In this document: positions 1 through 44,285 of the stretch, piece by piece
Layout: each line of letters starts with the position of its first letter
Position numbering within the stretch: position 1 is the stretch's first letter
Assembly: GCA_043802315.1 (NCBI GenBank)
Contig: JAZDLE010000036.1
Location: 1-44,285 of the forward strand
Source: Nitrospirota bacterium
GTDB taxonomy: Bacteria; Nitrospirota; Thermodesulfovibrionia; Thermodesulfovibrionales; SM23-35
DNA length: 44,285 nucleotides
Reading direction: 5' to 3'
The notes under the pieces: model-generated
What the model was told of the DNA's origin: nothing
Seen by the model: only the letters and a program-made list of their open reading frames with translations
Databases searched by the model: none
Program-made: the position numbers and the translations under genes

Positions 1-343
1 TAAGGCTGTCTCTTCCTATTGCCCGATAGAGGTAGAAAGCCTTAACAGCATCACCTCCGATTAGACCTGGAAGTATGGTATTAAAGAAAGAGCCTATCAT
101 ATACAGTGGGAAAAGCTTTTTTATTCCGAGTGTACCAGGAAGAAGGAGCTTCCACCTCACTGTTGATATAAATTGAGCAAATAGGGAGAGAAGTATGGCT
201 GAAATGAAGGCAGAGAAATTCATGCCTTTCAATGTAGAGAAAACCTGCTCAGGCTCTGCCCTTGATAAGACGATAGAAATGAGCACAGAACTTACTGTGA
301 GCTTAAGGGTGAGAAAAAATATTCTCTTTGCTTTAGGGGCCAA
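1..343 (-). CDS. UPF0104 / LPG-synthase-TM-like ('flippase-like') integral membrane protein, N-terminal part; the 3' end lies beyond the window edge
   Basis: Own translation of the - strand. The ORF is edge-truncated and so is absent from the ORF track. Sequence: ..VLISIVLSRAEPEQVFSTLKGMNFSAFISAILLSLFAQFISTVRWKLLLPGTLGIKKLFPLYMIGSFFNTILPGLIGGDAVKAFYLYRAIG.. The RW-x-LL and PG-x-x-GGD motifs are typical of this family. The start is ambiguous: TTG 343, GTG 286 or ATG 223. Confidence 0.5.
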   Translation of the reverse strand, partial: MAPKAKRIFFLTLKLTVSSVLISIVLSRAEPEQVFSTLKGMNFSAFISAILLSLFAQFISTVRWKLLLPGTLGIKKLFPLYMIGSFFNTILPGLIGGDAVKAFYLYRAIGRDSL

Positions 344-1271
344 TGATCTTCTTAATCACATAGATGGGTTTTCTCTGGCTTTCATGATAGACCCTCACGA
401 GCATCTCACCAAGAAGGCCCATTCCGATAAGCTGAATCCCAACGATAATCAAGAGAGCACCGAGCAGGAGAAGAGGTCTCCCCCCGATATTATGTCCGGA
501 AAAGATTTTATCTACAGCCAGGTAAAGGGATATGAGGAAACCGAGGAATCCGCTTATGACACCTACGGGACCAAAGAATTGAATTGGTTTCGTGGAAAAG
601 CTCTGGAGAAATTTTACGGTAATTAAATCCAAGACGACCTTTATCGTTCGTGAAATACCATATTTTGATCTTCCCTTGAGCCTCGGATGGTGCACAACCT
701 CTACCTCTGCAACCCTCACACCATACCAGCTCGCAACAGCAGGGATAAACCTGTGCATCTCTCCATAGAGTTTCAGGTTTTTTATCACATCCCTTCTGTA
801 TGCCTTCAGAGAGCAACCATAATCGTGGAGCTTTACGCCTGTAACTTTACTGATAAGCCAGTTTGCTAACAGGGAGGGAAGCGTTCTCCTGAAAAACGGG
901 TCCTTCCTTTTTTTTCTCCATCCACTCACGAGGTCATTGTCTTTTGTCAGTTCAAGAAGTTTCGGGATATCAGCAGGGTCATTCTGGAGGTCACCATCCA
1001 TTGTTACGACAATGTCTCCGCGTGCAAAATCGAATCCTGCTGCAAATGCTGCAGTCTGGCCGAAGTTGCGTCTCAGGCTCAGTACAACAACCCTGGTATC
1101 CTTAGCCTGAATTTCTTCAAGGAGAGAGAGAGTCCTGTCAGTGCTTCCATCATCTACAAAAAGTATCTCGTATTCCTTTTTTAGAGAATCAAGGGTTTCC
1201 TTCAGTTTCTCATAGAGGATAGGTATACTTTCCTCTTCATTGTAAAGAGGTATGATTACGGAAAGGGTCAT
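333..1271 (-). CDS. Family 2 glycosyltransferase, polyprenyl-phosphate sugar transferase type (ArnC/GtrB/DPM1-like)
   Basis: 312-aa ORF. It has the GT-A signature VIIPLYNEEESI..FVDDGSTD..MDGDLQNDP and two C-terminal TM helices. It sits directly downstream of an ArnT-like GT39 gene, with a TAATG-type junction at 1271. Confidence 0.85.
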   Translation of the reverse strand: MTLSVIIPLYNEEESIPILYEKLKETLDSLKKEYEILFVDDGSTDRTLSLLEEIQAKDTRVVVLSLRRNFGQTAAFAAGFDFARGDIVVTMDGDLQNDPADIPKLLELTKDNDLVSGWRKKRKDPFFRRTLPSLLANWLISKVTGVKLHDYGCSLKAYRRDVIKNLKLYGEMHRFIPAVASWYGVRVAEVEVVHHPRLKGRSKYGISRTIKVVLDLITVKFLQSFSTKPIQFFGPVGVISGFLGFLISLYLAVDKIFSGHNIGGRPLLLLGALLIIVGIQLIGMGLLGEMLVRVYHESQRKPIYVIKKIIGP

Positions 1272-3376
1272 TAATACGTTCCTGGTTTTTCTTCTCTCAT
1301 GCCCTTAAAATCATAGCACAGCAAGAGAGAATAATCTCTGATTTTCTCATTGTTAATGTAAACCGTAAAGAGCCTTTTCTCGATCTTTTCAAAAGCACTG
1401 GCTACCGGTTCGGGTACCTTGGTATCCCCTATTCTAACAAGGATTGCATTATGATGGAGGAGTTCATGAAATCCAGGCCAGAGGTCGTACTGGTTCATCC
1501 TGCGGTCAAGGTTAATGCAATAAGTGATAGGATGTCCTTTTACATAAAAGGCGAGTTCACTTGAAACCTGGTACCTATCAGAAAATATAAATATGGCCCT
1601 CCCTTCATACATCTCTTCGTATATCTTCGTCACCTCTGACCCAAGTTCTTTCCAACCTCTTAGCCTGCTGGTAGGGTCTTTTTTGGCAGGAAGGTTAAGG
1701 ATTGAAGGATAATGCGCCAAGGCCGTAACGACCACAGATAGGAGAACTGCTGTTGCAATGAAAATCATTTTGCCTTTTCTTTCAGGAAAAACCTTTTTGG
1801 AGAATGCAGAAAAAGAAAGAATGCCTGTTATATAACCTGGTAGTGCCCAGTTTGCCTGCACCTTACCCTGAAGACTTTTTAAAAGGAAAAAGGCAATGAT
1901 AGGAATAGAAAACCAGAAAAGAAGATCACCCCCTTTCTGTTTCCGTTGGTTCCAGAGAGAGAAGGTCATGAGTATAAAGAGAAGAGGGGTAATTACTCCA
2001 AACTGTGAGCCAACAAATTCAAAGAAACTTCTTAAGGCTATTCTTGCGCCCTCTGCTACATGTGCCTGTCCTGCTGTATGTCTCAGGGTGACCCACTCAT
2101 GGTCTGCATTCCACAGTAATACAGGACTGAAGACCAGAAGGCTTATGATAAAAGCGATATAAGGACCTGTCGTTAGTAAAAGTCTCCTCTCCCTCAAGAA
2201 TAAGAAAAGAAAAGCGCAGAGATAAAAGAGTGCCATGGTGTATTTTGTGAGAAGACCAAAGCCCACTGAAAAGCCAAGGAGGATCCAGTATATGAGTGAT
2301 GTGTGATTAGTTCGTGATGCGTAATCCGTGATGCGTGATGAGTCAAATCCCTCCTTGCCCCCTTTAGAAAAAGGGGGGGTGGGGGGATTACTGGAGTGTA
2401 AGGGATGATATGAGTTTTCTATTGAAAGATAAAACAAAAATAATGACAGTATCCAAAAGAATATAAAGGGTGAATCTATGGTGAATATTATCCCGAATGT
2501 TGAAAAAAGTGGGATAATCTGTATCAATATTGCTGAGAAAAGTCCGACCTGTTTATCATACAGTTTCTTCCCGAGGATATACATGTAGATACTACTGAGA
2601 TAAGAGAAGATGACCGCCATCATTCTGATACCAAAGACATTGTCTCCGAGTATCATAGTGCCAAAATATATGAGATATGCGATCATCGGCCCTTTTGAGT
2701 AATAACTCAAATCAAGCCTCCGCGACCACTCCCAGTAATGAGCTTCGTCAGGACTCAAATCGAGAAATCCCTTCTGGATGTAATATATGCGGAAAAGACT
2801 AAGTGCAAGGAGGAAAACAAAGAGTATAGTAGAGTAAGGTTTTATCTTAAACCTCTCATATGCCATGTTATAGAAACCAATTAAACATAGTGCTAACCCA
2901 ATGCCGACGAGTCCGCCCACAAGAGAATCTGAAGGATAATGTACACCAACGTAGATCCTTGAAAAACTCACAAGAAAGGCAATGATTAAAAAGGCATATC
3001 GCAACCTGTTTTTAAAGAGGATAAGAAATGGTACTGCAAAAGCAAAACTGTTCGCAGCATGGCTTGAAGGCATCGAGTAAGAACTGCTACAACCAACAAG
3101 GAGGTGGACACCTTCGAGTTCGTTGCAGGGCCGCGGCCTTTCAAAAATATGTTTAAGGATATATAAACCCCAATCGGATAAAGCTAAGGAGGCAAAACCG
3201 AGCACTAAGACAAGGCATGCCTTTTTCCAGTCCTTGTAAAAGAACCATCCTACGAAAGGGAATATCAGGAGATATGCCTTGCTTGTAAAAAAAGGCATGG
3301 CAACATCGAAAAGTCTGTTCTGGAGGTCTCTGTTTATGAAGAAAAAGATGAGGGTATCTACCTCAGGAAGGCTCAT
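1271..3376 (-). CDS. Fusion protein: N-terminal PAP2 (acid phosphatase / undecaprenyl-PP phosphatase-like) domain plus GT39 (ArnT/PMT-like) polyprenyl-phosphate-dependent glycosyltransferase
   Basis: 701-aa ORF. PAP2 motifs: KHIFERPRP, SMPSSH, SRIYVGVHYPSD. These are followed by a polytopic GT39-like region (DEAHYWEWSRRLDLSYYSKGPMIAY..). It contains an in-frame repeat insertion at 2313-2389. Confidence 0.75.
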   Translation of the reverse strand: MSLPEVDTLIFFFINRDLQNRLFDVAMPFFTSKAYLLIFPFVGWFFYKDWKKACLVLVLGFASLALSDWGLYILKHIFERPRPCNELEGVHLLVGCSSSYSMPSSHAANSFAFAVPFLILFKNRLRYAFLIIAFLVSFSRIYVGVHYPSDSLVGGLVGIGLALCLIGFYNMAYERFKIKPYSTILFVFLLALSLFRIYYIQKGFLDLSPDEAHYWEWSRRLDLSYYSKGPMIAYLIYFGTMILGDNVFGIRMMAVIFSYLSSIYMYILGKKLYDKQVGLFSAILIQIIPLFSTFGIIFTIDSPFIFFWILSLFLFYLSIENSYHPLHSSNPPTPPFSKGGKEGFDSSRITDYASRTNHTSLIYWILLGFSVGFGLLTKYTMALFYLCAFLFLFLRERRLLLTTGPYIAFIISLLVFSPVLLWNADHEWVTLRHTAGQAHVAEGARIALRSFFEFVGSQFGVITPLLFILMTFSLWNQRKQKGGDLLFWFSIPIIAFFLLKSLQGKVQANWALPGYITGILSFSAFSKKVFPERKGKMIFIATAVLLSVVVTALAHYPSILNLPAKKDPTSRLRGWKELGSEVTKIYEEMYEGRAIFIFSDRYQVSSELAFYVKGHPITYCINLDRRMNQYDLWPGFHELLHHNAILVRIGDTKVPEPVASAFEKIEKRLFTVYINNEKIRDYSLLLCYDFKGMREEKPGTY
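2313..2389. repeat. Composite repeat inside the GT39 CDS: duplicated decamer CGTGATGCGT (2313-2322, 2327-2336) followed by a G/C-tract nested palindrome (2346-2389)
   Basis: The + strand reads cgtgatgcgtaatccgtgatgcgtgatgagtcaaatccctccttgccccctttagaaaaagggggggtggggggatt. The - strand CDS reads it as ..NPPTPPFSKGGKEGFDSSRITDYASRT.. Confidence 0.85.
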
Positions 3377-3400
3377 CGAAGATATCTCACACCTTCTTCA

Positions 3401-4942
3401 TCAATTCTTCAGCCCTGCCTTATCCGTTACCCATTTAATGATCTCTTCTACCATTGCCTCAATGGTTGCCTCTTTGGGCATAACGTCAACATGAAGCCCG
3501 GCTTTTTCAACAGCCTTAGCTGTTACAGGCCCTATAACAGCAATGGTTACACCCTTGAGGAGCTCATCAGCATCTTCTCCCATTATCTCTCTGAAGTTAT
3601 TAAAAGTTGCTGCGCTTGTGAAGGTGGCTATTGAAATCCTTCCCTCTTTTAAAAATCTTCTCAATCTCTTTCCACGAGATTCTGGCTTTATCGTTCTGTA
3701 TGCAACAGGTATATCTATCTCTCCACCGAGTTCTCTAACTTTTTCTGGAAAAATCTCTCTCGCTACTTCTGCTCTTGGCAGTAAAAATCTTATTCCCTTT
3801 AATCCTTTAGCTTTTGAGCCTTCAAACTCTTGAATCAATTTAATCAGTCCTTCGGCACGAAATTCATCAGGGAGTACATCTGTCTTTATACCGTACTTTT
3901 TTATCTCTTCTGCTGTTTTCGTTCCTATAACGCATATCTTTATCCCCTTTAAATCTCTGATGTCTCTATCTTTGTCAAAAAATCTTTTGAAAAAATATTT
4001 CACCCCGTTTCTGCTTGTGAAAATCAACCAGTCATACGTATCAATGTTATCGATTGACTTATCAAGCTCTTCGTAGTTATCCGGTGGTACAACCTCTATT
4101 GTGGGAAATTCGATAATCTCAGCCCCAAGCTCTTCTAATGGTTCAAACCCTTCCATGTGCTCTCTTGTAACGAGTATTCTATGCCCGAACAGTTGTTTTT
4201 TCTCATACCATTTCGGAGATTCCCTGAGCCTTACAACATCTCCGACAACCATCGTGGCAGGTGGTTTTATATCCTTTTCTTTGATAATCCCACTGATATC
4301 TTTTAATGTTCCGACAACTGTTTTCTGATCAGGCCTTGTACCCCATCTGATAACGGCAACGGGTGTATCAGGGCTCCTACCGTTTTCTATAAGTTTTTGG
4401 ATGACCATGTCTATATTCTTTACAGCCATGAGAAAAACGAGCGTGTCAACACTCGTTGAAAGCTTTGACCAGTCGATGGAGCTCTCTTTTTTTGTTGTAT
4501 CCTCATAACCCGGAATGACAGCAAAGGAAGATGAATATAGCCTATGAGTGAGGGGGATCCCTGCATAGGCAGGGGCTGCAACTGATGAGCTTACACCAGG
4601 GACTACTTCAAACTCGATTTTGTTTTGAGCAAGGGCTTCTGCCTCCTCTCCACCGCGACCAAATATAAAAGGATCTCCGCCCTTGAGCCTGCATATAATC
4701 TTGCCCTCCTTCGCCTTTTGGATAAGGATTTTATTAATCTCTTTCTGTGTCATGGTGTGGTGCCCACTTCGCTTGCCAGCATAAATGAACTCGGCGTCGT
4801 GATTGCTATAATTTAATACCTGGGCATTGAGATGGAAATCATAGATAACGACCTCTGCCTTCTGAAGGCACCTCAAACCCTTTACCGTAAGAAGCCCAAT
4901 ATCACCAGGGCCTGCGCCAACTATATAGACCTTGCCTTTCAT
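3401..4942 (-). CDS. cobA/hemD: Bifunctional uroporphyrinogen-III C-methyltransferase / uroporphyrinogen-III synthase
   Basis: 513 aa. The N-terminal SUMT signature is VYIVGAGPGDIGLLTVKGLRCLQKAEVVIYD..GGDPFIFGRGGEE. The C-terminal ~250 aa has a HemD-like repeat architecture. Confidence 0.88.
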   Translation of the reverse strand: MKGKVYIVGAGPGDIGLLTVKGLRCLQKAEVVIYDFHLNAQVLNYSNHDAEFIYAGKRSGHHTMTQKEINKILIQKAKEGKIICRLKGGDPFIFGRGGEEAEALAQNKIEFEVVPGVSSSVAAPAYAGIPLTHRLYSSSFAVIPGYEDTTKKESSIDWSKLSTSVDTLVFLMAVKNIDMVIQKLIENGRSPDTPVAVIRWGTRPDQKTVVGTLKDISGIIKEKDIKPPATMVVGDVVRLRESPKWYEKKQLFGHRILVTREHMEGFEPLEELGAEIIEFPTIEVVPPDNYEELDKSIDNIDTYDWLIFTSRNGVKYFFKRFFDKDRDIRDLKGIKICVIGTKTAEEIKKYGIKTDVLPDEFRAEGLIKLIQEFEGSKAKGLKGIRFLLPRAEVAREIFPEKVRELGGEIDIPVAYRTIKPESRGKRLRRFLKEGRISIATFTSAATFNNFREIMGEDADELLKGVTIAVIGPVTAKAVEKAGLHVDVMPKEATIEAMVEEIIKWVTDKAGLKN

Positions 4943-5037
4943 ATCTTTACGTTAATCATTTTATCACAATTGAAAGTCATGGACCTGGTTAAAAAATATC
5001 CAGTGGTTTGGAAGGGTAGGATAAAACAGGTTAGAGG

Positions 5038-5319
5038 TTAGGAAGAATTCATGGCCTCTTTGAGTGCCTTCCCTGCTTTGAAGTGCAGCGCTCTCTTTGA
5101 TGGCACGTCGATCCTCACGCCTGTCTTGGGATTTCTTGCCATCCTCGGTCTTCTGCTCTTTAGTCTGAAGTTCCCGAAACCTCTTATTTCTATCTTATCG
5201 CCTTTGATAATGGCCTCTTTCATAGTTTCGAAGATAGTCCCGATAACAATCTCTGTCTGTTTCCTTGTCAGGCTACCGAACTTTTCTGAAACCTTTTCAA
5301 TGAGTACTGATTTAGTCAT
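5038..5319 (-). CDS. ihfB: Integration host factor beta / HU-family DNA-binding protein
   Basis: 93 aa. The motif ..IEIRGFGNFRLKSRRPRMARNPKTGVRIDVPSKRALHFKAGKALK.. is typical of IHF/HU arms. Its position downstream of rpsA matches the rpsA-ihfB arrangement in E. coli. Confidence 0.75.
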   Translation of the reverse strand: MTKSVLIEKVSEKFGSLTRKQTEIVIGTIFETMKEAIIKGDKIEIRGFGNFRLKSRRPRMARNPKTGVRIDVPSKRALHFKAGKALKEAMNSS

Positions 5320-5338
5320 ATGACCTCCTTAAAAAGTC

Positions 5339-5414
5339 AAGGTTTAAGGTTGCATGATTCAAAGGTTAAAAGGTTTTAAAACCATTAAATTGTTTAACCA
5401 TTAAACTGTTAAAC
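5339..5414. repeat. AAGGTT x4 (5339, 5346, 5362, 5370), GGTTTTAAAACC palindrome (5372-5383) and a 16-nt tandem AACCATTAAAYTGTTW x2 (5380-5411), in the sppA-ihfB spacer
   Basis: Read directly from the sequence. The element lies 20-95 nt upstream of the ihfB start codon. Confidence 0.6.
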
Positions 5415-5427
5415 TTTTCCTTTTTAC

Positions 5428-6276
5428 TTATGGTGTAAAGAGATACTTTACTTTTACACTGGGAGAAATGTCTGTCCATTCTTTAGGAATCTCATTTCGA
5501 ATGAGATCGATGAGAGAGAAACGCTCCTTTTTGCTGACTATCACCGGCTCTCCCTTTATTCCTGAAAGCTTTGCAGCAGCCTGAACTGTATCCGCGAGAT
5601 TTCCGAGCTCGTCGATGAGGCCTATCTTGAGGGCCTGTTCACCTGTAAAGACCCTTCCATCGGCAATCTTTTTGACATCTTCAGGGAGCATTTTTCTTCC
5701 CTCTGCAACGGCTTTAATAAATTGCTCGTGTACGTTGTCAAGAACCCCCTGAAGGATCTCTCTCTCCTCTTTCCCAATTCCTCTGAATATTGATGCTATG
5801 TCTTTGTGTCTACCGCTCTTAACCACCTCTGTTTTTATACCAAGTTTGTTCATGAGTCCTTCTATATTGGGGATTTCCATGATTACTCCAATTGAGCCTG
5901 TAAGGGTTCCGGGATTTGCAATAATCCTCGTTGCAGGTGAGGCTATATAGTAACCTCCTGAAGCAGCAACAGAGCCCATGGATACCAGGACTTTCTTCTT
6001 TACAGCTGCTTTTCTGACCTCTTCGTAAATCTCCTGTGCAGGAGCAACAGCACCTCCAGGGCTGTCAATACGCAGTACGATAGCCTTAATTGATGGGTTC
6101 TTCACATATTCTTTGAGCTCTTCCGTTGTCTCTCTTGAATCTGTAATAAGCCCCTCTATATTGATCAGGGCAATTCGATCACCTATGGGCATACTCTTTT
6201 GAAGCAGTACAAGGATAATGCTTGCGATAATGAGGAGCATAAACAGACCGAGAATGATGAAAAAGACCTTTTTCAC
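5428..6276 (-). CDS. sppA: Signal peptide peptidase SppA, 36K type
   Basis: 282 aa. It has an N-terminal TM anchor, IDSPGGAV and the catalytic-Ser region SVAASGGYYIA. The GTG start overlaps the rpsA stop (GTGA). Confidence 0.85.
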   Translation of the reverse strand: MKKVFFIILGLFMLLIIASIILVLLQKSMPIGDRIALINIEGLITDSRETTEELKEYVKNPSIKAIVLRIDSPGGAVAPAQEIYEEVRKAAVKKKVLVSMGSVAASGGYYIASPATRIIANPGTLTGSIGVIMEIPNIEGLMNKLGIKTEVVKSGRHKDIASIFRGIGKEEREILQGVLDNVHEQFIKAVAEGRKMLPEDVKKIADGRVFTGEQALKIGLIDELGNLADTVQAAAKLSGIKGEPVIVSKKERFSLIDLIRNEIPKEWTDISPSVKVKYLFTP

Positions 6277-7859
6277 TCCTCCAACCTCTTAAGGTTTTTC
6301 ATGCTCAGTCCTATCTTCCTTTCGTCGAGGTCTACCTTTATGATCCTGACCCACATATCATCGCGTTCCTTGAGAGAGTTCTCAGTCTTTTCTGCTGTCT
6401 GCTTTGCGATCTCGGAAGAGTATACGAGGCCTTCAACCCCACCCTCAAGTTCCACGAATATGCCGAAATCGGTAATCCTGAGTACCTTTCCTTTTACCTC
6501 AGAGCCAAGCTTGAAGTTCTCTGGGATCTCATTTAACCAAGGATCAGGTTTGAGCTGCTTCAGGCCGAGGGCTATCCTTTCAGTCTCTGGTTCTATGCTC
6601 AAAATGATTGCCTCAATCCTTTGTCCCTTCCTCAACATTTCTGATGGATGTTTTACATGTTTTGTCCATGAAAAGTCAGAAATGTGAATGAGACCATCCA
6701 CTCCTTCGGGAAGACTGACGAAGGCACCGAAATCAGCAATGGTCTTTACCTTGCCAGAAATCTTCTGGCCAACGGTATAGCGTTGAGAAACAAGCTCCCA
6801 TGGGCTTGGTTTGAGCTGCTTTATACTTAAGGAGAGACGTCTTTCTTCTTTATCTACCTTTACGACAAGAGCTTCAACAGTCTCTCCAATGGAGAGGTAC
6901 TTTGACGGATGTTTTGGCCGCGGCAGCCAGTCTATCTCAGATATGTGCACAAGTCCCTCAAGGCCTTCTTCAAGTTCAATAAAGGCACCATAATCAGTGA
7001 CGCTTACAACTTTGCCTTTTACCTTTTTACCAACAGGATATCTTTCATCCACAGTGAACCAGGGGTCTGACTTTTTCTGCTTGTAACCGAGCGTTACCCT
7101 TTCATGCTCTTCGTCATATTTAAGGACAATGACCTCTACTTCATCTCCAAGAACAAAAAATTCAGAAGGATGGTTTATTCTTCCCCAGGAGATATCTGAG
7201 ATATGGAGCAATCCGTCTATTCCGCCGAGGTCAATGAAAACTCCGTAGTCTGTAATGTTTTTGACTATCCCTTTCATAAGGGCGCCTTCTTTAAGCTTTT
7301 CAAGGGTCTCAGCCTTCTTCCTCTGTCTTTCTTCCTCGAGGATTGCCCTTCTCGATACAATGACATTAGAAAGCCTGTTATTAAGTTTCAAAACCTTGAA
7401 AAGCATTTTTTGCCCCATGAGATTGTCAATCTCCTTTGGAGCTTTTATGTCCACCTGGGAGCCTGGAAGAAAGGCATTTATCCCTGATATATTCACAAAA
7501 AGGCCACCTTTTGTTTTCCCGTCAACAATTCCCTCTACAGGAGTCCCATCCTGAAGTGCTTTCTGTAGAAGCTCCCATGTGTTTATCTTTGTTGCCTTTT
7601 CTTTTGAAAGATTTATAATACCCTCAGAATCCACGATCTCCTCAACGTATACCTCTATATAACCTCCAATTTTTATTGAAGCAAGCTCTTCTTCAGAAAA
7701 TTCCCTGATAGGGACAAACCCTTCAGATTTATACCCGATATCAACTATGACCCCGTCCTGTTTCAATGCTAATATCCTTCCTCTTAATATTGTTCCCTCT
7801 ACAATACTATGAAAGGTCTCAGCATAAAGTCTTTCCATTTCATTGTTTTTAAGTTCCAC
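6273..7859 (-). CDS. rpsA: 30S ribosomal protein S1 (six S1 domains)
   Basis: 528 aa with repeated S1 OB-fold units (G.I..V.DYGAFI.L..G..GL.HISE...). Confidence 0.95.
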   Translation of the reverse strand: MELKNNEMERLYAETFHSIVEGTILRGRILALKQDGVIVDIGYKSEGFVPIREFSEEELASIKIGGYIEVYVEEIVDSEGIINLSKEKATKINTWELLQKALQDGTPVEGIVDGKTKGGLFVNISGINAFLPGSQVDIKAPKEIDNLMGQKMLFKVLKLNNRLSNVIVSRRAILEEERQRKKAETLEKLKEGALMKGIVKNITDYGVFIDLGGIDGLLHISDISWGRINHPSEFFVLGDEVEVIVLKYDEEHERVTLGYKQKKSDPWFTVDERYPVGKKVKGKVVSVTDYGAFIELEEGLEGLVHISEIDWLPRPKHPSKYLSIGETVEALVVKVDKEERRLSLSIKQLKPSPWELVSQRYTVGQKISGKVKTIADFGAFVSLPEGVDGLIHISDFSWTKHVKHPSEMLRKGQRIEAIILSIEPETERIALGLKQLKPDPWLNEIPENFKLGSEVKGKVLRITDFGIFVELEGGVEGLVYSSEIAKQTAEKTENSLKERDDMWVRIIKVDLDERKIGLSMKNLKRLEE

Positions 7860-7866
7860 GAAAAGT

Positions 7867-8703
7867 TTATCCTCCTATATTTCTAATTCTCTCTTCCACT
7901 TCTTTTATGATCCAACCAGGAGTTGATGCCCCAGCCGTAATGCCGACTTTCTTTGCCCCCTTGAACCATACATCTTTAATCTCGGAGGGGGTTTCTATAT
8001 GATAGGTAGCTACGGAAAGAGACCGGCAGAGTTTTGCGAGCTGCGTTGTGTTTGCACTGTTTTTACCGCCTACGACAAGCACCACATCAACCTTATGGGC
8101 CATATCTTCTGCCTCCTTTAATCGAAGGGCTGTGGAGCTGCATATTGTATTATATACTTTTATCTCCTTTGCATATTTTATTGCATGAGAGAGGACCCGT
8201 TTCAATGCCTCAAGAGGTTGAGTTGTTTGGACGACGATACCCACCTTGCTCTTGAGTCTTGGGAGAGGTCTATTACCATCAACTACGATGGCATCATCAC
8301 TTGCATAGCTCATAAGCCCCTTTACCTCTGGGTGCTCCCTTTCCCCCAGGATAACTACCTGATAACCTTCTTCCCTAAGGAGTTTAGCATAATACTGGGC
8401 CTTTTTTACAAATGGACAGGTTGCATCTATTATCTCACACCCCATGCAAGATATCTCTTCTGAGAGGTTACGGGGTATGCCATGGGTTCTAATTATCAGG
8501 GCCTTTATATCCTTTTTCCCTTTTATTTCCTTTATGGGAATGATCCCCTTCTCCTTGAGCTTTTCTACTACCTGGGGATTGTGGATTATCGGTCCAAGGG
8601 TGTATACCCCCTTGTGCTTTTTCCTGGATACGCGGAAGGCTATGTCTACAGCCCTCTTAACGCCAAAGCAGAACCCAGCCGTCTTAGCCACAAGTATTTT
8701 CAT
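7867..8703 (-). CDS. ispH: 4-hydroxy-3-methylbut-2-enyl diphosphate reductase
   Basis: MKILVAKTAGFCFGVKRAV.. is the conserved IspH N-terminus, so ATG 8703 is preferred. The tracked ORF start at 8742 is a GTG that adds MLYALCSMLYASS, which is encoded by a duplicated 11-mer. Confidence 0.9.
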   Translation of the reverse strand: MKILVAKTAGFCFGVKRAVDIAFRVSRKKHKGVYTLGPIIHNPQVVEKLKEKGIIPIKEIKGKKDIKALIIRTHGIPRNLSEEISCMGCEIIDATCPFVKKAQYYAKLLREEGYQVVILGEREHPEVKGLMSYASDDAIVVDGNRPLPRLKSKVGIVVQTTQPLEALKRVLSHAIKYAKEIKVYNTICSSTALRLKEAEDMAHKVDVVLVVGGKNSANTTQLAKLCRSLSVATYHIETPSEIKDVWFKGAKKVGITAGASTPGWIIKEVEERIRNIGG

Positions 8704-8716
8704 TGAACTAGCGTAA

Positions 8717-8741
8717 AGCATAGAGCAAAGAGCATAGAGCA
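8717..8741. repeat. Duplicated 11-mer AGCATAGAGCA (8717-8727, 8731-8741) in the plsC-ispH spacer
   Basis: Read directly from the sequence. The motif is related to the GCTCTTAGCTCT arms of the inverted repeat at 37043-37089. Confidence 0.6.
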
Positions 8742-8749
8742 CAAAGTTT

Positions 8750-9369
8750 TTAGCCCTTTGCCTTTAGCTCTTTACCTTTAAGATTTCTTATCCTCTCCAT
8801 TATCTCCCTGGTTATCCTCTCCTGGAAGTGTTTGTCTGTCTCCTTTTTTTCGATCTTTAAGGGCGTGCCAAATACCACTCTTATCTTAGCAGGTCTTATA
8901 AACTTGGCACCTACAGGGAGAGCCTTGTCTGTTCCTTCAATAAGTGTTGGAACAACAGGAGTGGCACTCATGGCTGCAATCATGCCCACTCCTCTTTTGG
9001 CATCAAGCAAGCTACCATCAGCACTCCGACCCCCTTCTGGGAAAAGAACGAGAACCCCTCCTTGTTTAAGCCGGGAAACAGCCTCCTTTATTGTGGAGGG
9101 CTGCGGCCTATCACGGCTCACAGGGAAACAGAAGACTTTAATTGCCCTACCGATTAAGGGGATCCTAAAAAGTCCTTCCTTTGCAATGTATGCAGCCCGC
9201 CTTTTTAAAGCCACTCCGATAACAGGGGGGTCTAGATAACTGACATGGTTCGCTGCTACGATAACCCCACCTTTATCCGGGATATTCTCAGAGCCAATCA
9301 CCTCGAGTCTGTTAATAACTTTGAAAAAAAAATAAAAGATTGTCCTTAGGAGTTGGTAAAAAAGATAAC

Positions 9370-9373
<4 letters not shown>
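8750..9373 (-). CDS. plsC: 1-acyl-sn-glycerol-3-phosphate acyltransferase
   Basis: 207 aa with the HX4D motif AANHVSYLDPPV and the FPEGGRS motif. Confidence 0.85.
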
Positions 9374-10053
<680 letters not shown>

Positions 10054-10072
10054 TTATTACTTCTTTTTAATA

Positions 10073-10094
10073 CCCCACAGTCTCTGCTGTGGGG
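10073..10094. repeat. Hairpin repeat copy 1: CCCCACAG-TCTCTG-CTGTGGGG
   Basis: 8-bp G/C-clamped stem with a 6-nt loop, preceded by ATA. It has the same flank and loop as the copy at 10167-10188. Confidence 0.8.
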
Positions 10095-10097
10095 TTT

Positions 10098-10138
10098 CCT
10101 CCTACCCCCACTTTGGCAAAGGGGGGCGAGGGGGGATT
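10098..10138. repeat. G/C-tract nested palindrome, 5'-degenerate copy
   Basis: cctcctacccccactttggcaaaggggggcgaggggggatt. The inner arms CCCCCACTTT/AAAGGGGGG and the right outer arm GGGGGGATT are intact. Confidence 0.75.
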
Positions 10139-10166
10139 TTAAATTAATAAAATTTACCTAAAGATA

Positions 10167-10188
10167 CCCCGCCGTCTCTGCGGCGGGG
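10167..10188. repeat. Hairpin repeat copy 2: CCCCGCCG-TCTCTG-CGGCGGGG
   Basis: The architecture matches 10073-10094. The two stem differences are compensated on the opposite arm. Confidence 0.8.
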
Positions 10189-10228
10189 AGGTTCATTAAC
10201 CTCATTTGCGAAGTTTTTGCTGCTTCAA

Positions 10229-10263
10229 CTCCCCCTTTTCTAAAGGGGGAGTAAGGGGGATTA
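10229..10263. repeat. G/C-tract nested palindrome, copy lacking the left outer arm
   Basis: ctcccccttttctaaagggggagtaagggggatta. Confidence 0.7.
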
Positions 10264-10307
10264 CTAATCATAACCCTTCATGCCTTTTAGACATTAATGC
10301 TTTATTC

Positions 10308-11645
10308 TTATGTTGTTAACCTTTTCAAAATATCAAAGAATCCAGGGAATGATATGCTGACAGATGAGACATCATTGATTGTTGTTGTCCCATCAGCAAT
10401 GATGGCTGCAATTGCCATCGCCATTGCAATCCTGTGGTCCTTGTGACTTTCTATAACTGCACCTTTTAATCCCCTCCCACCTGTGATATTCAGGCCATCT
10501 TCGAACTCCTCGATTTCTGCTCCCATCTTTCTGAGTTCCGTTGATATCGTTTTTATCCTGTCAGACTCCTTTACTCGAAGCTCCTCTGCCCCCCTGATAG
10601 TTGTGATTCCCGTACCCTGAGTTGCTACCACGCAAAAAATAGGAAATTCATCAATCAGAGAAGGGATTCTTTCTTTTGTTATGTGAATGCTCTTCAATTC
10701 CCTATCACCTTTACAATATATGTCAGCAATAGGTTCACCTGATACTTCCTTGATATTGGAGATTCTGATATCCGCCCCCATCTCTTGAAGTACACTGAGA
10801 AGGCCAGTCCTTGTAGGATTAATGCCTACTCCCTTGATCAGAATCTCAGAATCTCTGATTAGCAATGTCCCGGCGATAAAGAATGCAGCAGATGAGAAAT
10901 CCCCTGGCACATACATCTCTAAACCTATCAGTTCTGTTCCACCTTGTATCTTTATATGAAAGTCTTCAATTTTTATTTCTGCACCAAAGGCAGGCAGCAT
11001 CCGTTCTGTGTGGTCCCTTGACTTAAGAGGTTCTATAACTTCTGTCTCTCCTTCTGCATAAAGGCCTGCGAGGAGAATAGCTGACTTAACCTGAGCGCTC
11101 GCTACAGGCATGGTATATTGAATTGCCCTCAGTCTTTTGCCCCGAATAGCAATGGGTGGATATCTATCGTCACACCTTGCTATTATCTCCGCACCCATCT
11201 GTCTTAAGGGGATGATGACCCTCGACATTGGCCTTTGCCTTAAGGATTCATCTCCTGTCAGGACAGAAAAGAAAGGATTTCCTGAAAGCACTCCTGAGAG
11301 GAGCCTCATTGTCGTGCCTGAGTTTCCGCAATCAATAGTATCAATTGTCTCTTTAAGCCCGTATAACCCCTTACCATGGATTATGAGTTCACCTGAAAAT
11401 CCCCCCTCGCCCCCCTTTACTAAAGGGGGGATGGGGGGGATTACATTTTCTTCTATTTCAATGCCAAGCATCCTCATGGCATTTACAGTGCTTATTGTAT
11501 CTTCAGCCCTGAGGAAGTTTTTTATTATGCTTTTTCCTTTTGAGAGGGAAGAGAATATTACAGCCCTGTGGGATATGGACTTATCAGGGGGAGGAGAAAA
11601 ATCACCTTTAAAACTTTTTGCCTTGCTGAGCTCAATTCTGTCCAA
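10308..11645 (-). CDS. aroA: 3-phosphoshikimate 1-carboxyvinyltransferase (EPSP synthase) carrying a 15-codon palindromic-element insertion
   Basis: 445 aa with ..PPDKSISHRAVIFSSL.., ..GNSGTTMRLL.. and ..KESDRI.. motifs. Only a TTG start (11645) is available upstream of the conserved N-terminus. Confidence 0.9.
   Translation of the reverse strand: MDRIELSKAKSFKGDFSPPPDKSISHRAVIFSSLSKGKSIIKNFLRAEDTISTVNAMRMLGIEIEENVIPPIPPLVKGGEGGFSGELIIHGKGLYGLKETIDTIDCGNSGTTMRLLSGVLSGNPFFSVLTGDESLRQRPMSRVIIPLRQMGAEIIARCDDRYPPIAIRGKRLRAIQYTMPVASAQVKSAILLAGLYAEGETEVIEPLKSRDHTERMLPAFGAEIKIEDFHIKIQGGTELIGLEMYVPGDFSSAAFFIAGTLLIRDSEILIKGVGINPTRTGLLSVLQEMGADIRISNIKEVSGEPIADIYCKGDRELKSIHITKERIPSLIDEFPIFCVVATQGTGITTIRGAEELRVKESDRIKTISTELRKMGAEIEEFEDGLNITGGRGLKGAVIESHKDHRIAMAMAIAAIIADGTTTINDVSSVSISFPGFFDILKRLTT
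11408..11452. repeat. G/C-tract nested palindrome (intact copy) inside aroA
   Basis: aatcccccctcgcccccctttactaaaggggggatgggggggatt, 45 nt. aroA on the - strand reads it as IPPIPPLVKGGEGGF. The + strand shadow ORF reads the same DNA as PPSPPFTKGGMGG. Confidence 0.9.
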
Positions 11646-12507
11646 TACCTTCCCTCAGTGTCCGGGCCCTTTCGAATTCCCTTTCGAGGGATTCGAAATC
11701 AGAAGCCCTGAGATACTGGCTTAACCGTTCGAGATTGTTTTTGAAGATCTCGATAGATTTGAGGAGATTATCCTTATTCAGGATACAGATATCACGCCAG
11801 AGTTCTGGAGAACTCGATGCAATCCTTGTGGTACCCATAAAGCCCGGACCTGCAAATTTCAGGTATGCACCATCTATATCTGCTACAGCATTTACTATAG
11901 CATATGCGATGAGATGAGGCAGGTGGCTTACCATTGCATAAATCCTGTCATGTTCGTCGGGATTGATCAGTTCTACGATGCAGCCAAGGGTTTTCCATAT
12001 GTGGATAAGCTTCTCGAGAGCATCACCATGGGTTTTTTCCGTAGGCGTGAGAATACATTTCGCACCCCTGAAGATATCAGCTGTTGCTGTATCAATCCCT
12101 GAACGGCTGCTTCCTGCTATAGGGTGACCACCGATAAAGTAGGTACCTTCAGGCATGAGTGTCTCCATGTCGCAGACAAGCCCGCCTTTTACACTCCCAA
12201 CATCAGTAACTAAGGATCCTTTTTTCAAAGCAGGACGGATTTTTTTTGCAATTTCAATAAAGTTTCCGACAGGAGTTGCAAGTAAGACAAGATCAGAGTC
12301 ATCACATGCCCTTACAGGATCAAGTTCAAAGGAATCGATGATTCCCATCTCTTTTGCTCTCTGAAGGTTTTCGAGCCTCCTACCGTGTCCAGTGAGATGG
12401 TTGCAGAGGTTATACTTCTTCATTGCAAGGGCAAAAGAAGCACCGATTAATCCAACGCCGAGTATTGTTACCCTATTAAAAAAAGGATGAACCGGAGAGT
12501 CGGTCAT
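11632..12507 (-). CDS. tyrA: Prephenate (or arogenate) dehydrogenase
   Basis: 291 aa with the Rossmann N-terminus [19 protein letters not shown] and a GGHPIAGS motif. It lies in the aromatic amino-acid operon. Confidence 0.85.
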
Positions 12508-13529
12508 ATTTCCCTTCCAACAGCAGCGGCTATTGGTTTTAATTCCTCCATCAGTTTCTTAAATGCTGAAGGCTTTATGGACTGCTCTCCATCCGAAAGC
12601 GCCTCCTCAGGATTTATATGCACCTCAATGATAAGTCCATCTGCTCCTGCTGCTATAGCAGCCTTTGACATGGGCGCAACAAGGTCCCACTTGCCTACAC
12701 CATGGCTAGGATCAACAAAAACGGGAAGATGGGTAAGTTGCTTTAGAACCGGTACTGCGCTGATGTCAAGAGTATTCCTGGTTGCAGTCTCGAAGGTCCT
12801 CACGCCCCGTTCGCAGAGGATTACATTCTGGTTACCCCTTGACATTATATACTCGGCAGCCATGAGCCATTCTTTTATTGTTGCCGATAAACCCCTTTTA
12901 AGCAGAACTGGTTTGTCGCATGTGCCAACATCGAGGAGGAGTCTGAAGTTCTGCATGTTCCTTGCTCCAATCTGCATTATATCAGCGTACCTTACAATGA
13001 CCTCGATATCCCTGGGATCCATCAGCTCTGTTACAATGGGGAGCCCTGTTTTTTCTCTTGCCGCTGAGAGATATTTCAATCCCTCTTCCCCGAGTCCCTG
13101 GAATGAGTAAGGAGAAGTTCGAGGTTTAAATGCACCTCCCCTGAGAAAGGAAGCGCCAGCATCCTTGACCTTCTCTGCTATACTTATTATCATGGTCATG
13201 CTTTCTACAGCGCATGGACCTGCTATCACTTGTATCTTTTTACCTCCAATAACATTTCCTCTAACATCAATAGAGGTATCTTTTGCCTTGAAATCTCTGC
13301 TTGCAAGCTTATAGGGTTTGAGTATCCGCATGACATCTTCGACACCAGGCATCACCCTTATAGCATCCTCTTCCTCTTCTGCTATCTTAGAGGTGTCTCC
13401 GATAACCCCGATTACAGTCCTCTCAGTACCCTTTGAGATGTTTGCCTTGAGACCGCGGCTTTCGAGTTTCTTCACAATTCGCCTTAAATCATCTTCGGTT
13501 ACATTTGGTTTTAAAACAATGATGTCCAT
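12504..13529 (-). CDS. aroF: 3-deoxy-7-phosphoheptulonate (DAHP) synthase, type I-beta, with an N-terminal ferredoxin-like regulatory domain
   Basis: 341 aa. The core is ..[40 protein letters not shown].., preceded by a ~70-aa extra domain as in the Thermotoga-type enzyme. A GGAGG sequence lies upstream of the ATG. Confidence 0.85.
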
Positions 13530-13556
13530 TTATTCCTCCAATTGCCTTCGCACTTC

Positions 13557-14654
13557 TTATTTCTCACTTCTTTTTTTCTTTAGGGCTGCAATAAATCTCT
13601 CATTCTCCTCGGGCAGGCCTATGGTAACCCTTATCTCTTGAGGTCCTACAGGCCTGACAATCACACCGTGCCTGAGCATTTCATTGTACAATACATGTGA
13701 ATCCTGACTCAAAAGTATATATATGAAGTTTGCCTCGGTAGAAACATATTTCACATTGAGGGAGCCGAGTTCCCTGTAAAGGTATTTTTTCCCTTCTTCA
13801 TTTATTTCCCGAGAATACCTGACATGAGACTCATCTTGAAGGGCATATATGGCTGCATTTTGTGCTAGAGAGTTTGTGTTAAAGGGTGGCCTGAGTTTAT
13901 TTATCTCAAGGATAATATCATTTCTTGCAATCCCATAACCAATCCTGAGACCTGCGAGACCATAGATTTTAGAAAAGGTCCTTAGTATCAGTATATCTCT
14001 TCCGCCCCTAAAATGCTTCATGCTATTAGCATAATCAGGATCTTCCACATATTCATAGTATGCCTCATCAACCACGATGAGTATTCCATCAGGAACCCGA
14101 CATAGCAGGCGATCAAACTCATCTCTTTTATTTATCGTGCCAGTAGGGTTATTCGGATTTGCTATAAATATCATCTTTGTTTTCTGGGTAACGGCATCTG
14201 CCATTGCTTCAAGGTCATGCGTGTAGTCCTTCAGGGGTATATGCACTGGTCTTCCACCTATTGCCTGAACAGCCATGGGATAGACAATAAAGGAAGGGTG
14301 CGCCATAACAGCTTCATCACCAGGTTGCAGAAAGGTTCTCACGGCAATATCGATCAGCTCATTAGAGCCATTTCCGAGAATCAACTCATCTTCCCTGACA
14401 GAAAGCCTTCCTGATAAAGCTTTTTTCAGATGGTATCCGCCTCCATCGGGATATCTATTAATGCTATTTGAAGGATTTGAATCCCCTAAGCTATCTAAGA
14501 TGGCTTTTAGTGCTTTTGGTGAGGGGCCAACAGGATTCTCATTGGATGCAAGTTTTATAGAGTCTCTGATACCGATTTCCCTTTCGAGCTCCTCAATCGG
14601 TTTTCCAGGTATGTAAGGCGTAAGGGTTGAGATGTAATGTGGGGGTTTAATCAT
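13557..14654 (-). CDS. hisC: Histidinol-phosphate / aromatic aminotransferase (class II PLP)
   Basis: It has ..LASNENPVGPSP.. and ..RTFSKIYGLAGLRIGY.. motifs. ATG 14654 (MIKPPHY..) is preferred because it overlaps the pheA stop (TGATG). The tracked start at 14702 would overlap pheA by 49 nt. Confidence 0.85.
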   Translation of the reverse strand: MIKPPHYISTLTPYIPGKPIEELEREIGIRDSIKLASNENPVGPSPKALKAILDSLGDSNPSNSINRYPDGGGYHLKKALSGRLSVREDELILGNGSNELIDIAVRTFLQPGDEAVMAHPSFIVYPMAVQAIGGRPVHIPLKDYTHDLEAMADAVTQKTKMIFIANPNNPTGTINKRDEFDRLLCRVPDGILIVVDEAYYEYVEDPDYANSMKHFRGGRDILILRTFSKIYGLAGLRIGYGIARNDIILEINKLRPPFNTNSLAQNAAIYALQDESHVRYSREINEEGKKYLYRELGSLNVKYVSTEANFIYILLSQDSHVLYNEMLRHGVIVRPVGPQEIRVTIGLPEENERFIAALKKKRSEK

Positions 14655-15724
14655 CAAGTTCCACCGTGAGGATAGGAGCCAAGGATCTTCACATAAAGGC
14701 AACTGTCTTTTATGTTATCAATCGCCTTTTCCACTCTTTTGTCATCAATGTGTCCTTCCATATCCACAAAGAATATATACTCCCATGCCTTTCTCTTAGA
14801 AGGCCGCGACTCTATTTTTGTCAGGTTAATCTTTGCCTTTTTAAAAGGTGAAAGAATGTCGTGAAGAGCTCCTGGTTTATCCTTTATTGAGAACATAATG
14901 GATGTCTTATCTCTTCCTGTTTTTTGAGGATATTCTTTCGAGATGACGAGAAATCTTGTAAAATTGTGTTTACTGTCACCGATATTCTTTTCAACAAAAT
15001 GCAGGTCATAGACCTTTGCTGCAAGCTCGCTTGCTATGGCTGCTGCCTCATGGTCCTGGGAGGAAATCTCTGCAGCCTTTGCCGTGCTTGCAGATTCAAA
15101 TATCGGGATCCCGGGAAGATTTGACTCGAGCCACTGCCTACACTGTGCCGTTGCCTGCGGGTTTGAATAGACCTTTCTGATTTTTGTCTTATTACCACTC
15201 TTTGACAGAAGATTATGGGATATCTCGAGCATTACTTCAGCAGAGACCTTGAGATCATAATCCATGAACAGATCAAGGGTATAACTGACAACACCCTCAT
15301 TTGAGTTTTCGATAGGCACAATGCCGAACTCTGCCGTGCAAGAGTCGACAGCATCGAACACACCCTTGATACTCTCTACTGGCAGAAAAGAAGCGGATGA
15401 GCCGAAATGTCTTAAGGCTGCCAGATGTGTATAGGTTGCCAACGGGCCCAGACATGCTACCCTCAGGGGTTCCTCGAGGGAAAGCGATGCTGAGAGGATT
15501 TCCCTGTATATAACTTTCAGCGTATCGTTAGGAAAGGAGCCTTTACTTAGCGATGTGAGGCGTTCAAGAATCTCCCTTTCACGTTCAGGAGAATAGAACT
15601 TTGCCTTCTCATTGCGCTTTGTGTTGGCAATGTCAATAACAACATCAGCCCTTTTGTTCAGGAGTTCAACAATTTTATTATCGATCTCATCGATCTCTTT
15701 CCTCAATCTTTCGAGTTCTCCCAT
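14654..15724 (-). CDS. pheA: Bifunctional chorismate mutase / prephenate dehydratase (P-protein)
   Basis: 356 aa. It has an N-terminal CM helix LRKEIDEIDNKIVELLNKR, a PDT domain, and a C-terminal ACT domain with ..TRF.. and ESRPS motifs. Confidence 0.9.
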   Translation of the reverse strand: MGELERLRKEIDEIDNKIVELLNKRADVVIDIANTKRNEKAKFYSPEREREILERLTSLSKGSFPNDTLKVIYREILSASLSLEEPLRVACLGPLATYTHLAALRHFGSSASFLPVESIKGVFDAVDSCTAEFGIVPIENSNEGVVSYTLDLFMDYDLKVSAEVMLEISHNLLSKSGNKTKIRKVYSNPQATAQCRQWLESNLPGIPIFESASTAKAAEISSQDHEAAAIASELAAKVYDLHFVEKNIGDSKHNFTRFLVISKEYPQKTGRDKTSIMFSIKDKPGALHDILSPFKKAKINLTKIESRPSKRKAWEYIFFVDMEGHIDDKRVEKAIDNIKDSCLYVKILGSYPHGGT

Positions 15725-15768
15725 TTCTCAAATACCCCTTTATCTAGGATCTTATGTTTTGCCAGACT

Positions 15769-15777
15769 ATTATACCA
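15769..15777 (-). promoter_or_regulatory. Candidate extended -10 promoter element (TGGTATAAT) for the pheA operon
   Basis: The - strand reads ..tttttgtTGGTATAATagtc.., 45 nt upstream of the pheA ATG. No convincing -35 element is present. Confidence 0.4.
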
Positions 15778-16100
15778 ACAAAAAGCTGTCCTTTGTTACA
15801 GGCAAGATATGTATTTCAGTAAGAAAAGGCTGATTTCGATATCAATCAATCCTTATCTATGTGATTTGTCTAATCATAATCCTGCGACTCCTGATAAGGA
15901 ATACATAAGCTGTAAGAGAAGGATAGGTAAAATAAACAAAACGGGTTTTCTCCTCTAAGACTTTTGTATGTACCTTGGATGTAGATTCAGAAATTTCCTT
16001 GATGGAAAGGAGAGCATGACCTGGGAGAAGGGGAATTATATCTTTATCAATATCGTCTTCGTATATCTATAGCCAAGAAGTTGGAAAAAGTGAATGGCAG

Positions 16101-16409
16101 TTATATAAAAACTAATCCTACCTTGTAAAAAACATCATCATATTTTTCAATCCATCTTACTATTGCATTTTTAGACGGGGTAGGTAAATTACCCTTAATT
16201 ATTATCTTTTGCCCTTCTTTGAGGGGTTTCGGTGTGTAAAGGCACAGCCCAGAGTTACTTACGTTAAGGGTAAAACCTATAAAGGTTTCGTGGGTATTTT
16301 CATGATTTAAAACATATTCTACTACCGCATAAGAGAAATCCTGACGCCGGTGTTCCCTTTTATCTTTTATCTTACTTCCGTCATCTTTAGCATCTAAAGT
16401 AGATCCCAT
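16101..16409 (-). CDS. Stand-alone PilZ-domain (c-di-GMP-binding) protein
   Basis: 102 aa with REHRR (RxxxR) and NVSNSG ([DN]xSxxG) at the spacing expected for PilZ. Confidence 0.7.
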   Translation of the reverse strand: MGSTLDAKDDGSKIKDKREHRRQDFSYAVVEYVLNHENTHETFIGFTLNVSNSGLCLYTPKPLKEGQKIIIKGNLPTPSKNAIVRWIEKYDDVFYKVGLVFI

Positions 16410-16495
16410 ATCCCTCCTTCCTTATTAAGTCTATTAATGCTGTCCGCAACAAGAAGATATTATATACATATTTCTGCCCTTTTTATATAAAACTT

Positions 16496-16524
16496 ATAAT
16501 TTAAATATCTTATATTTAAATTAT
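16496..16524. promoter_or_regulatory. Perfect 13-3-13 AT-rich palindrome ATAATTTAAATAT-ctt-ATATTTAAATTAT, a candidate operator
   Basis: Read directly from the sequence. It lies 87-115 nt upstream of the PilZ gene start, within the 425-nt divergent PilZ/yceI spacer. Confidence 0.45.
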
Positions 16525-16750
16525 ATCATATCCTACCTATAGAATAAGCACATTCTATGCCAGCAGTAGTATCCACAACCTATTGATTTTCTGGAGAAAA
16601 ATGCGTTACTACCAAGCTGATCGAAAGACCCTGACAAATTTTGTCGTTATGATGTATATAAACTGCAATAAGCAAAATTACATAGCTTGATAACTTTCTC
16701 AGTTGTTTCCTTTCAACCATATAGTAATACAATATATGCCAATGCTTTTG

Positions 16751-16778
16751 TTGCTTTCAGGTTTCAGGGTGATATAAT
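16751..16778 (+). promoter_or_regulatory. Candidate sigma70-type promoter for the yceI-like gene (TTGCTT - 16 nt - TGaTATAAT)
   Basis: -35 TTGCTT at 16751-16756, TG at 16770-16771, -10 TATAAT at 16773-16778. It lies 57 nt upstream of ATG 16835, and an AGGGAGG RBS sits at 16823-16829. Confidence 0.5.
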
Positions 16779-16834
16779 GAACAATAAATTTCAGCGAAAG
16801 GCAGTACATCTTAAATGGTATAGGGAGGTAAATT

Positions 16835-17365
16835 ATGGCTAAATGGGTTATTGATCCTGATCATACTGTTGCTGGGTTTTCTATTCGGCATCTGATGATT
16901 GCGAATGTGCGCGGTCATTTCAGTAAGATTACAGGAACGATTCATTTTGATTACTCTGATGTCACCCATTCATCAGTGCAAGTAACTATAGATGCTGCGA
17001 GTATCTGTACAGGGATTAAAAAGCGCGACGAACACCTTCGCAGCCCTGATTTCTTTGATGTTGATAAATATCCGCAAATAACTTTTAAGAGTACAAAAGT
17101 AGAAATCACTGGTAGCAACCGCTGCAAGGTTAACGGTGACCTGACCATTCACATGATCACCCGTTCTGTTACCCTTGAGGCTGAATATTTTGGACCAATA
17201 AAGAGTCCCTTTGGTGCAACGAGCATGGGCTTTGCTGCAACGACGATGATCAATCGTGAAGATTATGGTATGGCATGGAATGAGCACATGGAAAGTGGCG
17301 GCTTTATGGTTGGCAAAGATGTCCAGATTACTCTGGAAGCAGAGGCTGATTTAACTGCTGACTAA
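16835..17365 (+). CDS. YceI-family (polyisoprenoid-binding) protein
   Basis: 176 aa. W.IDPDHTVAGFSIRHLMIANVRGHF..G.I.FD.. and ..RDEHLRSPDFFDV..YP.I.F.S are typical YceI signatures. Confidence 0.85.
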   Translation: MAKWVIDPDHTVAGFSIRHLMIANVRGHFSKITGTIHFDYSDVTHSSVQVTIDAASICTGIKKRDEHLRSPDFFDVDKYPQITFKSTKVEITGSNRCKVNGDLTIHMITRSVTLEAEYFGPIKSPFGATSMGFAATTMINREDYGMAWNEHMESGGFMVGKDVQITLEAEADLTAD

Positions 17366-17414
17366 ATCTCAATTTTGCATAAATGGATGTGCCGTTACAC
17401 ACTGAGCAAGTAGT

Positions 17415-18413
17415 TCAGAGCGGCATGTAGGCCTTGGGATTTAGATCAAACCCTGCAATATCTCCTGCCTCAAGATGGTAATATCCGGCTGATGCAATCA
17501 TGGCAGCATTGTCAGTACAAAAAGATATGGAGGGTATAAAGATTTCTGTTTCCTTTTCTACTCCCATATCTTCCATCCTTTTCCTGAGCTCTCTGTTTGC
17601 TGCTACACCTCCTGTGAGGACAACCCGCTTTATCCTCTCTTTTTTGATTGCCCATTCTGTTTTTCTCACAAGGACATCGACTACAGATGCCTGAAAAGAT
17701 GCCGCAATATCATTGACCTTTTGCTCTCTGTTTTCTGCTCTCTGCTCTTTCACAAAATGAAGTACTGCGGTTTTCAGCCCGCTGAAACTGAAATCAAAGG
17801 ATTCTGGTAGGTATGCCCTTGGGAAGTCTATTGCCTTTGGATTTCCGCCTTGCGCGATTTTCTCAATTACTGGACCTCCAGGATATCCGAGCCCGAGGAG
17901 CTTTGAGACCTTATCGTATGCCTCGCCTGCTGCATCATCTCTTGTCCTGCCGAGCTCCCTGTATGCACCAAAACCATCAACCCGGTAGAGGCATGTATGT
18001 CCTCCCGACACAATGAGAGCAAGGAAAGGGCAAGATGGTTTTGACTCCTCAATGAATGCAGAGAATATGTGCCCTTCGAGGTGGTTTACTGCGAGGAGGG
18101 GAATCCCTTTTGAATAGCAGAGGGCCTTGGCAAAAGAACAACCTATAAGGAGGGAGCCTATAAGCCCGGGACCGTGGCATACAGCAACACCGGAAAGATT
18201 ATCAAGTTTAATACCGGCAGCTTTTAATGCCTCATCAATAACAGGCCATATCATCTCGATATGCCGGCGAGATGCAAGCTCAGGGACAATACCTCCGTAT
18301 TTTTTGTGTATCTCCGTCTGGTTAGAGACTATGTTTGATAAAACCCTTGTCCCATTCTCAACAACAGCTGCCGCTGTGTCATCACAGGAGGTATCTATTC
18401 CAAGAATAAGCAT
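17415..18413 (-). CDS. tsaD: tRNA N6-adenosine threonylcarbamoyltransferase
   Basis: 332 aa with MLILGIDTSCDDTAAAVV.., ..HLEGHI.. and ..SGGHT.. motifs of Kae1/TsaD. Confidence 0.95.
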   Translation of the reverse strand: MLILGIDTSCDDTAAAVVENGTRVLSNIVSNQTEIHKKYGGIVPELASRRHIEMIWPVIDEALKAAGIKLDNLSGVAVCHGPGLIGSLLIGCSFAKALCYSKGIPLLAVNHLEGHIFSAFIEESKPSCPFLALIVSGGHTCLYRVDGFGAYRELGRTRDDAAGEAYDKVSKLLGLGYPGGPVIEKIAQGGNPKAIDFPRAYLPESFDFSFSGLKTAVLHFVKEQRAENREQKVNDIAASFQASVVDVLVRKTEWAIKKERIKRVVLTGGVAANRELRKRMEDMGVEKETEIFIPSISFCTDNAAMIASAGYYHLEAGDIAGFDLNPKAYMPL

Positions 18414-18730
18414 GAGACATTATATATGGTTAAGGATTTCAGCATCAATCTCTCAGTGTTTCCCAACGACTTTTCTATACTTTATTTGATAAACTCTTCA
18501 AGGTATAATTTCTATCTTATCGTTTAAAATTGGTAAGAACCATTGAGCATTATACCCGAATAGATTTACAAGAAATGATATCAACTGATCAGTGATAAAG
18601 AACTACTGCATGATGGATGTTTTTGAATAATATCGAGCAAATTTGCCTCCAAAATATTGTCAGGGCTGCAGAGTTCTCAAGAGTCTTTGTTTGAATGAAT
18701 AAGAAATGAGCAAAAGAACTTCTGGTCATA

Positions 18731-19368
18731 ATGGCAAAAGAACCTGTGCCTGGCCAGGTAAAAACGCGTCTTTATTTATGTTTTCTTCAAGACATGATGA
18801 CAGAAATGAGTGCTCTTGAAGGTATTGAGTTGGCTATCGCCTATACTCCAGGGCATGCAGGTAAGACCTTTGCCTCCATCGCTTTAAAGGGCTTTCTCCT
18901 TTTTGCCCAGCGTGGAAAAGGCCTGGGTGAGAGACTATGCAATATCTTTATGGAAAAACTTGAGGAAGGGTATGAGGCTGTGTCTATCATAAATAGCGAT
19001 AGCCCAGATTTGCCTATGTCTTTGGTAGCCGAATCATTTCAACTTTTGTCTCATCAGGCTGATGTTGTCTTCGGGCCGTGTAATGATGGAGGTTATTATC
19101 TCATAGGGATGAAAAAAATTTGTCCTGAATTATTCGTAGACATTCCTTGGAGCACGGGAAGCGTTCTTTCTAAAAGCCTTGAAATAGCAAGAAATCAGGT
19201 ATCAAAACAGCACTGCTCCCTCCATGGAATGATATAGATACGTTTCAGGGTCTCCTAACATTCTTCAAGAAATATAGAAAACCGCCACAAGGCAGGCATT
19301 GGGCTGGGGGAAAAACCTTCTCGTTTTTATCAAACCTGAAAAAATTCAAAATAATGTATGGTTCATGA
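18731..19368 (+). pseudogene. DUF2064 / TIGR04282-type glycosyltransferase-like protein, frameshifted near its 3' end
   Basis: Frame A (18731-19237) reads MAKEPVPGQVKTRL..NSDSPDLP..GPCNDGGYYLIG.. The family's C-terminal motif (..LLPPWNDIDTFQGL..) continues in another frame (19183-19368, stop TGA 19366-19368). The shift lies between 19183 and 19212, a stretch that contains an AAAA run. Confidence 0.6.
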
Positions 19369-19467
19369 CCTGAAAAGGAATATTATTTTCTTTGGTATTG
19401 TGTGAAAATGAGGTCGCCTGTGAGATAAAAGGCGATTCTGTAAACAGCTTAGCACAATTAAAAGCCT

Positions 19468-20094
19468 TTAAGGATTATATTCGTATATCTTTACATCCTC
19501 TGGTAAGGAAGGCACGAATAGACCCTCTTTCAAATCCGTATTAACTTTTATATCTTTCAGTATTATCTCTATCCTGTTAGAGTGTGAATCTATTATTGTA
19601 AAGGAACGTATCGGAAATTCACCCTCAGAAGTTTCAATTTCTATAGAGAGAATTCCTCCCATAGAGCTTTTTGGTTTCAGGAGAAGATGTTTGTTCTTTT
19701 GGGATACTATAAACTCCTCATGAAGTTTTCCAAATCCACTCAACAGGGCTATTGGTGCCTGGCCATAGGTATTCCAGTCAAATCTTCCCCTGAATGCCTG
19801 TCTTTCCTTCTTCTGGTATATAATGATTTCATCATTATTGATAAAAACTTCCTGGGGTGCTTCTCCTTTATACTCCCATTTCACCTTCTTCGGAATCTTC
19901 ATAGAGAATTGACCTTGATATGTCTCAATGCGTTTAAGGTCTTTTATGTAGCTTTTCTGTATAAAATTTCCCCTCATGTCTCTGATATTCCCATAAGCCT
20001 TCTGAATCCTCTGTATTTCTTCATCGATTAAAGCTTCAGAGATAGAAATAAACGCCAAAATGATGATTAAAGCAATGAAAAATGACTTTTTCAT
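19468..20094 (-). CDS. LolA-like outer-membrane lipoprotein carrier / chaperone family protein
   Basis: 208 aa. It has a signal peptide and ..I..I...Y..I.DMRGNF.Q...IK.L.R.ETYQG.F..K.P.K..WEY.. typical of the LolA fold family. Confidence 0.65.
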   Translation of the reverse strand: MKKSFFIALIIILAFISISEALIDEEIQRIQKAYGNIRDMRGNFIQKSYIKDLKRIETYQGQFSMKIPKKVKWEYKGEAPQEVFINNDEIIIYQKKERQAFRGRFDWNTYGQAPIALLSGFGKLHEEFIVSQKNKHLLLKPKSSMGGILSIEIETSEGEFPIRSFTIIDSHSNRIEIILKDIKVNTDLKEGLFVPSLPEDVKIYEYNP

Positions 20095-20284
20095 ATTTTT
20101 TGCAGCACCCCTTTAAAAATAGCATATTAAAGGATAAGCTTCAAGTGTCCCAATTTGCATAAACAGCACAAGCAACATAGAACAATACTGGTAGCCAATC
20201 AAGCGTATTTGCGAACCAAGTTAAACAAGAGGTGGTATCTCCAATTGAGTGATCGAAGCAAAAAGAGGAATTCACTATAATTCT

Positions 20285-20378
20285 TCCCCTCACTTGACGG
20301 GAGGGGACAAAGGGGAGGGTGAGCTAAAAGATATGGTTACCCCCTCCCTTACGCTCCCCCATCAAGGGGGAGGGGGGG
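20285..20378. repeat. Two divergent G/C-tract palindromes (20285-20323 and 20340-20378)
   Basis: tcccctcacttgacgggaggggacaaaggggagggtgag and ccccctcccttacgctcccccatcaagggggaggggggg. Both have nested C-tract/G-tract arms in an otherwise AT-rich spacer. Confidence 0.6.
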
Positions 20379-20509
20379 CAGTGTAGAATGTGAAGTTGTG
20401 TCAGTCTGAATAGTTATTCAAATATGCCTGATCCTTATAGCGGGAAAAGAGATGTTCACAAAGAGAGACATATTGTTGATAAAATGAGTCGTAAGGTTTA
20501 TAGTTTTTC

Positions 20510-21295
20510 ATGACAGATACTTGGCGCTTCATTGATACAGGACCTTGCAGGGCTTCTTACAATATGGCCATGGATGAGGCGATTGCTACGGTAGTCAAAA
20601 AAGGGAATTCACCTCCAACATTAAGGCTTTACGAATGGGATATCCCATCTGTCAGTATTGGATACTTTCAGAGGATGAGGGATATTAACATTGATCATTG
20701 TAGAGAGAGGGGTATTCCAATTGTCAGAAGACCCACGGGAGGCCGTGCAATCTTGCATGACCATGAGATCACATACAGTTTCTCTGTCAAGACAGAATAT
20801 GGACTATTCTCGAAGGGCTTACTCGACAGCTATAAAAAGATCAGCAAGGCTTTTAGCTGTGCCTTCTCAAAGATCGGCCTCGCATCAGAATTAAAACTGC
20901 AGAGAGAACCTCATCGCAACAGAAGTCCATTATGTTTTCAGTCAACATCATACGGAGAGATAACTATTAACAGTAAGAAAGTTATTGGCTCAGCTCAAAA
21001 ACGCTGGCCTGACGGTCTTCTTCAGCAGGGTTCTATCCCCTTTACTATTGATGAGGATGAAATCGCTAAGGTATTCAGGCTCAAATCGTCTGAAATAGGA
21101 AAGAAGTTTACCGGACTAAAAAAAATACTTTCTGATTTAAACATTGCTAGTTTCAAAAATGCTCTAAGAATCTCATTCGAGGAGACCTTCGATACTATGC
21201 TTATTCCTTCTTCTCCTTCACATGAGGAGGTCTCTCTTGCCGGGGAACTTGAAGTCAGAAAGTATCGCTCACCTTCGTGGAATTTCCAGAGATAG
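20510..21295 (+). CDS. Lipoate-protein ligase A / octanoyltransferase family (BPL_LplA_LipB domain) protein
   Basis: 261 aa with ..LRLYEWDIPSVSIGYFQ.., ..VRRPTGGRAILHD.E.TYS.. and ..K.IGSAQKR.. motifs. Confidence 0.8.
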   Translation: MTDTWRFIDTGPCRASYNMAMDEAIATVVKKGNSPPTLRLYEWDIPSVSIGYFQRMRDINIDHCRERGIPIVRRPTGGRAILHDHEITYSFSVKTEYGLFSKGLLDSYKKISKAFSCAFSKIGLASELKLQREPHRNRSPLCFQSTSYGEITINSKKVIGSAQKRWPDGLLQQGSIPFTIDEDEIAKVFRLKSSEIGKKFTGLKKILSDLNIASFKNALRISFEETFDTMLIPSSPSHEEVSLAGELEVRKYRSPSWNFQR

Positions 21296-21322
21296 AGATT
21301 CCTGTGCTATAATTCCACCTTC

Positions 21323-21718
21323 ATGGAGAAGAATAAAATTCATGTTGTTCCAAAATCTGTCATCTATGGCTTTTTTATTCTCGGTCTTCTTTCTGCTATC
21401 GCCTTCAGGGCGATAATACTGGTTCAGCGTTTAGAGCCCTCGTGGGTGAGACCTGTCTGGTATATCGGAACAATCGGATATTTCTTTTTTTTCCTCTACC
21501 GCTATGCGATTACCAAGAAGAGGAAAAGGGCTATTGAGCAATTTCAACTCATAGAGAAGGTGAAGACCAATGCCCGTCTCACCAATCAAGACAGGGAGGT
21601 CGTTCTTTACCTCCTCTCATCGATCAGGCTTTCCCTGGAAGATATCAACTATGCCATTATTTTCATACTGTCTCTCATTGCCGTTGCAACCGACCTTTTG
21701 CTCAGTGCACTAATGTAA
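21323..21718 (+). CDS. Small integral membrane protein (3 predicted TM helices), function unknown
   Basis: 131 aa with hydrophobic segments at about residues 13-35, 44-62 and 108-128. It is in frame with lipoate-ligase gene above, separated by TAG plus 9 sense codons. Confidence 0.5.
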   Translation: MEKNKIHVVPKSVIYGFFILGLLSAIAFRAIILVQRLEPSWVRPVWYIGTIGYFFFFLYRYAITKKRKRAIEQFQLIEKVKTNARLTNQDREVVLYLLSSIRLSLEDINYAIIFILSLIAVATDLLLSALM

Positions 21719-21847
21719 GCAACGAGGTTCAGACGTGCTTTACAGGGATCCTGCCCTTTTGGGCTTAAAAGGTTTTGGTATTTCCTGCTTTACCAAACTT
21801 GTTAGAAATATGATAAAATGTAAGAAAGTTTTAAAAAGGAGGAAGAA

Positions 21848-22105
21848 ATGCCAATTGCAATACTAACGTCAAAGGGTCAGATGACCATACCAAAGGAAGT
21901 GAGAAATGCCTTGAAGCTTAAACCCTCTGAAAGAGTTATCATCGTTGTTGAGGGTGACCACGCTGTTATTAAGCCTCTCAGGGGAGATATACTCGATATC
22001 GGAGGTTCTATAAAGATACCCGAGCACGAAAAACCCATACCTTTCCGAAAAGTGAGGGAAGGGGTGAAAAAGAAGATAGGCAAACGAGCTGTGGGAAGGC
22101 AGTAG
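21848..22105 (+). CDS. vapB: AbrB/SpoVT-type antitoxin (VapB-like)
   Basis: 85 aa. SKGQMTIPKEVRNALKLKPSERV is a looped-hinge-helix motif. A GGAGG sequence lies upstream and a PIN gene lies directly downstream. Confidence 0.8.
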   Translation: MPIAILTSKGQMTIPKEVRNALKLKPSERVIIVVEGDHAVIKPLRGDILDIGGSIKIPEHEKPIPFRKVREGVKKKIGKRAVGRQ

Positions 22106-22111
22106 AAGGTT

Positions 22112-22519
22112 ATGTCAAAGAAATTTATTGATACCAATATATTCCTCAGATATCTCACAAGAGACGTCCCCGCAAAGTACAGCAGGTGTAGAGAGATTTT
22201 CAAGCAGGCGATGGAAGGAAAGGTTGAACTTGCAACATCCGCTATAGTAATAGCTGAAATCATATGGACACTCCTATCTTATTATAAGGTAGCAAAAGCT
22301 GATGTCATTGAAAAAATCTCTATTATCGTAAGCACCAGGAACTTATACATTTCCGACAGGGACATCATCGCTGATGCCCTTCTTCTCTACAGTAGAAAAA
22401 ATATTGATTTTATCGATGCCTATAATGCTGTTTACATGAAGTATCACGATATAGAAGAGATTTATTCATACGATGAGGATTTTGATCTCATTGGTGACAT
22501 ATTACGTACAGAGCCATAA
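22112..22519 (+). CDS. vapC: PIN-domain toxin (VapC-like)
   Basis: 135 aa with the acidic residues of the PIN fold: IDTNIF, AEII, FIDAY, SYDEDF. Confidence 0.85.
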   Translation: MSKKFIDTNIFLRYLTRDVPAKYSRCREIFKQAMEGKVELATSAIVIAEIIWTLLSYYKVAKADVIEKISIIVSTRNLYISDRDIIADALLLYSRKNIDFIDAYNAVYMKYHDIEEIYSYDEDFDLIGDILRTEP

Positions 22520-22929
22520 TTTTTCTCAACAACGAAACATCTTCTTTCAAATGTTCCCCTGGTATGCCCCCTCTCCGCTTTACTTTCGTTGCTCTTTGCA
22601 AAAAGGATACAATTTGAGCTATATTTACACAACGACTCCCAGAGAGGGGTGATTGGGATTTTTTATAGGGATTTATGGGGGAAGAATCAGAGCCTGTTCT
22701 CACATCGAGGATGGGTTTTTTTGTTTGGGGTATAAAACGATTCAGGGGGTAGAGAAAATATGTCAATAAACAAGTCTGACCCTGATCCGAATATTAGCAT
22801 CAGGTTCGTAAGGGAGTCGGAGTTGCCCATAGTACCGATGGTATTTCAAGGACAACGAAACCTTGGAAGAGGGAAGGGGCAATGCCTTCATCGAGTTTCT
22901 GAAGAAAGGAAGGAAAGGAGATTGCGGTA

Positions 22930-23019
22930 ATGCTGGAAACTCCTGAAAAGATTCGGGAACTTCAGAGGAAACTATATCAGAAGGCCAAGCAGGACTGCGA
23001 AAGCCTGTCCCAATGTTGA
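22930..23019 (+). mobile_element. Fragment of the N-terminus of a group II intron reverse transcriptase/maturase
   Basis: Own translation: MLETPEKIRELQRKLYQKAKQDCESLSQC*. The ..LQRKLYxKAKQ.. string is the usual start of one class of group II intron-encoded proteins. The similarity ends after about 21 aa, and no RT domain or domain V/VI follows. Confidence 0.4.
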
Positions 23020-23170
23020 AATTAAAAAATAGTATAACACATTGAAAATATAGGACAAGTAAATATGAGGGACACATCCTAATGGCACTGACTTAAGTGG
23101 CGGTTAAATAAAAGACCTCCGATGCCGATTGAATATTGAGAGGAATTCAACACCGGCAAAAGGAGGTCAA

Positions 23171-23387
23171 ATGAAGACTGAAGGAAGTAAGGAGAAGATT
23201 GGAGTCGTTGCAGCTTAATGCAGTGCGTGAGCTATTACCGGACAGTACGATAGAAGGAATATGCGAAGAATGTGGATATTATTTTAGGACTCGGTTATTG
23301 ACGCCGCTTGTGACGATATTTCATATGCTGGCAGCGGCAATAAGCCGTGAGGGCTGTTTTCAGAGCGCATGGCATAACATAGAATGA
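23171..23387 (+). mobile_element. Fragment of an IS4-family transposase N-terminus (truncated and frameshifted)
   Basis: An AAAGGAGG RBS precedes ATG 23171, giving MKTEGSKEK.. The reading then shifts to the tracked ORF 23199-23387 (..RTRLLTPLVTIFHMLAAAISREGCFQSAW..), which resembles IS4-type N-termini. No DDE domain follows. Confidence 0.45.
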
Positions 23388-23464
23388 AATAAAAAGGGGC
23401 GGTTGTATTAGCTCACTAATTCGGTAACTTTTAGAAGTTTATCAAAAGGTGTCATATAATTTAA

Positions 23465-23938
23465 TCAACGCTTAATCTCTCTAAAATTCACTTTCTGTGC
23501 CTTTACAACCATTACTGCTTGCTCTAATGCCTGTGGGTCATTCCAGTGATAAAAAGCAGCCAGCCTGTCTTTTGCACTATCTGTAGGACTGAGAAGGATA
23601 ATTTTACCGAACTTTGTTTTTATCTCCCTTTTAGATTTTACTGGCTCGTTTCCTATTGCAGCAGGTGGGGTAACAAATTCTATAAAAAATGGACAGTCTT
23701 TTCTGACAAAATGGCGTGAACTTTCCCTCTTAAAACCAATCTCTGAAAGTGCTGAGGAAAGTTTCTTCAAAGAGGCGTGTGCGATAAAATCGAGATCACT
23801 TGATAGATATTTATTCTTTGTATAAATTGAAACGCAGGCACCCCCTATTAGGAGTACATCTATTTCTTTCTCTTGTAACTTCTCATATATAACCGCAGCT
23901 AAATCCCTGATACCAATCTATTTCCAATCAATCTTCAC
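23465..23938 (-). pseudogene. Small nucleotidyltransferase-fold protein with an in-frame TAG at codon 7
   Basis: The tracked ORF (23465-23770) continues open upstream as IGIRDLAAVIYEKLQEKEIDVLLIGGACVSIYTKNKYLSSDLDFIAHAS, which carries the GG..x13..DxD NTase motif. Further upstream lie TAG 23920-23918 and GTG 23938. That GTG overlaps the upstream gene's stop (GTGA). Confidence 0.5.
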
Positions 23939-24263
23939 AGTGGTTTCCCAGCTCTTCTCGGTCTTGTGCGCTTCCTATAATATGTATCTTTCTCTGTTTC
24001 TGGAAGATATTCATATGCCTTAGACAGTAATGATTTTAACTCCCTTAAGAAAGGGTATCTGGGGTTAAATGTATATATCCTTACTTGCCGATGAGACGAC
24101 TCACAAGGATTCCGCTGTTTTCCAGCCTTTTAAGCTGCTGCTGAATCCTGTTTACGGGTTCTCCAAATACCTTTGCCATACCGAGAGGGTATCCTTCACC
24201 GTACACAATAAGGAAAAATAATATTTTCTTAACAATAACATTTCCAAAAAGCCCTTCTAACAT
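23935..24263 (-). pseudogene. Winged-helix DNA-binding protein, frameshifted (partner of the NTase gene)
   Basis: Frame 1 (24263-24081) reads ..KILFFLIVYGEGYPLGMAKVFGEPVNRIQQQLKRLENSGILVSRLIGK*. The family-like continuation VRIYTFNPRYPFLRELKSLLSKAYEYLPETEKDTYYRKRTRPRRAGKPL* is in the -1 frame (24084-23935). Confidence 0.5.
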
Positions 24264-24452
24264 TATTCCTCCTTTACCATAATAATTGGTAATATTACCA
24301 TATATTATGTAATTATTATCATGTATTTTGCTGTGTCGGTGAAAAAATTTATTCAGGTGATTGATAACATAAAGGAGAGCTTCCTCATCGAGCTCTCATG
24401 GCTCCTGGTAAAGAAAAGAATAATTCGGAAATAGGCTTTCACAGCAGGTTTC

Positions 24453-25124
24453 TCATTTCATTATCTTCCACACATCAACATCCCTACCATGCGCTACTTT
24501 TATAGTGCCTGATGCTGCCTTGAAAATAACTTCTGCCACCTCTGAAGGAGGTCGACCTTCGTATCCCGTGAGCCTTGTGGCTGTCATGTCGGGATTGACA
24601 CAGCAGATTCTGAGACGGGGATGTTCCTCGGCGAGAGCCTGTGTGAAGCCTCGAACCCCGAACTTCGTCCCGCAATAAACAGACATCTCTGCATATGCGG
24701 TCTTGCCTGCGGCACTCGCTATGTTGATTATCCCTTTCTTAATATGAGGGAGAAAGGCACGGGTCAACTTAATAAGGCCTTCCAGGTTTGTCCTGATCTG
24801 TCTCTCGATGTCCTTCATGGTATGTTCCCTGAAAGGAATAAAAACTCCCGTCCCTGCATTATTAATAAGGAAATCCACTCTGCCATACTTCTTCAGCACC
24901 CTTTTGACAGCATCCTCAATGCTACTGTCATTCGTTACGTCAAGATGGAGGAGCAAGGTGTCTTCTGCGCCAAGCTTTTGGCAATGCCTTTCGGCCCGTT
25001 CACCCCTTGTTTTCCCTCTATTATAGGTGAGAACGAGATTTGCGCCGGCTTGTGCAAACTTATATGCTGTTTCCCTTCCGATCCCTGAACTGGAACCTGT
25101 TATAATCACGACTTGTCTTTTCAT
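24453..25124 (-). CDS. Short-chain dehydrogenase/reductase (classical SDR)
   Basis: 223 aa with TGSSSGIG, NNAG and YCGTK (YxxxK) motifs. Confidence 0.9.
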   Translation of the reverse strand: MKRQVVIITGSSSGIGRETAYKFAQAGANLVLTYNRGKTRGERAERHCQKLGAEDTLLLHLDVTNDSSIEDAVKRVLKKYGRVDFLINNAGTGVFIPFREHTMKDIERQIRTNLEGLIKLTRAFLPHIKKGIINIASAAGKTAYAEMSVYCGTKFGVRGFTQALAEEHPRLRICCVNPDMTATRLTGYEGRPPSEVAEVIFKAASGTIKVAHGRDVDVWKIMK

Positions 25125-25364
25125 GTTCTCCTCCTTTTAGCCCAGATTATTCATTATTCATAAAGAATTGTTATAAATCCAGCAAAGGATTGGGGATATA
25201 GAAAACAAGGTCGGTTGTTATAACCTTTTGAATTTGGAAAGTTTTTCAGGGTTTAAGGAAACTGTTTATTTCTTAAACCTCAAGCTGAAGCCTGCGCCCT
25301 ATATTTCAGATGAAAGTCAAGGTTCTTATAGAGAAAAATGGGAATAGTTTGATATGATCATGAT

Positions 25365-25775
25365 ATGAAAAAGGCGATAAGGTATCCGGGAAACGCAAAG
25401 AAGATCAAAATGGAGTCGAGACACGTGATTGATCAATGGATAGCAGAGGTAAAACAGAGTTCAGACCCTCAAGAACTTGGGATGATCCTTATGCATAATG
25501 GAATTGTGAGGGCTACTTCGAAAGACGGAAAGGGTGTGAAAGGGATGCATCTTTCTTATGATAAAGCAAAACTAAACTCCCTCATAAAAGAATTTGGAGG
25601 GAAAAATGGTATCGTAGCGATTAAGATCTGGATCAATGAAGGGACCCTCAAAGTTGGCGATGATATCATGTATGTTTTAGTTGCCGGAAGGTTGAGAACG
25701 GATGTCTTACCAACATTTCAGGAGCTTATATCGAGGATAAAGAGAGAGGTTGTTTCCGAAGATGAGTTCTCTTAG
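25365..25775 (+). CDS. Hypothetical protein, possibly MoaE-like fold
   Basis: 136 aa. The pattern ..GMILMHNGIVR....G..V.GM.L.Y.....L..I......G.....I....G.L.VGD....V.V.G..R.. loosely resembles the molybdopterin synthase large subunit. This is a weak, by-eye assignment. Confidence 0.3.
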   Translation: MKKAIRYPGNAKKIKMESRHVIDQWIAEVKQSSDPQELGMILMHNGIVRATSKDGKGVKGMHLSYDKAKLNSLIKEFGGKNGIVAIKIWINEGTLKVGDDIMYVLVAGRLRTDVLPTFQELISRIKREVVSEDEFS

Positions 25776-25850
25776 TTTATCTTACAAAGAAAGTGGTTGT
25801 GATAGAATTTCTGTAAGGAGCAGAAATTCTATCAATGTAAAGGAGACATT

Positions 25851-26297
25851 ATGCTGAAGGCAAGAGATATCATGACAAAGGATGTAATAACAGTTAAACC
25901 GGATACTACCATAGAAGATCTGGCACGGATACTCATTAAGCACCAAATCAGTGGTACCCCTGTAGTTGATGGAAATGGGGACATTATAGGGATCGTCACG
26001 GAGAATGACCTCATAAGCAAAAACAAGAAACTCCATATCCCTACCGTATTGAGGCTGTTTGATGCCTTTATTCCCCTGGGAACAAGCAGACTCGAGGAGG
26101 AGATTAAAAGGATGGCAGCGAGTACTGTAGGTGAGATATGTGCAAGAAATGTGGTCACCGTTAATGAAGATACATCCGCAGAGGATGTTGCCACCATAAT
26201 GACAGAGAAAAAGATACACCTCTTGCCTGTTTTAAAGGAAGGGCGATTAGTTGGAATCATTGGCAAAAAAGACCTCATAAAGGGCATCACGGGTTAA
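25851..26297 (+). CDS. CBS-domain pair protein
   Basis: 148 aa with two CBS units: ARDIMTKDVITV..SGTPVVD..G.IIGIVTENDLI and ..GEICARNVVTV..IHLLPVLKEGRLVGIIGKKDLI. Confidence 0.85.
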   Translation: MLKARDIMTKDVITVKPDTTIEDLARILIKHQISGTPVVDGNGDIIGIVTENDLISKNKKLHIPTVLRLFDAFIPLGTSRLEEEIKRMAASTVGEICARNVVTVNEDTSAEDVATIMTEKKIHLLPVLKEGRLVGIIGKKDLIKGITG

Positions 26298-26395
26298 TCT
26301 GATTAGAAGACTCAAAATTTCTTCTCAAAAATATTCTCACGTGGAAATATAAACTTCTCTCCAAAGTCAGAGAGATTGTTGGTATAATTAAGACC

Positions 26396-27286
26396 ATGCA
26401 AGTTTATGTAAATGGGAAGCTCGTACCTGCGAAAGAAGCGGTAATTTCCGTCTTCGACCATGGTTTCCTCTATGGTGACGGGATATATGAGACGATGAGG
26501 GTTTACGATGGGGTTACGTTCATGCTTGCCGAACACCTCAGGAGGCTCTATCGCTCTGCATCATTGATAGGACTTACGATACCCCTTGATATGGACTCTC
26601 TAAGAACCTCTATTTATGATACCCTCATAGCAAACTCTCTTAGAAACGCCTTTGTTAGGTTAACGGTATCGAGAGGATATGGACCTATCGGCCTTGATCC
26701 TGACCTCTGCCCCGAGCCTACAATCGTCATCATTACACAGGAGATGAAGGACTATCCAAAGTCATTCTATGAAAAAGGCATAAATCTTATAATCCCGGAA
26801 ACGAGAAGAAACTTCAGAGAGGCAATAAATCCGCAGATAAAGTCCCTGAACTTTCTCAACAATATTCTTGCCAAGATCGAGGCTAAAAAAAGAGGCGCCT
26901 ACGACGCAGTTATGCTGAATGTATATGGAAAGCTTACGGAAGGCACGATCAGCAATGTATTCTTCTCTAAAGATGGTATTCTCTGTACACCTTCTCTTGA
27001 GTGTGGAATACTTGATGGTATAACAAGGGGGATAGTCATAGATCTTGCCTTGAGAGATGGATTAAAGGTGAAAGAGGATGAATTTACTAAGGAGGATTTC
27101 TATTCAGCAGAGGAGGTCTTTGTTACGAACTCAACCATGGAGGTCATGCCAGTCTCGAAGGTTGACGACCAGAGGTATGCAGTAGGTAACATTACAAAAC
27201 TCCTTCATAAGGCATATAGAGAGGAAGTAAATGCTTATGTGGCAAATGTTAAGGCAGAAGGACCATCTCTTTGGGGATACGAATAA
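26396..27286 (+). CDS. ilvE: Class IV (fold type IV) PLP aminotransferase, of the branched-chain amino-acid aminotransferase type
   Basis: 296 aa with ..DHGFLYGDGIYETMRVYDG..HL.RL..SA.., ..IKSLNFLNNILAK.EA and ..EGT.SNVF.. motifs. The substrate (BCAA, D-Ala or ADC lyase) cannot be resolved by eye. Confidence 0.75.
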   Translation: MQVYVNGKLVPAKEAVISVFDHGFLYGDGIYETMRVYDGVTFMLAEHLRRLYRSASLIGLTIPLDMDSLRTSIYDTLIANSLRNAFVRLTVSRGYGPIGLDPDLCPEPTIVIITQEMKDYPKSFYEKGINLIIPETRRNFREAINPQIKSLNFLNNILAKIEAKKRGAYDAVMLNVYGKLTEGTISNVFFSKDGILCTPSLECGILDGITRGIVIDLALRDGLKVKEDEFTKEDFYSAEEVFVTNSTMEVMPVSKVDDQRYAVGNITKLLHKAYREEVNAYVANVKAEGPSLWGYE

Positions 27287-27287
27287 G

Positions 27288-28046
27288 ATGGCGCTGATGC
27301 TAAATCCGAAAGATATAGCAAGGGTTATCGATCATTCATTGCTCAGGCCTGATGCCACATATGCTGACATAAAAAGGCTCTGCGAGGAAGCACGGCAATT
27401 CGGGTTTTACTCTATCTGTATACATCCCGGCTTCATAAAGAAAGCAAAGGAGTTCCTCAAGGGTAGTAGCGTCAGAGTGACAACAGTGATAGGGTTTCCC
27501 CTCGGGATGACCCTTACAGAGGTAAAAGTCTATGAAGCTATGCATGCTACCCTCATCGGTGTTGATGAGCTCGACATTGTGATTAATATAGGTGCCCTGA
27601 AATCAGGAGATTGGTTGACTGTCAAAAAAGATATCTCCGATGTGATAATGGCTACAAGAGGGCACATCCATAAAACGATAATCGAGACCTGCTACCTTGA
27701 TGACAATGAAAAGAAGAAAGTTGTGAAAATAGCTCTGGATGCAGGTTCAGAGTTCATAAAGACCTCTACTGGCTTTGGACCTCATGGAGCACGATTGAGG
27801 GACATAAGACTTATAAAGAGTATCGTTGGAGATGCTGCAGGCATCAAGGCTGCAGGTGGTATAAGGACGGCCGTGCGATTCCTCGATATGCTCAAGGCTG
27901 GAGCTACAAGGATAGGAACATCAGCAGGAGTACAGATAATAAGAGGGCTTAAAGAGAATTCGAGAAAAGCTACGTCTTTACAAAACGTAAGATTGAAAAA
28001 GGAGAAAAAACATGAAGGAAGAAAGAATATCAAAGGAAAAGATTAA
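27288..28046 (+). CDS. deoC: Deoxyribose-phosphate aldolase with a Lys-rich C-terminal tail
   Basis: MALMLNPKDIARVIDHSLLRPDAT.. is the canonical DeoC start. ..FIKTSTGF.. contains the Schiff-base Lys and ..RIGTSAG.. lies near the usual C-terminus, after which about 35 extra basic residues follow. The tracked start at 27231 overlaps ilvE and was not used. Confidence 0.85.
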   Translation: MALMLNPKDIARVIDHSLLRPDATYADIKRLCEEARQFGFYSICIHPGFIKKAKEFLKGSSVRVTTVIGFPLGMTLTEVKVYEAMHATLIGVDELDIVINIGALKSGDWLTVKKDISDVIMATRGHIHKTIIETCYLDDNEKKKVVKIALDAGSEFIKTSTGFGPHGARLRDIRLIKSIVGDAAGIKAAGGIRTAVRFLDMLKAGATRIGTSAGVQIIRGLKENSRKATSLQNVRLKKEKKHEGRKNIKGKD

Positions 28047-28224
28047 TCTCATCGAGAAGGAACTCGTAACGCTGACAGAGAAGTTAGAAGAGATGGGCGC
28101 TTCCCTGGAAGAAATAGAGGATATAAAGCTCGAGCTCAAGGGTCTAAAACTTTTTCTTGGAAGGGCATACCCGGATTTCAAAAGCAAGTTCCCTGAGATA
28201 ATGAAGAAGATTTACAAAAAGTAA
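28012..28224 (+). CDS. Small coiled-coil protein, function unknown
   Basis: 70 aa. An AAGGAG sequence lies 7 nt upstream of ATG 28012. The composition is heptad-like and rich in E, K and L. It overlaps the deoC tail by 35 nt. Confidence 0.4.
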   Translation: MKEERISKEKINLIEKELVTLTEKLEEMGASLEEIEDIKLELKGLKLFLGRAYPDFKSKFPEIMKKIYKK

Positions 28225-28251
28225 AGCTCTGGCAGCGAAGGAATAGTTTTC

Positions 28252-28881
28252 TTACAGTTCGATATGGAAAAATTCCTCAGTCCCTTTGACCGTAATAAAG
28301 GCCTTTACTCCTTTTATACCCTCCGCGGCTCGATAATATAAAACTCCTCCGAGCTGTAAATGTGGTGGTATTTTATAGCTCTTCAGTAGAAGGTCTTCCT
28401 TTCTTTCAATGTCAGCCTCAGCGGTCTGTCTCTTTGCAAGTTCAGCAGTGCCTGCTGCGCCTGCAAGGGCGAGGGCAGCCCTGGCAAAGGTTGTTCTATC
28501 CTTTGAGGAAGGCGCTATTATTGCCGCAATGCCAGTAGCAATTGCACCAACCGTCAAAGGTGTTATCCACTTACCGGTTTTTCTATGAACCCGTTCGTTA
28601 ATCTCATATGACTTGAGAGGAATAAGATCATATCCCTTTTCATTCGTAAGGAAAACCTGGGTTGCATCAAAATATATTTCCTCATCCGTCTCATTTGCTA
28701 TTGCTACTTCAAGCCCAGACCAATTCTTTGTGTAGCCAAAAGATATGAGTCGAAGGGTCACGCCATTTGTCTTTATTGCGAGGGGTTTCTCTTTAGGCAG
28801 TTCTTGGTATGTAGGCTTCGTAGGTCCTGCACACCCGGAAATAAAGAAGGCAATAAGAAATATGCAAACAATCTTACTCAC
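28252..28881 (-). CDS. Lipoprotein, function unknown
   Basis: 209 aa. It has a signal peptide with the lipobox FFISGC and an internal Gly/Ala-zipper hydrophobic stretch (LTVGAIATGIAAIIAP). Confidence 0.55.
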   Translation of the reverse strand: MSKIVCIFLIAFFISGCAGPTKPTYQELPKEKPLAIKTNGVTLRLISFGYTKNWSGLEVAIANETDEEIYFDATQVFLTNEKGYDLIPLKSYEINERVHRKTGKWITPLTVGAIATGIAAIIAPSSKDRTTFARAALALAGAAGTAELAKRQTAEADIERKEDLLLKSYKIPPHLQLGGVLYYRAAEGIKGVKAFITVKGTEEFFHIEL

Positions 28882-28892
28882 TGAACCGTGTC

Positions 28893-29609
28893 TTATCTTG
28901 CAATTGGGTTTTTCTTAAGAACAGTAGAGCGATCTCCATTACGGAGGACATCGATAATACTGTGAAGTGATTCTTCATGGAGCTTCTTAATGTCCTCTTT
29001 TTTGACAGGGATTAAAAGGTTTCTATCGATGAAATCACCAAATTTCTCCTTATTGAGACCTGAGAGGAAGAGCATTCCTTTGAAGATCCTTTTATTGGTT
29101 TTGAAAGAGAAAAATACACGATCGAGAGATCTTTCAAGGAATCTATCATTTCTGTATTGAATAACTCTGTCAATACCTCTTGCTTGAACCCAGTATTTCC
29201 TGTCAATGAGGCTGTCTGCCCGCAATTCAATAAAGGTATGCTCGATATTTTTTCTGCGGGTATATATGCCATGAGCGACGGTATCAGCGGCCAGATGACT
29301 TATATAGCCAAGGGAGAAAGCCTTTTCTGAAGATTTTTTTGAAGATTCTAAAAGACTGAATGCGACCTCCCAGGTATGGGAATTTTTCTCTAAGGGCAGA
29401 AGGTTCTTTGCCAGGATGATATCAGCCATAAGATTTCCATAAAGGTAGTCACCTCTGTACTTCTTTAAAAGGTTGAATACCCACACAGGCAAGAGAGAAC
29501 CAAAATAATAAATCTCGCTACCAAGATAGGTGTGAGTTAAAGGCCCCCATGCAAAGGCAAAAGAAGGAATAAGTATAAAAAATATGACCAGGAATAGTCG
29601 TAAAAACAT
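28893..29609 (-). CDS. Zinc-dependent phospholipase C-like family protein
   Basis: 238 aa. A signal peptide is followed by WGPLTHTYLG (mature N-terminal W plus H zinc ligands) and HLAADTVAH. Confidence 0.6.
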   Translation of the reverse strand: MFLRLFLVIFFILIPSFAFAWGPLTHTYLGSEIYYFGSLLPVWVFNLLKKYRGDYLYGNLMADIILAKNLLPLEKNSHTWEVAFSLLESSKKSSEKAFSLGYISHLAADTVAHGIYTRRKNIEHTFIELRADSLIDRKYWVQARGIDRVIQYRNDRFLERSLDRVFFSFKTNKRIFKGMLFLSGLNKEKFGDFIDRNLLIPVKKEDIKKLHEESLHSIIDVLRNGDRSTVLKKNPIAR

Positions 29610-29734
29610 TTAGGTAATTATAACAGATAGTTCATATCCAATCAAGGCATTCCTGCTAACAGGTTCTCTTCACGCTTTACTTTTAAGTTCCTTTTATTGA
29701 TAATTTATATGGAGAAGAGACTTTAAGATGCTGG

Positions 29735-30418
29735 ATGCCTTCAATGGCTGCAAAAAAAAGTAAGAAGGAACTGAATACTGAAGAAGTCCCTTCAAGTAAA
29801 TTTGAAGGGACTTTCTATCCACAGAGGGTCGTATTAGATACCAGCCTTTTTGTAAATCCAGATGTAAGAAAAGGTTTTGGTGATACACCTACAGAGGCTC
29901 TTGAGGCATTCCTTTTCTTGGCTGCTCAGATCCATATACTCGAGTTTTATATGCCCCCATCAATTCTTGAGGAGCTCCTGCATTTTGTTGAAAAGGATAA
30001 AATACCTGAGGACTTACTCCTGATACTCCATCAAAAGCCTCCCAAAAAACATGAATTAAAATGCCCGGCTTTTCTTCTATATGAATTGATAGAGGATATC
30101 AGGGAGAGGGTGAATAAAGGGCTAAGAATTGCTGAAAAGGCTGTAAGAGGTGTTGAAACAAAAGGTTCAGATGAAATTATTCAAGACCTGAGGCGGAAGT
30201 ATCGAGAGGCATTGAGAGAAGGCATAATAGATAGCAAGGAAGATGTTGACCTTCTCTTGCTCGCAATGGAGTTGGACGCCATGCTGGTTACCGCTGATCA
30301 AGGCTTAATAAAATGGGCAGAGAAGTTAGGGATAAAATGGTTATTCCCGGAGAAATTTAAGAGTTACCTTTTGGGGGCAATTAAAAGATCCGGTCTCCTT
30401 ACAGGAAAGGTTAAATAG
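29735..30418 (+). CDS. RNA ligase partner protein (PIN-like, MJ_0950 family)
   Basis: 227 aa. ..RVVLDTSLFVNPDVRKGFG.., ..FYMPPSILEEL..F and ..LVTADQGL.. match my recollection of the archaeal 'RNA ligase partner' family. It lies opposite an Rnl3-type ligase gene. Confidence 0.65.
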   Translation: MPSMAAKKSKKELNTEEVPSSKFEGTFYPQRVVLDTSLFVNPDVRKGFGDTPTEALEAFLFLAAQIHILEFYMPPSILEELLHFVEKDKIPEDLLLILHQKPPKKHELKCPAFLLYELIEDIRERVNKGLRIAEKAVRGVETKGSDEIIQDLRRKYREALREGIIDSKEDVDLLLLAMELDAMLVTADQGLIKWAEKLGIKWLFPEKFKSYLLGAIKRSGLLTGKVK

Positions 30419-30467
30419 GAAATGCTCACTTCTTTTAGCCATTTAATTCAAAGATTTCATACCAGAA

Positions 30468-30592
30468 GGAAGGATATAGTATTTTGAGCGACTTCCCGGT
30501 CGTATCGACCTCCGAGGCTTTTGCCTCTTGATTTTCATATAAATACACTCTGACTATCGGCAAAAGAATCCGCTCAAAAACTATATCCTCCC
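30468..30592. ncRNA. 125-nt structured element: a ~21-bp terminal stem enclosing three small hairpins; candidate ncRNA, bidirectional terminator or MITE-like element
   Basis: The left arm ggaaggatatagtattttgagcg (30468-30490) pairs with the right arm cgctcaaaaactatatcctccc (30571-30592), with one bulge. Inside are ggtcg-tat-cgacc (30498-30510), gaggc-tttt-gcctc (30514-30527) and cttttgcc..ggcaaaag (30518-30525 / 30559-30566; its left arm overlaps the preceding hairpin). Confidence 0.45.
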
Positions 30593-30613
30593 TGATTTTA
30601 TGAACAATAAAAG

Positions 30614-31729
30614 TCAGTCAAAAAATCCGTGCCCCATCAGTCTATGGCGGATTTCCCTTGTTCCCTCGGTATAAATCCTGTGAAATTTCGTTTTGTAGAA
30701 ATGGTCTACCTTTTCTATGGAAAGGAGTTTTGTACTCACCCCAGATCGTTTAAGATGCTCCATTAATTCATATATCGTGTTTTTACTTATCACGTTAATC
30801 TCGAAAGATTCTCTTACATTCCCACCGTCAGCTACCTCTTTTAAGACCTTCTGTGGTGATAGGCACAATGCCTTCGCAGATTCCAGGAGGAAGTGATCAT
30901 CTAAAGCAACACCGAATTCATGGCAGAAGAAGATGGCCCTGAGGATCCTCTGTATGTAAAACCCTGCGGGAAGCTCTGTTATAAGATTGGATGAGGCCTG
31001 TAAATCTCTGAGGCACGATGAAAGGGTGACAAATTTGATCTGCTTTCCACTGGAGACTGGTTTTATTACGATACCTTCTCTTCCATCTTTATCAAGTCCA
31101 AGAACAACCTCTCTTGCCTTATCCACATCAGATACACTGAAAGGTCCCCATCTTCTTACCTGTGGGATTTTGAATTGCTCGAGGATTGAGTAACGCTCCT
31201 CTATAGAAATTTTTCTGCTCCTCGTATCGAAGATATCGAAGGAGAAAAAGAGTACATCTTCATTGATATAAGGAATAATCTCTGTGTTGTAAGGACTGCC
31301 AGGACCTACAACCTCGCCGTTGATTATGTATCCTGGGTACTTATGGAAAAAGGTGAGATCAATCAGATCCGGGATTCTGTTTGTTGTGAAAGGACAGACA
31401 AAACCTCCCCTGGTAAAGGCAATGGAGTGCCCATTTATTGTTACTATCCTGACATTGTACCCGTCAACTTTCTCCTCAATGTAGAATTTTTCTTTGAAGT
31501 AGCGTTTTATTCCATTTTCAAGATGTAAAACCCTCATTATTCTTTGGTAGCCTGGTATGAGACCACCCTCATAAAAAATAGTGCCCCTTGGGTAATTTTT
31601 GTAGTCCTGTGTGAGTCTTATGAGAATGAGTTCCTTAAATTGGTCTGTATGAAGAGCATCCTTCTTTTGAAGTTTTGTTATTTCTTCTTTCGTTAAATAT
31701 TTCCCTAAAAAGGATGAAGCGGTTTCCAT
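30614..31729 (-). CDS. ATP-dependent RNA ligase, Pab1020 / Rnl3 family
   Basis: 371 aa. The nucleotidyl-transferase motif I is in YIEEKVDGYNVRIV (KxDG). Also present are ..FTRGGFVCPFTT.., ..INGEVVG.. and ..EGIVIK... The length and layout resemble the archaeal homodimeric RNA ligase. Confidence 0.7.
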   Translation of the reverse strand: METASSFLGKYLTKEEITKLQKKDALHTDQFKELILIRLTQDYKNYPRGTIFYEGGLIPGYQRIMRVLHLENGIKRYFKEKFYIEEKVDGYNVRIVTINGHSIAFTRGGFVCPFTTNRIPDLIDLTFFHKYPGYIINGEVVGPGSPYNTEIIPYINEDVLFFSFDIFDTRSRKISIEERYSILEQFKIPQVRRWGPFSVSDVDKAREVVLGLDKDGREGIVIKPVSSGKQIKFVTLSSCLRDLQASSNLITELPAGFYIQRILRAIFFCHEFGVALDDHFLLESAKALCLSPQKVLKEVADGGNVRESFEINVISKNTIYELMEHLKRSGVSTKLLSIEKVDHFYKTKFHRIYTEGTREIRHRLMGHGFFD

Positions 31730-31779
31730 ATGTACAAGATAAGTAAAAATATGTTGTTTTTTTAATCTGTCATATGTGT

Positions 31780-32322
31780 TTACTTTTGAGTTGTTTCCCT
31801 GTTTTTGTCTTCACTCACAAGTCCTATTATAAAGTTCACATATTCTTCCTCATTATTGAGACGGAATCTTTTAACAGTTTTGGGAGTTTCTTTTGGGGGG
31901 TTCTTATCGAAGATAACGGCGTCAGCCATGCTGAGGATTTTTTCTGCACCTCTCTTGAGTCCTTCATTTCCAGATACAAATACTACAATATCAGGTTTTA
32001 AAACCTCAACCGCACTGTTTCCTTCAAGGATGATTCCCTTTAGATGTGAAAGCCTATCAATGGCTATCTGAAGGATCTCTTGAAGGTCTTCAGACGGTGA
32101 CCGAACCCAGAGAACATCCTGTGCGCCGGCATCAAGGAGCCTGTTGGTGTCCTTCTTTTTCTGTCTCAATATTTCAGGACTGTCAACTATAGAGCTATAG
32201 AATGAAGTCTTCGTGTATTTTATAGCACCCCATCCGCTCAGTCTTTTAAGGATTTGGCAGGCAATGGTGGTCTTTCCAACCTTGCTATGGGCACCACCAA
32301 TCCCTATGATAAATGGCCTCAT
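31780..32322 (-). CDS. MobB-like P-loop NTPase
   Basis: 180 aa with GIGGAHSKVGKTT (Walker A), ..IKYTK.., ..DTNRLLDAGA.. and ..GIILEGNS.. These resemble the MobB pattern (IKH.., KDS.R...AGA, .vEGFK). Confidence 0.45.
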   Translation of the reverse strand: MRPFIIGIGGAHSKVGKTTIACQILKRLSGWGAIKYTKTSFYSSIVDSPEILRQKKKDTNRLLDAGAQDVLWVRSPSEDLQEILQIAIDRLSHLKGIILEGNSAVEVLKPDIVVFVSGNEGLKRGAEKILSMADAVIFDKNPPKETPKTVKRFRLNNEEEYVNFIIGLVSEDKNRETTQK

Positions 32323-32326
32323 CCGA

Positions 32327-34666
32327 TTAAGAGTTAAGACTGATGTCTGTCTCTTTTATCTCCTCTTTGTACCCGCATTTCTTGTCATGGCAGAAATGTA
32401 TTACCTTTCCTGTTCTGTCTCTTTTCTCGAGGAGAAACTCAGCACCGCAATGAGGGCACTTTACAGGTATAGGTTTATACCATAAAGCGAATCGGCATGC
32501 TGGATAGTTCCTGCAGCTCCAGAAAGGTTTCCCTCTTCTTGAGCGTCTTTCTACGATATCACCTCCATCCTGTGGGCATTTCATGCCCGTTGACAGAGGT
32601 TTCGTATTTTTGCATTCAGGATATTTTGAACAGGCAAGGAATTTACCATATCGCCCTGTCTTTATGACCATAGGTGAACCACACTTTTCACATACTTCTT
32701 TCGTTTCCTGAGCAATATTTTCTGTGCCCTGTTCCTTGTGCTCTGCGTTCTCGGTGTGAAGAGGTTTTGCATTTTTACATTTAGGGAATCCAGAACATGC
32801 TAGGAATCTTCCGTGTCTTCCCCACCGTATGACCATGGGAAGGCCACACTTCTCACATGTTTCATCAGTAGGTATATCTTCTGGTTTTATCCTCCCCTTC
32901 GTTTTTTCAACTTCTGCAAGGTCATGGCTGAAGGAGCCATAAAAGTCTTTTACCACCTTCACCCACTTCATCTTTCCTTCTTCAATGCGGTCAAGCTTGT
33001 CTTCCATCTTTGCAGTAAAATCAACATCTATGAGCTCAGGGAATCTTTCAACAAGAAAATCATTGACGACAATACCAAGATCCGTAGGGGAAAACTTGCC
33101 ATTTGTCTTTTGGACATATTTCCTCTCCTGGACTGTTGAAAGGATTGTTGCGTATGTGCTTGGCCTGCCAATACCCTTTTCCTCAAGGGCCTTGATGAGT
33201 GTTGCCTCCGTATAATGTGGTGGTGGCTGTGTGAAATGCTGTCTCGGTAGCAAATTGAGAAGTTGTAATCGTTCCCCTTCTTTTAAGGCTGGCAATGTCA
33301 GGCCCTCTTCATCTTCCACTTCATCTTTCCCTTCCGTATACAAGGCCATGAAGCCATCGAAACGGATTACTGTTCCTGATGCCCTGAACTCACTGATGTC
33401 CAACCCCTGGTCTCTATCCCCTATTATAAAGGTCGTCTGATCAAGCTGTGCTGGTGCCATCTGGCTTGATATGAACCGATTCCATATCAGCACATAGAGG
33501 GAATACTGGTCTTTTGAAAGAAATTGTTTTACCTCCTCTGGCCTTTTCTCAGGATAGGTTGGTCTTATAGCCTCATGTGCTTCCTGTGCGGTTGCCTTGC
33601 TTTTATAAACAGGAGGTTTCTCAGGTATATAATCTTTCCCATAAATTCTCCCGATACAATCCCTGGCCCATTCCAGCGCCTCAGAGGCTACCCTGAAGGA
33701 ATCTGTTCTCATATAGGTGATGAGTCCTACTGCGCCTTCTTCAGCAAGTTCGATACCCTCGTAAAGTTGTTGCGCTATTGTCATGGTCTTTTTTGCAGAA
33801 AATCTTAGTTTCCTTACTGCTTCTTGCTGAAGTGTGCTTGTAATGAAAGGCGGGTAAGGCATCCTCGTCCTTCGTTTATGCTCTATCTTGCTTAATACAA
33901 AATCTTTATTTTTCAGGTTTTCTACTAATGTATTTGCAGCATCCTCGTTCGGGATGAGAAATTTGCTCCCTGTTTCTGGCTGCCCATAAGCCGTAGACGG
34001 GTGTATTTTGTGAAGCCTTGCCCAGAACCGAGGAGGTTGAGACCCCTCAAATTCTGCGTTTATGCTCCAGTATTCTTCAGATTTGAATGCCTTAATCTCT
34101 CGCTCTCTGTCCACAGTCAGCCTTACTGCAACAGACTGTACCCTTCCCGCACTGAGCCCCCCCCTTACCTTTTTCCATAAAAGAGGGCTGAGTTTATAGC
34201 CGACAAGCCGGTCAAGTATCCTTCGAGCCTGCTGGGCATCTACCTTTTTCATGTCTATTCTGCCAGGGTTTTTTATTGCTTCTCGTACAGCCCGTTCTGT
34301 TATTTCATTAAAAATGATCCTGTATATCTTTCCGTTTAAGGATTTAAGGTCTGAGATTTCCGATGCAATGTGCCATGCAATTGCTTCTCCCTCTCTGTCA
34401 GGGTCAGAAGCAAGAAAAATCTCATCGGCATCCTTTGATGCCTTCCTGAGTTCTTTAATGATTTTTTCTTTACCCGGGATTACCACGTATTTAGGTTTAA
34501 AGTTATTCTTTTCATCAACCCCGATCTCTTTCTTAGGAAGATCTTTTACATGACCGATAGATGCCTTTACGGCGAATCCCTTTCCAAGTATCTTATAAAG
34601 GGTCTTTGCCTTTGCAGGTGACTCAACAATGACAAGGCTGTTGTGACTAGATTCTGTTGATTTCAT
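32327..34666 (-). CDS. topA: DNA topoisomerase I with four C-terminal zinc ribbons
   Basis: 779 aa with Toprim LVIVESPAKAKT, ..DPDREGEAI.. and the active-site region ..ITYMRTDS... Four C4-type ribbons are present (CEKCG..CSGFPKC, CEKCG..CSKYPEC, CPQDG..CRNYPAC, CPHCG..CHDKKC). Confidence 0.95.
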   Translation of the reverse strand: MKSTESSHNSLVIVESPAKAKTLYKILGKGFAVKASIGHVKDLPKKEIGVDEKNNFKPKYVVIPGKEKIIKELRKASKDADEIFLASDPDREGEAIAWHIASEISDLKSLNGKIYRIIFNEITERAVREAIKNPGRIDMKKVDAQQARRILDRLVGYKLSPLLWKKVRGGLSAGRVQSVAVRLTVDREREIKAFKSEEYWSINAEFEGSQPPRFWARLHKIHPSTAYGQPETGSKFLIPNEDAANTLVENLKNKDFVLSKIEHKRRTRMPYPPFITSTLQQEAVRKLRFSAKKTMTIAQQLYEGIELAEEGAVGLITYMRTDSFRVASEALEWARDCIGRIYGKDYIPEKPPVYKSKATAQEAHEAIRPTYPEKRPEEVKQFLSKDQYSLYVLIWNRFISSQMAPAQLDQTTFIIGDRDQGLDISEFRASGTVIRFDGFMALYTEGKDEVEDEEGLTLPALKEGERLQLLNLLPRQHFTQPPPHYTEATLIKALEEKGIGRPSTYATILSTVQERKYVQKTNGKFSPTDLGIVVNDFLVERFPELIDVDFTAKMEDKLDRIEEGKMKWVKVVKDFYGSFSHDLAEVEKTKGRIKPEDIPTDETCEKCGLPMVIRWGRHGRFLACSGFPKCKNAKPLHTENAEHKEQGTENIAQETKEVCEKCGSPMVIKTGRYGKFLACSKYPECKNTKPLSTGMKCPQDGGDIVERRSRRGKPFWSCRNYPACRFALWYKPIPVKCPHCGAEFLLEKRDRTGKVIHFCHDKKCGYKEEIKETDISLNS

Positions 34667-35751
34667 ACAAGATAAAACCTATTTCCCATTGTTTGTCGTA
34701 TGGCACCTTTTAGTTCTAAACCAAGAAGTATTTCGAGTACCTTTGATGTTGGTAATCCACTCTCCCGAGAAATACTATCTATATGTTTTGGTTCTCCAGA
34801 GAGCAAGTTGCAGAGGTTCTTTTCTTCATCTGTTACTTCTATCTTCGACTTCTCTTTTGATCGTATAAATCCTTTTAAAATAGGCGCGAGTTCCTCAACA
34901 ATATCTTCTGTCCTCCGCGTGAGAACCGCTCCCCGTTTAATAAGTTCATTTGTACCTTCTGAAGTAGACGAAGTTATATTACCAGGAACCGCGAAGACCT
35001 CTCTACCCTGTTCAAGGGCATATCCTGTTGTGATCAGGGATCCACTATCAGAGGTAGCCTCTATTACGAGCACACCAAGAGAAAGTCCACTAATTATTCT
35101 GTTTCTCCGTGGAAAGTTTTCTCTATCAGGAGAAGTCCCTGGGGGAAATTCGCTTATTACACAACCAGATCCTGCAATTTTATCCATCAAACCTTTGTTC
35201 TCTGAAGGATAGGGAACATCAAGCCCAGATCCAAGTACTGCTATGGTTCTCCCACCTGCTCTTAACGCCCCCTTATGGGATATTGAATCAATACCCCTTG
35301 CCATTCCGCTCACAATGGTAAAACCCATAGATGCAAGTTCCCCTGAAATATTTTCTGTAACCGATGTCCCGTAAGGTGTAGGCTTGCGGGAACCAACAAT
35401 GGCGATCGCATATCTGTCTTGTGGTTGCATATCTCCCTTTATGTAAAGGACAACAGGTGCGTCTTGTATTTCCCTAAGCATTTCTGGATAAGAAGAGTCA
35501 CGAAGGCTTACAACATTTATACCCTTTTTCTCCAAAACCGTAATTTGTTTATCAACGACTTCCCAGAGAGAAAATCCTTTTATATTTTTAGCCCTGTTTA
35601 TCCCTATTCCTTCTAATGAAAGGAGATCATCCATTTTTGCATCAAAGATTCTTTCAGGTGTCTTAAACAGGGAAAGCAGTTTCCTTGCGAAAACAGGGCC
35701 TATATCCGGCACCACGGATAATGCAATCCAGTACCTGAGATCTGATATCAT
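34663..35751 (-). CDS. dprA: DNA-processing protein A (Smf)
   Basis: MISDLRYWIALSVVPDIGP.., ..IVGSRKPTPYG.. and ..IVSGMARGIDS.AH.GAL are DprA signatures. ATG 35751 is preferred over the tracked 35829. The stop overlaps the topA start. Confidence 0.9.
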   Translation of the reverse strand: MISDLRYWIALSVVPDIGPVFARKLLSLFKTPERIFDAKMDDLLSLEGIGINRAKNIKGFSLWEVVDKQITVLEKKGINVVSLRDSSYPEMLREIQDAPVVLYIKGDMQPQDRYAIAIVGSRKPTPYGTSVTENISGELASMGFTIVSGMARGIDSISHKGALRAGGRTIAVLGSGLDVPYPSENKGLMDKIAGSGCVISEFPPGTSPDRENFPRRNRIISGLSLGVLVIEATSDSGSLITTGYALEQGREVFAVPGNITSSTSEGTNELIKRGAVLTRRTEDIVEELAPILKGFIRSKEKSKIEVTDEEKNLCNLLSGEPKHIDSISRESGLPTSKVLEILLGLELKGAIRQTMGNRFYLV

Positions 35752-35837
35752 AATCTTCAATTTGGAGACCTGGTGAGACGGAGACACAGAGATATTTCTT
35801 CCTCCCTGTTTCCCCGTCTCTCCATGCATTGCGTCGT

Positions 35838-37025
35838 TTATTTCAACAGGTGTTTTACCCTCAGCCGCAGGGCATTGAGTTTTATAAAACCTTCTGCATC
35901 TTTCTGATTATATACATTTTCTGCTTCAAATGTTGCAAGCCCGGGGTGATAAAGAGAATTTGGAGATTTTCTTCCGACGACGTAACAATTTCCCTTATAT
36001 ATCTTGATCCTGACTGTACCATTAACATCTTTCTGTACATCATCCATGAGGGTCTGCAATGCTTTCCTCTCCGGAGAAAACCAGTATCCATAATATATAA
36101 GCTCAGAATAGCGCGTTATCAGTGAGTCTCTGAGGTGCAGTATCTCCCTGTCAAGGGTTATTGACTCTATTGCCCTGTGGGCAACATGGAGAACTGTGCC
36201 TCCAGGAGTTTCATAAACGCCCCTTGATTTAATTCCGACATATCTGTTTTCTACCATATCAACCCTTCCAACTCCATGTTCACCAGCAAAGTGGTTCAAT
36301 CTCGCAAGCAGGGTTGCTGGAGACAAAAGTTCATTATTGATTGCAACAGGGTCACCTTTCTCATAAGAGATTTCAACAGAGAGAGGCTTATCAGGTGCCT
36401 TCTCAGGCGGTACGATCATGGTATACATGTCGGGTGGGGGTTCCTGCCAGGGGTCTTCCAGAATTCCTCCTTCGTAGCTGATGTGAAAGAGGTTCCTATC
36501 GGTACTATAAGGTTTTTCCTTTGTTGCTGTAACAGGGATACCATGCTTTTCGGCATATTCAATCAGGGATTGCCTTGAATTGAATGGCCATTCCCTCCAT
36601 GGTGCTATAACCTTTATGGTAGGTTTAAATGCATAATAGGTTAGTTCAAATCTCACCTGGTCATTACCCTTTCCAGTCGCACCATGGGCAACAGCCTCAG
36701 CGCCTTCCTTCTCTGCTATCTCAATCTGTCTCTTAGCAATAAGAGGTCTCGCTATTGACGTCCCGAGCAGATATGAACCCTCGTAAACTGCATTTGCCCT
36801 GAGCATGGGGAATATATAGTCTTTTACGAACTCCTCTTTTAAGTCCTCTACATAAACTTTTGCTGCACCCGTCTTCAATGCCTTTTCTCTTATGGGATCT
36901 GTCTCTTCTCCCTGGCCAAGATCCGCATAGAAGGCAATTATTTCTGTGCTGTACTGCTCTTTTAGCCATTTTATTGCCACGGAGGTATCAAGACCTCCCG
37001 AGTATGCAAGGATTATTTTATTCAT
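35838..37025 (-). CDS. argG: Argininosuccinate synthase
   Basis: 395 aa with [12 protein letters not shown].., ..[15 protein letters not shown].. and ..STDRNL.HIS.EG.. motifs. Confidence 0.95.
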
Positions 37026-37042
37026 TCAAACCCCCTCTATGA

Positions 37043-37089
37043 GCAGAGAGCTAAGAGCACCTGTACACTCATAGCTCTTAGCTCTCTGC
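37043..37089. repeat. Perfect 16-bp inverted repeat GCAGAGAGCTAAGAGC - 15 nt - GCTCTTAGCTCTCTGC
   Basis: Read directly from the sequence. It lies 18 nt upstream of the argG start codon (in the 5' leader on the - strand) and 230 nt downstream of the fur stop. Confidence 0.85.
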
Positions 37090-37164
37090 TATGAGCTTCT
37101 TCAAGTCATAAAACCATAGCATAAATCTAAAAAAAATGTAAAATGCATCAATGGAAAATTAAGT

Positions 37165-37208
37165 AATCCCCCCCGCCCCCCCTTGAGAACAGGGGGGGCG
37201 GGGGGGAT
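37165..37208. repeat. G/C-tract nested palindrome (intact, intergenic copy)
   Basis: aatcccccccgcccccccttgagaacagggggggcggggggatt. Confidence 0.85.
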
Positions 37209-37319
37209 TTGAATGATTATTTTTGGAGAAAAATATAAAACACTCTTGAACAAGGTCTAAATTTCAGCTCAAGAATAAAGGGGAATGATGAGAGGGTGGA
37301 GCTATCGAGAGAGCGGAAT

Positions 37320-37751
37320 TCATTTCCTCGTCTTCCTGCATTTACTACAGTATCCCTTTATCTCGAGAGTATGGGTTACGCCTTCGAACCCTTTCTTTTT
37401 GCATATCTTATTCTGAAGACCTTCTAACGCCTCAGAATAAAACTCTATGACACTGCCGCATGAAATACAGAGCATATGATCATGATGGTTTCTGCCGAAA
37501 GTCTGTTCATAGTGGGCATGTTTTTCAGTTCTTTCCACCTGCTCAATGAGACCGCTTTCAAGAAGGAGAGGAAGAGTTCTGTAAATGGATGCCTTTGAAA
37601 CTTTTAGTCCTTTTTTCTTCATTCCGATATAAAGTTCCTCAGGGTCAAAATGGCCGTATCGAGAAGAAATATCCTTGAGTATCAACTCTCTCTCTCTTGT
37701 AAATTTAAGACCTTTACTCTTAAGATGTTCTCTGAATACCCTTTCTCGCAT
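37320..37751 (-). CDS. fur: Fur-family metalloregulator
   Basis: 143 aa with ..LK.T..R..IL......GHF..EELY......G..VS.ASIYRTL..L...GLI.., HHDH..C..CG..IEF and a C-terminal CxxC. Confidence 0.85.
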   Translation of the reverse strand: MRERVFREHLKSKGLKFTRERELILKDISSRYGHFDPEELYIGMKKKGLKVSKASIYRTLPLLLESGLIEQVERTEKHAHYEQTFGRNHHDHMLCISCGSVIEFYSEALEGLQNKICKKKGFEGVTHTLEIKGYCSKCRKTRK

Positions 37752-37754
37752 TTC

Positions 37755-38426
37755 CTATCTCTTTACATAGATTCCTTTCGCTATCTCTTCATCGATAGCA
37801 ATTGTTGTCTCATCTATGCCTATGACATAAGAAGGTTTTTTCTGCTGGAGTTTAACAGTCCCCCCAGGCATAAGTCCTATAGCTGTGAGCTTCTCCATGG
37901 CAGGGGTGGTTATGAATACAACCCTTGCAGTTACACCGACTTCCAAATCCGTGAGACGTTGTACGAGAGGTTTAACTTCTCGTGTATAGAGTCTGCAGCA
38001 GTTACCTCTCGGTATTGCTCTTCCATGAGGGCATGTAGGTGGATGTCCTAAGAAAGTGCATATAGCCTCTTCTACCTCAGGACTTATCACATGCTCAAAA
38101 CGGCATGCATCCTCTTCATAATCATTTAAAGCAAGGACATCGACAAAAAGTCTCTCAGCGAGGAGGTGTCGTCTTGTTATGTCCCTTGCCCTATATCGTC
38201 CTTTTTCCGTAAAGTGAACTTTATTTTCCTTGATTACTATTAAACCATCCTTTTGCATCTCGAGAATTTCCTTTTCATTACCAAGTTCATTTATGAGATC
38301 AGTGAAATTTACTTCTCCATCTTCAGCCAGCTCCCATATTGCCTCAAGTGCCTCGTCTTCAAACATGCTTTTTTCAGTCCCAGAAGCTGTCAGAGACCTA
38401 CAAAGCTTTTTCTTTTCAGGCATCAT
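37755..38426 (-). CDS. DtxR/MntR-family metal-dependent repressor fused to a C-terminal FeoA (SH3-like) domain
   Basis: 223 aa. It has a wHTH, a dimerisation/metal region (..ITRRHLLAERLFVDVL....EEDACRFEHVISPEVEEAIC..LGHP..CPHG) and a FeoA-like end (LTDLEVGVTARVVFI...MEKLTAIGLMPGGTVKL). Confidence 0.8.
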   Translation of the reverse strand: MMPEKKKLCRSLTASGTEKSMFEDEALEAIWELAEDGEVNFTDLINELGNEKEILEMQKDGLIVIKENKVHFTEKGRYRARDITRRHLLAERLFVDVLALNDYEEDACRFEHVISPEVEEAICTFLGHPPTCPHGRAIPRGNCCRLYTREVKPLVQRLTDLEVGVTARVVFITTPAMEKLTAIGLMPGGTVKLQQKKPSYVIGIDETTIAIDEEIAKGIYVKR

Positions 38427-38519
38427 GTGCCCTCCTGTTCGCGTCTAAACATAATAAACAATTTGTTTTATAACCTGGTGTCCTCCCCTTACACCCTCCA
38501 TAAGGAGATAAAACGAATC

Positions 38520-38531
38520 GAATAATTATCA
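38520..38531. promoter_or_regulatory. Fur-box-like AT palindrome (gAATAATTATCa) in the feoB-dtxR spacer
   Basis: The core ATAATTAT is palindromic and resembles half of the GATAATGATAATCATTATC consensus. It lies about 95 nt upstream of the dtxR-like start. Confidence 0.3.
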
Positions 38532-38555
38532 TATAAAATTTCTGCATATGCAAGT

Positions 38556-40547
38556 CTATATACTTATATGAAAGTGCATGAGAACCCAATTCAGCAACCC
38601 TCCAAAAAAAATTGCCATCGGAGATATTATCACTACCATGGTAAGAGCCATCTTAAGGCCCTGCTCCTTTATCAGCATGAAGAAATGTGCTAAACAGGGA
38701 ATAAAAAGAGTTATTGTTACGAGACTTACCACAGACTGGATAGGTGTGAGCAATCCCTTTTGCGCCATAGCAAAAAGACCTGCTGCACCATAGTCTCTTC
38801 TTAAAAATCCGATCAAGAATGCCTCTGTTGTTTTTTCTGGAAGCCCAAGTATGTTTACGACAACAGGTGCAGCAAAACTCTGGATAAGGCCGAGGAGGGC
38901 CAGCTTGGAAAGGACGAAGAGGATAAACGTACCGAGCATAAAAAGTGGCACAGCCTCTTTGAGATACCAGATGACCCTGCTTGATGTCTTGACTGCTATA
39001 TTGGTAAGAGTCGGCTTCCTTAAAGGTGGGATCTCAAGAAAAAATCCCGGTTTTTCACCGGGCACAATCTTTGAGGCAAGATATCCAGAAAAAAGAAGAA
39101 CCCCAAGAATACTCAGCACCCATATTGACATGGCCTTTGCAGAAAGTGCTCCGAGCATCCCCATGATCACCCCAAGCTGTGCAGCACAAGGTACTGCCAG
39201 GGCAAGGAGAAAGGTTGCTATTATTCTCTCCCGCCTTGACTCAAGTATCCTTGTTGTCATAACTGCCATTGTGCCACATCCCAGACCAAGAACCATGGGA
39301 AGGACGGCCTTTCCGCTTAATCCCAACATATTAAATACCTTGTTAGACATGATGGCAAGCCTTGGCAGATAACCACTATCTTCAAGTATTGCGAAAGCTA
39401 TAAAAAAAGTTGTGGTTAGAGGGAGGATTATCCCTATGGCATATTTCAGTGCCATTGTGATGAGTCCATATTCACCAATGAACATCTCTTGGGCTAACGG
39501 AAAAGGAATAACTGATTTTACGACTTTTATGGATAATGGGATAAGGTATGCGTCGAATATTTTATCCTCAAGCAGACCCACAAGGATCCCAGCGCCAAAG
39601 ACACCAACAAACTCATAAAGACCGAAGAGTACAATAAGGAGAATAGGTATCCCCCATAACGGATGCATGCTGAACCTTCCGAGGTTAGATGCAAGAGAAC
39701 TACCTAACTGGGGAATCTTCTCCATGACCCTATCTGCTATCTCGGCTGCCGTTTTCAAGCGGGTCTCGTTGATAATCACACTGATAGGTCTTTTGAACCT
39801 TTCTTGACACTCATTCCTGAGGCTTTCCAGTTCATGGATGACCTCTACTTCAAGATTTGTATTGAGCCATTCTCTCAGGCTTTCATCACCTGAGAGTATC
39901 ATGAGCGCAATAGACCTTTTTGAAACATTTGCTTCTGGCAGATAAAAAGAGACCTTCTCTATATATTCTTCAATCAGAGAGTCATAGCAAACAGTGATTT
40001 CTGGCACCTTACTCTTTTTGCTGATAGCTGCCTTCAGGCTTCTCATGCCTTTTCGTTCAGGTGCAATGGTGCTTACTACCTCAACCCCTATTAATGACTT
40101 GAGCTTCTCGATGTCAATGTTTATCCCTATTTCTCTGGCTTCATCCTCCATGTTGAGATCAAGGATTACAGGCATCCCCATCTCGCCAAGCTGGGCAGTC
40201 AATAGAAGAGTTCTTTTGAGGTTTTTTGAATCACCAACTTGCAAAACCACAGAAGGTTTGTCATTCAGGAGGATGTCCCTTGTGACTTTCTCATCTTCAC
40301 TCATGGGGATAAGGTTATTAACACCAGGAGTGTCAACGACGAGGTATTTTTTCCCGTCAAGGCTTATATTGGCAAAGGAAACTTCTACGGTTGTGCCAGG
40401 ATAATTGGATACAATTGCATATTTCCCTGTCAGGAGGCCAAATATGACGCTTTTCCCAACATTGGGGTTTCCGATAAGGGCAACCCTTTCATATCCTTTC
40501 CCCCCTTTATGTCCTCTATATCTATGCCTTAATCGGTGCTCATGCAT
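38556..40547 (-). CDS. feoB: Ferrous iron transporter B
   Basis: Start at ATG 40547 (MHEHRLRHRYRGHKGGKGYERVALIGNPNVGKSV.. with the G1 motif), followed by ..DTPG.. and a polytopic C-terminal permease. The tracked start at 40745 would overlap the upstream gene and adds non-FeoB-like sequence. Confidence 0.9.
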   Translation of the reverse strand: MHEHRLRHRYRGHKGGKGYERVALIGNPNVGKSVIFGLLTGKYAIVSNYPGTTVEVSFANISLDGKKYLVVDTPGVNNLIPMSEDEKVTRDILLNDKPSVVLQVGDSKNLKRTLLLTAQLGEMGMPVILDLNMEDEAREIGINIDIEKLKSLIGVEVVSTIAPERKGMRSLKAAISKKSKVPEITVCYDSLIEEYIEKVSFYLPEANVSKRSIALMILSGDESLREWLNTNLEVEVIHELESLRNECQERFKRPISVIINETRLKTAAEIADRVMEKIPQLGSSLASNLGRFSMHPLWGIPILLIVLFGLYEFVGVFGAGILVGLLEDKIFDAYLIPLSIKVVKSVIPFPLAQEMFIGEYGLITMALKYAIGIILPLTTTFFIAFAILEDSGYLPRLAIMSNKVFNMLGLSGKAVLPMVLGLGCGTMAVMTTRILESRRERIIATFLLALAVPCAAQLGVIMGMLGALSAKAMSIWVLSILGVLLFSGYLASKIVPGEKPGFFLEIPPLRKPTLTNIAVKTSSRVIWYLKEAVPLFMLGTFILFVLSKLALLGLIQSFAAPVVVNILGLPEKTTEAFLIGFLRRDYGAAGLFAMAQKGLLTPIQSVVSLVTITLFIPCLAHFFMLIKEQGLKMALTMVVIISPMAIFFGGLLNWVLMHFHISI

Positions 40548-40564
40548 ACCATTTCTACCGCTTT

Positions 40565-40579
40565 CTAATTGAGAATTAG
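40565..40579. promoter_or_regulatory. 6-3-6 palindrome CTAATT-gag-AATTAG just upstream of feoB, a candidate metalloregulator operator
   Basis: Read directly from the sequence. It lies 18-32 nt upstream of the feoB ATG. It matches neither the canonical Fur nor the DtxR consensus exactly. Confidence 0.3.
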
Positions 40580-40731
40580 TTTCAGTTGCAATTATAAAAG
40601 ATATGGGATGCTTTGTCAAGCTACTAGAAAAGTCAAATGAGATATGACTTATGGTTTGCTTTTTAAAAGGGACTGTGGTGAGTTGAAAATATAAGTAAAT
40701 GAAGTTACAGGGGGAGCACAACGAGAAGTAT

Positions 40732-41646
40732 TTACTGAGAGCCAATCGTTATATCGAAGTTATATAAAGCTTCCCCACCATGACCATCAGTTACCTGTAC
40801 CGTTACAGGATGTCTGCCCTTATCCTTTACACTCGCCACCCAGGTGATTAACCCTGTTTTATCTATAACCATGCCTTTAGGTGCCTGTTTGAGGGTATAT
40901 GTAAGGGTATCGCCATCAGGGTCGGCAGCCTTTATTTGATACGTATAAACCTTTCCATCGAAATGCAGTTTCTTATCTTCAATAATCATTGGGGGCATAT
41001 TCTGTATTTCCCTGTGCAGAATAACTGGAGGGCCATAAATCTCTCCGTCAAAAGGAGTTATGTTGACAGAAATCTTGTCTCCTCTCTTGAGGGGAACATC
41101 GAGTCGTTTGCCATTCCCTGCAGGCTCTCCGTTTTTTGTCCATTCGTATGCAATGGTTACATCGTCTCCATCTATGTCACTTCCAGAAACCTCAACATTC
41201 AAGGTGTCACCTAATTTAAATATCTCAGGGAGGATTTTAACTCTGGTAATCTCCGGTGGAGCGTTTTCAATTTCTATAATGCCAGACATTATCTCTTTGC
41301 CATCTATAACTGCCTTTACTTGGACCTTATCACCCTTTTTTGTCTCTCTGGCGTTGAATTGAGAGGATAGGGGACTCTGGGTTAACTGCCCATTTACCAA
41401 CCATTCTATCTTCGCATCAGAAAGATTAAAGCCTTGAGCAATTACCTTTAATGTTGATTTGCGTGAAGCATTGACAGGAGTAATTTCCAATGCATAGGGC
41501 TCACTCCTTGGAGAGACAGATGGCTGAGATTGTTCGGAGGCAGTCCTGCTTTTTACTCCTGTAGACTTTTGTGTGCTATCAGTAAATTTTTCTGAAGAGC
41601 AGGATAAAAATAAAAAGAGAGCTATACAACAGAAAAACTTATTCAT
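40732..41646 (-). CDS. Lipoprotein with tandem Ig-like (cadherin/dystroglycan-type 'putative Ig') domains
   Basis: 304 aa with the lipobox LFLSC. Repeated beta-rich modules carry ..GSDIDGDDVTIAYEW.. and ..YTYQIKAADPDGDTLTYTLKQAPKGMVIDKTGLITW.. Confidence 0.6.
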   Translation of the reverse strand: MNKFFCCIALFLFLSCSSEKFTDSTQKSTGVKSRTASEQSQPSVSPRSEPYALEITPVNASRKSTLKVIAQGFNLSDAKIEWLVNGQLTQSPLSSQFNARETKKGDKVQVKAVIDGKEIMSGIIEIENAPPEITRVKILPEIFKLGDTLNVEVSGSDIDGDDVTIAYEWTKNGEPAGNGKRLDVPLKRGDKISVNITPFDGEIYGPPVILHREIQNMPPMIIEDKKLHFDGKVYTYQIKAADPDGDTLTYTLKQAPKGMVIDKTGLITWVASVKDKGRHPVTVQVTDGHGGEALYNFDITIGSQ

Positions 41647-41738
41647 TGATAACCATACCTCTTATGTCATTCTGAGGCGAAGCCGAAGAATCTCTAAGCC
41701 ATTCCATTGATAAATCTTTCTAATTAGGGTTTTTGCTT

Positions 41739-42422
41739 TCAATATAGATAAAGAACAGAGAACTTAGCCCTTTCAGATGGATTCGCTGCATTTTCTGCAT
41801 CTACTTCTATCGTATAAAGATACGGATAACTCATTACCCGTATTTCACCAGAATTAGAATCCACCACTCGATTGTTTATCAGACCTTCGTCTCCTGCGCT
41901 ATTACCCTCAACTGTGTCCACTATTTTTGAATATACATTATATGTAGGAACTGTCCCGAGAGTAAAGACCATGTCATAGGAAGTACCTGTATTAGGGTTG
42001 ATGACCATGGTGTTATCACAACCAGCCCAAGAAGTAGTTGGTGTATTAAGTTTTGCTGCTAATCCTGTAAAAGATGTTCCAGATAGATTTGTACCGGTAC
42101 AAGTAGCGGGTGTTGTAATAGCAGGAGCAAGAGCCGATAAATCACTTAAAAAAGAGGCAGTTCTTGATGTATCTCCTCTAAGCCCAGCAAGCTGATAGGT
42201 GATGTCAGTGCCGCCCATAGCAGCCTCAGATGCGGTTTTGTATCTTTTTTGCATACCTGAAATCTGGGTTCCCGTTGTTATCATATAGATCAATCCTGCC
42301 ATGATGACGAGCGTAATAGCCGAGAGCAAGAGAACCATTACAAGGGCAATGCCTTTTTCGTTCATGAGTTGAGAACTCGACTGCTGACTTTTGACCTCTG
42401 GCTGCTGACTTCTCATGATCAC
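41739..42422 (-). CDS. PilX-like minor pilin / pseudopilin
   Basis: ..EKGIALVMVLLLSAITLVIMAGLIYM.. followed by ..YKTASEAAMGG.. has a PilX_N-like layout. ATG 42422 overlaps the upstream stop (ATGA). An alternative start, ATG 42365 (MNEKG..), would skip the SQQPEVKSQQS segment encoded by a duplicated decamer. Confidence 0.55.
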   Translation of the reverse strand: MIMRSQQPEVKSQQSSSQLMNEKGIALVMVLLLSAITLVIMAGLIYMITTGTQISGMQKRYKTASEAAMGGTDITYQLAGLRGDTSRTASFLSDLSALAPAITTPATCTGTNLSGTSFTGLAAKLNTPTTSWAGCDNTMVINPNTGTSYDMVFTLGTVPTYNVYSKIVDTVEGNSAGDEGLINNRVVDSNSGEIRVMSYPYLYTIEVDAENAANPSERAKFSVLYLY

Positions 42423-43606
42423 CTCAGATTATTCGGTCTTACAACCAATGTGTATAATTTCCACCGATAATTTACGTTTGCCCCAATATCAAAATTACGT
42501 CCTCCTCCGATGGCAGGGTCGCCGACATATATTGTCGTAGGCGTATGAGTGTAATTTACATCTCTTTGTCCCTCGTGGGCTAAAACATATACTCTTACCT
42601 CTTTTACCTGATCTCTTATCTGTTGGGCTGTAAGTGCGGATATGTCATCAGTAGTGTTATCAATAGTCCCATCACCGTCAGTATCCCGGCGATAGACTAC
42701 CTGCATATCAGCAGCACAGTCAAGAAGTGGGAGGAAGTTATAGTTTCCACCAGCATCATGGTTCATTGTAGCTTTGAAAAGGATGCCTGTATTTGGAGCA
42801 CACCTCTGGGGCGTATTAGTAGCTGGTCTTTGGATAAAATAATCTGACCTGTTGAACGGTCTTACAGGAAAGCTTGCGCTGCTATCGTTAACGCCGTATA
42901 TAATATGAGTGTCCGTTGAAACCGTTGGTGCAAAGCCAGCGGTAATACTGAATGTTGTAGTAAATGCTCCACCACTCACAATCAGTGACCTGCTGTTTAA
43001 ATCAGTGCTTCCCGGAAAAACAACGATTACCCTGTCTGTTCCGTTGAGGTCTTCGCTTGCAATGCCCCATGTCCTTTTGGTATCGCCTGAGGTTTGCGTA
43101 GTCCATTTTTGGCATGCATCATTCCTGGCGACATTTACAGCTTTTATCACCAAATAATCTGAACCATCAAAGATGTCATTTGGACTGCTGAAAGTTGCAT
43201 TATTTGCGCTAACAAGAGCCTTAGGTGCATCATTTGGTGCATCATTGAGATTGAACGGATTTGTTCCTCCTTCACTATAACCGGGTAGATGTTCCCAGAA
43301 ATTTCCATCACCATCAGTATCAGCAATTCCTGTTACATTCCATGGCAATCCGTACCCTGCATGCCCTATATCCTGCTTTAAGATCTCGAGACCTACAATT
43401 CCCTCTATATTGGTCTCAGCTATCTTGCTTTGTTGCTTGAATTGGGTTAATAGTCCCGTAAATATCTGGGAACCTGCCGCCATAACAAGCACAAAGACAA
43501 CCATTGTTATCAACAACTCTATTAAAGTAAACCCTGCTTTAGAGTTAATCCCCCCTTGCCCCCCTTTAGTAAAGGGGGGATGGGGGGATTTTTTGCGCTT
43601 AATCAT
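42419..43606 (-). CDS. PilW-like minor pilin with a prepilin N-terminal cleavage/methylation motif; the leader peptide is expanded by a palindromic element
   Basis: 395 aa. MIKRKKSPHPPFTKGGQGGINSKAG/FTLIELLITMVVFVLVMAAG.. is the class III signal. The ATG overlaps the upstream stop (ATGA). Confidence 0.7.
   Translation of the reverse strand: MIKRKKSPHPPFTKGGQGGINSKAGFTLIELLITMVVFVLVMAAGSQIFTGLLTQFKQQSKIAETNIEGIVGLEILKQDIGHAGYGLPWNVTGIADTDGDGNFWEHLPGYSEGGTNPFNLNDAPNDAPKALVSANNATFSSPNDIFDGSDYLVIKAVNVARNDACQKWTTQTSGDTKRTWGIASEDLNGTDRVIVVFPGSTDLNSRSLIVSGGAFTTTFSITAGFAPTVSTDTHIIYGVNDSSASFPVRPFNRSDYFIQRPATNTPQRCAPNTGILFKATMNHDAGGNYNFLPLLDCAADMQVVYRRDTDGDGTIDNTTDDISALTAQQIRDQVKEVRVYVLAHEGQRDVNYTHTPTTIYVGDPAIGGGRNFDIGANVNYRWKLYTLVVRPNNLR
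43547..43590. repeat. G/C-tract nested palindrome (intact copy) inside the prepilin leader-coding region
   Basis: aatccccccttgcccccctttagtaaaggggggatggggggatt. The - strand CDS reads it as SPHPPFTKGGQGGIN. Confidence 0.9.
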
Positions 43607-43980
43607 GGTCTCCTCACTATTGTTGTAATGCTATGAATATAGTTCTCGCCCTTCCATGTCCATCCCACTGTGATATCCACTCTGTTGACAGTGTTGAGAT
43701 TGGTAACCGTCATTCTTGTAGTATATGGAAAATTTGTTATGCTTCTGATGTTTCTTGTAATAGGTATATCTGCGCCATCTGAAACCAAAGAATCAAAAGG
43801 TGTGTTCCTTGCCTCATTCATTCTCATCTCAGCAATGCCGACAGCCTCATCTCTCAGTACATTCCTCATATTTGCATCAATCGATACCAATGCTGTCTGC
43901 ATCAGGGCAAGGGAGACTAAAAGAAGTACTACAAGGGCAATCATTACCTCGACAAGGGTCAAGCCTTTTTTATTTAGCAT
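43603..43980 (-). CDS. PilV-like minor pilin (prepilin-type N-terminal methylation domain)
   Basis: MLNKKG/LTLVEVMIALVVLLLVSLALMQ.. ATG 43980 is preferred because it gives a short leader. The tracked start is 44001. Confidence 0.7.
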   Translation of the reverse strand: MLNKKGLTLVEVMIALVVLLLVSLALMQTALVSIDANMRNVLRDEAVGIAEMRMNEARNTPFDSLVSDGADIPITRNIRSITNFPYTTRMTVTNLNTVNRVDITVGWTWKGENYIHSITTIVRRP

Positions 43981-44285
43981 CACAATTTGTAGTCGTTGCA
44001 TTCCATTTCCCCATATTTATTCTTGTGGCAAATAATACTATGCAGTCATAATCTGGATCTACAGTCGAAGTAACACTAATAGTCCCATTAGGAGATACGA
44101 GCCCCCTATTGTCAAATGTAATATTACCACCACCCCAGGTTAAAGCATATTGAATTGTTTTAGTTGGCAGTACTAGAGCATCGTTTGCAATTTCAAGAGT
44201 TCCGTTGCCGTCAGGCACAGGATCAGTGTCTTCAAATATTCTATAAGAGGTTGTATTAGGAAAATTAACAAAATGCACCCTGTTT
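43970..44285 (-). CDS. GspH/FimT-like pseudopilin, C-terminal part (the 5' end lies beyond the window)
   Basis: The reading frame stays open to the window edge. The C-terminal beta-rich region contains ..GGGNITFDNRGLVSPNGTISV.. as in FimT/GspH proteins. It is the first gene of the minor-pilin string. Confidence 0.5.
   Translation of the reverse strand, partial: NRVHFVNFPNTTSYRIFEDTDPVPDGNGTLEIANDALVLPTKTIQYALTWGGGNITFDNRGLVSPNGTISVTSTVDPDYDCIVLFATRINMGKWNATTTNCDAK

Follow-up and report, generated by a model that had tools for sequence, protein, structure and literature searches.

In many bacterial phyla, a short hairpin-and-tag repeat and its inverted copy bracket small, uncharacterized genes for DUF559 nucleases. 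This arrangement suggests a kind of selfish DNA that has not been described before. The window analyzed here, a 44-kb stretch of a Thermodesulfovibrionia (Nitrospirota) genome, contains nested hairpin repeats of about 45 bases with G/C tracts, and they form a real family. We lean toward reading these nested palindromes as copies without a gene, derived from a selfish DUF559 element with hairpin ends; the DUF559 protein would mobilize them. The observations concern the anatomy and distribution of the repeat, its presence/absence polymorphism and ORF occupancy, its linkage to DUF559, a mirror rule between its parts, and a recombination tract in aroA. The new results are the flanking of DUF559 genes, the tag that mirrors the 3' stem arm, and the aroA tract; unit asymmetry, DUF559 bracketing, and the aroA tract also go beyond an earlier, sequence-only reading of the window. 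We found no prior description of the repeat system in the literature.

Four intact nested palindromes, delimited from AAT to ATT, were read directly in the window sequence. A loose pattern (C5-N4-C5-N10-G5-N4-G5, with up to three mismatches) matched these four copies and 10098-10135, and it had no match in 100 shuffles. As single-stranded DNA, the four copies folded into the expected hairpins of about 20 bp, at -16 to -27 kcal/mol (z of -4.1 to -7.0). The sequence-only reading had recognized all four but had placed the second 10 nt too far right, at 11408-11452. The outer arms of the nested palindrome are terminal inverted repeats (AATCCCCCC / GGGGGGATT), as in MITEs. Copy 3 lies between genes in the window. 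ORF calls and Pfam agreed with the earlier claim that the other three are in-frame in GT39, AroA, and PilW-like ORFs, with hits to PAP2 and PMT_2 (copy 1), EPSP synthase (copy 2), and N_methyl and PilW (copy 4). The features are as follows.

2346..2389, unstranded: nested palindrome copy 1; left outer arm degenerate (AATCCCTCC); the - strand reads in-frame peptide NPPTPPFSKGGKEGF in the PAP2/GT39 loop
10098..10138, + strand: asymmetric unit; bulged hairpin CCCCCACTTTGGCAAAGGGGGG, spacer CGA, tag GGGGGGATT; intergenic, downstream of aroA
10229..10262, + strand: asymmetric unit; CTCCCCCTTT-tct-AAAGGGGGAG, spacer t, tag AAGGGGGATT; intergenic
11398..11442, unstranded: nested palindrome copy 2; the - strand reads in-frame peptide (V)IPPIPPLVKGGEGGF in AroA
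11314..11510, unstranded: short recombination (conversion-like) tract surrounding copy 2, from identity profiles against L524 and filled alleles
20285..20319, + strand: variant unit with interrupted tracts; TCCCCTC-loop-GAGGGGA, spacer c, tag AAAGGGGAGGG; tag mirrors arm
20340..20372, - strand: variant unit; CTCCCCC-ttgat-GGGGGAG, spacer cgt, tag AAGGGAGGGGG; tag mirrors arm
37165..37209, unstranded: nested palindrome copy 3; intergenic; terminator-like on the - strand, downstream of ORF 37320..37751(-)
43547..43590, unstranded: nested palindrome copy 4; the - strand reads in-frame peptide SPHPPFTKGGQGGI in the PilW-like cleaved leader
1271..3376, - strand: host gene of copy 1, PAP2 + PMT_2 (GT39-like) membrane protein
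10308..11645, - strand: host gene of copy 2, EPSP synthase (AroA)
42419..43606, - strand: host gene of copy 4, PilW-like minor prepilin

The repeat is built from an asymmetric unit. This unit consists of a Y/R-tract hairpin (CCCCCTTT-n3-AAAGGGGG), a spacer of 1 to 3 nt, and a purine tag (GGGGGATT), and the nested palindrome is a single hairpin with a tag on either side. The asymmetric unit is commoner than the nested form outside the window; the commonest gene-less form in Thermodesulfovibrionia is the 45-nt nested palindrome. Units also occur as tail-to-tail inverted dimers, for example in L035, L063, and L065, as REP/REPIN sequences do. The elements at 10098-10138 and 10229-10263, previously described as 5'-degenerate copies, are instead asymmetric hairpin-and-tag units, the second ending at 10262. 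Those at 20285-20323 and 20340-20378, called divergent relatives, are variant units with interrupted tracts at 20285-20319 (+) and 20340-20372 (-).

The tag repeats the 3' stem arm in mirror image. Informative units showed a mirror rather than a direct repeat by 155 to 6, and 22 of 62 distinct arm/tag pairs were mirror-identical, where shuffles gave 6.3 on average and never more than 14; neither set of counts is phylogenetically independent. At L239, the LE and RE arms differ, and each has its own mirrored tag. Stem arm and tag together make a homopurine-homopyrimidine mirror repeat, the sequence motif of H-DNA. The pair obeys the antiparallel purine-motif triplex rules (G.G-C, A.A-T, and T.A-T), and its interruptions co-vary. 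The tag mirrors the arm, and therefore an intramolecular triplex could in principle form.

Further copies, anticipated by the sequence-only reading, turned up in a scan of species-dereplicated genomes, with the unit at more than 120 loci and the nested form at at least 118. The unit spans more than 15 phyla and also turned up in more than 120 viral contigs; the nested form, too, is present in many phyla. Carriers include isolates (Chromatium okenii, Iodobacter arcticus, Pseudoxanthomonas, Thiorhodococcus, Acinetobacter, and Pseudomonas) and closed chromosomes. Many carriers are MAGs. The G/C tracts could be suspected of being assembly or polishing artefacts, since homopolymer tracts are error-prone and MAGs are so numerous among the carriers. 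However, the same elements recur in hundreds of independent assemblies, including the isolates and closed chromosomes, and they keep reading frames open in conserved genes (AroA, GT39, and PilW), so that an artefact is barely credible.

Presence/absence polymorphism at orthologous loci, which the sequence-only reading had proposed as a check, was found in four genes. Insert-free orthologs exist for all three coding copies (AroA, GT39 loop, and PilW leader), and the fourth gene is HisC-like, with an empty site in the window. Copy 2 corresponds to a gap of 15 to 16 aa in the alignment to solved AroA structures. This insert is missing in L121/L524 and nine other orthologs and is present at the same junction in L123, L125, L126, L131, and L145. 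GT39 loop homologs occur both with and without the copy 1 peptide, and L524, a relative 90% identical to the window, has copy 1 plus an extra 27 nt. In the PilW-like prepilin, copy 4 lies inside the cleaved leader peptide (MIKRKK-[insert]-NSKAG/FTLIELL). Most PilW homologs have a 6-residue leader (MIRRETG/FTL), and a subset has one or two element peptides.

A cross-phylum census placed 55 of 117 nested copies (47%), among the matches listed, within long ORFs, versus 67% of random positions. It had been pointed out that no coding copy uses the stop-containing frame. The statement is correct but tells us nothing, since the scoring would not count such a copy as inside an ORF. One might suppose that the elements serve the host in cis, for instance as terminators, nucleoid-protein sites, or mRNA stabilizers, and that the coding copies are accidental. 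The hairpins are highly stable, and one of them, copy 3, lies downstream of a gene and scores like a terminator on the - strand. However, nearly half of the nested copies are inside ORFs, copies are polymorphic between 90%-identical genomes, and no Rfam family matches the elements. Neither one sequence across phyla nor the bracketing of a nuclease gene is expected of a host signal. We consider this explanation very unlikely.

The aroA copy lies in a recombination (conversion-like) tract of about 200 nt, an observation from one site, at a copy without a nuclease gene. Across aroA, the window and L524 are 88 to 100% identical per 50 nt, versus only 67 to 72% in 11314..11510. The upstream tract of the window is 85 to 92% identical to the filled alleles L123, L131, L124, and L127, and the rest-of-gene identity of these lineages to the window is 66 to 80%.

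Comparison with L524 also revealed four small palindromic blocks present in the window only. L524 has no aligned counterpart for the block 10026-10116, which covers the 5' part of the 10098-10138 unit, and the remainder of that unit is in poorly aligned intergenic DNA. The block 10230-10259, in the second asymmetric unit, is missing from L524. Filled versus empty site comparisons gave no clear target-site duplication or precise insertion junction, and a conserved 4- to 5-nt target beside the left end was not found.

These data bear on a scenario without transposition, in which new copies are rare and pass between and within genomes only when existing G/C-tract sites recombine homologously or undergo gene conversion, permissive loops being mutation hot spots. 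The conversion-like tract around the aroA copy fits this scenario, as do the several unrelated repeat types that the AroA and GT39 loops each host and the AAT..ATT already carried by the empty HisC site. However, the whole 45-nt unit is found in four genes and several intergenic regions that are unrelated to one another, one element is inserted within another in L125, and the window-only intergenic copies sit in non-homologous flanks. The same sequence also recurs in the more than 15 phyla and the viral contigs. Recombination as the sole process is thus distinctly unlikely.

The unit and its inverted copy flank genes for 115-aa DUF559 (Vsr-like PD-(D/E)XK) proteins about 100-fold above background. 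This link was first noticed in 5 of 120 loci picked by repeat pattern, among the matches listed. We then used 80 loci picked by protein similarity alone, independent of the repeat pattern. With a strict detector, the unit was upstream in 45, downstream in 60, and on both sides in 36 of 77 loci, against a background of 0.006 per window; the flanks were also scored with a relaxed detector. The module is about 430 to 450 bp long, with the DUF559 gene between one unit and its inverted copy. The upstream tag is at Shine-Dalgarno distance from the ATG, the downstream inverted tag begins at or near the stop codon, and this layout is fixed across many phyla. The flanking units are half units with tags facing the gene, whereas the in-gene copies have their tags outward, a difference that weighs against deriving one form from the other. 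DUF559 proteins and flanking unit variants are co-inherited across phyla, and the 275-nt repeats of L096 contain DUF559 fragments.

The flanked gene matched DUF559 (PF04480) in Pfam and had no Y1_Tnp match. The nearest fold to the DUF559 model was that of 3hrl, followed by the catalytic domain of the homing endonuclease I-Bth0305I. Foldseek against 3r3p gave a probability of 1.0 and a TM of 0.65 to 0.67, with 1cw0 weaker, indicating a Vsr-like fold. We know of no nuclease activity for small DUF559 proteins and of no assigned function for the solved structure 3hrl.

Alternatively, DUF559 may simply travel with the repeat, or be a host factor to which the repeat is drawn. The repeats might be ordinary non-autonomous MITE- or REP-like elements moved by an unlinked transposase, with DUF559 as a frequent passenger or preferentially flanked gene; the small ORF might be a tolerated landing site, for example, or the hairpins its terminator and RBS cassette. 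In L253 and L255, a separate element with 27-bp TIRs and an 8-bp duplication contains the DUF559 module and splits a methyltransferase gene, and therefore something else moved these modules there. The window itself has repeats and no DUF559 gene in its 44 kb, and a 115-aa nuclease is small for a transposase. However, no transposase family recurred near the repeats in 120 loci, among the matches listed, and of the 80 loci, L253 and L255 alone have outer TIRs. The fixed layout and the enrichment also speak against a passenger. This explanation is possible, though we think it rather unlikely.

We prefer to see the nested palindromes as derivatives of a DUF559 element. The repeat would then be a very widespread selfish element, with the unit and its inverted copy forming both ends of the DUF559 module, and close relatives would differ by gains and losses of copies. 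At orthologous gene sites, copies may be spread or removed by short-patch homologous recombination, with about 70 to 85 nt of flank per side. In-gene copies would persist if in-frame in permissive loops or a cleaved leader, encoding a Pro/Gly-rich peptide, N-P-P-x-P-P-[FL]-x-K-G-G-x-G-G. We suggest that the DUF559 nuclease may nick or cut at units and drive copying in a homing-like or REP/RAYT-like manner, and that the mirror tag may work via a non-B (triplex or cruciform) structure.

Two sources (PMC10969869 and PMC3733652) describe Rickettsia palindromic elements (RPEs; Ogata et al. 2000) as about 100 to 150 bp long (about 150 bp as first reported), in ten families, and in Rickettsia only. 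The earlier parallel with RPEs holds functionally, because of the orthologous polymorphism and the 55 of 117 nested copies in long ORFs. Both are palindromic, form hairpins, lie in-frame in intact genes, are present or absent among orthologs, and encode a conserved peptide at permissive positions. However, the present elements are 44 to 45 nt long, are made of G/C tracts within an AT-leaning genome, have been found in more than 15 phyla including Nitrospirota, and have a unit that brackets a nuclease gene. They are not RPEs, because size, sequence, and hosts all differ; exclusion from RPE-1 to RPE-10 is by size and hosts.

The terminal inverted repeats are MITE-like, but the sole gene sharing ends with the repeats, among the matches listed, is DUF559 rather than the transposase of a parent IS, and an 8-bp duplication with 27-bp TIRs was seen only around the L253/L255 modules. 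Like IS200/IS605, the system is a very small module, with a gene for an enzyme of about 115 to 150 aa between two non-identical hairpin-bearing ends, and has gene-less derivatives; however, the enzyme is DUF559, with no Y1_Tnp domain as in TnpA. Arm and tag resemble an H-DNA homopurine mirror repeat at the level of sequence. To our knowledge, no mobile-element end has been described as using such an H-DNA-type mirror motif.

REP/REPIN-RAYT systems consist of short palindromes, each with one end marked by a conserved tag, and inverted dimers of these are frequent; their spread is ascribed to a small single gene that lies between two inverted repeats (PMC3116915 and PMC3733652). The present system shares the short palindrome with a tag, the inverted dimers, and the flanked small gene. 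However, its purine tag (GGGGGATT or a mirror variant) forms a mirror repeat, ends in ATT, and is not GTAG/CGTC, its flanked gene is a PD-(D/E)XK DUF559 and not a Y1 HUH transposase, and its copies are not extragenic, as REP sequences predominantly are, given the share of nested copies in long ORFs among the matches listed. Unlike homing endonucleases, DUF559 proteins are without extra DNA-binding domains, most dispersed copies are without a nuclease gene, and no intron or intein context was seen around the DUF559 modules. However, the DUF559 model matches the catalytic domain of I-Bth0305I, a Vsr-like free-standing homing endonuclease (PDB 3r3p), and the apparent flank replacement at the aroA copy, one site without a nuclease gene, may resemble co-conversion.

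All four intact ~45-nt G/C-tract nested palindromes that the sequence-only reading had reported are present in the window. The second copy in that reading, placed at 11408-11452, was set 10 nt too far to the right. Measured from AAT to ATT, the copies are as follows.

Intact nested palindromes in the window
2346-2389: copy 1, inside the ORF 1271-3376 (minus strand)
11398-11442: copy 2, inside the ORF 10308-11645 (minus strand)
37165-37209: copy 3, intergenic
43547-43590: copy 4, inside the ORF 42419-43606 (minus strand)

A loose tract pattern matched copies 1 to 4 and 10098-10135 in the window, and gave no match in 100 dinucleotide-preserving shuffles. In single-stranded DNA, a small internal loop interrupts the ~20-bp hairpin that each copy forms (free energies of -16 to -27 kcal/mol; z-scores of -4.1 to -7.0). 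The window has a G+C content of 40 to 45%, and the nested palindromes are therefore G/C islands. A cyanobacterial source was rejected, as HIP1 occurs once in the window and the AroA of the window has its relatives in Thermodesulfovibrionia. Rfam gave no credible match across the window at E<=1. Copy 3 has a terminator-like score on the minus strand, downstream of 37320-37751 (minus strand), and intergenic copies may have an incidental terminator role. A second hairpin family, CCCCnnnGTCTCTGnnnGGGG, lies at 10073-10093 and 10167-10187, beside two asymmetric units downstream of aroA (2 matches versus 0.08 expected). One of its copies is terminator-like, and both are within blocks that L524, a relative with 90% identity, lacks.

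ORF positions and Pfam domains bear out the earlier placement of copies inside recognisable genes, namely a GT39 enzyme, AroA, and a PilW-like protein. The host ORF of copy 1 carries PAP2 and PMT_2 domains (GT39-like), that of copy 2 is an EPSP synthase, and that of copy 4 carries N_methyl and PilW. The leader peptide, which is cleaved off, contains copy 4 upstream of the G/FTLIELL site. The sequence-only reading had also proposed looking for presence and absence at orthologous loci, and insert-free orthologues were indeed found for AroA, the GT39 protein, and PilW. The coding copies of the nested palindrome are thus true insertions.

AroA aligns with solved structures from end to end, except for a gap of 15 to 16 residues exactly at IPPIPPLVKGGEGGF. 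Among 26 Thermodesulfovibrionia orthologues chosen by protein similarity, the site is empty of any insert in 10. Five further orthologues (L123, L125, L126, L131, and L145; L-numbers denote database loci compared with the window) have the element at the same junction, L124 and L127 have variants, and L130 and L135 have decayed remnants. In L128, L129, L138, and L140, the same loop holds a different C/T-tract nested palindrome (CCCCCTCCCACCCCTCCCCCTCGAGGGGGGAGGGCAAGGGAGGGGG) and GAACTCC heptamers. Several repeat families thus share one AroA loop, and particular protein loops are therefore repeat hot spots. A second aroA site holds a NSELRTQNSELF-type insert in L124, L125, L130, and L133.

In the GT39 protein, two conserved membrane segments enclose the hypervariable loop into which the insert falls. 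NPPxPPLEKGGKGGF is present there in many homologues, and the shortest (664 to 671 aa) have the loop without any insert. An exact-sequence look-up of the window's GT39 protein found no record. A heptamer tandem repeat, CGTGATG x4, adjoins copy 1 in this ORF (2313-2340) and encodes SRITDYASRTNH; it accounts for an 18-nt difference between the window and L524. Heptamer-derived peptides of a similar kind (SELRTQNS, SSLITHHSS) occupy the same loop in GT39 homologues. Most PilW homologues start with MIRRETG/FTLIELL, and in some of them the element peptide occurs once or twice between MIKR.. and ..G/FTL. A fourth gene, for a HisC-like aminotransferase (13557-14702), is empty in the window, and the element is present in L123, L124, and L127. 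In the HisC-like gene of L125 (7724-7790), one nested palindrome lies within the loop region of another, and the ORF stays open in a different frame (PLFQRG).

The nearest AroA relatives of the window are Nitrospirota/Thermodesulfovibrionia metagenome-assembled genomes. L524, from the same organism as L121, is syntenic with window positions 1-13600 at 90% nucleotide identity. Specific to the window are the aroA element, the 10230-10259 unit, and two blocks holding the second hairpin family; specific to L524 is an extra 27-nt partial unit within its GT39 copy. Close relatives therefore differ through turnover of the repeats. A 67-nt block at the junction of two genes in L524 (4577-4643) is also absent from the window (at ~8749).

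The aroA sequences of the window and L524 are 88 to 100% identical per 50 nt outside one tract. Within that tract, 11314-11510 (70 to 85 nt on each side of the element), identity falls to 67 to 72%. The window's upstream part of the tract matches the filled alleles of L123, L131, L124, and L127 at 85 to 92% identity, whereas the remainder of aroA in these loci is only 66 to 80% identical to the window. The presence/absence difference at this site is therefore the product of short-patch homologous recombination involving a diverged allele, rather than of a clean insertion or excision. No target-site duplication was resolved in the comparisons of filled with empty sites.

The basic form of the family is an asymmetric unit made of a Y/R-tract hairpin, a short spacer, and a purine tag; a nested palindrome is one hairpin with a tag on each side. 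We scanned one genome per species with the pattern CCCCCTTTNNNAAAGGGGG-N2-8-GGGGGATT and found the unit at at least 120 loci. The matches listed came from Thermodesulfobacteriota, Nitrospirota, Nitrospinota, Ignavibacteriota, Omnitrophota, Patescibacteria, Chloroflexota, Myxococcota, Methylomirabilota, Acidobacteriota, Melainabacteria, and Beta- and Gammaproteobacteria, and they included the isolates Chromatium okenii, Iodobacter arcticus, Pseudoxanthomonas, and Thiorhodococcus. When brought into a common register, these listed matches are mostly asymmetric, with a hairpin, a 1- to 5-nt spacer, and the tag GGGGGATT(T). About a fifth of them are full nested palindromes, and tail-to-tail inverted dimers and tandem hairpins are common among them. 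The nested form occurs at at least 118 loci and, among the matches listed, is richest in Nitrospirota, Nitrospinota, Scalindua, and Syntrophales. The unit is also present in more than 120 IMG/VR contigs.

Nested copies lay within long ORFs in 55 of 117 cases (47%), compared with 67% for random 45-nt windows from the same loci. An ORF here was a stop-free stretch of at least 150 codons in total with at least 40 on each side, which can over-call in high-G+C genomes. The usual peptides are NPPxPPFxKGGxGG[FIL] and xIPPxPPLxKGGxG[GD][FL], and the third frame is used where the hairpin loop lacks a stop (PLFQRG). REPs are described as mostly intergenic, so their in-gene share is far lower than that of the nested copies. 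This occupancy parallels the situation of Rickettsia palindromic elements (RPEs). The likeness to these elements drawn from the window by itself thus holds in function, in both ORF occupancy and in-frame insertion.

We clustered 2,506 ORFs near 120 repeat loci, all against all. No recurrent transposase was found among them. The single specific family was a small cluster of ~120-aa proteins encoded directly between two inverted units, identified by Pfam as DUF559 (E of 1e-31 to 1e-35). We then chose 80 loci by DUF559 protein similarity alone and read their flanks. With a strict detector, a hairpin and tag lay within 130 nt upstream of the DUF559 gene in 45 of 77 loci, an inverted unit lay within 130 nt downstream in 60, and 36 had both; the background in the same loci was 0.006 per strand-specific 130-nt window. 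A relaxed detector gave 53, 54, and 38 of 80, respectively. With it, the upstream tag mostly ends 2 to 35 nt before the ATG, often 6 to 12 nt, and the downstream tag starts at -45 to +35 of the stop. Several loci use the TAG of the hairpin loop as the stop codon of the gene. The module ends are half units with their tags facing the gene, and full nested palindromes are rare there.

Further loci show how these modules vary. In L096, on a closed Nitrospirales chromosome, an intact flanked DUF559 gene (2382-2759) shares the locus with a 275-nt tandem array (5100-6300). Each repeat of the array contains two hairpin units and a 46-aa DUF559 fragment and is therefore an internal-deletion derivative. 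DUF559 proteins with a common unusual type of downstream arm are 61% identical, versus 56% otherwise (3 of 500 permutations), and come from different host phyla. Variant flanks occur at the DUF559 gene of Picosynechococcus PCC 7002 pAQ6, and those of N. gonorrhoeae and E. coli are more degenerate. On pAQ6 (L511, 20670-21796), the flanks are CCCCGATTCGGGGG-cta-GGGGGCAAT upstream and GCCCC-taaat-CCCCGTTCCGGGG downstream, a cyanobacterial variant without the TTT/AAA part. Therefore, the architecture may extend to repeat types of other sequence. The 44-kb window contains no DUF559 gene, and Rfam gave no match at gathering score across 20 DUF559 loci. An identical DUF559 protein on 12 contigs is at the same locus in one population throughout and is therefore uninformative on mobility. 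Among the 80 loci, outer terminal inverted repeats (TIRs) were found only at L253 (2870-3400) and L255 (2880-3430). There, the module and its hairpin units lie inside a larger element with 27-bp TIRs (GGGTCTTCGTGGAAGAGTGTGGGTCAA) and an 8-bp duplication (TATCTTTT), which in L253 splits an N6-adenine methyltransferase/type IIG-like gene. DUF559 modules can therefore also be carried by other elements. The ends of the element in L253 and L255 may be akin to ISL3-type inverted repeats.

In units with interrupted tracts, the tag reads as the 3' stem arm reversed, and is neither its complement nor a direct copy.

Mirror arm and tag examples
AAAGAGGGG-tt-AGGGGAGATT (full unit 5'-CCCCTCTTT-GGA-AAAGAGGGG-TT-AGGGGAGATT; a direct-repeat tag would be GAGGGGATT)
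AAAGGGAGG-tta-GGAGGGATT
AAAGGGAGAG-tt-AGAGAGGGATT

Among 204 unique informative units, the mirror fits better in 155, the direct repeat fits better in 6, and 34 tie, in counts that ignore shared ancestry. Of 62 distinct interrupted arm/tag pairs, kinship again ignored, 22 show mirror identity over 5 nt, compared with 4 that show direct identity; in 2,000 shuffles, mirror-identical pairs numbered 6.3 on average and never exceeded 14. In L239, the arms differ between the two ends, and each has its own mirrored tag. Both variant units of the window obey the rule. Antiparallel purine-motif triplexes follow established pairing rules, with the triplets G.G-C, A.A-T, and T.A-T. By these rules, the purine arm of the hairpin could accommodate the tag as such a triplex, with ATT over AAA, and the complementary strand is predicted to have a pyrimidine-motif equivalent.

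In the PDB, the DUF559 family finds a match at E 2e-26 in 3hrl, which is the N. gonorrhoeae protein NGO0050 of unknown function. NCBIfam names it merely a "DUF559 domain-containing protein", PADLOC gave weak nuclease-domain matches, and JGI labels many members "very-short-patch-repair endonuclease" (3,827 clusters match at E<=1e-10). An AlphaFold model built from database homologues (pLDDT 85.8) retrieved 3hrl first in Foldseek, followed by the catalytic domain of the homing endonuclease I-Bth0305I (3r3p; probability 1.0, TM 0.65 to 0.67), with weaker matches to Vsr, AbaSI/PvuRts1I, and TnsA. A published classification places Vsr, DUF559, and that homing endonuclease in one PD-(D/E)XK group. 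Several Toxoplasma and Tetrahymena mitoribosomal proteins also match the fold at TM ~0.6; these presumably represent the eukaryotic RAP-type PD-(D/E)XK domain, unrelated to the repeats.

The reading with the best support is that the repeats are a selfish family, with the hairpin-ended DUF559 module as its autonomous or cognate form. Gene-less forms (solo units, dimers, and nested palindromes) would multiply and then be filtered by selection, and a copy within a gene would survive only if it lay in-frame in a permissive loop or a cleaved leader. A joined-ends or tandem junction of modules would give exactly the nested structure, and short-patch recombination can spread copies among lineages at a given gene site. 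More tentatively, and with some doubt, we suggest that the units and the 115-aa DUF559 gene may form a new class of minimal selfish element of ~430 to 450 bp. A non-B DNA end (triplex or cruciform) would be what its PD-(D/E)XK nuclease recognises. The element would be the source of thousands of gene-less copies in most bacterial phyla, of which many would have become fixed as Pro/Gly-rich inserts in essential proteins. IS200 measures ~0.7 kb, so such an element would be smaller.

In-frame palindromic repeats have so far been held to be a peculiarity of Rickettsia; they now extend to free-living Nitrospirota and many phyla, even to aroA. They offer a broad set of natural cases that show in which protein loops a fixed insert of 15 residues is tolerated. 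If true, the DUF559 link would give a role to a large family of unknown function, and it is a testable function for a very abundant one, for which a structure has been solved (3hrl) and which has members in E. coli (YcjD), Neisseria, and cyanobacteria. Covariation of arm and mirrored tag hints, as sequence data rarely do, at a triplex-capable structure under selection at repeat ends. In practice, the repeats break assemblies, create spurious N-terminal extensions, and cause length variation in annotated proteins. We found no account of this repeat or of its association with DUF559 in the literature, of which our coverage was incomplete, and a prior description is possible. RPEs, REP/RAYT systems, IS200-type elements, and homing systems each have at least one defining feature that is missing here. 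However, the repeats work like RPEs and in some respects resemble REP/RAYT and IS200-type elements. They also resemble homing systems in some respects, and at one site, the aroA tract, the likeness is to the co-conversion of homing.

Follow-up and report, generated by a model that had tools for sequence, protein, structure and literature searches.

The aroA gene of a Nitrospirota contig contains, at positions 11398-11442 of the window (the whole 44,285-nt stretch analyzed here), a palindromic segment that is most likely a short non-autonomous hairpin repeat, translated within the gene and tolerated by the enzyme as a 16-residue, probably disordered surface loop. Its membership in a dispersed palindromic repeat family, here called family-1, is shown by further copies in the window and in metagenome sequences.

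An in-frame palindrome within aroA

The gene and the features within it are as follows.

10308..11645, minus strand: aroA, coding for a class II-like EPSP synthase of 445 aa; an intact ORF whose start overlaps tyrA, as it does in relatives.
11398..11442, minus strand: family-1 palindromic repeat within aroA, identified by arm detection and repeat-family membership.
11397..11444, minus strand: net gain of 16 codons, V68-F83 (VIPPIPPLVKGGEGGF), over AroA orthologues that have no insert, from orthologue alignment and translation.

The identity of the enzyme is clear from its match to 3RMT (E = 8e-119), the presence of PF00275 in its homologues, and the motifs DKSISHR and NSGTTMR, which show little or no variation across the alignment. 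On the coding strand the palindrome reads AATCCCCCCCATCCCCCCTTTAGTAAAGGGGGGCGAGGGGGGATT. An inverted-repeat search resolves it into two 22-nt arms, 11398-11419 and 11421-11442, which are separated by 1 nt and paired at 19 of 22 positions (86% complementary). The corresponding hairpin has two 9-bp G/C stems with a 3x3-nt internal mismatch bubble between them and a 3-nt loop, and its calculated RNA folding energy is -33.6 kcal/mol (z = -2.8 versus dinucleotide shuffles). The initial annotation had described an exact 45-nt, 15-codon palindrome at 11408-11452. Translation and the inverted-repeat search of the window confirm an in-frame palindromic element within aroA, although those coordinates are displaced by about +10/11 nt, the mismatch bubble means that the palindrome is not exact, and the gain over 429-aa insert-free orthologues is 48 nt, or 16 codons. 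The peptide I69-F83 maps to 11397-11441, as against 11398-11442 for the palindrome itself.

We rejected a terminator reading of the aroA hairpin, as the 4 T that follow the stem are too few; the consensus scan did not call this copy a terminator, and a search of window positions 9000-13000 against Rfam gave no match at E <= 1.

An AlphaFold (AF2) model of AroA has a mean pLDDT of 86, and the sole segment below 50 is residues 70-83, which lie at a beta-hairpin tip, flanked by strands 63-67 and 84-92. Apart from the insert, the model superposes on the class II EPSPS structures 3SLH and 4EGR with TM scores of 0.90-0.91 (Foldseek). The segment is missing from solved EPSP synthases and from about half of the close orthologues, including those of 429-430 aa. 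These observations support the earlier suggestion that AroA tolerates a Pro/Gly-rich surface loop here, and the orthologue alignment and structure mapping that had been proposed place the insert in a predicted loop. On the model, the insert is most likely a Pro/Gly-rich surface loop at the beta-hairpin tip, probably disordered. Between two insert-bearing alleles dN/dS is 0.20, which points to purifying selection on insert-bearing aroA.

A dispersed palindromic repeat family

The family-1 consensus, aAAtCCCCCCtnnCCCCCCTTTAnTAAAGGGGGGnnaGGGGGGaTTt, describes an element of 45-47 nt with the ends (A/T)AATCC...GGATT(T/A) and sharp boundaries, the information content dropping to 0 beyond +/-23 nt. 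Its 21-nt core, CCCCCCTTTANTAAAGGGGGG, occurs with up to 3 mismatches six times in the 44-kb window (0.00 expected, from 100 shuffles) and in at least 120 metagenome stretches with unrelated contexts; copies are also present at eight loci of related genomes. The hosts are Nitrospirota (Thermodesulfovibrionia) MAGs and at least one Thermodesulfobacteriota-like contig. The density in the window is 0.07-0.14 copies per kb, and any copy number per genome is an extrapolation from that figure. The other copies in the window are listed below.

2346..2389, minus strand: copy in frame in a PAP2+PMT_2 membrane glycosyltransferase gene (1271..3376), encoding NPPTPPFSKGGKEGF.
43547..43590, minus strand: in-frame copy within the leader-coding part of a PilW-like prepilin gene (42419..43606), encoding SPHPPFTKGGQGGI.
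37165..37209, strand not given: intergenic copy whose 19-nt arms pair perfectly, flanked by argG (35838..37025) and a Fur-family gene (37320..37751).
10096..10138, strand not given: degenerate copy in the cmk-aroA spacer, missing from the ~93%-identical relative L002.
10218..10262, strand not given: copy with a truncated left arm, close behind the aroA stop, common to the window and L002.

The peptide of the PilW-like copy directly precedes the G|FTLIELL methylation motif, and this prepilin may instead start at a codon downstream of the repeat.

Family-1 appears to be mobile, and we infer that some mobilizing activity lay behind its original spread. Among 68 full copies, direct repeats of at least 4 nt, as a target-site duplication would leave, were absent at every boundary offset, and flank matches of 2-3 nt occur at ~1-5 times chance, inconsistently across boundary offsets. 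Information content outside the element is ~0, with no strong flanking target motif; TTCAG is weakly enriched, at 6% of ends. CAGGTG adjoins the aroA, FabF, and L147 copies and is also present at the empty aroA site, and is too rare to call. No transposase was found among those genes of the window that were annotated. Carriage by phages was considered and finds no support in IMG/VR, where the core matches only two contigs, one with half an element.

Copies inside genes occupy stop-free phases

Among the matches listed, 84 copies were assessable, each with at least 600 nt of context, and we defined a long ORF as one of at least 200 codons. On this basis 39 of the 84 (46%) lie in frame within long ORFs, versus 65% of random 45-nt windows. 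These 39 intragenic copies, again among the matches listed, occupy phases 0 and 2 only, which are the two stop-free phases, and encode the peptide PPxPP(F/L)xKGGxGG. Hosts confirmed by Pfam are SMC, UvrA, RecG, PriA, a MetH-like protein, FabF (two copies), Wzy/TPR, PMT_2+PAP2, and PilW. About 20 genes broken by the stop-containing phase would be expected if frame were irrelevant, and there is no clear case among the 84 copies listed. One candidate, L119, was rejected as a broken gene: a transporter-like ORF ends there and the next begins. Lengths divisible by 3 were seen in 18/28 intragenic copies versus 11/25, a difference too small to rely on.

The design of the element probably accounts for this pattern. 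Its C6/G6 tracts flanking TTTAnTAAA leave two of the three frames stop-free in either orientation, with both giving about the same peptide, and family-1 would be able to live in genes because of this arrangement; the third frame has a TAA, and copies in that frame would be purged from genes. Occupation of only the stop-free phases favors translation of the element and disfavors its removal at the RNA level. We thus picture the aroA copy as being transcribed and translated along with the remainder of the gene, and the conservation of frame suggests that the insert peptide is actually made.

The same site in other lineages

Many Thermodesulfovibrionia AroA proteins carry this insert at the identical site, so that it is not strain-specific, and it recurs in assemblies made independently from different samples. 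The bearers are related Thermodesulfovibrionia, rather than unrelated AroA orthologues with homologous residues encoded by non-palindromic DNA, the finding named at the outset as counting against an insertion; most encode the homologous residues by the same palindromic DNA, and a few keep non-palindromic remnants. The site is variable: in other lineages it is occupied by either of two further palindromes or by heptamer repeats, the occupant in L004 being a true GTAG-tagged 28-nt palindrome, and many lineages have decayed or truncated remnants such as KGGERGF and GDESRF. Versions of the insert have 13, 16, or 24 residues across lineages, with length differences in multiples of 3.

Within the insert it is the nucleotides that are conserved, not the amino acids. 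At four-fold degenerate sites the window and L027 agree at 8/8 positions in the insert and at 29/94 elsewhere, and more generally the stems are invariant at such sites between lineages in which other synonymous sites are saturated, the changes being confined to the bubble and loop. Because a purely neutral passenger would drift, the invariance of the stems suggests that some nucleotide-level force also acts on them; candidates are function, repair templated by the hairpin, repeated replacement, and recent transfer. We do not favor gene conversion by copies elsewhere in the genome as the cause, since the AroA copies of different genomes share a bubble sequence, ATC/CGA (in the window, L002, and L027), that is rare elsewhere in family-1.

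A mosaic patch around the element

Comparison with close relatives places the element within a short block whose ancestry appears to differ from that of the rest of the gene.

11338..11498, minus strand: mosaic patch of ~160 nt, aroA nt 148-308, 53-61% identical to the sister contig L001.
11320..11522, minus strand: putative imported recombination tract, aroA nt 124-326, identical to L002 save 1 nt in the bubble of the element.

L001 lacks the element, and beyond the patch its aroA is 99.6-100% identical to that of the window (100% over nt 1-147 and 1023/1028 over nt 311-1338), as against 55-61% over nt 148-310. Window and L002 agree at 115/115 positions in the patch flanks and at 94-96% in the rest of the gene; window and L206 agree at 54/54 and 53/59 positions in the patch (100% and 90%) and at 81% elsewhere. 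Among L001, L003, and L205, which lack the element, patch divergence is 3-12%, close to their background. The patch of the window thus resembles those of more distant lineages, and its arrival by short-patch homologous recombination is most likely. In this strain, therefore, a ~0.2-kb element-bearing segment was most likely imported from another lineage, as opposed to a fresh transposition, with an L206-like lineage as the likely donor; the direction of the event is the one suggested by identity patterns and parsimony. Metagenome contigs could be mixed-strain consensus assemblies.

On an AroA tree built without the patch (a crude NJ tree), at least 15 presence/absence changes are needed. This number, the varied repeat families at the site, and patch identities that contradict the gene background lead us to reject a single ancient insertion followed by vertical descent as the sole history.

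Alternative explanations

That no insertion occurred, the segment being an old lineage-specific AroA loop that is palindromic by chance or else an assembly or sequencing artifact, is extremely improbable. Its presence at one site in many Thermodesulfovibrionia would suit an old loop, yet the 45-nt sequence recurs in genes and spacers of the window and in at least 120 metagenome stretches, close relatives lack it, assemblies from different samples contain it independently, and the patch-free tree calls for repeated gain or loss; in practice, the multi-copy family refutes this reading. The initial annotation had also raised the alternative that the element is cut out of the transcript or passed over in translation, in the manner of T4 gene 60 or the Magnusiomyces mitochondrial inserts. 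Short coding-sequence inserts bypassed by ribosomes do occur elsewhere (PMC5009743) and the aroA hairpin is very stable, but bypassed inserts break the frame, whereas aroA and the 39 listed intragenic copies keep it open. With 39 of 84 listed copies in frame in long ORFs, no clear case of the ~20 split genes expected from the TAA phase, AroA inserts that vary by multiples of 3 (13, 16, and 24 residues), and no stop codon after a take-off site, we consider non-translation very unlikely.

Domestication deserves more weight, although we think it improbable. Here the hairpin would tune expression of aroA or its operon (through pausing, attenuation, or mRNA stability), or the loop would have a role in the protein, and either would be selected. 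That the stems stay conserved at synonymous sites even between lineages whose dS is saturated, while bubble and loop alone vary, fits such a role, as do the family-rare bubble common to the window, L002, and L027, the high stability of the hairpin (-33.6 kcal/mol), and retention of the insert in many lineages. However, aroA alleles that are 99.6-100% identical beyond the patch are polymorphic for its presence, many lineages have only remnants (KGGERGF, GDESRF) or unrelated repeats at the site, and family-1 is also found in unrelated genes and intergenic DNA. Moreover, the loop is predicted to be disordered, the hairpin is not terminator-like and has no Rfam match, and recent patch transfer accounts for part of the conservation. 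The element seems selfish or neutral, not useful.

A bolder proposal, which we hold tentatively and regard as rather unlikely, is that family-1 is active across phyla as an ultra-short protein-coding palindrome, mobilized or maintained by machinery of its own and distinct from RAYT/GTAG REPs. Under this proposal the AroA hairpin would be a true integration hot spot and not simply permissive, and three or more unrelated palindromic families, as well as heptamer repeats, would have colonized it independently; the stems would be actively kept, by hairpin-templated repair or by selection for DNA or RNA function; and whole element-bearing alleles would pass between species by short-patch recombination.

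Implications and comparison with known systems

With a translated, tolerated repeat in aroA as the preferred reading, in-frame selfish palindromes now extend beyond Rickettsia and the GTAG/CGTC REP groups to free-living anaerobic Nitrospirota and at least one Thermodesulfobacteriota-like contig. Although the element spans just ~45 nt, nearly half of the listed copies appear to be intragenic, including in core replication, repair, and biosynthesis genes. The AroA hairpin is a natural experiment on loop gain, being found empty, with family-1, with two other palindromes, with heptamers, or with decayed remnants, and it suggests that such an insertion can cross species within a ~0.2-kb recombination patch. 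There are practical consequences too, as palindromes with G/C tracts may mislead gene callers, hold spurious antisense ORFs open, and cause bubbles in metagenome assembly. Within the literature library searched, no paper has the peptide motifs PPFSKGG, PPFTKGG, PPLLKGG, PPLVKGG, PPLIKGG, or PPFIKGG, and none ties Thermodesulfovibrio or Nitrospirae to such repeats.

Other short elements resemble family-1 in part. MITEs are similarly small and non-autonomous, with inverted-repeat symmetry and presence/absence polymorphism between relatives (PMC10969869); by contrast, no target-site duplication was found for family-1 and no candidate parent IS was identified, it has no internal non-repeat segment, and 45 nt is below the usual MITE size. 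The inserts of T4 gene 60 and Magnusiomyces mitochondria are also short insertions in coding sequence, but they interrupt the frame and must be skipped (PMC5009743), whereas family-1 keeps it open and is filtered for stop-free phases. The patch itself recalls the homeologous "small variable segments" inside genes of close strains, attributed to homeologous recombination (Touzain et al. 2010, PMC2884548), in being a ~160-nt block with ~40% divergence in an otherwise near-identical gene; it differs in holding a mobile palindrome and in having a likely donor that can be named (L206-like).

The closest parallels are with palindromes that live within protein genes. In the summary given by PMC10969869, RPEs (Ogata et al. 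2000, 2002) are dispersed palindromes of ~100-150 bp described as peculiar to Rickettsia, many of them in frame in unrelated housekeeping genes, with a conserved peptide, presumed to sit at fold-tolerant sites, and viewed as selfish DNA. Measured against that account, family-1 is likewise dispersed, palindromic, hairpin-forming, and in frame in unrelated genes with a conserved peptide, and its insertion site is predicted by AF2 to be fold-compatible; it is set apart by size and host, with 45-47 nt, C6/G6 tracts, and free-living Nitrospirota. Intragenic REPs of the GTAG/CGTC-tagged super-families (Di Nocera et al. 2013, PMC3733652) are a minority lying wholly within ORFs, particularly those for replication and repair such as uvrA and recB; each contributes 10-30 residues, which by the authors' argument occupy loops or linkers. 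Family-1 is a stem-loop of similar size and its hosts likewise include UvrA, RecG, PriA, and SMC, but its consensus lacks a GTAG or CGTC tag, and ~46% of its listed copies are intragenic, while most REPs lie outside genes. The aroA element is a Nitrospirota example of a known phenomenon, selfish palindromes within protein genes, whether RPE-like or intragenic-REP-like.

A hairpin-forming repeat lies in frame within aroA

The initial annotation described an exact 45-nt palindrome in aroA, the EPSP synthase gene, at 11408-11452. A palindromic element is indeed present, but its position and size needed correction: the peptide then bracketed and the inverted-repeat arms both lie about 10 nt further left, and the palindrome is imperfect.

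10308..11645, minus strand: aroA ORF, 445 aa
11397-11441, minus strand: codons for the bracketed peptide, I69-F83
11398-11419 and 11421-11442: inverted-repeat arms, 22 nt each, 86% complementary, with 1 nt between

The coding strand reads AATCCCCCCC-ATC-CCCCCTTTA-G-TAAAGGGGGG-CGA-GGGGGGATT, giving a hairpin with two 9-bp stems, a 3 × 3 bubble, and a 3-nt loop; its RNA folding energy is -33.6 kcal/mol (z = -2.8 against dinucleotide shuffles). An antisense ORF of 195 aa (11137..11724, plus strand) overlaps aroA and stays open across the palindrome, reading ENPPSPPFTKGGMGGIT, which illustrates how palindromic elements can prop up spurious opposite-strand ORFs.

The element belongs to a dispersed repeat, here called family-1, whose 21-nt core (≤3 mismatches) has six matches in the window, compared with 0.00 expected.

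11398-11442: full-length, in frame in aroA
2346-2389: full-length, inside a PAP2+PMT_2 glycosyltransferase ORF (1271..3376), in frame and encoding NPPTPPFSKGGKEGF
37165-37209: full-length, intergenic, argG / Fur-family gene
43547-43590, minus strand: full-length, in frame in the leader of a PilW-like type IV prepilin (ORF 42419..43606, minus strand)
cmk-aroA spacer: two degenerate copies

The exact core was found in at least 120 stretches of public metagenome contigs, and 120 copies pooled from the matches listed give the consensus aAAtCCCCCCtnnCCCCCCTTTAnTAAAGGGGGGnnaGGGGGGaTTt, with information content falling to zero past ±23 nt. Outside the ATT end stands T, followed by T or A, from which we take the unit to be 45-47 nt. 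Neither target-site duplications nor a strong flanking motif were found around the copies, and an Rfam search returned no match to the element.

Among 80 aroA neighborhoods of GTDB genomes, family-1 was found in Thermodesulfovibrionia-like loci only, and no copy was found in 53 more distant aroA loci, mainly of Nitrospirales together with some other phyla. The GC content of core-bearing contigs runs from 33% to 66%, and one at 56% GC (L163) has a complete element at 557 and a NuoL whose best named relatives, at 77-86% identity, are Deltaproteobacteria/Thermodesulfobacteriota metagenome-assembled genomes (MAGs); on both grounds family-1 probably spans at least two phyla. Among viral contigs, just two carry the core.

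Several copies have unusual arrangements. A FabF ORF has the element twice, 153 nt apart, the copies and their flanks being identical (L146:1404 and 1557), a UvrA gene has a hybrid or nested copy (L189:4505; EKSPQPPFTKGGSYKNAPLIKGVGGIF), and in the aroA of L206 (2200-2290) the element is accompanied by a 24-nt partial repeat of its right half. In the window's cmk-aroA spacer, the perfect and mutually similar hairpins CCCCACAGTCTCTGCTGTGGGG (10073-10094) and CCCCGCCGTCTCTGCGGCGGGG (10167-10188, called terminator-like) bracket a strain-specific family-1 copy; in the relative L002 this block of ~127 nt, hairpins and family-1 copy together, is swapped for unrelated sequence. The adjoining cmk (9370..10029, minus strand) has an in-frame stop at 9820-9822, codon 70 when 9370-10029 is translated; L002, 95% identical, has Tyr there (THIT*TSG versus TNITYTSG), and this could reflect a pseudogene, a sequencing error, or readthrough.

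Copies within genes are probably translated

Two of the three frames of the palindrome lack stops in either orientation, both reading PPxPP(F/L)xKGGxGG, and the third contains TAA. We examined 84 metagenome copies, among the matches listed, flanked in each direction by 600 nt or more of context, scoring as embedded those within a stop-free frame of at least 200 codons that extends 25 codons or more beyond them both ways. By this criterion 39 of the 84 (46%) are embedded, compared with 65% of random 45-nt windows, and the embedded copies use phases 0 (26 copies) and 2 (15 copies) only, both copies in the FabF ORF being counted. Hosts confirmed by Pfam are SMC, UvrA, RecG, PriA, FabF (two copies), a Wzy_C/TPR protein, and a pterin/B12 methyltransferase. 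The element lies within or next to the hinge of SMC, between the UvrA interaction and DNA-binding domains, in the RecG wedge, and in a linker of the methyltransferase.

The initial annotation had raised removal or bypass of the element at the RNA level as an alternative to translation. Our main argument against it is that, were frame irrelevant, ~20 genes should be broken by the TAA phase, and none clearly is: only one of the 45 unembedded copies among the matches listed has an in-element stop between two long same-strand ORFs, and its translation reads as a gene boundary, where a small transporter subunit ends and the following gene begins. Genuine bypass inserts also interrupt the reading frame (PMC5009743), whereas the element in aroA leaves it open. 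With embedded copies using stop-free phases only, RNA-level removal or bypass is unlikely, and translation is the preferred reading. For the PilW-like prepilin, whose N-terminus would be MIKRKK[SPHPPFTKGGQGGI]NSKAG|FTLIELL with SPHPPFTKGGQGGI encoded by family-1, the leader would be unusually long if the copy is translated; the start codon may instead lie downstream.

AroA appears to tolerate the insert as a loop

Alignment of AroA with the solved EPSP synthases 3RMT and 5BS5 leaves a 15-16-residue gap precisely at the insert. The insert is not private to the window genome. An AlphaFold2 model (input alignment of 47 sequences; mean pLDDT 86.2, pTM 0.85) matches class II EPSPS structures with TM 0.90-0.91, and residues 70-83 are its sole segment with pLDDT <50. 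They are predicted to sit between strands 63-67 and 84-92, the two strands making up the β-hairpin of one folding unit, and from general EPSPS architecture the loop would lie remote from the active-site cleft. Between the insert-bearing alleles of the window and L002, dN/dS is 0.20, so insert-bearing aroA is under purifying selection. The aromatic operon is intact, as first described, with pheA, aminotransferase, DAHP synthase, tyrA, and aroA all intact and syntenic with relatives. These observations support the original reading that AroA tolerates an in-frame element as a loop.

Stem nucleotides are conserved and the segment was probably exchanged

Outside the insert, four-fold degenerate sites of aroA are saturated between insert-bearing lineages (31-56% identical), and across the same lineages the Pro/Gly codons of the insert remain CCC/GGG. 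At such sites the window matches L027 at 8/8 in the insert and 29/94 elsewhere, L005 at 8/8 and 48/108, and L013 at 8/9 and 34/101; substitutions in the element fall only in the bubble and loop apex. In these comparisons, the insert is conserved as DNA, not as peptide. The bubble pair ATC/CGA, rare in family-1, is common to the window, L002 (GTC), and L027, which favors a shared origin of the AroA copy over independent insertions of random copies.

The comparators, all metagenome assemblies, also reveal a divergent patch. Window aroA and that of an element-free sister contig, L001 (JGI Ga0643846_0065455; AroA of 429 aa), are 100% identical over nt 1-147 and match at 1023/1028 positions over nt 311-1338, whereas nt 148-310 are 55-61% identical and L001 is 48 nt shorter. 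Over nt 124-326 the window and L002 are identical bar 1 nt, in the bubble, against 94-96% identity elsewhere (~11 differences expected). Outside the patch, the window/L001 pair, L002, L003, and L205 are mutually 92-96% identical; the element-free patches of L001, L003, and L205 are 3-12% apart, near their background. In the window and L002, the element-bearing patch matches L206 at 54/54 and 53/59 positions, with 81% identity elsewhere. The most economical reading is that the ancestral state in this species complex was element-free and that homologous recombination brought in a ~0.2-kb element-bearing segment from an L206-like lineage, in a direction that we infer; the segment would later have moved between the lineages of L002 and the window. 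Recombination could have been anchored in the conserved flanks, among them the IDCGNSGTTMRLL-coding block. Such transfer would explain the constancy of the stem nucleotides only partly.

One site in AroA has several occupants

Among the best 120 AroA proteins, whose named members are all Nitrospirota or Thermodesulfovibrionales MAGs, 64 have at least four extra residues at the insert site; the remainder are 428-430 aa with none there. A DNA-level survey of aroA loci of GTDB species representatives reveals diverse occupants.

Occupants of the insertion site in aroA, by comparison locus
Same 45-nt palindrome: L002, L005, L007, L013, L027
Variants of the 45-nt palindrome: L006, L008, L009
Different ~55-nt G/C palindrome, then (CTCCGAA)n repeats: L010, L011, L020, L022
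Perfect 28-nt GTAG-tagged palindrome: L004
Heptamer repeats only: L024
Decayed remnants: L012, L015, L017
Nothing: 11 relatives

The ~55-nt family (consensus CACCCCCnCCCnnnCCCTCCCCCTYGAKGGGGGAGGGnnnGGGnGGGGGTG) is itself dispersed, with an intergenic, partly degenerate window copy at 20338-20382 and copies in seven metagenome loci, including L108:2452, L130:8717, L145:11260, L155:226, L156:2867, and L167:636. The L004 palindrome (753-780; GTAGGGGCGAACGACCGTTCGCCCCTAC) lies in frame in a Nitrospirota MAG AroA, encoding VGANDRSP; GTAG is the classic REP signature, and Nitrospirota is not among the phyla listed with GTAG repeats (PMC3733652). A crude neighbor-joining AroA tree, with the patch region left out, requires at least 15 presence/absence changes, and together with the several element types this argues that the hairpin site is repeatedly occupied by several repeat families. 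Recurrent occupation could reflect either targeting or merely tolerance.

Heptanucleotide tandem repeats occur in coding DNA in frame-keeping multiples, at window 2290-2345 (ORF 1271..3376) and in the AroA inserts of L020/L022 and L024, and another lies at 37042-37090; a CATCACG-like heptamer repeated seven times yields DSSRITDYASRTNHTSL, and (CTCCGAA)n yields SELRTPNSEL. For Geobacter metallireducens, heptamer-repeat elements have been reported inside genes (PMC2700814). A second AroA insertion site, after query residue 302, holds VNSSLVTRHSSLFA-type inserts in 14 homologues.

Relationship to known repeat systems

We found no description of family-1 in the literature searched, coverage of which was incomplete. 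The analysis adds the frame filter at the level of a whole family, the several repeat families on one AroA hairpin, and the probable recombination-patch origin in the window strain. The aroA patch fits the description of homeologous intragenic "small variable segments" that distinguish strains in other species (PMC2884548). As summarized in PMC10969869, RPEs are palindromic repeats that sit in frame inside genes unrelated to one another (Ogata 2000/2002), the same behavior as family-1, although family-1 is three times shorter and its hosts belong to other phyla. Similar too are the REPs that lie within genes, with uvrA, recB, and other repair genes prominent among the hosts (PMC3733652); however, family-1 lacks the GTAG/CGTC tag and is intragenic far more often. 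Because of its size, phyla, lack of tag, and higher intragenic share, family-1 belongs to neither the RPE nor the REP families, and it differs from MITEs, which have the target-site duplication that family-1 lacks.

Follow-up and report, generated by a model that had tools for sequence, protein, structure and literature searches.

A ~45-bp palindromic repeat lies in frame within the leader-peptide segment of a pilW-family minor pilin gene in the window, the 44,285-nucleotide stretch of Nitrospirota DNA analyzed here. Probably a mobile or proliferating palindrome became fixed in this leader, where it is read through and tolerated as a passenger. Translation would begin after a GAGGAG Shine-Dalgarno sequence, at a conserved ATG overlapping the stop codon of pilV, and continue through the repeat, so that a leader of 25 amino acids with a charge of +6 would replace the usual leader of 7 amino acids. 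Prepilin peptidase is expected to remove this leader at Gly25↓Phe26, at the cytoplasmic face, leaving the mature pilin unchanged; because of this predicted removal we regard the insert as a tolerated passenger. The leader segments of four overlapping minor-pilin genes would be a safe harbor for such repeats. They are probably also a preferred target; the operon has no intergenic DNA. Filled and empty alleles appear to be shuffled between lineages by homologous recombination.

The pilW leader and its insert

The features of the minor-pilin locus are as follows (an arrow marks the cleavage site in sequences).

42419..43606, minus strand: pilW-family minor pilin gene, 395 aa, with PF07963 and PF16074; 1982 homologues, mostly Nitrospirota/Thermodesulfovibrionales
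43532..43606, minus strand: pilW leader-peptide segment, codons 1-25 (MIKRKKSPHPPFTKGGQGGINSKAG), ending at Gly-1, the predicted prepilin peptidase site; 7 codons in orthologues
43547..43590, unstranded: imperfect palindromic repeat of 44 nt, plus strand AATCCCCCCTTGCCCCCCTTTAGTAAAGGGGGGATGGGGGGATT; nhmmer 57 bits
43466..43531, minus strand: start of mature PilW, FTLIELLITMVVFVLVMAAGSQ, with Phe+1, Glu+5 and the hydrophobic alpha1-N helix; conserved in all orthologues
43603..43615, minus strand: pilV-pilW junction, consisting of GAGGAG (43615-43610), ACC and ATGA
43603..44001, minus strand: pilV-like prepilin gene with an N_methyl motif; leader unexpanded in the window (MLNKKG↓LTLVEV)
41739..42422, minus strand: pilX-like gene, whose GTG overlaps the pilW stop codon (GTGA)

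On the minus strand the start of pilW reads ATGATTAAGCGCAAAAAATCCCCCCATCCCCCCTTTACTAAAGGGGGGCAAGGGGGGATTAACTCTAAAGCAGGGTTTACT, translated as MIKRKKSPHPPFTKGGQGGINSKAG↓FTLIEL, and the element itself is read as K-SPHPPFTKGGQGG-I. The initial annotation had described a palindrome inside a 25-aa prepilin leader whose ATG overlaps the upstream stop codon, and each of these points was confirmed: the repeat is in frame and lies within the first 25 codons, and the pilW ATG (43606-43604) overlaps the pilV TGA (43605-43603) behind the Shine-Dalgarno sequence, an arrangement that suggests translational coupling. The inverted-repeat arms (43547-43566 and 43571-43590) are 85% complementary, and the RNA folds into a hairpin of -33.3 kcal/mol that begins 17 nt past the ATG; the surrounding 121-nt region has a folding z-score of -3.6 relative to shuffled sequences. 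A 40-mer of the element occurs twice in the window at up to 3 mismatches (expected 0), and the core CCCCCYTT..AARGGGGG occurs at four sites (0 expected, 100 shuffles). A terminator and promoter scan of 43000-44285 called no intrinsic terminator, the pilW hairpin included, and a search of the whole window against Rfam returned no family at gathering score.

The encoded protein has the features of a class III signal peptide (G25↓FTLIELLITMVVFVLVMAAG). The Pfam N_methyl profile (PF07963) matches it once, at residues 21-44 (E = 7.6e-7, above the gathering score), and the PilW domain (PF16074) covers residues 256-391 at 29.1 bits (cut-off 26). The extra GG motifs upstream in the leader are not followed by a hydrophobic +1 to +21 segment with Glu+5. 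Its context is that of a minor-pilin operon, with pilV, pilW and pilX joined by overlapping stops and starts; the syntenic loci L061 and L064 additionally carry GspH-like and PilY1-like genes. The window holds no pilD gene, and an exact-sequence look-up of PilW gave no match. Documented class III leaders comprise 6-26 aa, stay cytoplasmic and are cut after Gly-1 (PMC4471445). At 25 aa, the leader of the window PilW lies within this range and exceeds the length (<10 aa) typical of type IVa prepilins.

We collected ~140 orthologous loci by tblastn, independently of gene calls; in nearly all of them the start overlaps or abuts the upstream stop codon. In the closest syntenic relatives (L061, L062 and L065-L068; PilW protein identity to the window up to 82%) the leader is MIR(Q/R)E(T/A)G↓F, 7 aa long, and the SD-ATGA junction is identical in empty and filled relatives. 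These short leaders at an unchanged junction show that the pilW element is an insertion. The initial annotation had proposed that deleting the element restores a short leader; the insertion stands, and its size is corrected to a net 18 codons (54 nt) rather than 15 residues. Among 114 distinct PilW orthologues, the leader measures 6-12 aa in 81 (mode 7) and 16-68 aa in 29, and the long leaders fall into at least 14 unrelated insert sequence classes. The initial annotation had named equally long leaders in related genomes as evidence against its claim; such leaders occur in the sense that other relatives hold other insertions, and the modal state is 7 aa. The filled leader of the window recurs, identical over 75 nt, in L063, a contig from an independent metagenome sample, and is therefore not an assembly artefact.

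The repeat family and its concentration in leaders

The element belongs to a family with the consensus AATC6-N3-C6TTTANTAAAG6-N3-G6ATT (AATCCCCCC-N3-CCCCCCTTTA-N-TAAAGGGGGG-N3-GGGGGGATT, ~45 nt), whose range takes in Nitrospirota, Thermodesulfobacteriota, Brocadiia, Nitrospinota and other phyla. Two of its three frames are free of stops, whichever strand is read, and encode a Pro/Gly/Lys-rich peptide, PP[FL]xKGGxGG, without a hydrophobic stretch. A census of the 1.6 Mb of loci analyzed counted 225 copies; 113 fall within ORFs that run for at least 200 codons without a stop and are read PPF.KGG or PPL.KGG. About 50-58% of copies fall inside long ORFs, where they read as NPPxPP[FL]xKGGxGG. In non-pilin proteins the relative position of the copies is uniform. 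The window contains four full copies, three of them in ORFs (pilW, aroA and PAP2/PMT_2); the copies outside pilW are listed here.

11398..11442, unstranded: second full copy, in frame in aroA (EPSP synthase; 10308-11645, minus strand), read as IPPIPPLVKGGEGGF
2346..2389, unstranded: third copy, in frame in a PAP2 + PMT_2 membrane glycosyltransferase ORF (1271-3376, minus strand), read as NPPTPPFSKGGKEGF
37165..37209, unstranded: fourth copy, intergenic between fur and argG, a perfect palindrome of -47.9 kcal/mol as RNA
10097..10263, unstranded: two degenerate or partial copies in the aroA-cmk spacer (10097-10139 and 10231-10263)

The aroA copy corresponds to a 16-aa gap relative to PDB 3rmt and sits in a loop; AroA orthologues have 429 aa (empty) or 445 aa (filled), and decayed remnants exist. 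L061 has a repeat copy in the same fur-argG spacer, and the copy at 10097-10139 is missing from the sister strain L264. Copy number, polymorphism between strains and empty sites together point to a repeat that would be mobile. Comparison of filled with empty alleles (pilW, window and L063 with L061; pilV, L061 with the window; aroA, window and L264 with L263) revealed no consistent target-site duplication at these three genes, only A-rich flanks with possible short A-run repeats. A candidate 12-nt duplication of the leader (ATTAAGCGCAAA / ATTAACTCTAAA) failed in L001 and L076, and 138 aligned copies share no flanking tetranucleotide beyond AAT..ATT. Spread across phyla by a viral vector is unsupported, the 21-nt core having two matches in 2.9 million viral contigs. 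Our full-text literature search found no description of the C6/G6 family or of repeats in prepilin leaders.

Within minor-pilin operons, ~36 of 40 non-redundant copies lie in the leader segment of FimT, PilV, PilW or PilX, and copy density in leaders is >100-fold above that in the remaining DNA of these loci, both intergenic and coding. The pilV leader of L061 and other relatives holds the same repeat family (..LLNKNNPPTPPFTKGGLGGITDEKG↓LTLVEV). In the window, the pilX-like gene carries a 19-codon low-complexity extension (IMRSQQPEVKSQQSSSQL) between its GTG and the canonical MNEKG↓IALV, a position occupied by other repeats in relatives. A different insert, a classical MITE bounded by terminal inverted repeats, occupies the PilW leader of L097, where 8 bp of the target are duplicated (GAAGCAGG). 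The suggestion that the discarded leader is a permissive landing site was thus borne out and extended: PilV, PilW, PilX-like and FimT/GspH-like leaders repeatedly hold repeats of several families. Permissiveness alone would not give such a density in leaders; some contribution must come from a preference for the target, from gene conversion among paralogous leaders or from positive selection.

The expanded leaders are polyphyletic on a tree of the mature proteins, and the match between the window and L063 is 90-95% around the leader and 37-66% in mid-gene. A single ancient insertion of the window's insert class (class A), inherited vertically, does not suffice as an explanation: class-A leaders occupy scattered positions on this tree, and the locus has a mosaic structure. 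We tentatively propose, at somewhat short of an even chance, that class III leaders, which are cut off in the cytoplasm and otherwise little constrained in sequence, are a genuine hot spot and more than a tolerated site for several unrelated selfish palindromic families in Thermodesulfovibrionales, and that fimT-like, pilV, pilW and pilX-like genes acquire, exchange and lose in-frame inserts, with leaders of up to 68 aa. If so, prepilin peptidase and SRP/Sec targeting would accept almost arbitrary leader cargo, and either the repeats would target A-rich Lys/Asn-Gly coding junctions or the inserts would set minor-pilin dosage through a hairpin or a long leader. On this view the C6/G6 element would be a multi-phylum equivalent, so far undescribed, of the Rickettsia palindromic elements.

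The same concentration in leaders bears on an alternative that we consider unlikely, namely that the insert is retained for a function, its hairpin or the longer and more basic leader tuning the amount of PilW and other minor pilins or their rate of processing, and the repeats being positively selected regulators. The excess of copies in the four leader segments over the intergenic DNA of the same loci would fit such a role, as would the number of unrelated inserts in the PilW leader alone, many of them palindromic, and the strength of the hairpin so close to the start codon. So would the comparison of the window with L063, with 0 differences over the 75 nt of leader and element and ~11% in the flanks; such identity suggests constraint, or a tract of recent recombination, more than neutral drift. 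However, 71% of the orthologues have no insert, and the only feature that the inserts have in common is an open frame. L076 and L097, whose mature proteins are 98% identical, bear entirely different inserts. Inserts also decay: in L064 one arm is shorter by 9 nt and the hairpin is reduced to -15.8 kcal/mol, the insert of L001 has stem mismatches, and no compensatory changes are seen. We retain the tolerated passenger as the preferred reading. Its neutrality is an assumption, and a hairpin of -33 kcal/mol could depress translation.

Start codon and integrity of the filled gene

Reading of the element as part of the leader depends on the position of the start codon, and the initial annotation had named a non-canonical start downstream of the element as one way in which its claim would fail. 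The segment from the element to G↓F lacks any ATG, GTG or TTG. At all ~140 loci the frame is open from the coupled start through any insert to G↓F; the leaders are always open and in frame, and therefore translation would read through the element rather than start downstream of it. Length changes within the element keep the frame (9 nt shorter in L064, 36 nt longer in P0012), and the insert of L050 contains a pair of compensating frameshifts.

The remaining downstream candidate is an ATT, in frame and located where the element ends on its 3' side; a start there would give MNSKAG↓F, with the G-runs serving as Shine-Dalgarno sequence and the element as a 5' untranslated spacer. In the window this ATT is indeed in frame, with AAAGGGGGG 9 nt upstream of it, and in filled pilX-like genes the ATT of the element falls exactly at the usual ATG of MNEKG. 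ATT is a very weak start codon, and we consider initiation here very improbable: none of the ~140 loci has a frame-breaking insert, a given insert varies in length only in multiples of 3, the SD-ATGA junction is the same in filled and empty alleles, and the hairpin would sequester the putative Shine-Dalgarno sequence. We rejected ATT as a general start because the frame is conserved and because class-B inserts (..KGGKGGFEAG↓F), seen in L069 and L138, carry the element's terminal ATT out of frame. Initiation at the coupled ATG, upstream of the element, is thus upheld.

In the mature part, dN/dS is 0.13-0.25 between element-bearing pilW genes and 0.10-0.16 in three further pairs in which at least one leader is empty or MITE-filled, and pilW ORFs are intact across lineages that are about 55-70% identical. 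Purifying selection thus acts on the mature part, and together with the intact ORFs it suggests that PilW function is retained despite the long leader. Least probable of all is that pilW is inactivated and decaying, its precursor non-cleavable or mis-targeted, or that the insert is an artefact of metagenome assembly: a 25-aa leader is unusual in a type IVa-like minor pilin and short palindromic repeats can confuse assemblers, but the ORF is full-length with its N_methyl and PilW domains intact, the dN/dS values come from filled lineages diverged to about 57-72% protein identity over the mature region, the identical sequence recurs in an independent sample, and filled leaders are present in JGI, ENA and NCBI assemblies, long-read MAGs included.

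Significance and comparison with known systems

Rickettsia offers the best-known cases of selfish repeats inserted in frame into bacterial genes. The present results point to a much smaller element that would act likewise in free-living uncultured anaerobes of several phyla, in essential enzymes such as EPSP synthase as well. They also suggest a principle: where the genes of an operon overlap tightly, nothing is disposable except the leader, which is removed once the protein has been inserted into the membrane, and repeats accumulate there. The prediction follows that prepilin peptidases tolerate leaders of 25-68 aa, both much longer and more arbitrary than the textbook 6-26 aa, and the filled and empty leaders on near-identical mature proteins form a natural allelic series in which leader tolerance can be tested. 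For annotation, the family would account for many unusual N-terminal extensions, and for 'PPLxKGGxGG' peptides, among metagenome-derived proteins; such starts should not be trimmed.

REP/REPIN sequences mobilized by RAYT resemble the C6/G6 element in being short imperfect palindromes that can form hairpins, occur many times in a genome and vary between close strains. REPs are extragenic by definition and carry a conserved GTAG-type 5' tetranucleotide, whereas at least half of the C6/G6 copies are intragenic. Bacterial MITEs (ERIC/RU, Anabaena MITEs; PMC10969869, PMC2759123) are likewise small non-autonomous repeats, occasionally intragenic, with open reading and in-frame fusions; the C6/G6 element is smaller than typical MITEs, shows no consistent target-site duplication in the comparisons above and is an inverted repeat over its whole length. 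The long class III leaders of type IVb pilins and Flp (15-30 aa; PMC4471445) are hydrophilic, of similar length, end in Gly and are removed by a prepilin peptidase on the cytoplasmic side, as is predicted here. Leader length in those systems goes with the pilin class as a trait of the lineage, whereas the window PilW is a type IVa-like minor pilin in which a leader of 7 aa, as in its orthologues, was secondarily lengthened by an insertion that varies between strains. The leaders of relatives reach 52-68 aa and go past the documented range.

The element also resembles the Rickettsia palindromic elements (RPEs; Ogata et al. 2000, as summarized in PMC10969869). As that summary describes RPEs, both they and the C6/G6 element are palindromic, repeated and in frame in many unrelated genes, housekeeping enzymes included, and both appear to be translated as an extra function-compatible peptide and to decay in place. 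By the same account RPEs measure ~100-150 bp and occur in one intracellular genus, whereas the C6/G6 element has 44-45 nt and spans several phyla of free-living anaerobes. The C6/G6 runs and the Pro/Gly/Lys peptide also set the present element apart. It behaves like an RPE without being a member of that family, the likeness shown being one of behavior. We know of no RPE that concentrates in a cleaved signal-peptide leader, and the new twist relative to the Rickettsia elements would be the discarded leader as a hot spot.

The palindrome in the pilW leader and the empty sites of relatives

The PilW-like prepilin gene of the window carries in its leader a copy of a ~45-nt palindromic repeat (denoted C6/G6).

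42419-43606, minus strand: pilW ORF, 395 aa, N-terminus MIKRKKSPHPPFTKGGQGGINSKAG/FTLIELLITM (slash, predicted prepilin peptidase site)
43547-43590: inverted repeat in the pilW leader, two 20-nt arms, 85% complementary

The minus-strand start region reads GAGGAG-ACC-ATGATTAAGCGCAAAAAATCCCCCCATCCCCCCTTTACTAAAGGGGGGCAAGGGGGGATTAACTCTAAAGCAGGG/TTTACTTTAATAGAGTTG, and the upstream prepilin gene ends in a TGA (43605-43603) that overlaps the pilW ATG (43606-43604). Pfam assigned N_methyl to residues 21-44, its sole match falling at G25/F26, and the PilW domain to residues 256-391. The leader has six Lys/Arg; the residues added by the insert include Pro, Gly and Lys and form neither an acidic nor a hydrophobic stretch. 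The palindrome RNA folds at -33.3 kcal/mol, and the 121 nt around it fold better than 200/200 shuffles (z = -3.6). A second window copy of the palindrome 40-mer was found at <=3 mismatches (expected 0), and a relaxed repeat core matched four window sites versus 0 expected. ORF, repeat, overlap and Pfam all agree with the initial annotation, which had accurately described the palindrome, the coupled ATG, the leader and the prepilin type.

The PilW homologues are Nitrospirota/Thermodesulfovibrionales proteins, and the nine closest (70-82% identity) have an N-terminus 14-15 residues shorter, MIRQETG/FTLIEL or similar. Locus L061 shows full synteny with the window (gspH-like, pilV, pilW, pilX-like, He_PIG protein, feoB, feoA/dtxR, fur, argG); its pilW shares the ...AATAGTGAGGAGACCATGA... 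junction, after which ATCAGGCAGGAAACAGGT/TTTACT comes immediately. The window pilW therefore contains 18 extra codons, consisting of the 44-nt palindrome and about 10 nt. Comparison of orthologous operons thus bears out the proposal that the element was inserted into a short leader. Locus L063 of JGI sample 3300034100 has the same 75-nt leader, repeat included (window 43532-43606 versus L063 1235-1309, 0/75 differences), ruling out an assembly artefact. The adjacent coding flanks differ at 22/199 positions (about 11%); the invariant leader could reflect a recent recombination tract or constraint.

Around the start (-179 to +120) the window and L063 share 90-95% identity, which drops to 37-66% mid-gene and returns to 88-95% near the 3' end; L061 shows the opposite pattern. 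The pilV-pilW block (42419-44001) is thus mosaic, near-identical to L063 at the pilW start and 3' end and closer to L061 in the middle, indicating recombination within the minor-pilin genes. A neighbour-joining tree of mature PilW scattered the long leaders, each with short-leader sisters, and the mature proteins of L076 (C6/G6 insert) and L097 (MITE) differ by 2%. Filled and empty 5' ends, with and without a repeat, have evidently been exchanged between lineages.

Leader length and the start of translation

Orthologous pilW loci, 60 in species-representative genomes and 80 in metagenomes, were gathered by tblastn independently of gene calls, and in each the frame was traced from the G/F codon back to the start codon overlapping or abutting the upstream stop. 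Among 131 loci with a coupled start, the leader was <=12 aa in 96 and longer in 35 (27 distinct DNA sequences). Collapsing identical mature proteins gave 81 short leaders (mode 7 aa) and 29 long ones (16-68 aa), the latter in at least 14 unrelated sequence classes; 4 collapsed orthologues had no recognisable overlapping upstream gene. Ten loci outside the motif used were truncated, short-leadered or in frame.

None of the orthologous pilW loci traced from the coupled start carried a frame-interrupting insert; in L050 two compensating frameshifts regain the frame before G/F. Length variants of the window insert class differ in multiples of three (L064, 9 nt shorter; L001 and L076, 9 nt longer; the homologue P0012, 36 nt longer). 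A second insert class, ..NPPIPPLTKGGKGGFEAG/F (L069, L138, P0089, P0119), reads the element in its other open frame, with the terminal ATT out of frame. Together these data exclude a downstream non-canonical start as the general rule. The chance that at least 14 independent inserts would all be stop-free with multiple-of-three lengths is below about 1e-6. The frame is open from the coupled start to G/F in all traced loci, placing the start upstream of the element, as initially proposed, and we conclude from the reading frames that the ribosome would read through the element in the pilW leader.

Pairwise Nei-Gojobori dN/dS of mature PilW, qualitative since dS is mostly saturated, was 0.13-0.25 between element-bearing genes (window, L063, L064, L001, L076, L069, L138) and 0.10-0.16 in three other pairs, each including an empty or MITE-filled leader. 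Every gene in this set has a full-length ORF and a conserved alpha1-N helix, and the filled pilW gene is still under selection.

Prepilin leaders as landing sites

The suggestion that the leader is a permissive landing site was borne out, as repeats of several families recur in pilV, pilW, pilX-like and fimT/gspH-like leaders. The window pilV leader is unexpanded (MLNKKG/LTLVEV); in L061, L006, L011, L078, L101 and L126 the pilV leader carries the C6/G6 family in frame (..LLNKNNPPTPPFTKGGLGGITDEKG/L), in L001 and L097 tandem copies, and in other loci other repeats. The pilX-like and fimT/gspH-like genes follow the same pattern. Other PilW leaders contain an SRQHVVDS...STVYRLLST palindrome, SAISYQLSAIS-type repeats, RYRMQD...SCIG palindromes or a PLYQRG/LVKRG hairpin. 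The L097 PilW leader (about 2501-2704; 68 aa) holds in frame a classical MITE of roughly 180 nt, which has terminal inverted repeats and is flanked by a duplicated 8-bp target, GAAGCAGG.

In pilin-operon loci, about 36/40 non-redundant C6/G6 copies lie in one of four leader segments, which account for about 1-2% of the sequence there. Relative to the remainder of the locus, copies are enriched more than 100-fold in the leaders, even when collapsed to roughly 15 independent events. One further copy lies just upstream of a start in a stop-containing frame; the remaining ones are inside another ORF, intergenic and ambiguous (one each). Candidate causes of this strong preference are a target preference for A-rich Lys/Asn codons before Gly, gene conversion between paralogous leaders, and selection.

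Two further leaders were seen. The L125 leader has an insert after the first G/F, giving two candidate cleavage motifs. The other belongs to the gene following pilW:

41739-42422, minus strand: pilX-like gene, GTG start overlapping the pilW stop (GTGA)

Here the canonical MNEKG/IALV is preceded by 19 low-complexity codons (IMRSQQPEVKSQQSSSQL). Other palindromic repeats occupy this position in L061 and L063; in L001, L011 and L138 it is taken by the C6/G6 element, with ATT in place of ATG.

The C6/G6 family and its relation to known elements

Alignment of 138 non-identical copies gave the consensus AATCCCCCC-N3-CCCCCCTTTA-N-TAAAGGGGGG-N3-GGGGGGATT, with sharp boundaries and weakly A/T-rich flanks. 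An nhmmer profile found 225 copies across 1.6 Mb of collected loci, 113 of them inside stop-free ORFs of >=200 codons, translated as NPPxPPFxKGGxGG[FIL] or IPPxPPLxKGGxGG. At non-pilin loci 66/113 strong copies are intragenic, at uniform relative position along the ORF. The window has two partial copies, both in the spacer between aroA and cmk, and four full copies, that in pilW and the following three.

11398-11442: copy in aroA (10308-11645, minus strand), in frame in EPSP synthase, translated IPPIPPLVKGGEGGF
2346-2389 (noted region 2290-2389): copy in a glycosyltransferase ORF (1271-3376, minus strand; PAP2 + PMT_2), in frame, NPPTPPFSKGGKEGF
37165-37209: copy between fur (37320-37751) and argG (35838-37025), perfect palindrome, C7-G-C7 ... 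G7-C-G7

Aligned with the enzyme of B. halodurans (PDB 3rmt), the aroA copy shows as a gap of 16 residues. AroA orthologues in the clade are 429 aa long when empty and 445 aa when filled, and many partly decayed versions occur in the same loop. As RNA, the copy in the fur-argG spacer has a folding energy of -47.9 kcal/mol. The corresponding spacer of L061 also contains a copy, and in the window a second perfect 17-nt inverted repeat (37042-37090) directly follows argG. C/G-run hairpins at 20280-20380 (CCCCTCACTTGACGGGAGGGG; CCCCCTCCCTTACGCTCCCCCATCAAGGGGGAGGGGGGG), between lolA (19468-20094) and a lipoate-ligase gene (20510-21295), look from their sequence like diverged relatives of the repeat, below the profile threshold.

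The copy at 10097-10139 is missing from the sister strain L264, whose nucleotide identity is 91-95% over 18 kb. In the aroA-cmk spacer (10058-10185), a C6/G6 copy is accompanied by densely packed hairpins (CCCCACAGTCTCTGCTGTGGGG, CCCCGCCGTCTCTGCGGCGGGG); the L264 sequence in their place is different, indicating recent repeat turnover. Repeats flanking the glycosyltransferase copy also differ: in the window a 51-56-nt CATCACG-like tract (..SSRITDYASRTNHTS..) follows, and L264 has the copy without this tract and, on the opposite side, 22 different bases (701 aa vs 690 aa). The window cmk (about 9370-10030, minus strand) has an in-frame TAG at 9820-9822 (..RTHIT-stop-TSGSVFLHG..), where the intact 218-aa L264 gene has Tyr (..RTNITYTSGKVFLHG..); the TAG could mark a pseudogene, a population variant or a sequencing error.

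Among the matches listed, a 21-nt core occurs in MAGs labelled Nitrospirota, Thermodesulfobacteriota/Deltaproteobacteria, Brocadiia, Nitrospinota, Aminicenantes, Ignavibacteriae, Bacteroidetes, Methylococcaceae and Peribacteria, and in one Asgard bin; it is nearly missing from viral contigs (2 matches). Its presence in Asgard- and CPR-labelled bins (L215, JAIWHJ010000090.1, Promethearchaeota; L161/L220, Peribacteria) could reflect real horizontal spread or binning contamination.

Class III leaders are hydrophilic, cytoplasmic and removed after Gly-1, with documented lengths of 6-26 aa (PMC4471445). The peptidase would still cleave the long PilW leader at G25/F26, and the upstream GG dipeptides, which no hydrophobic helix follows, would not be substrates. 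With the mature pilin unchanged, the insert would behave as a tolerated passenger. The hairpin begins 17 nt after the coupled start and may lower pilW translation. The palindrome inside the prepilin leader is real, and the initial interpretation is supported.

An Rfam search gave no match, a terminator scan did not call the pilW-leader hairpin, and full-text literature searches returned no description of the C6/G6 family or of repeats in prepilin leaders. REPs are defined as extragenic, which this element is not, and no clear target duplication of the MITE type was found. Closest in behaviour are the Rickettsia palindromic elements (PMC10969869), but C6/G6 lies outside that family, differing in size, sequence and host range. 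In-frame selfish palindromes are a known phenomenon, and what is unreported is the cleaved prepilin leader as their recurrent harbour.
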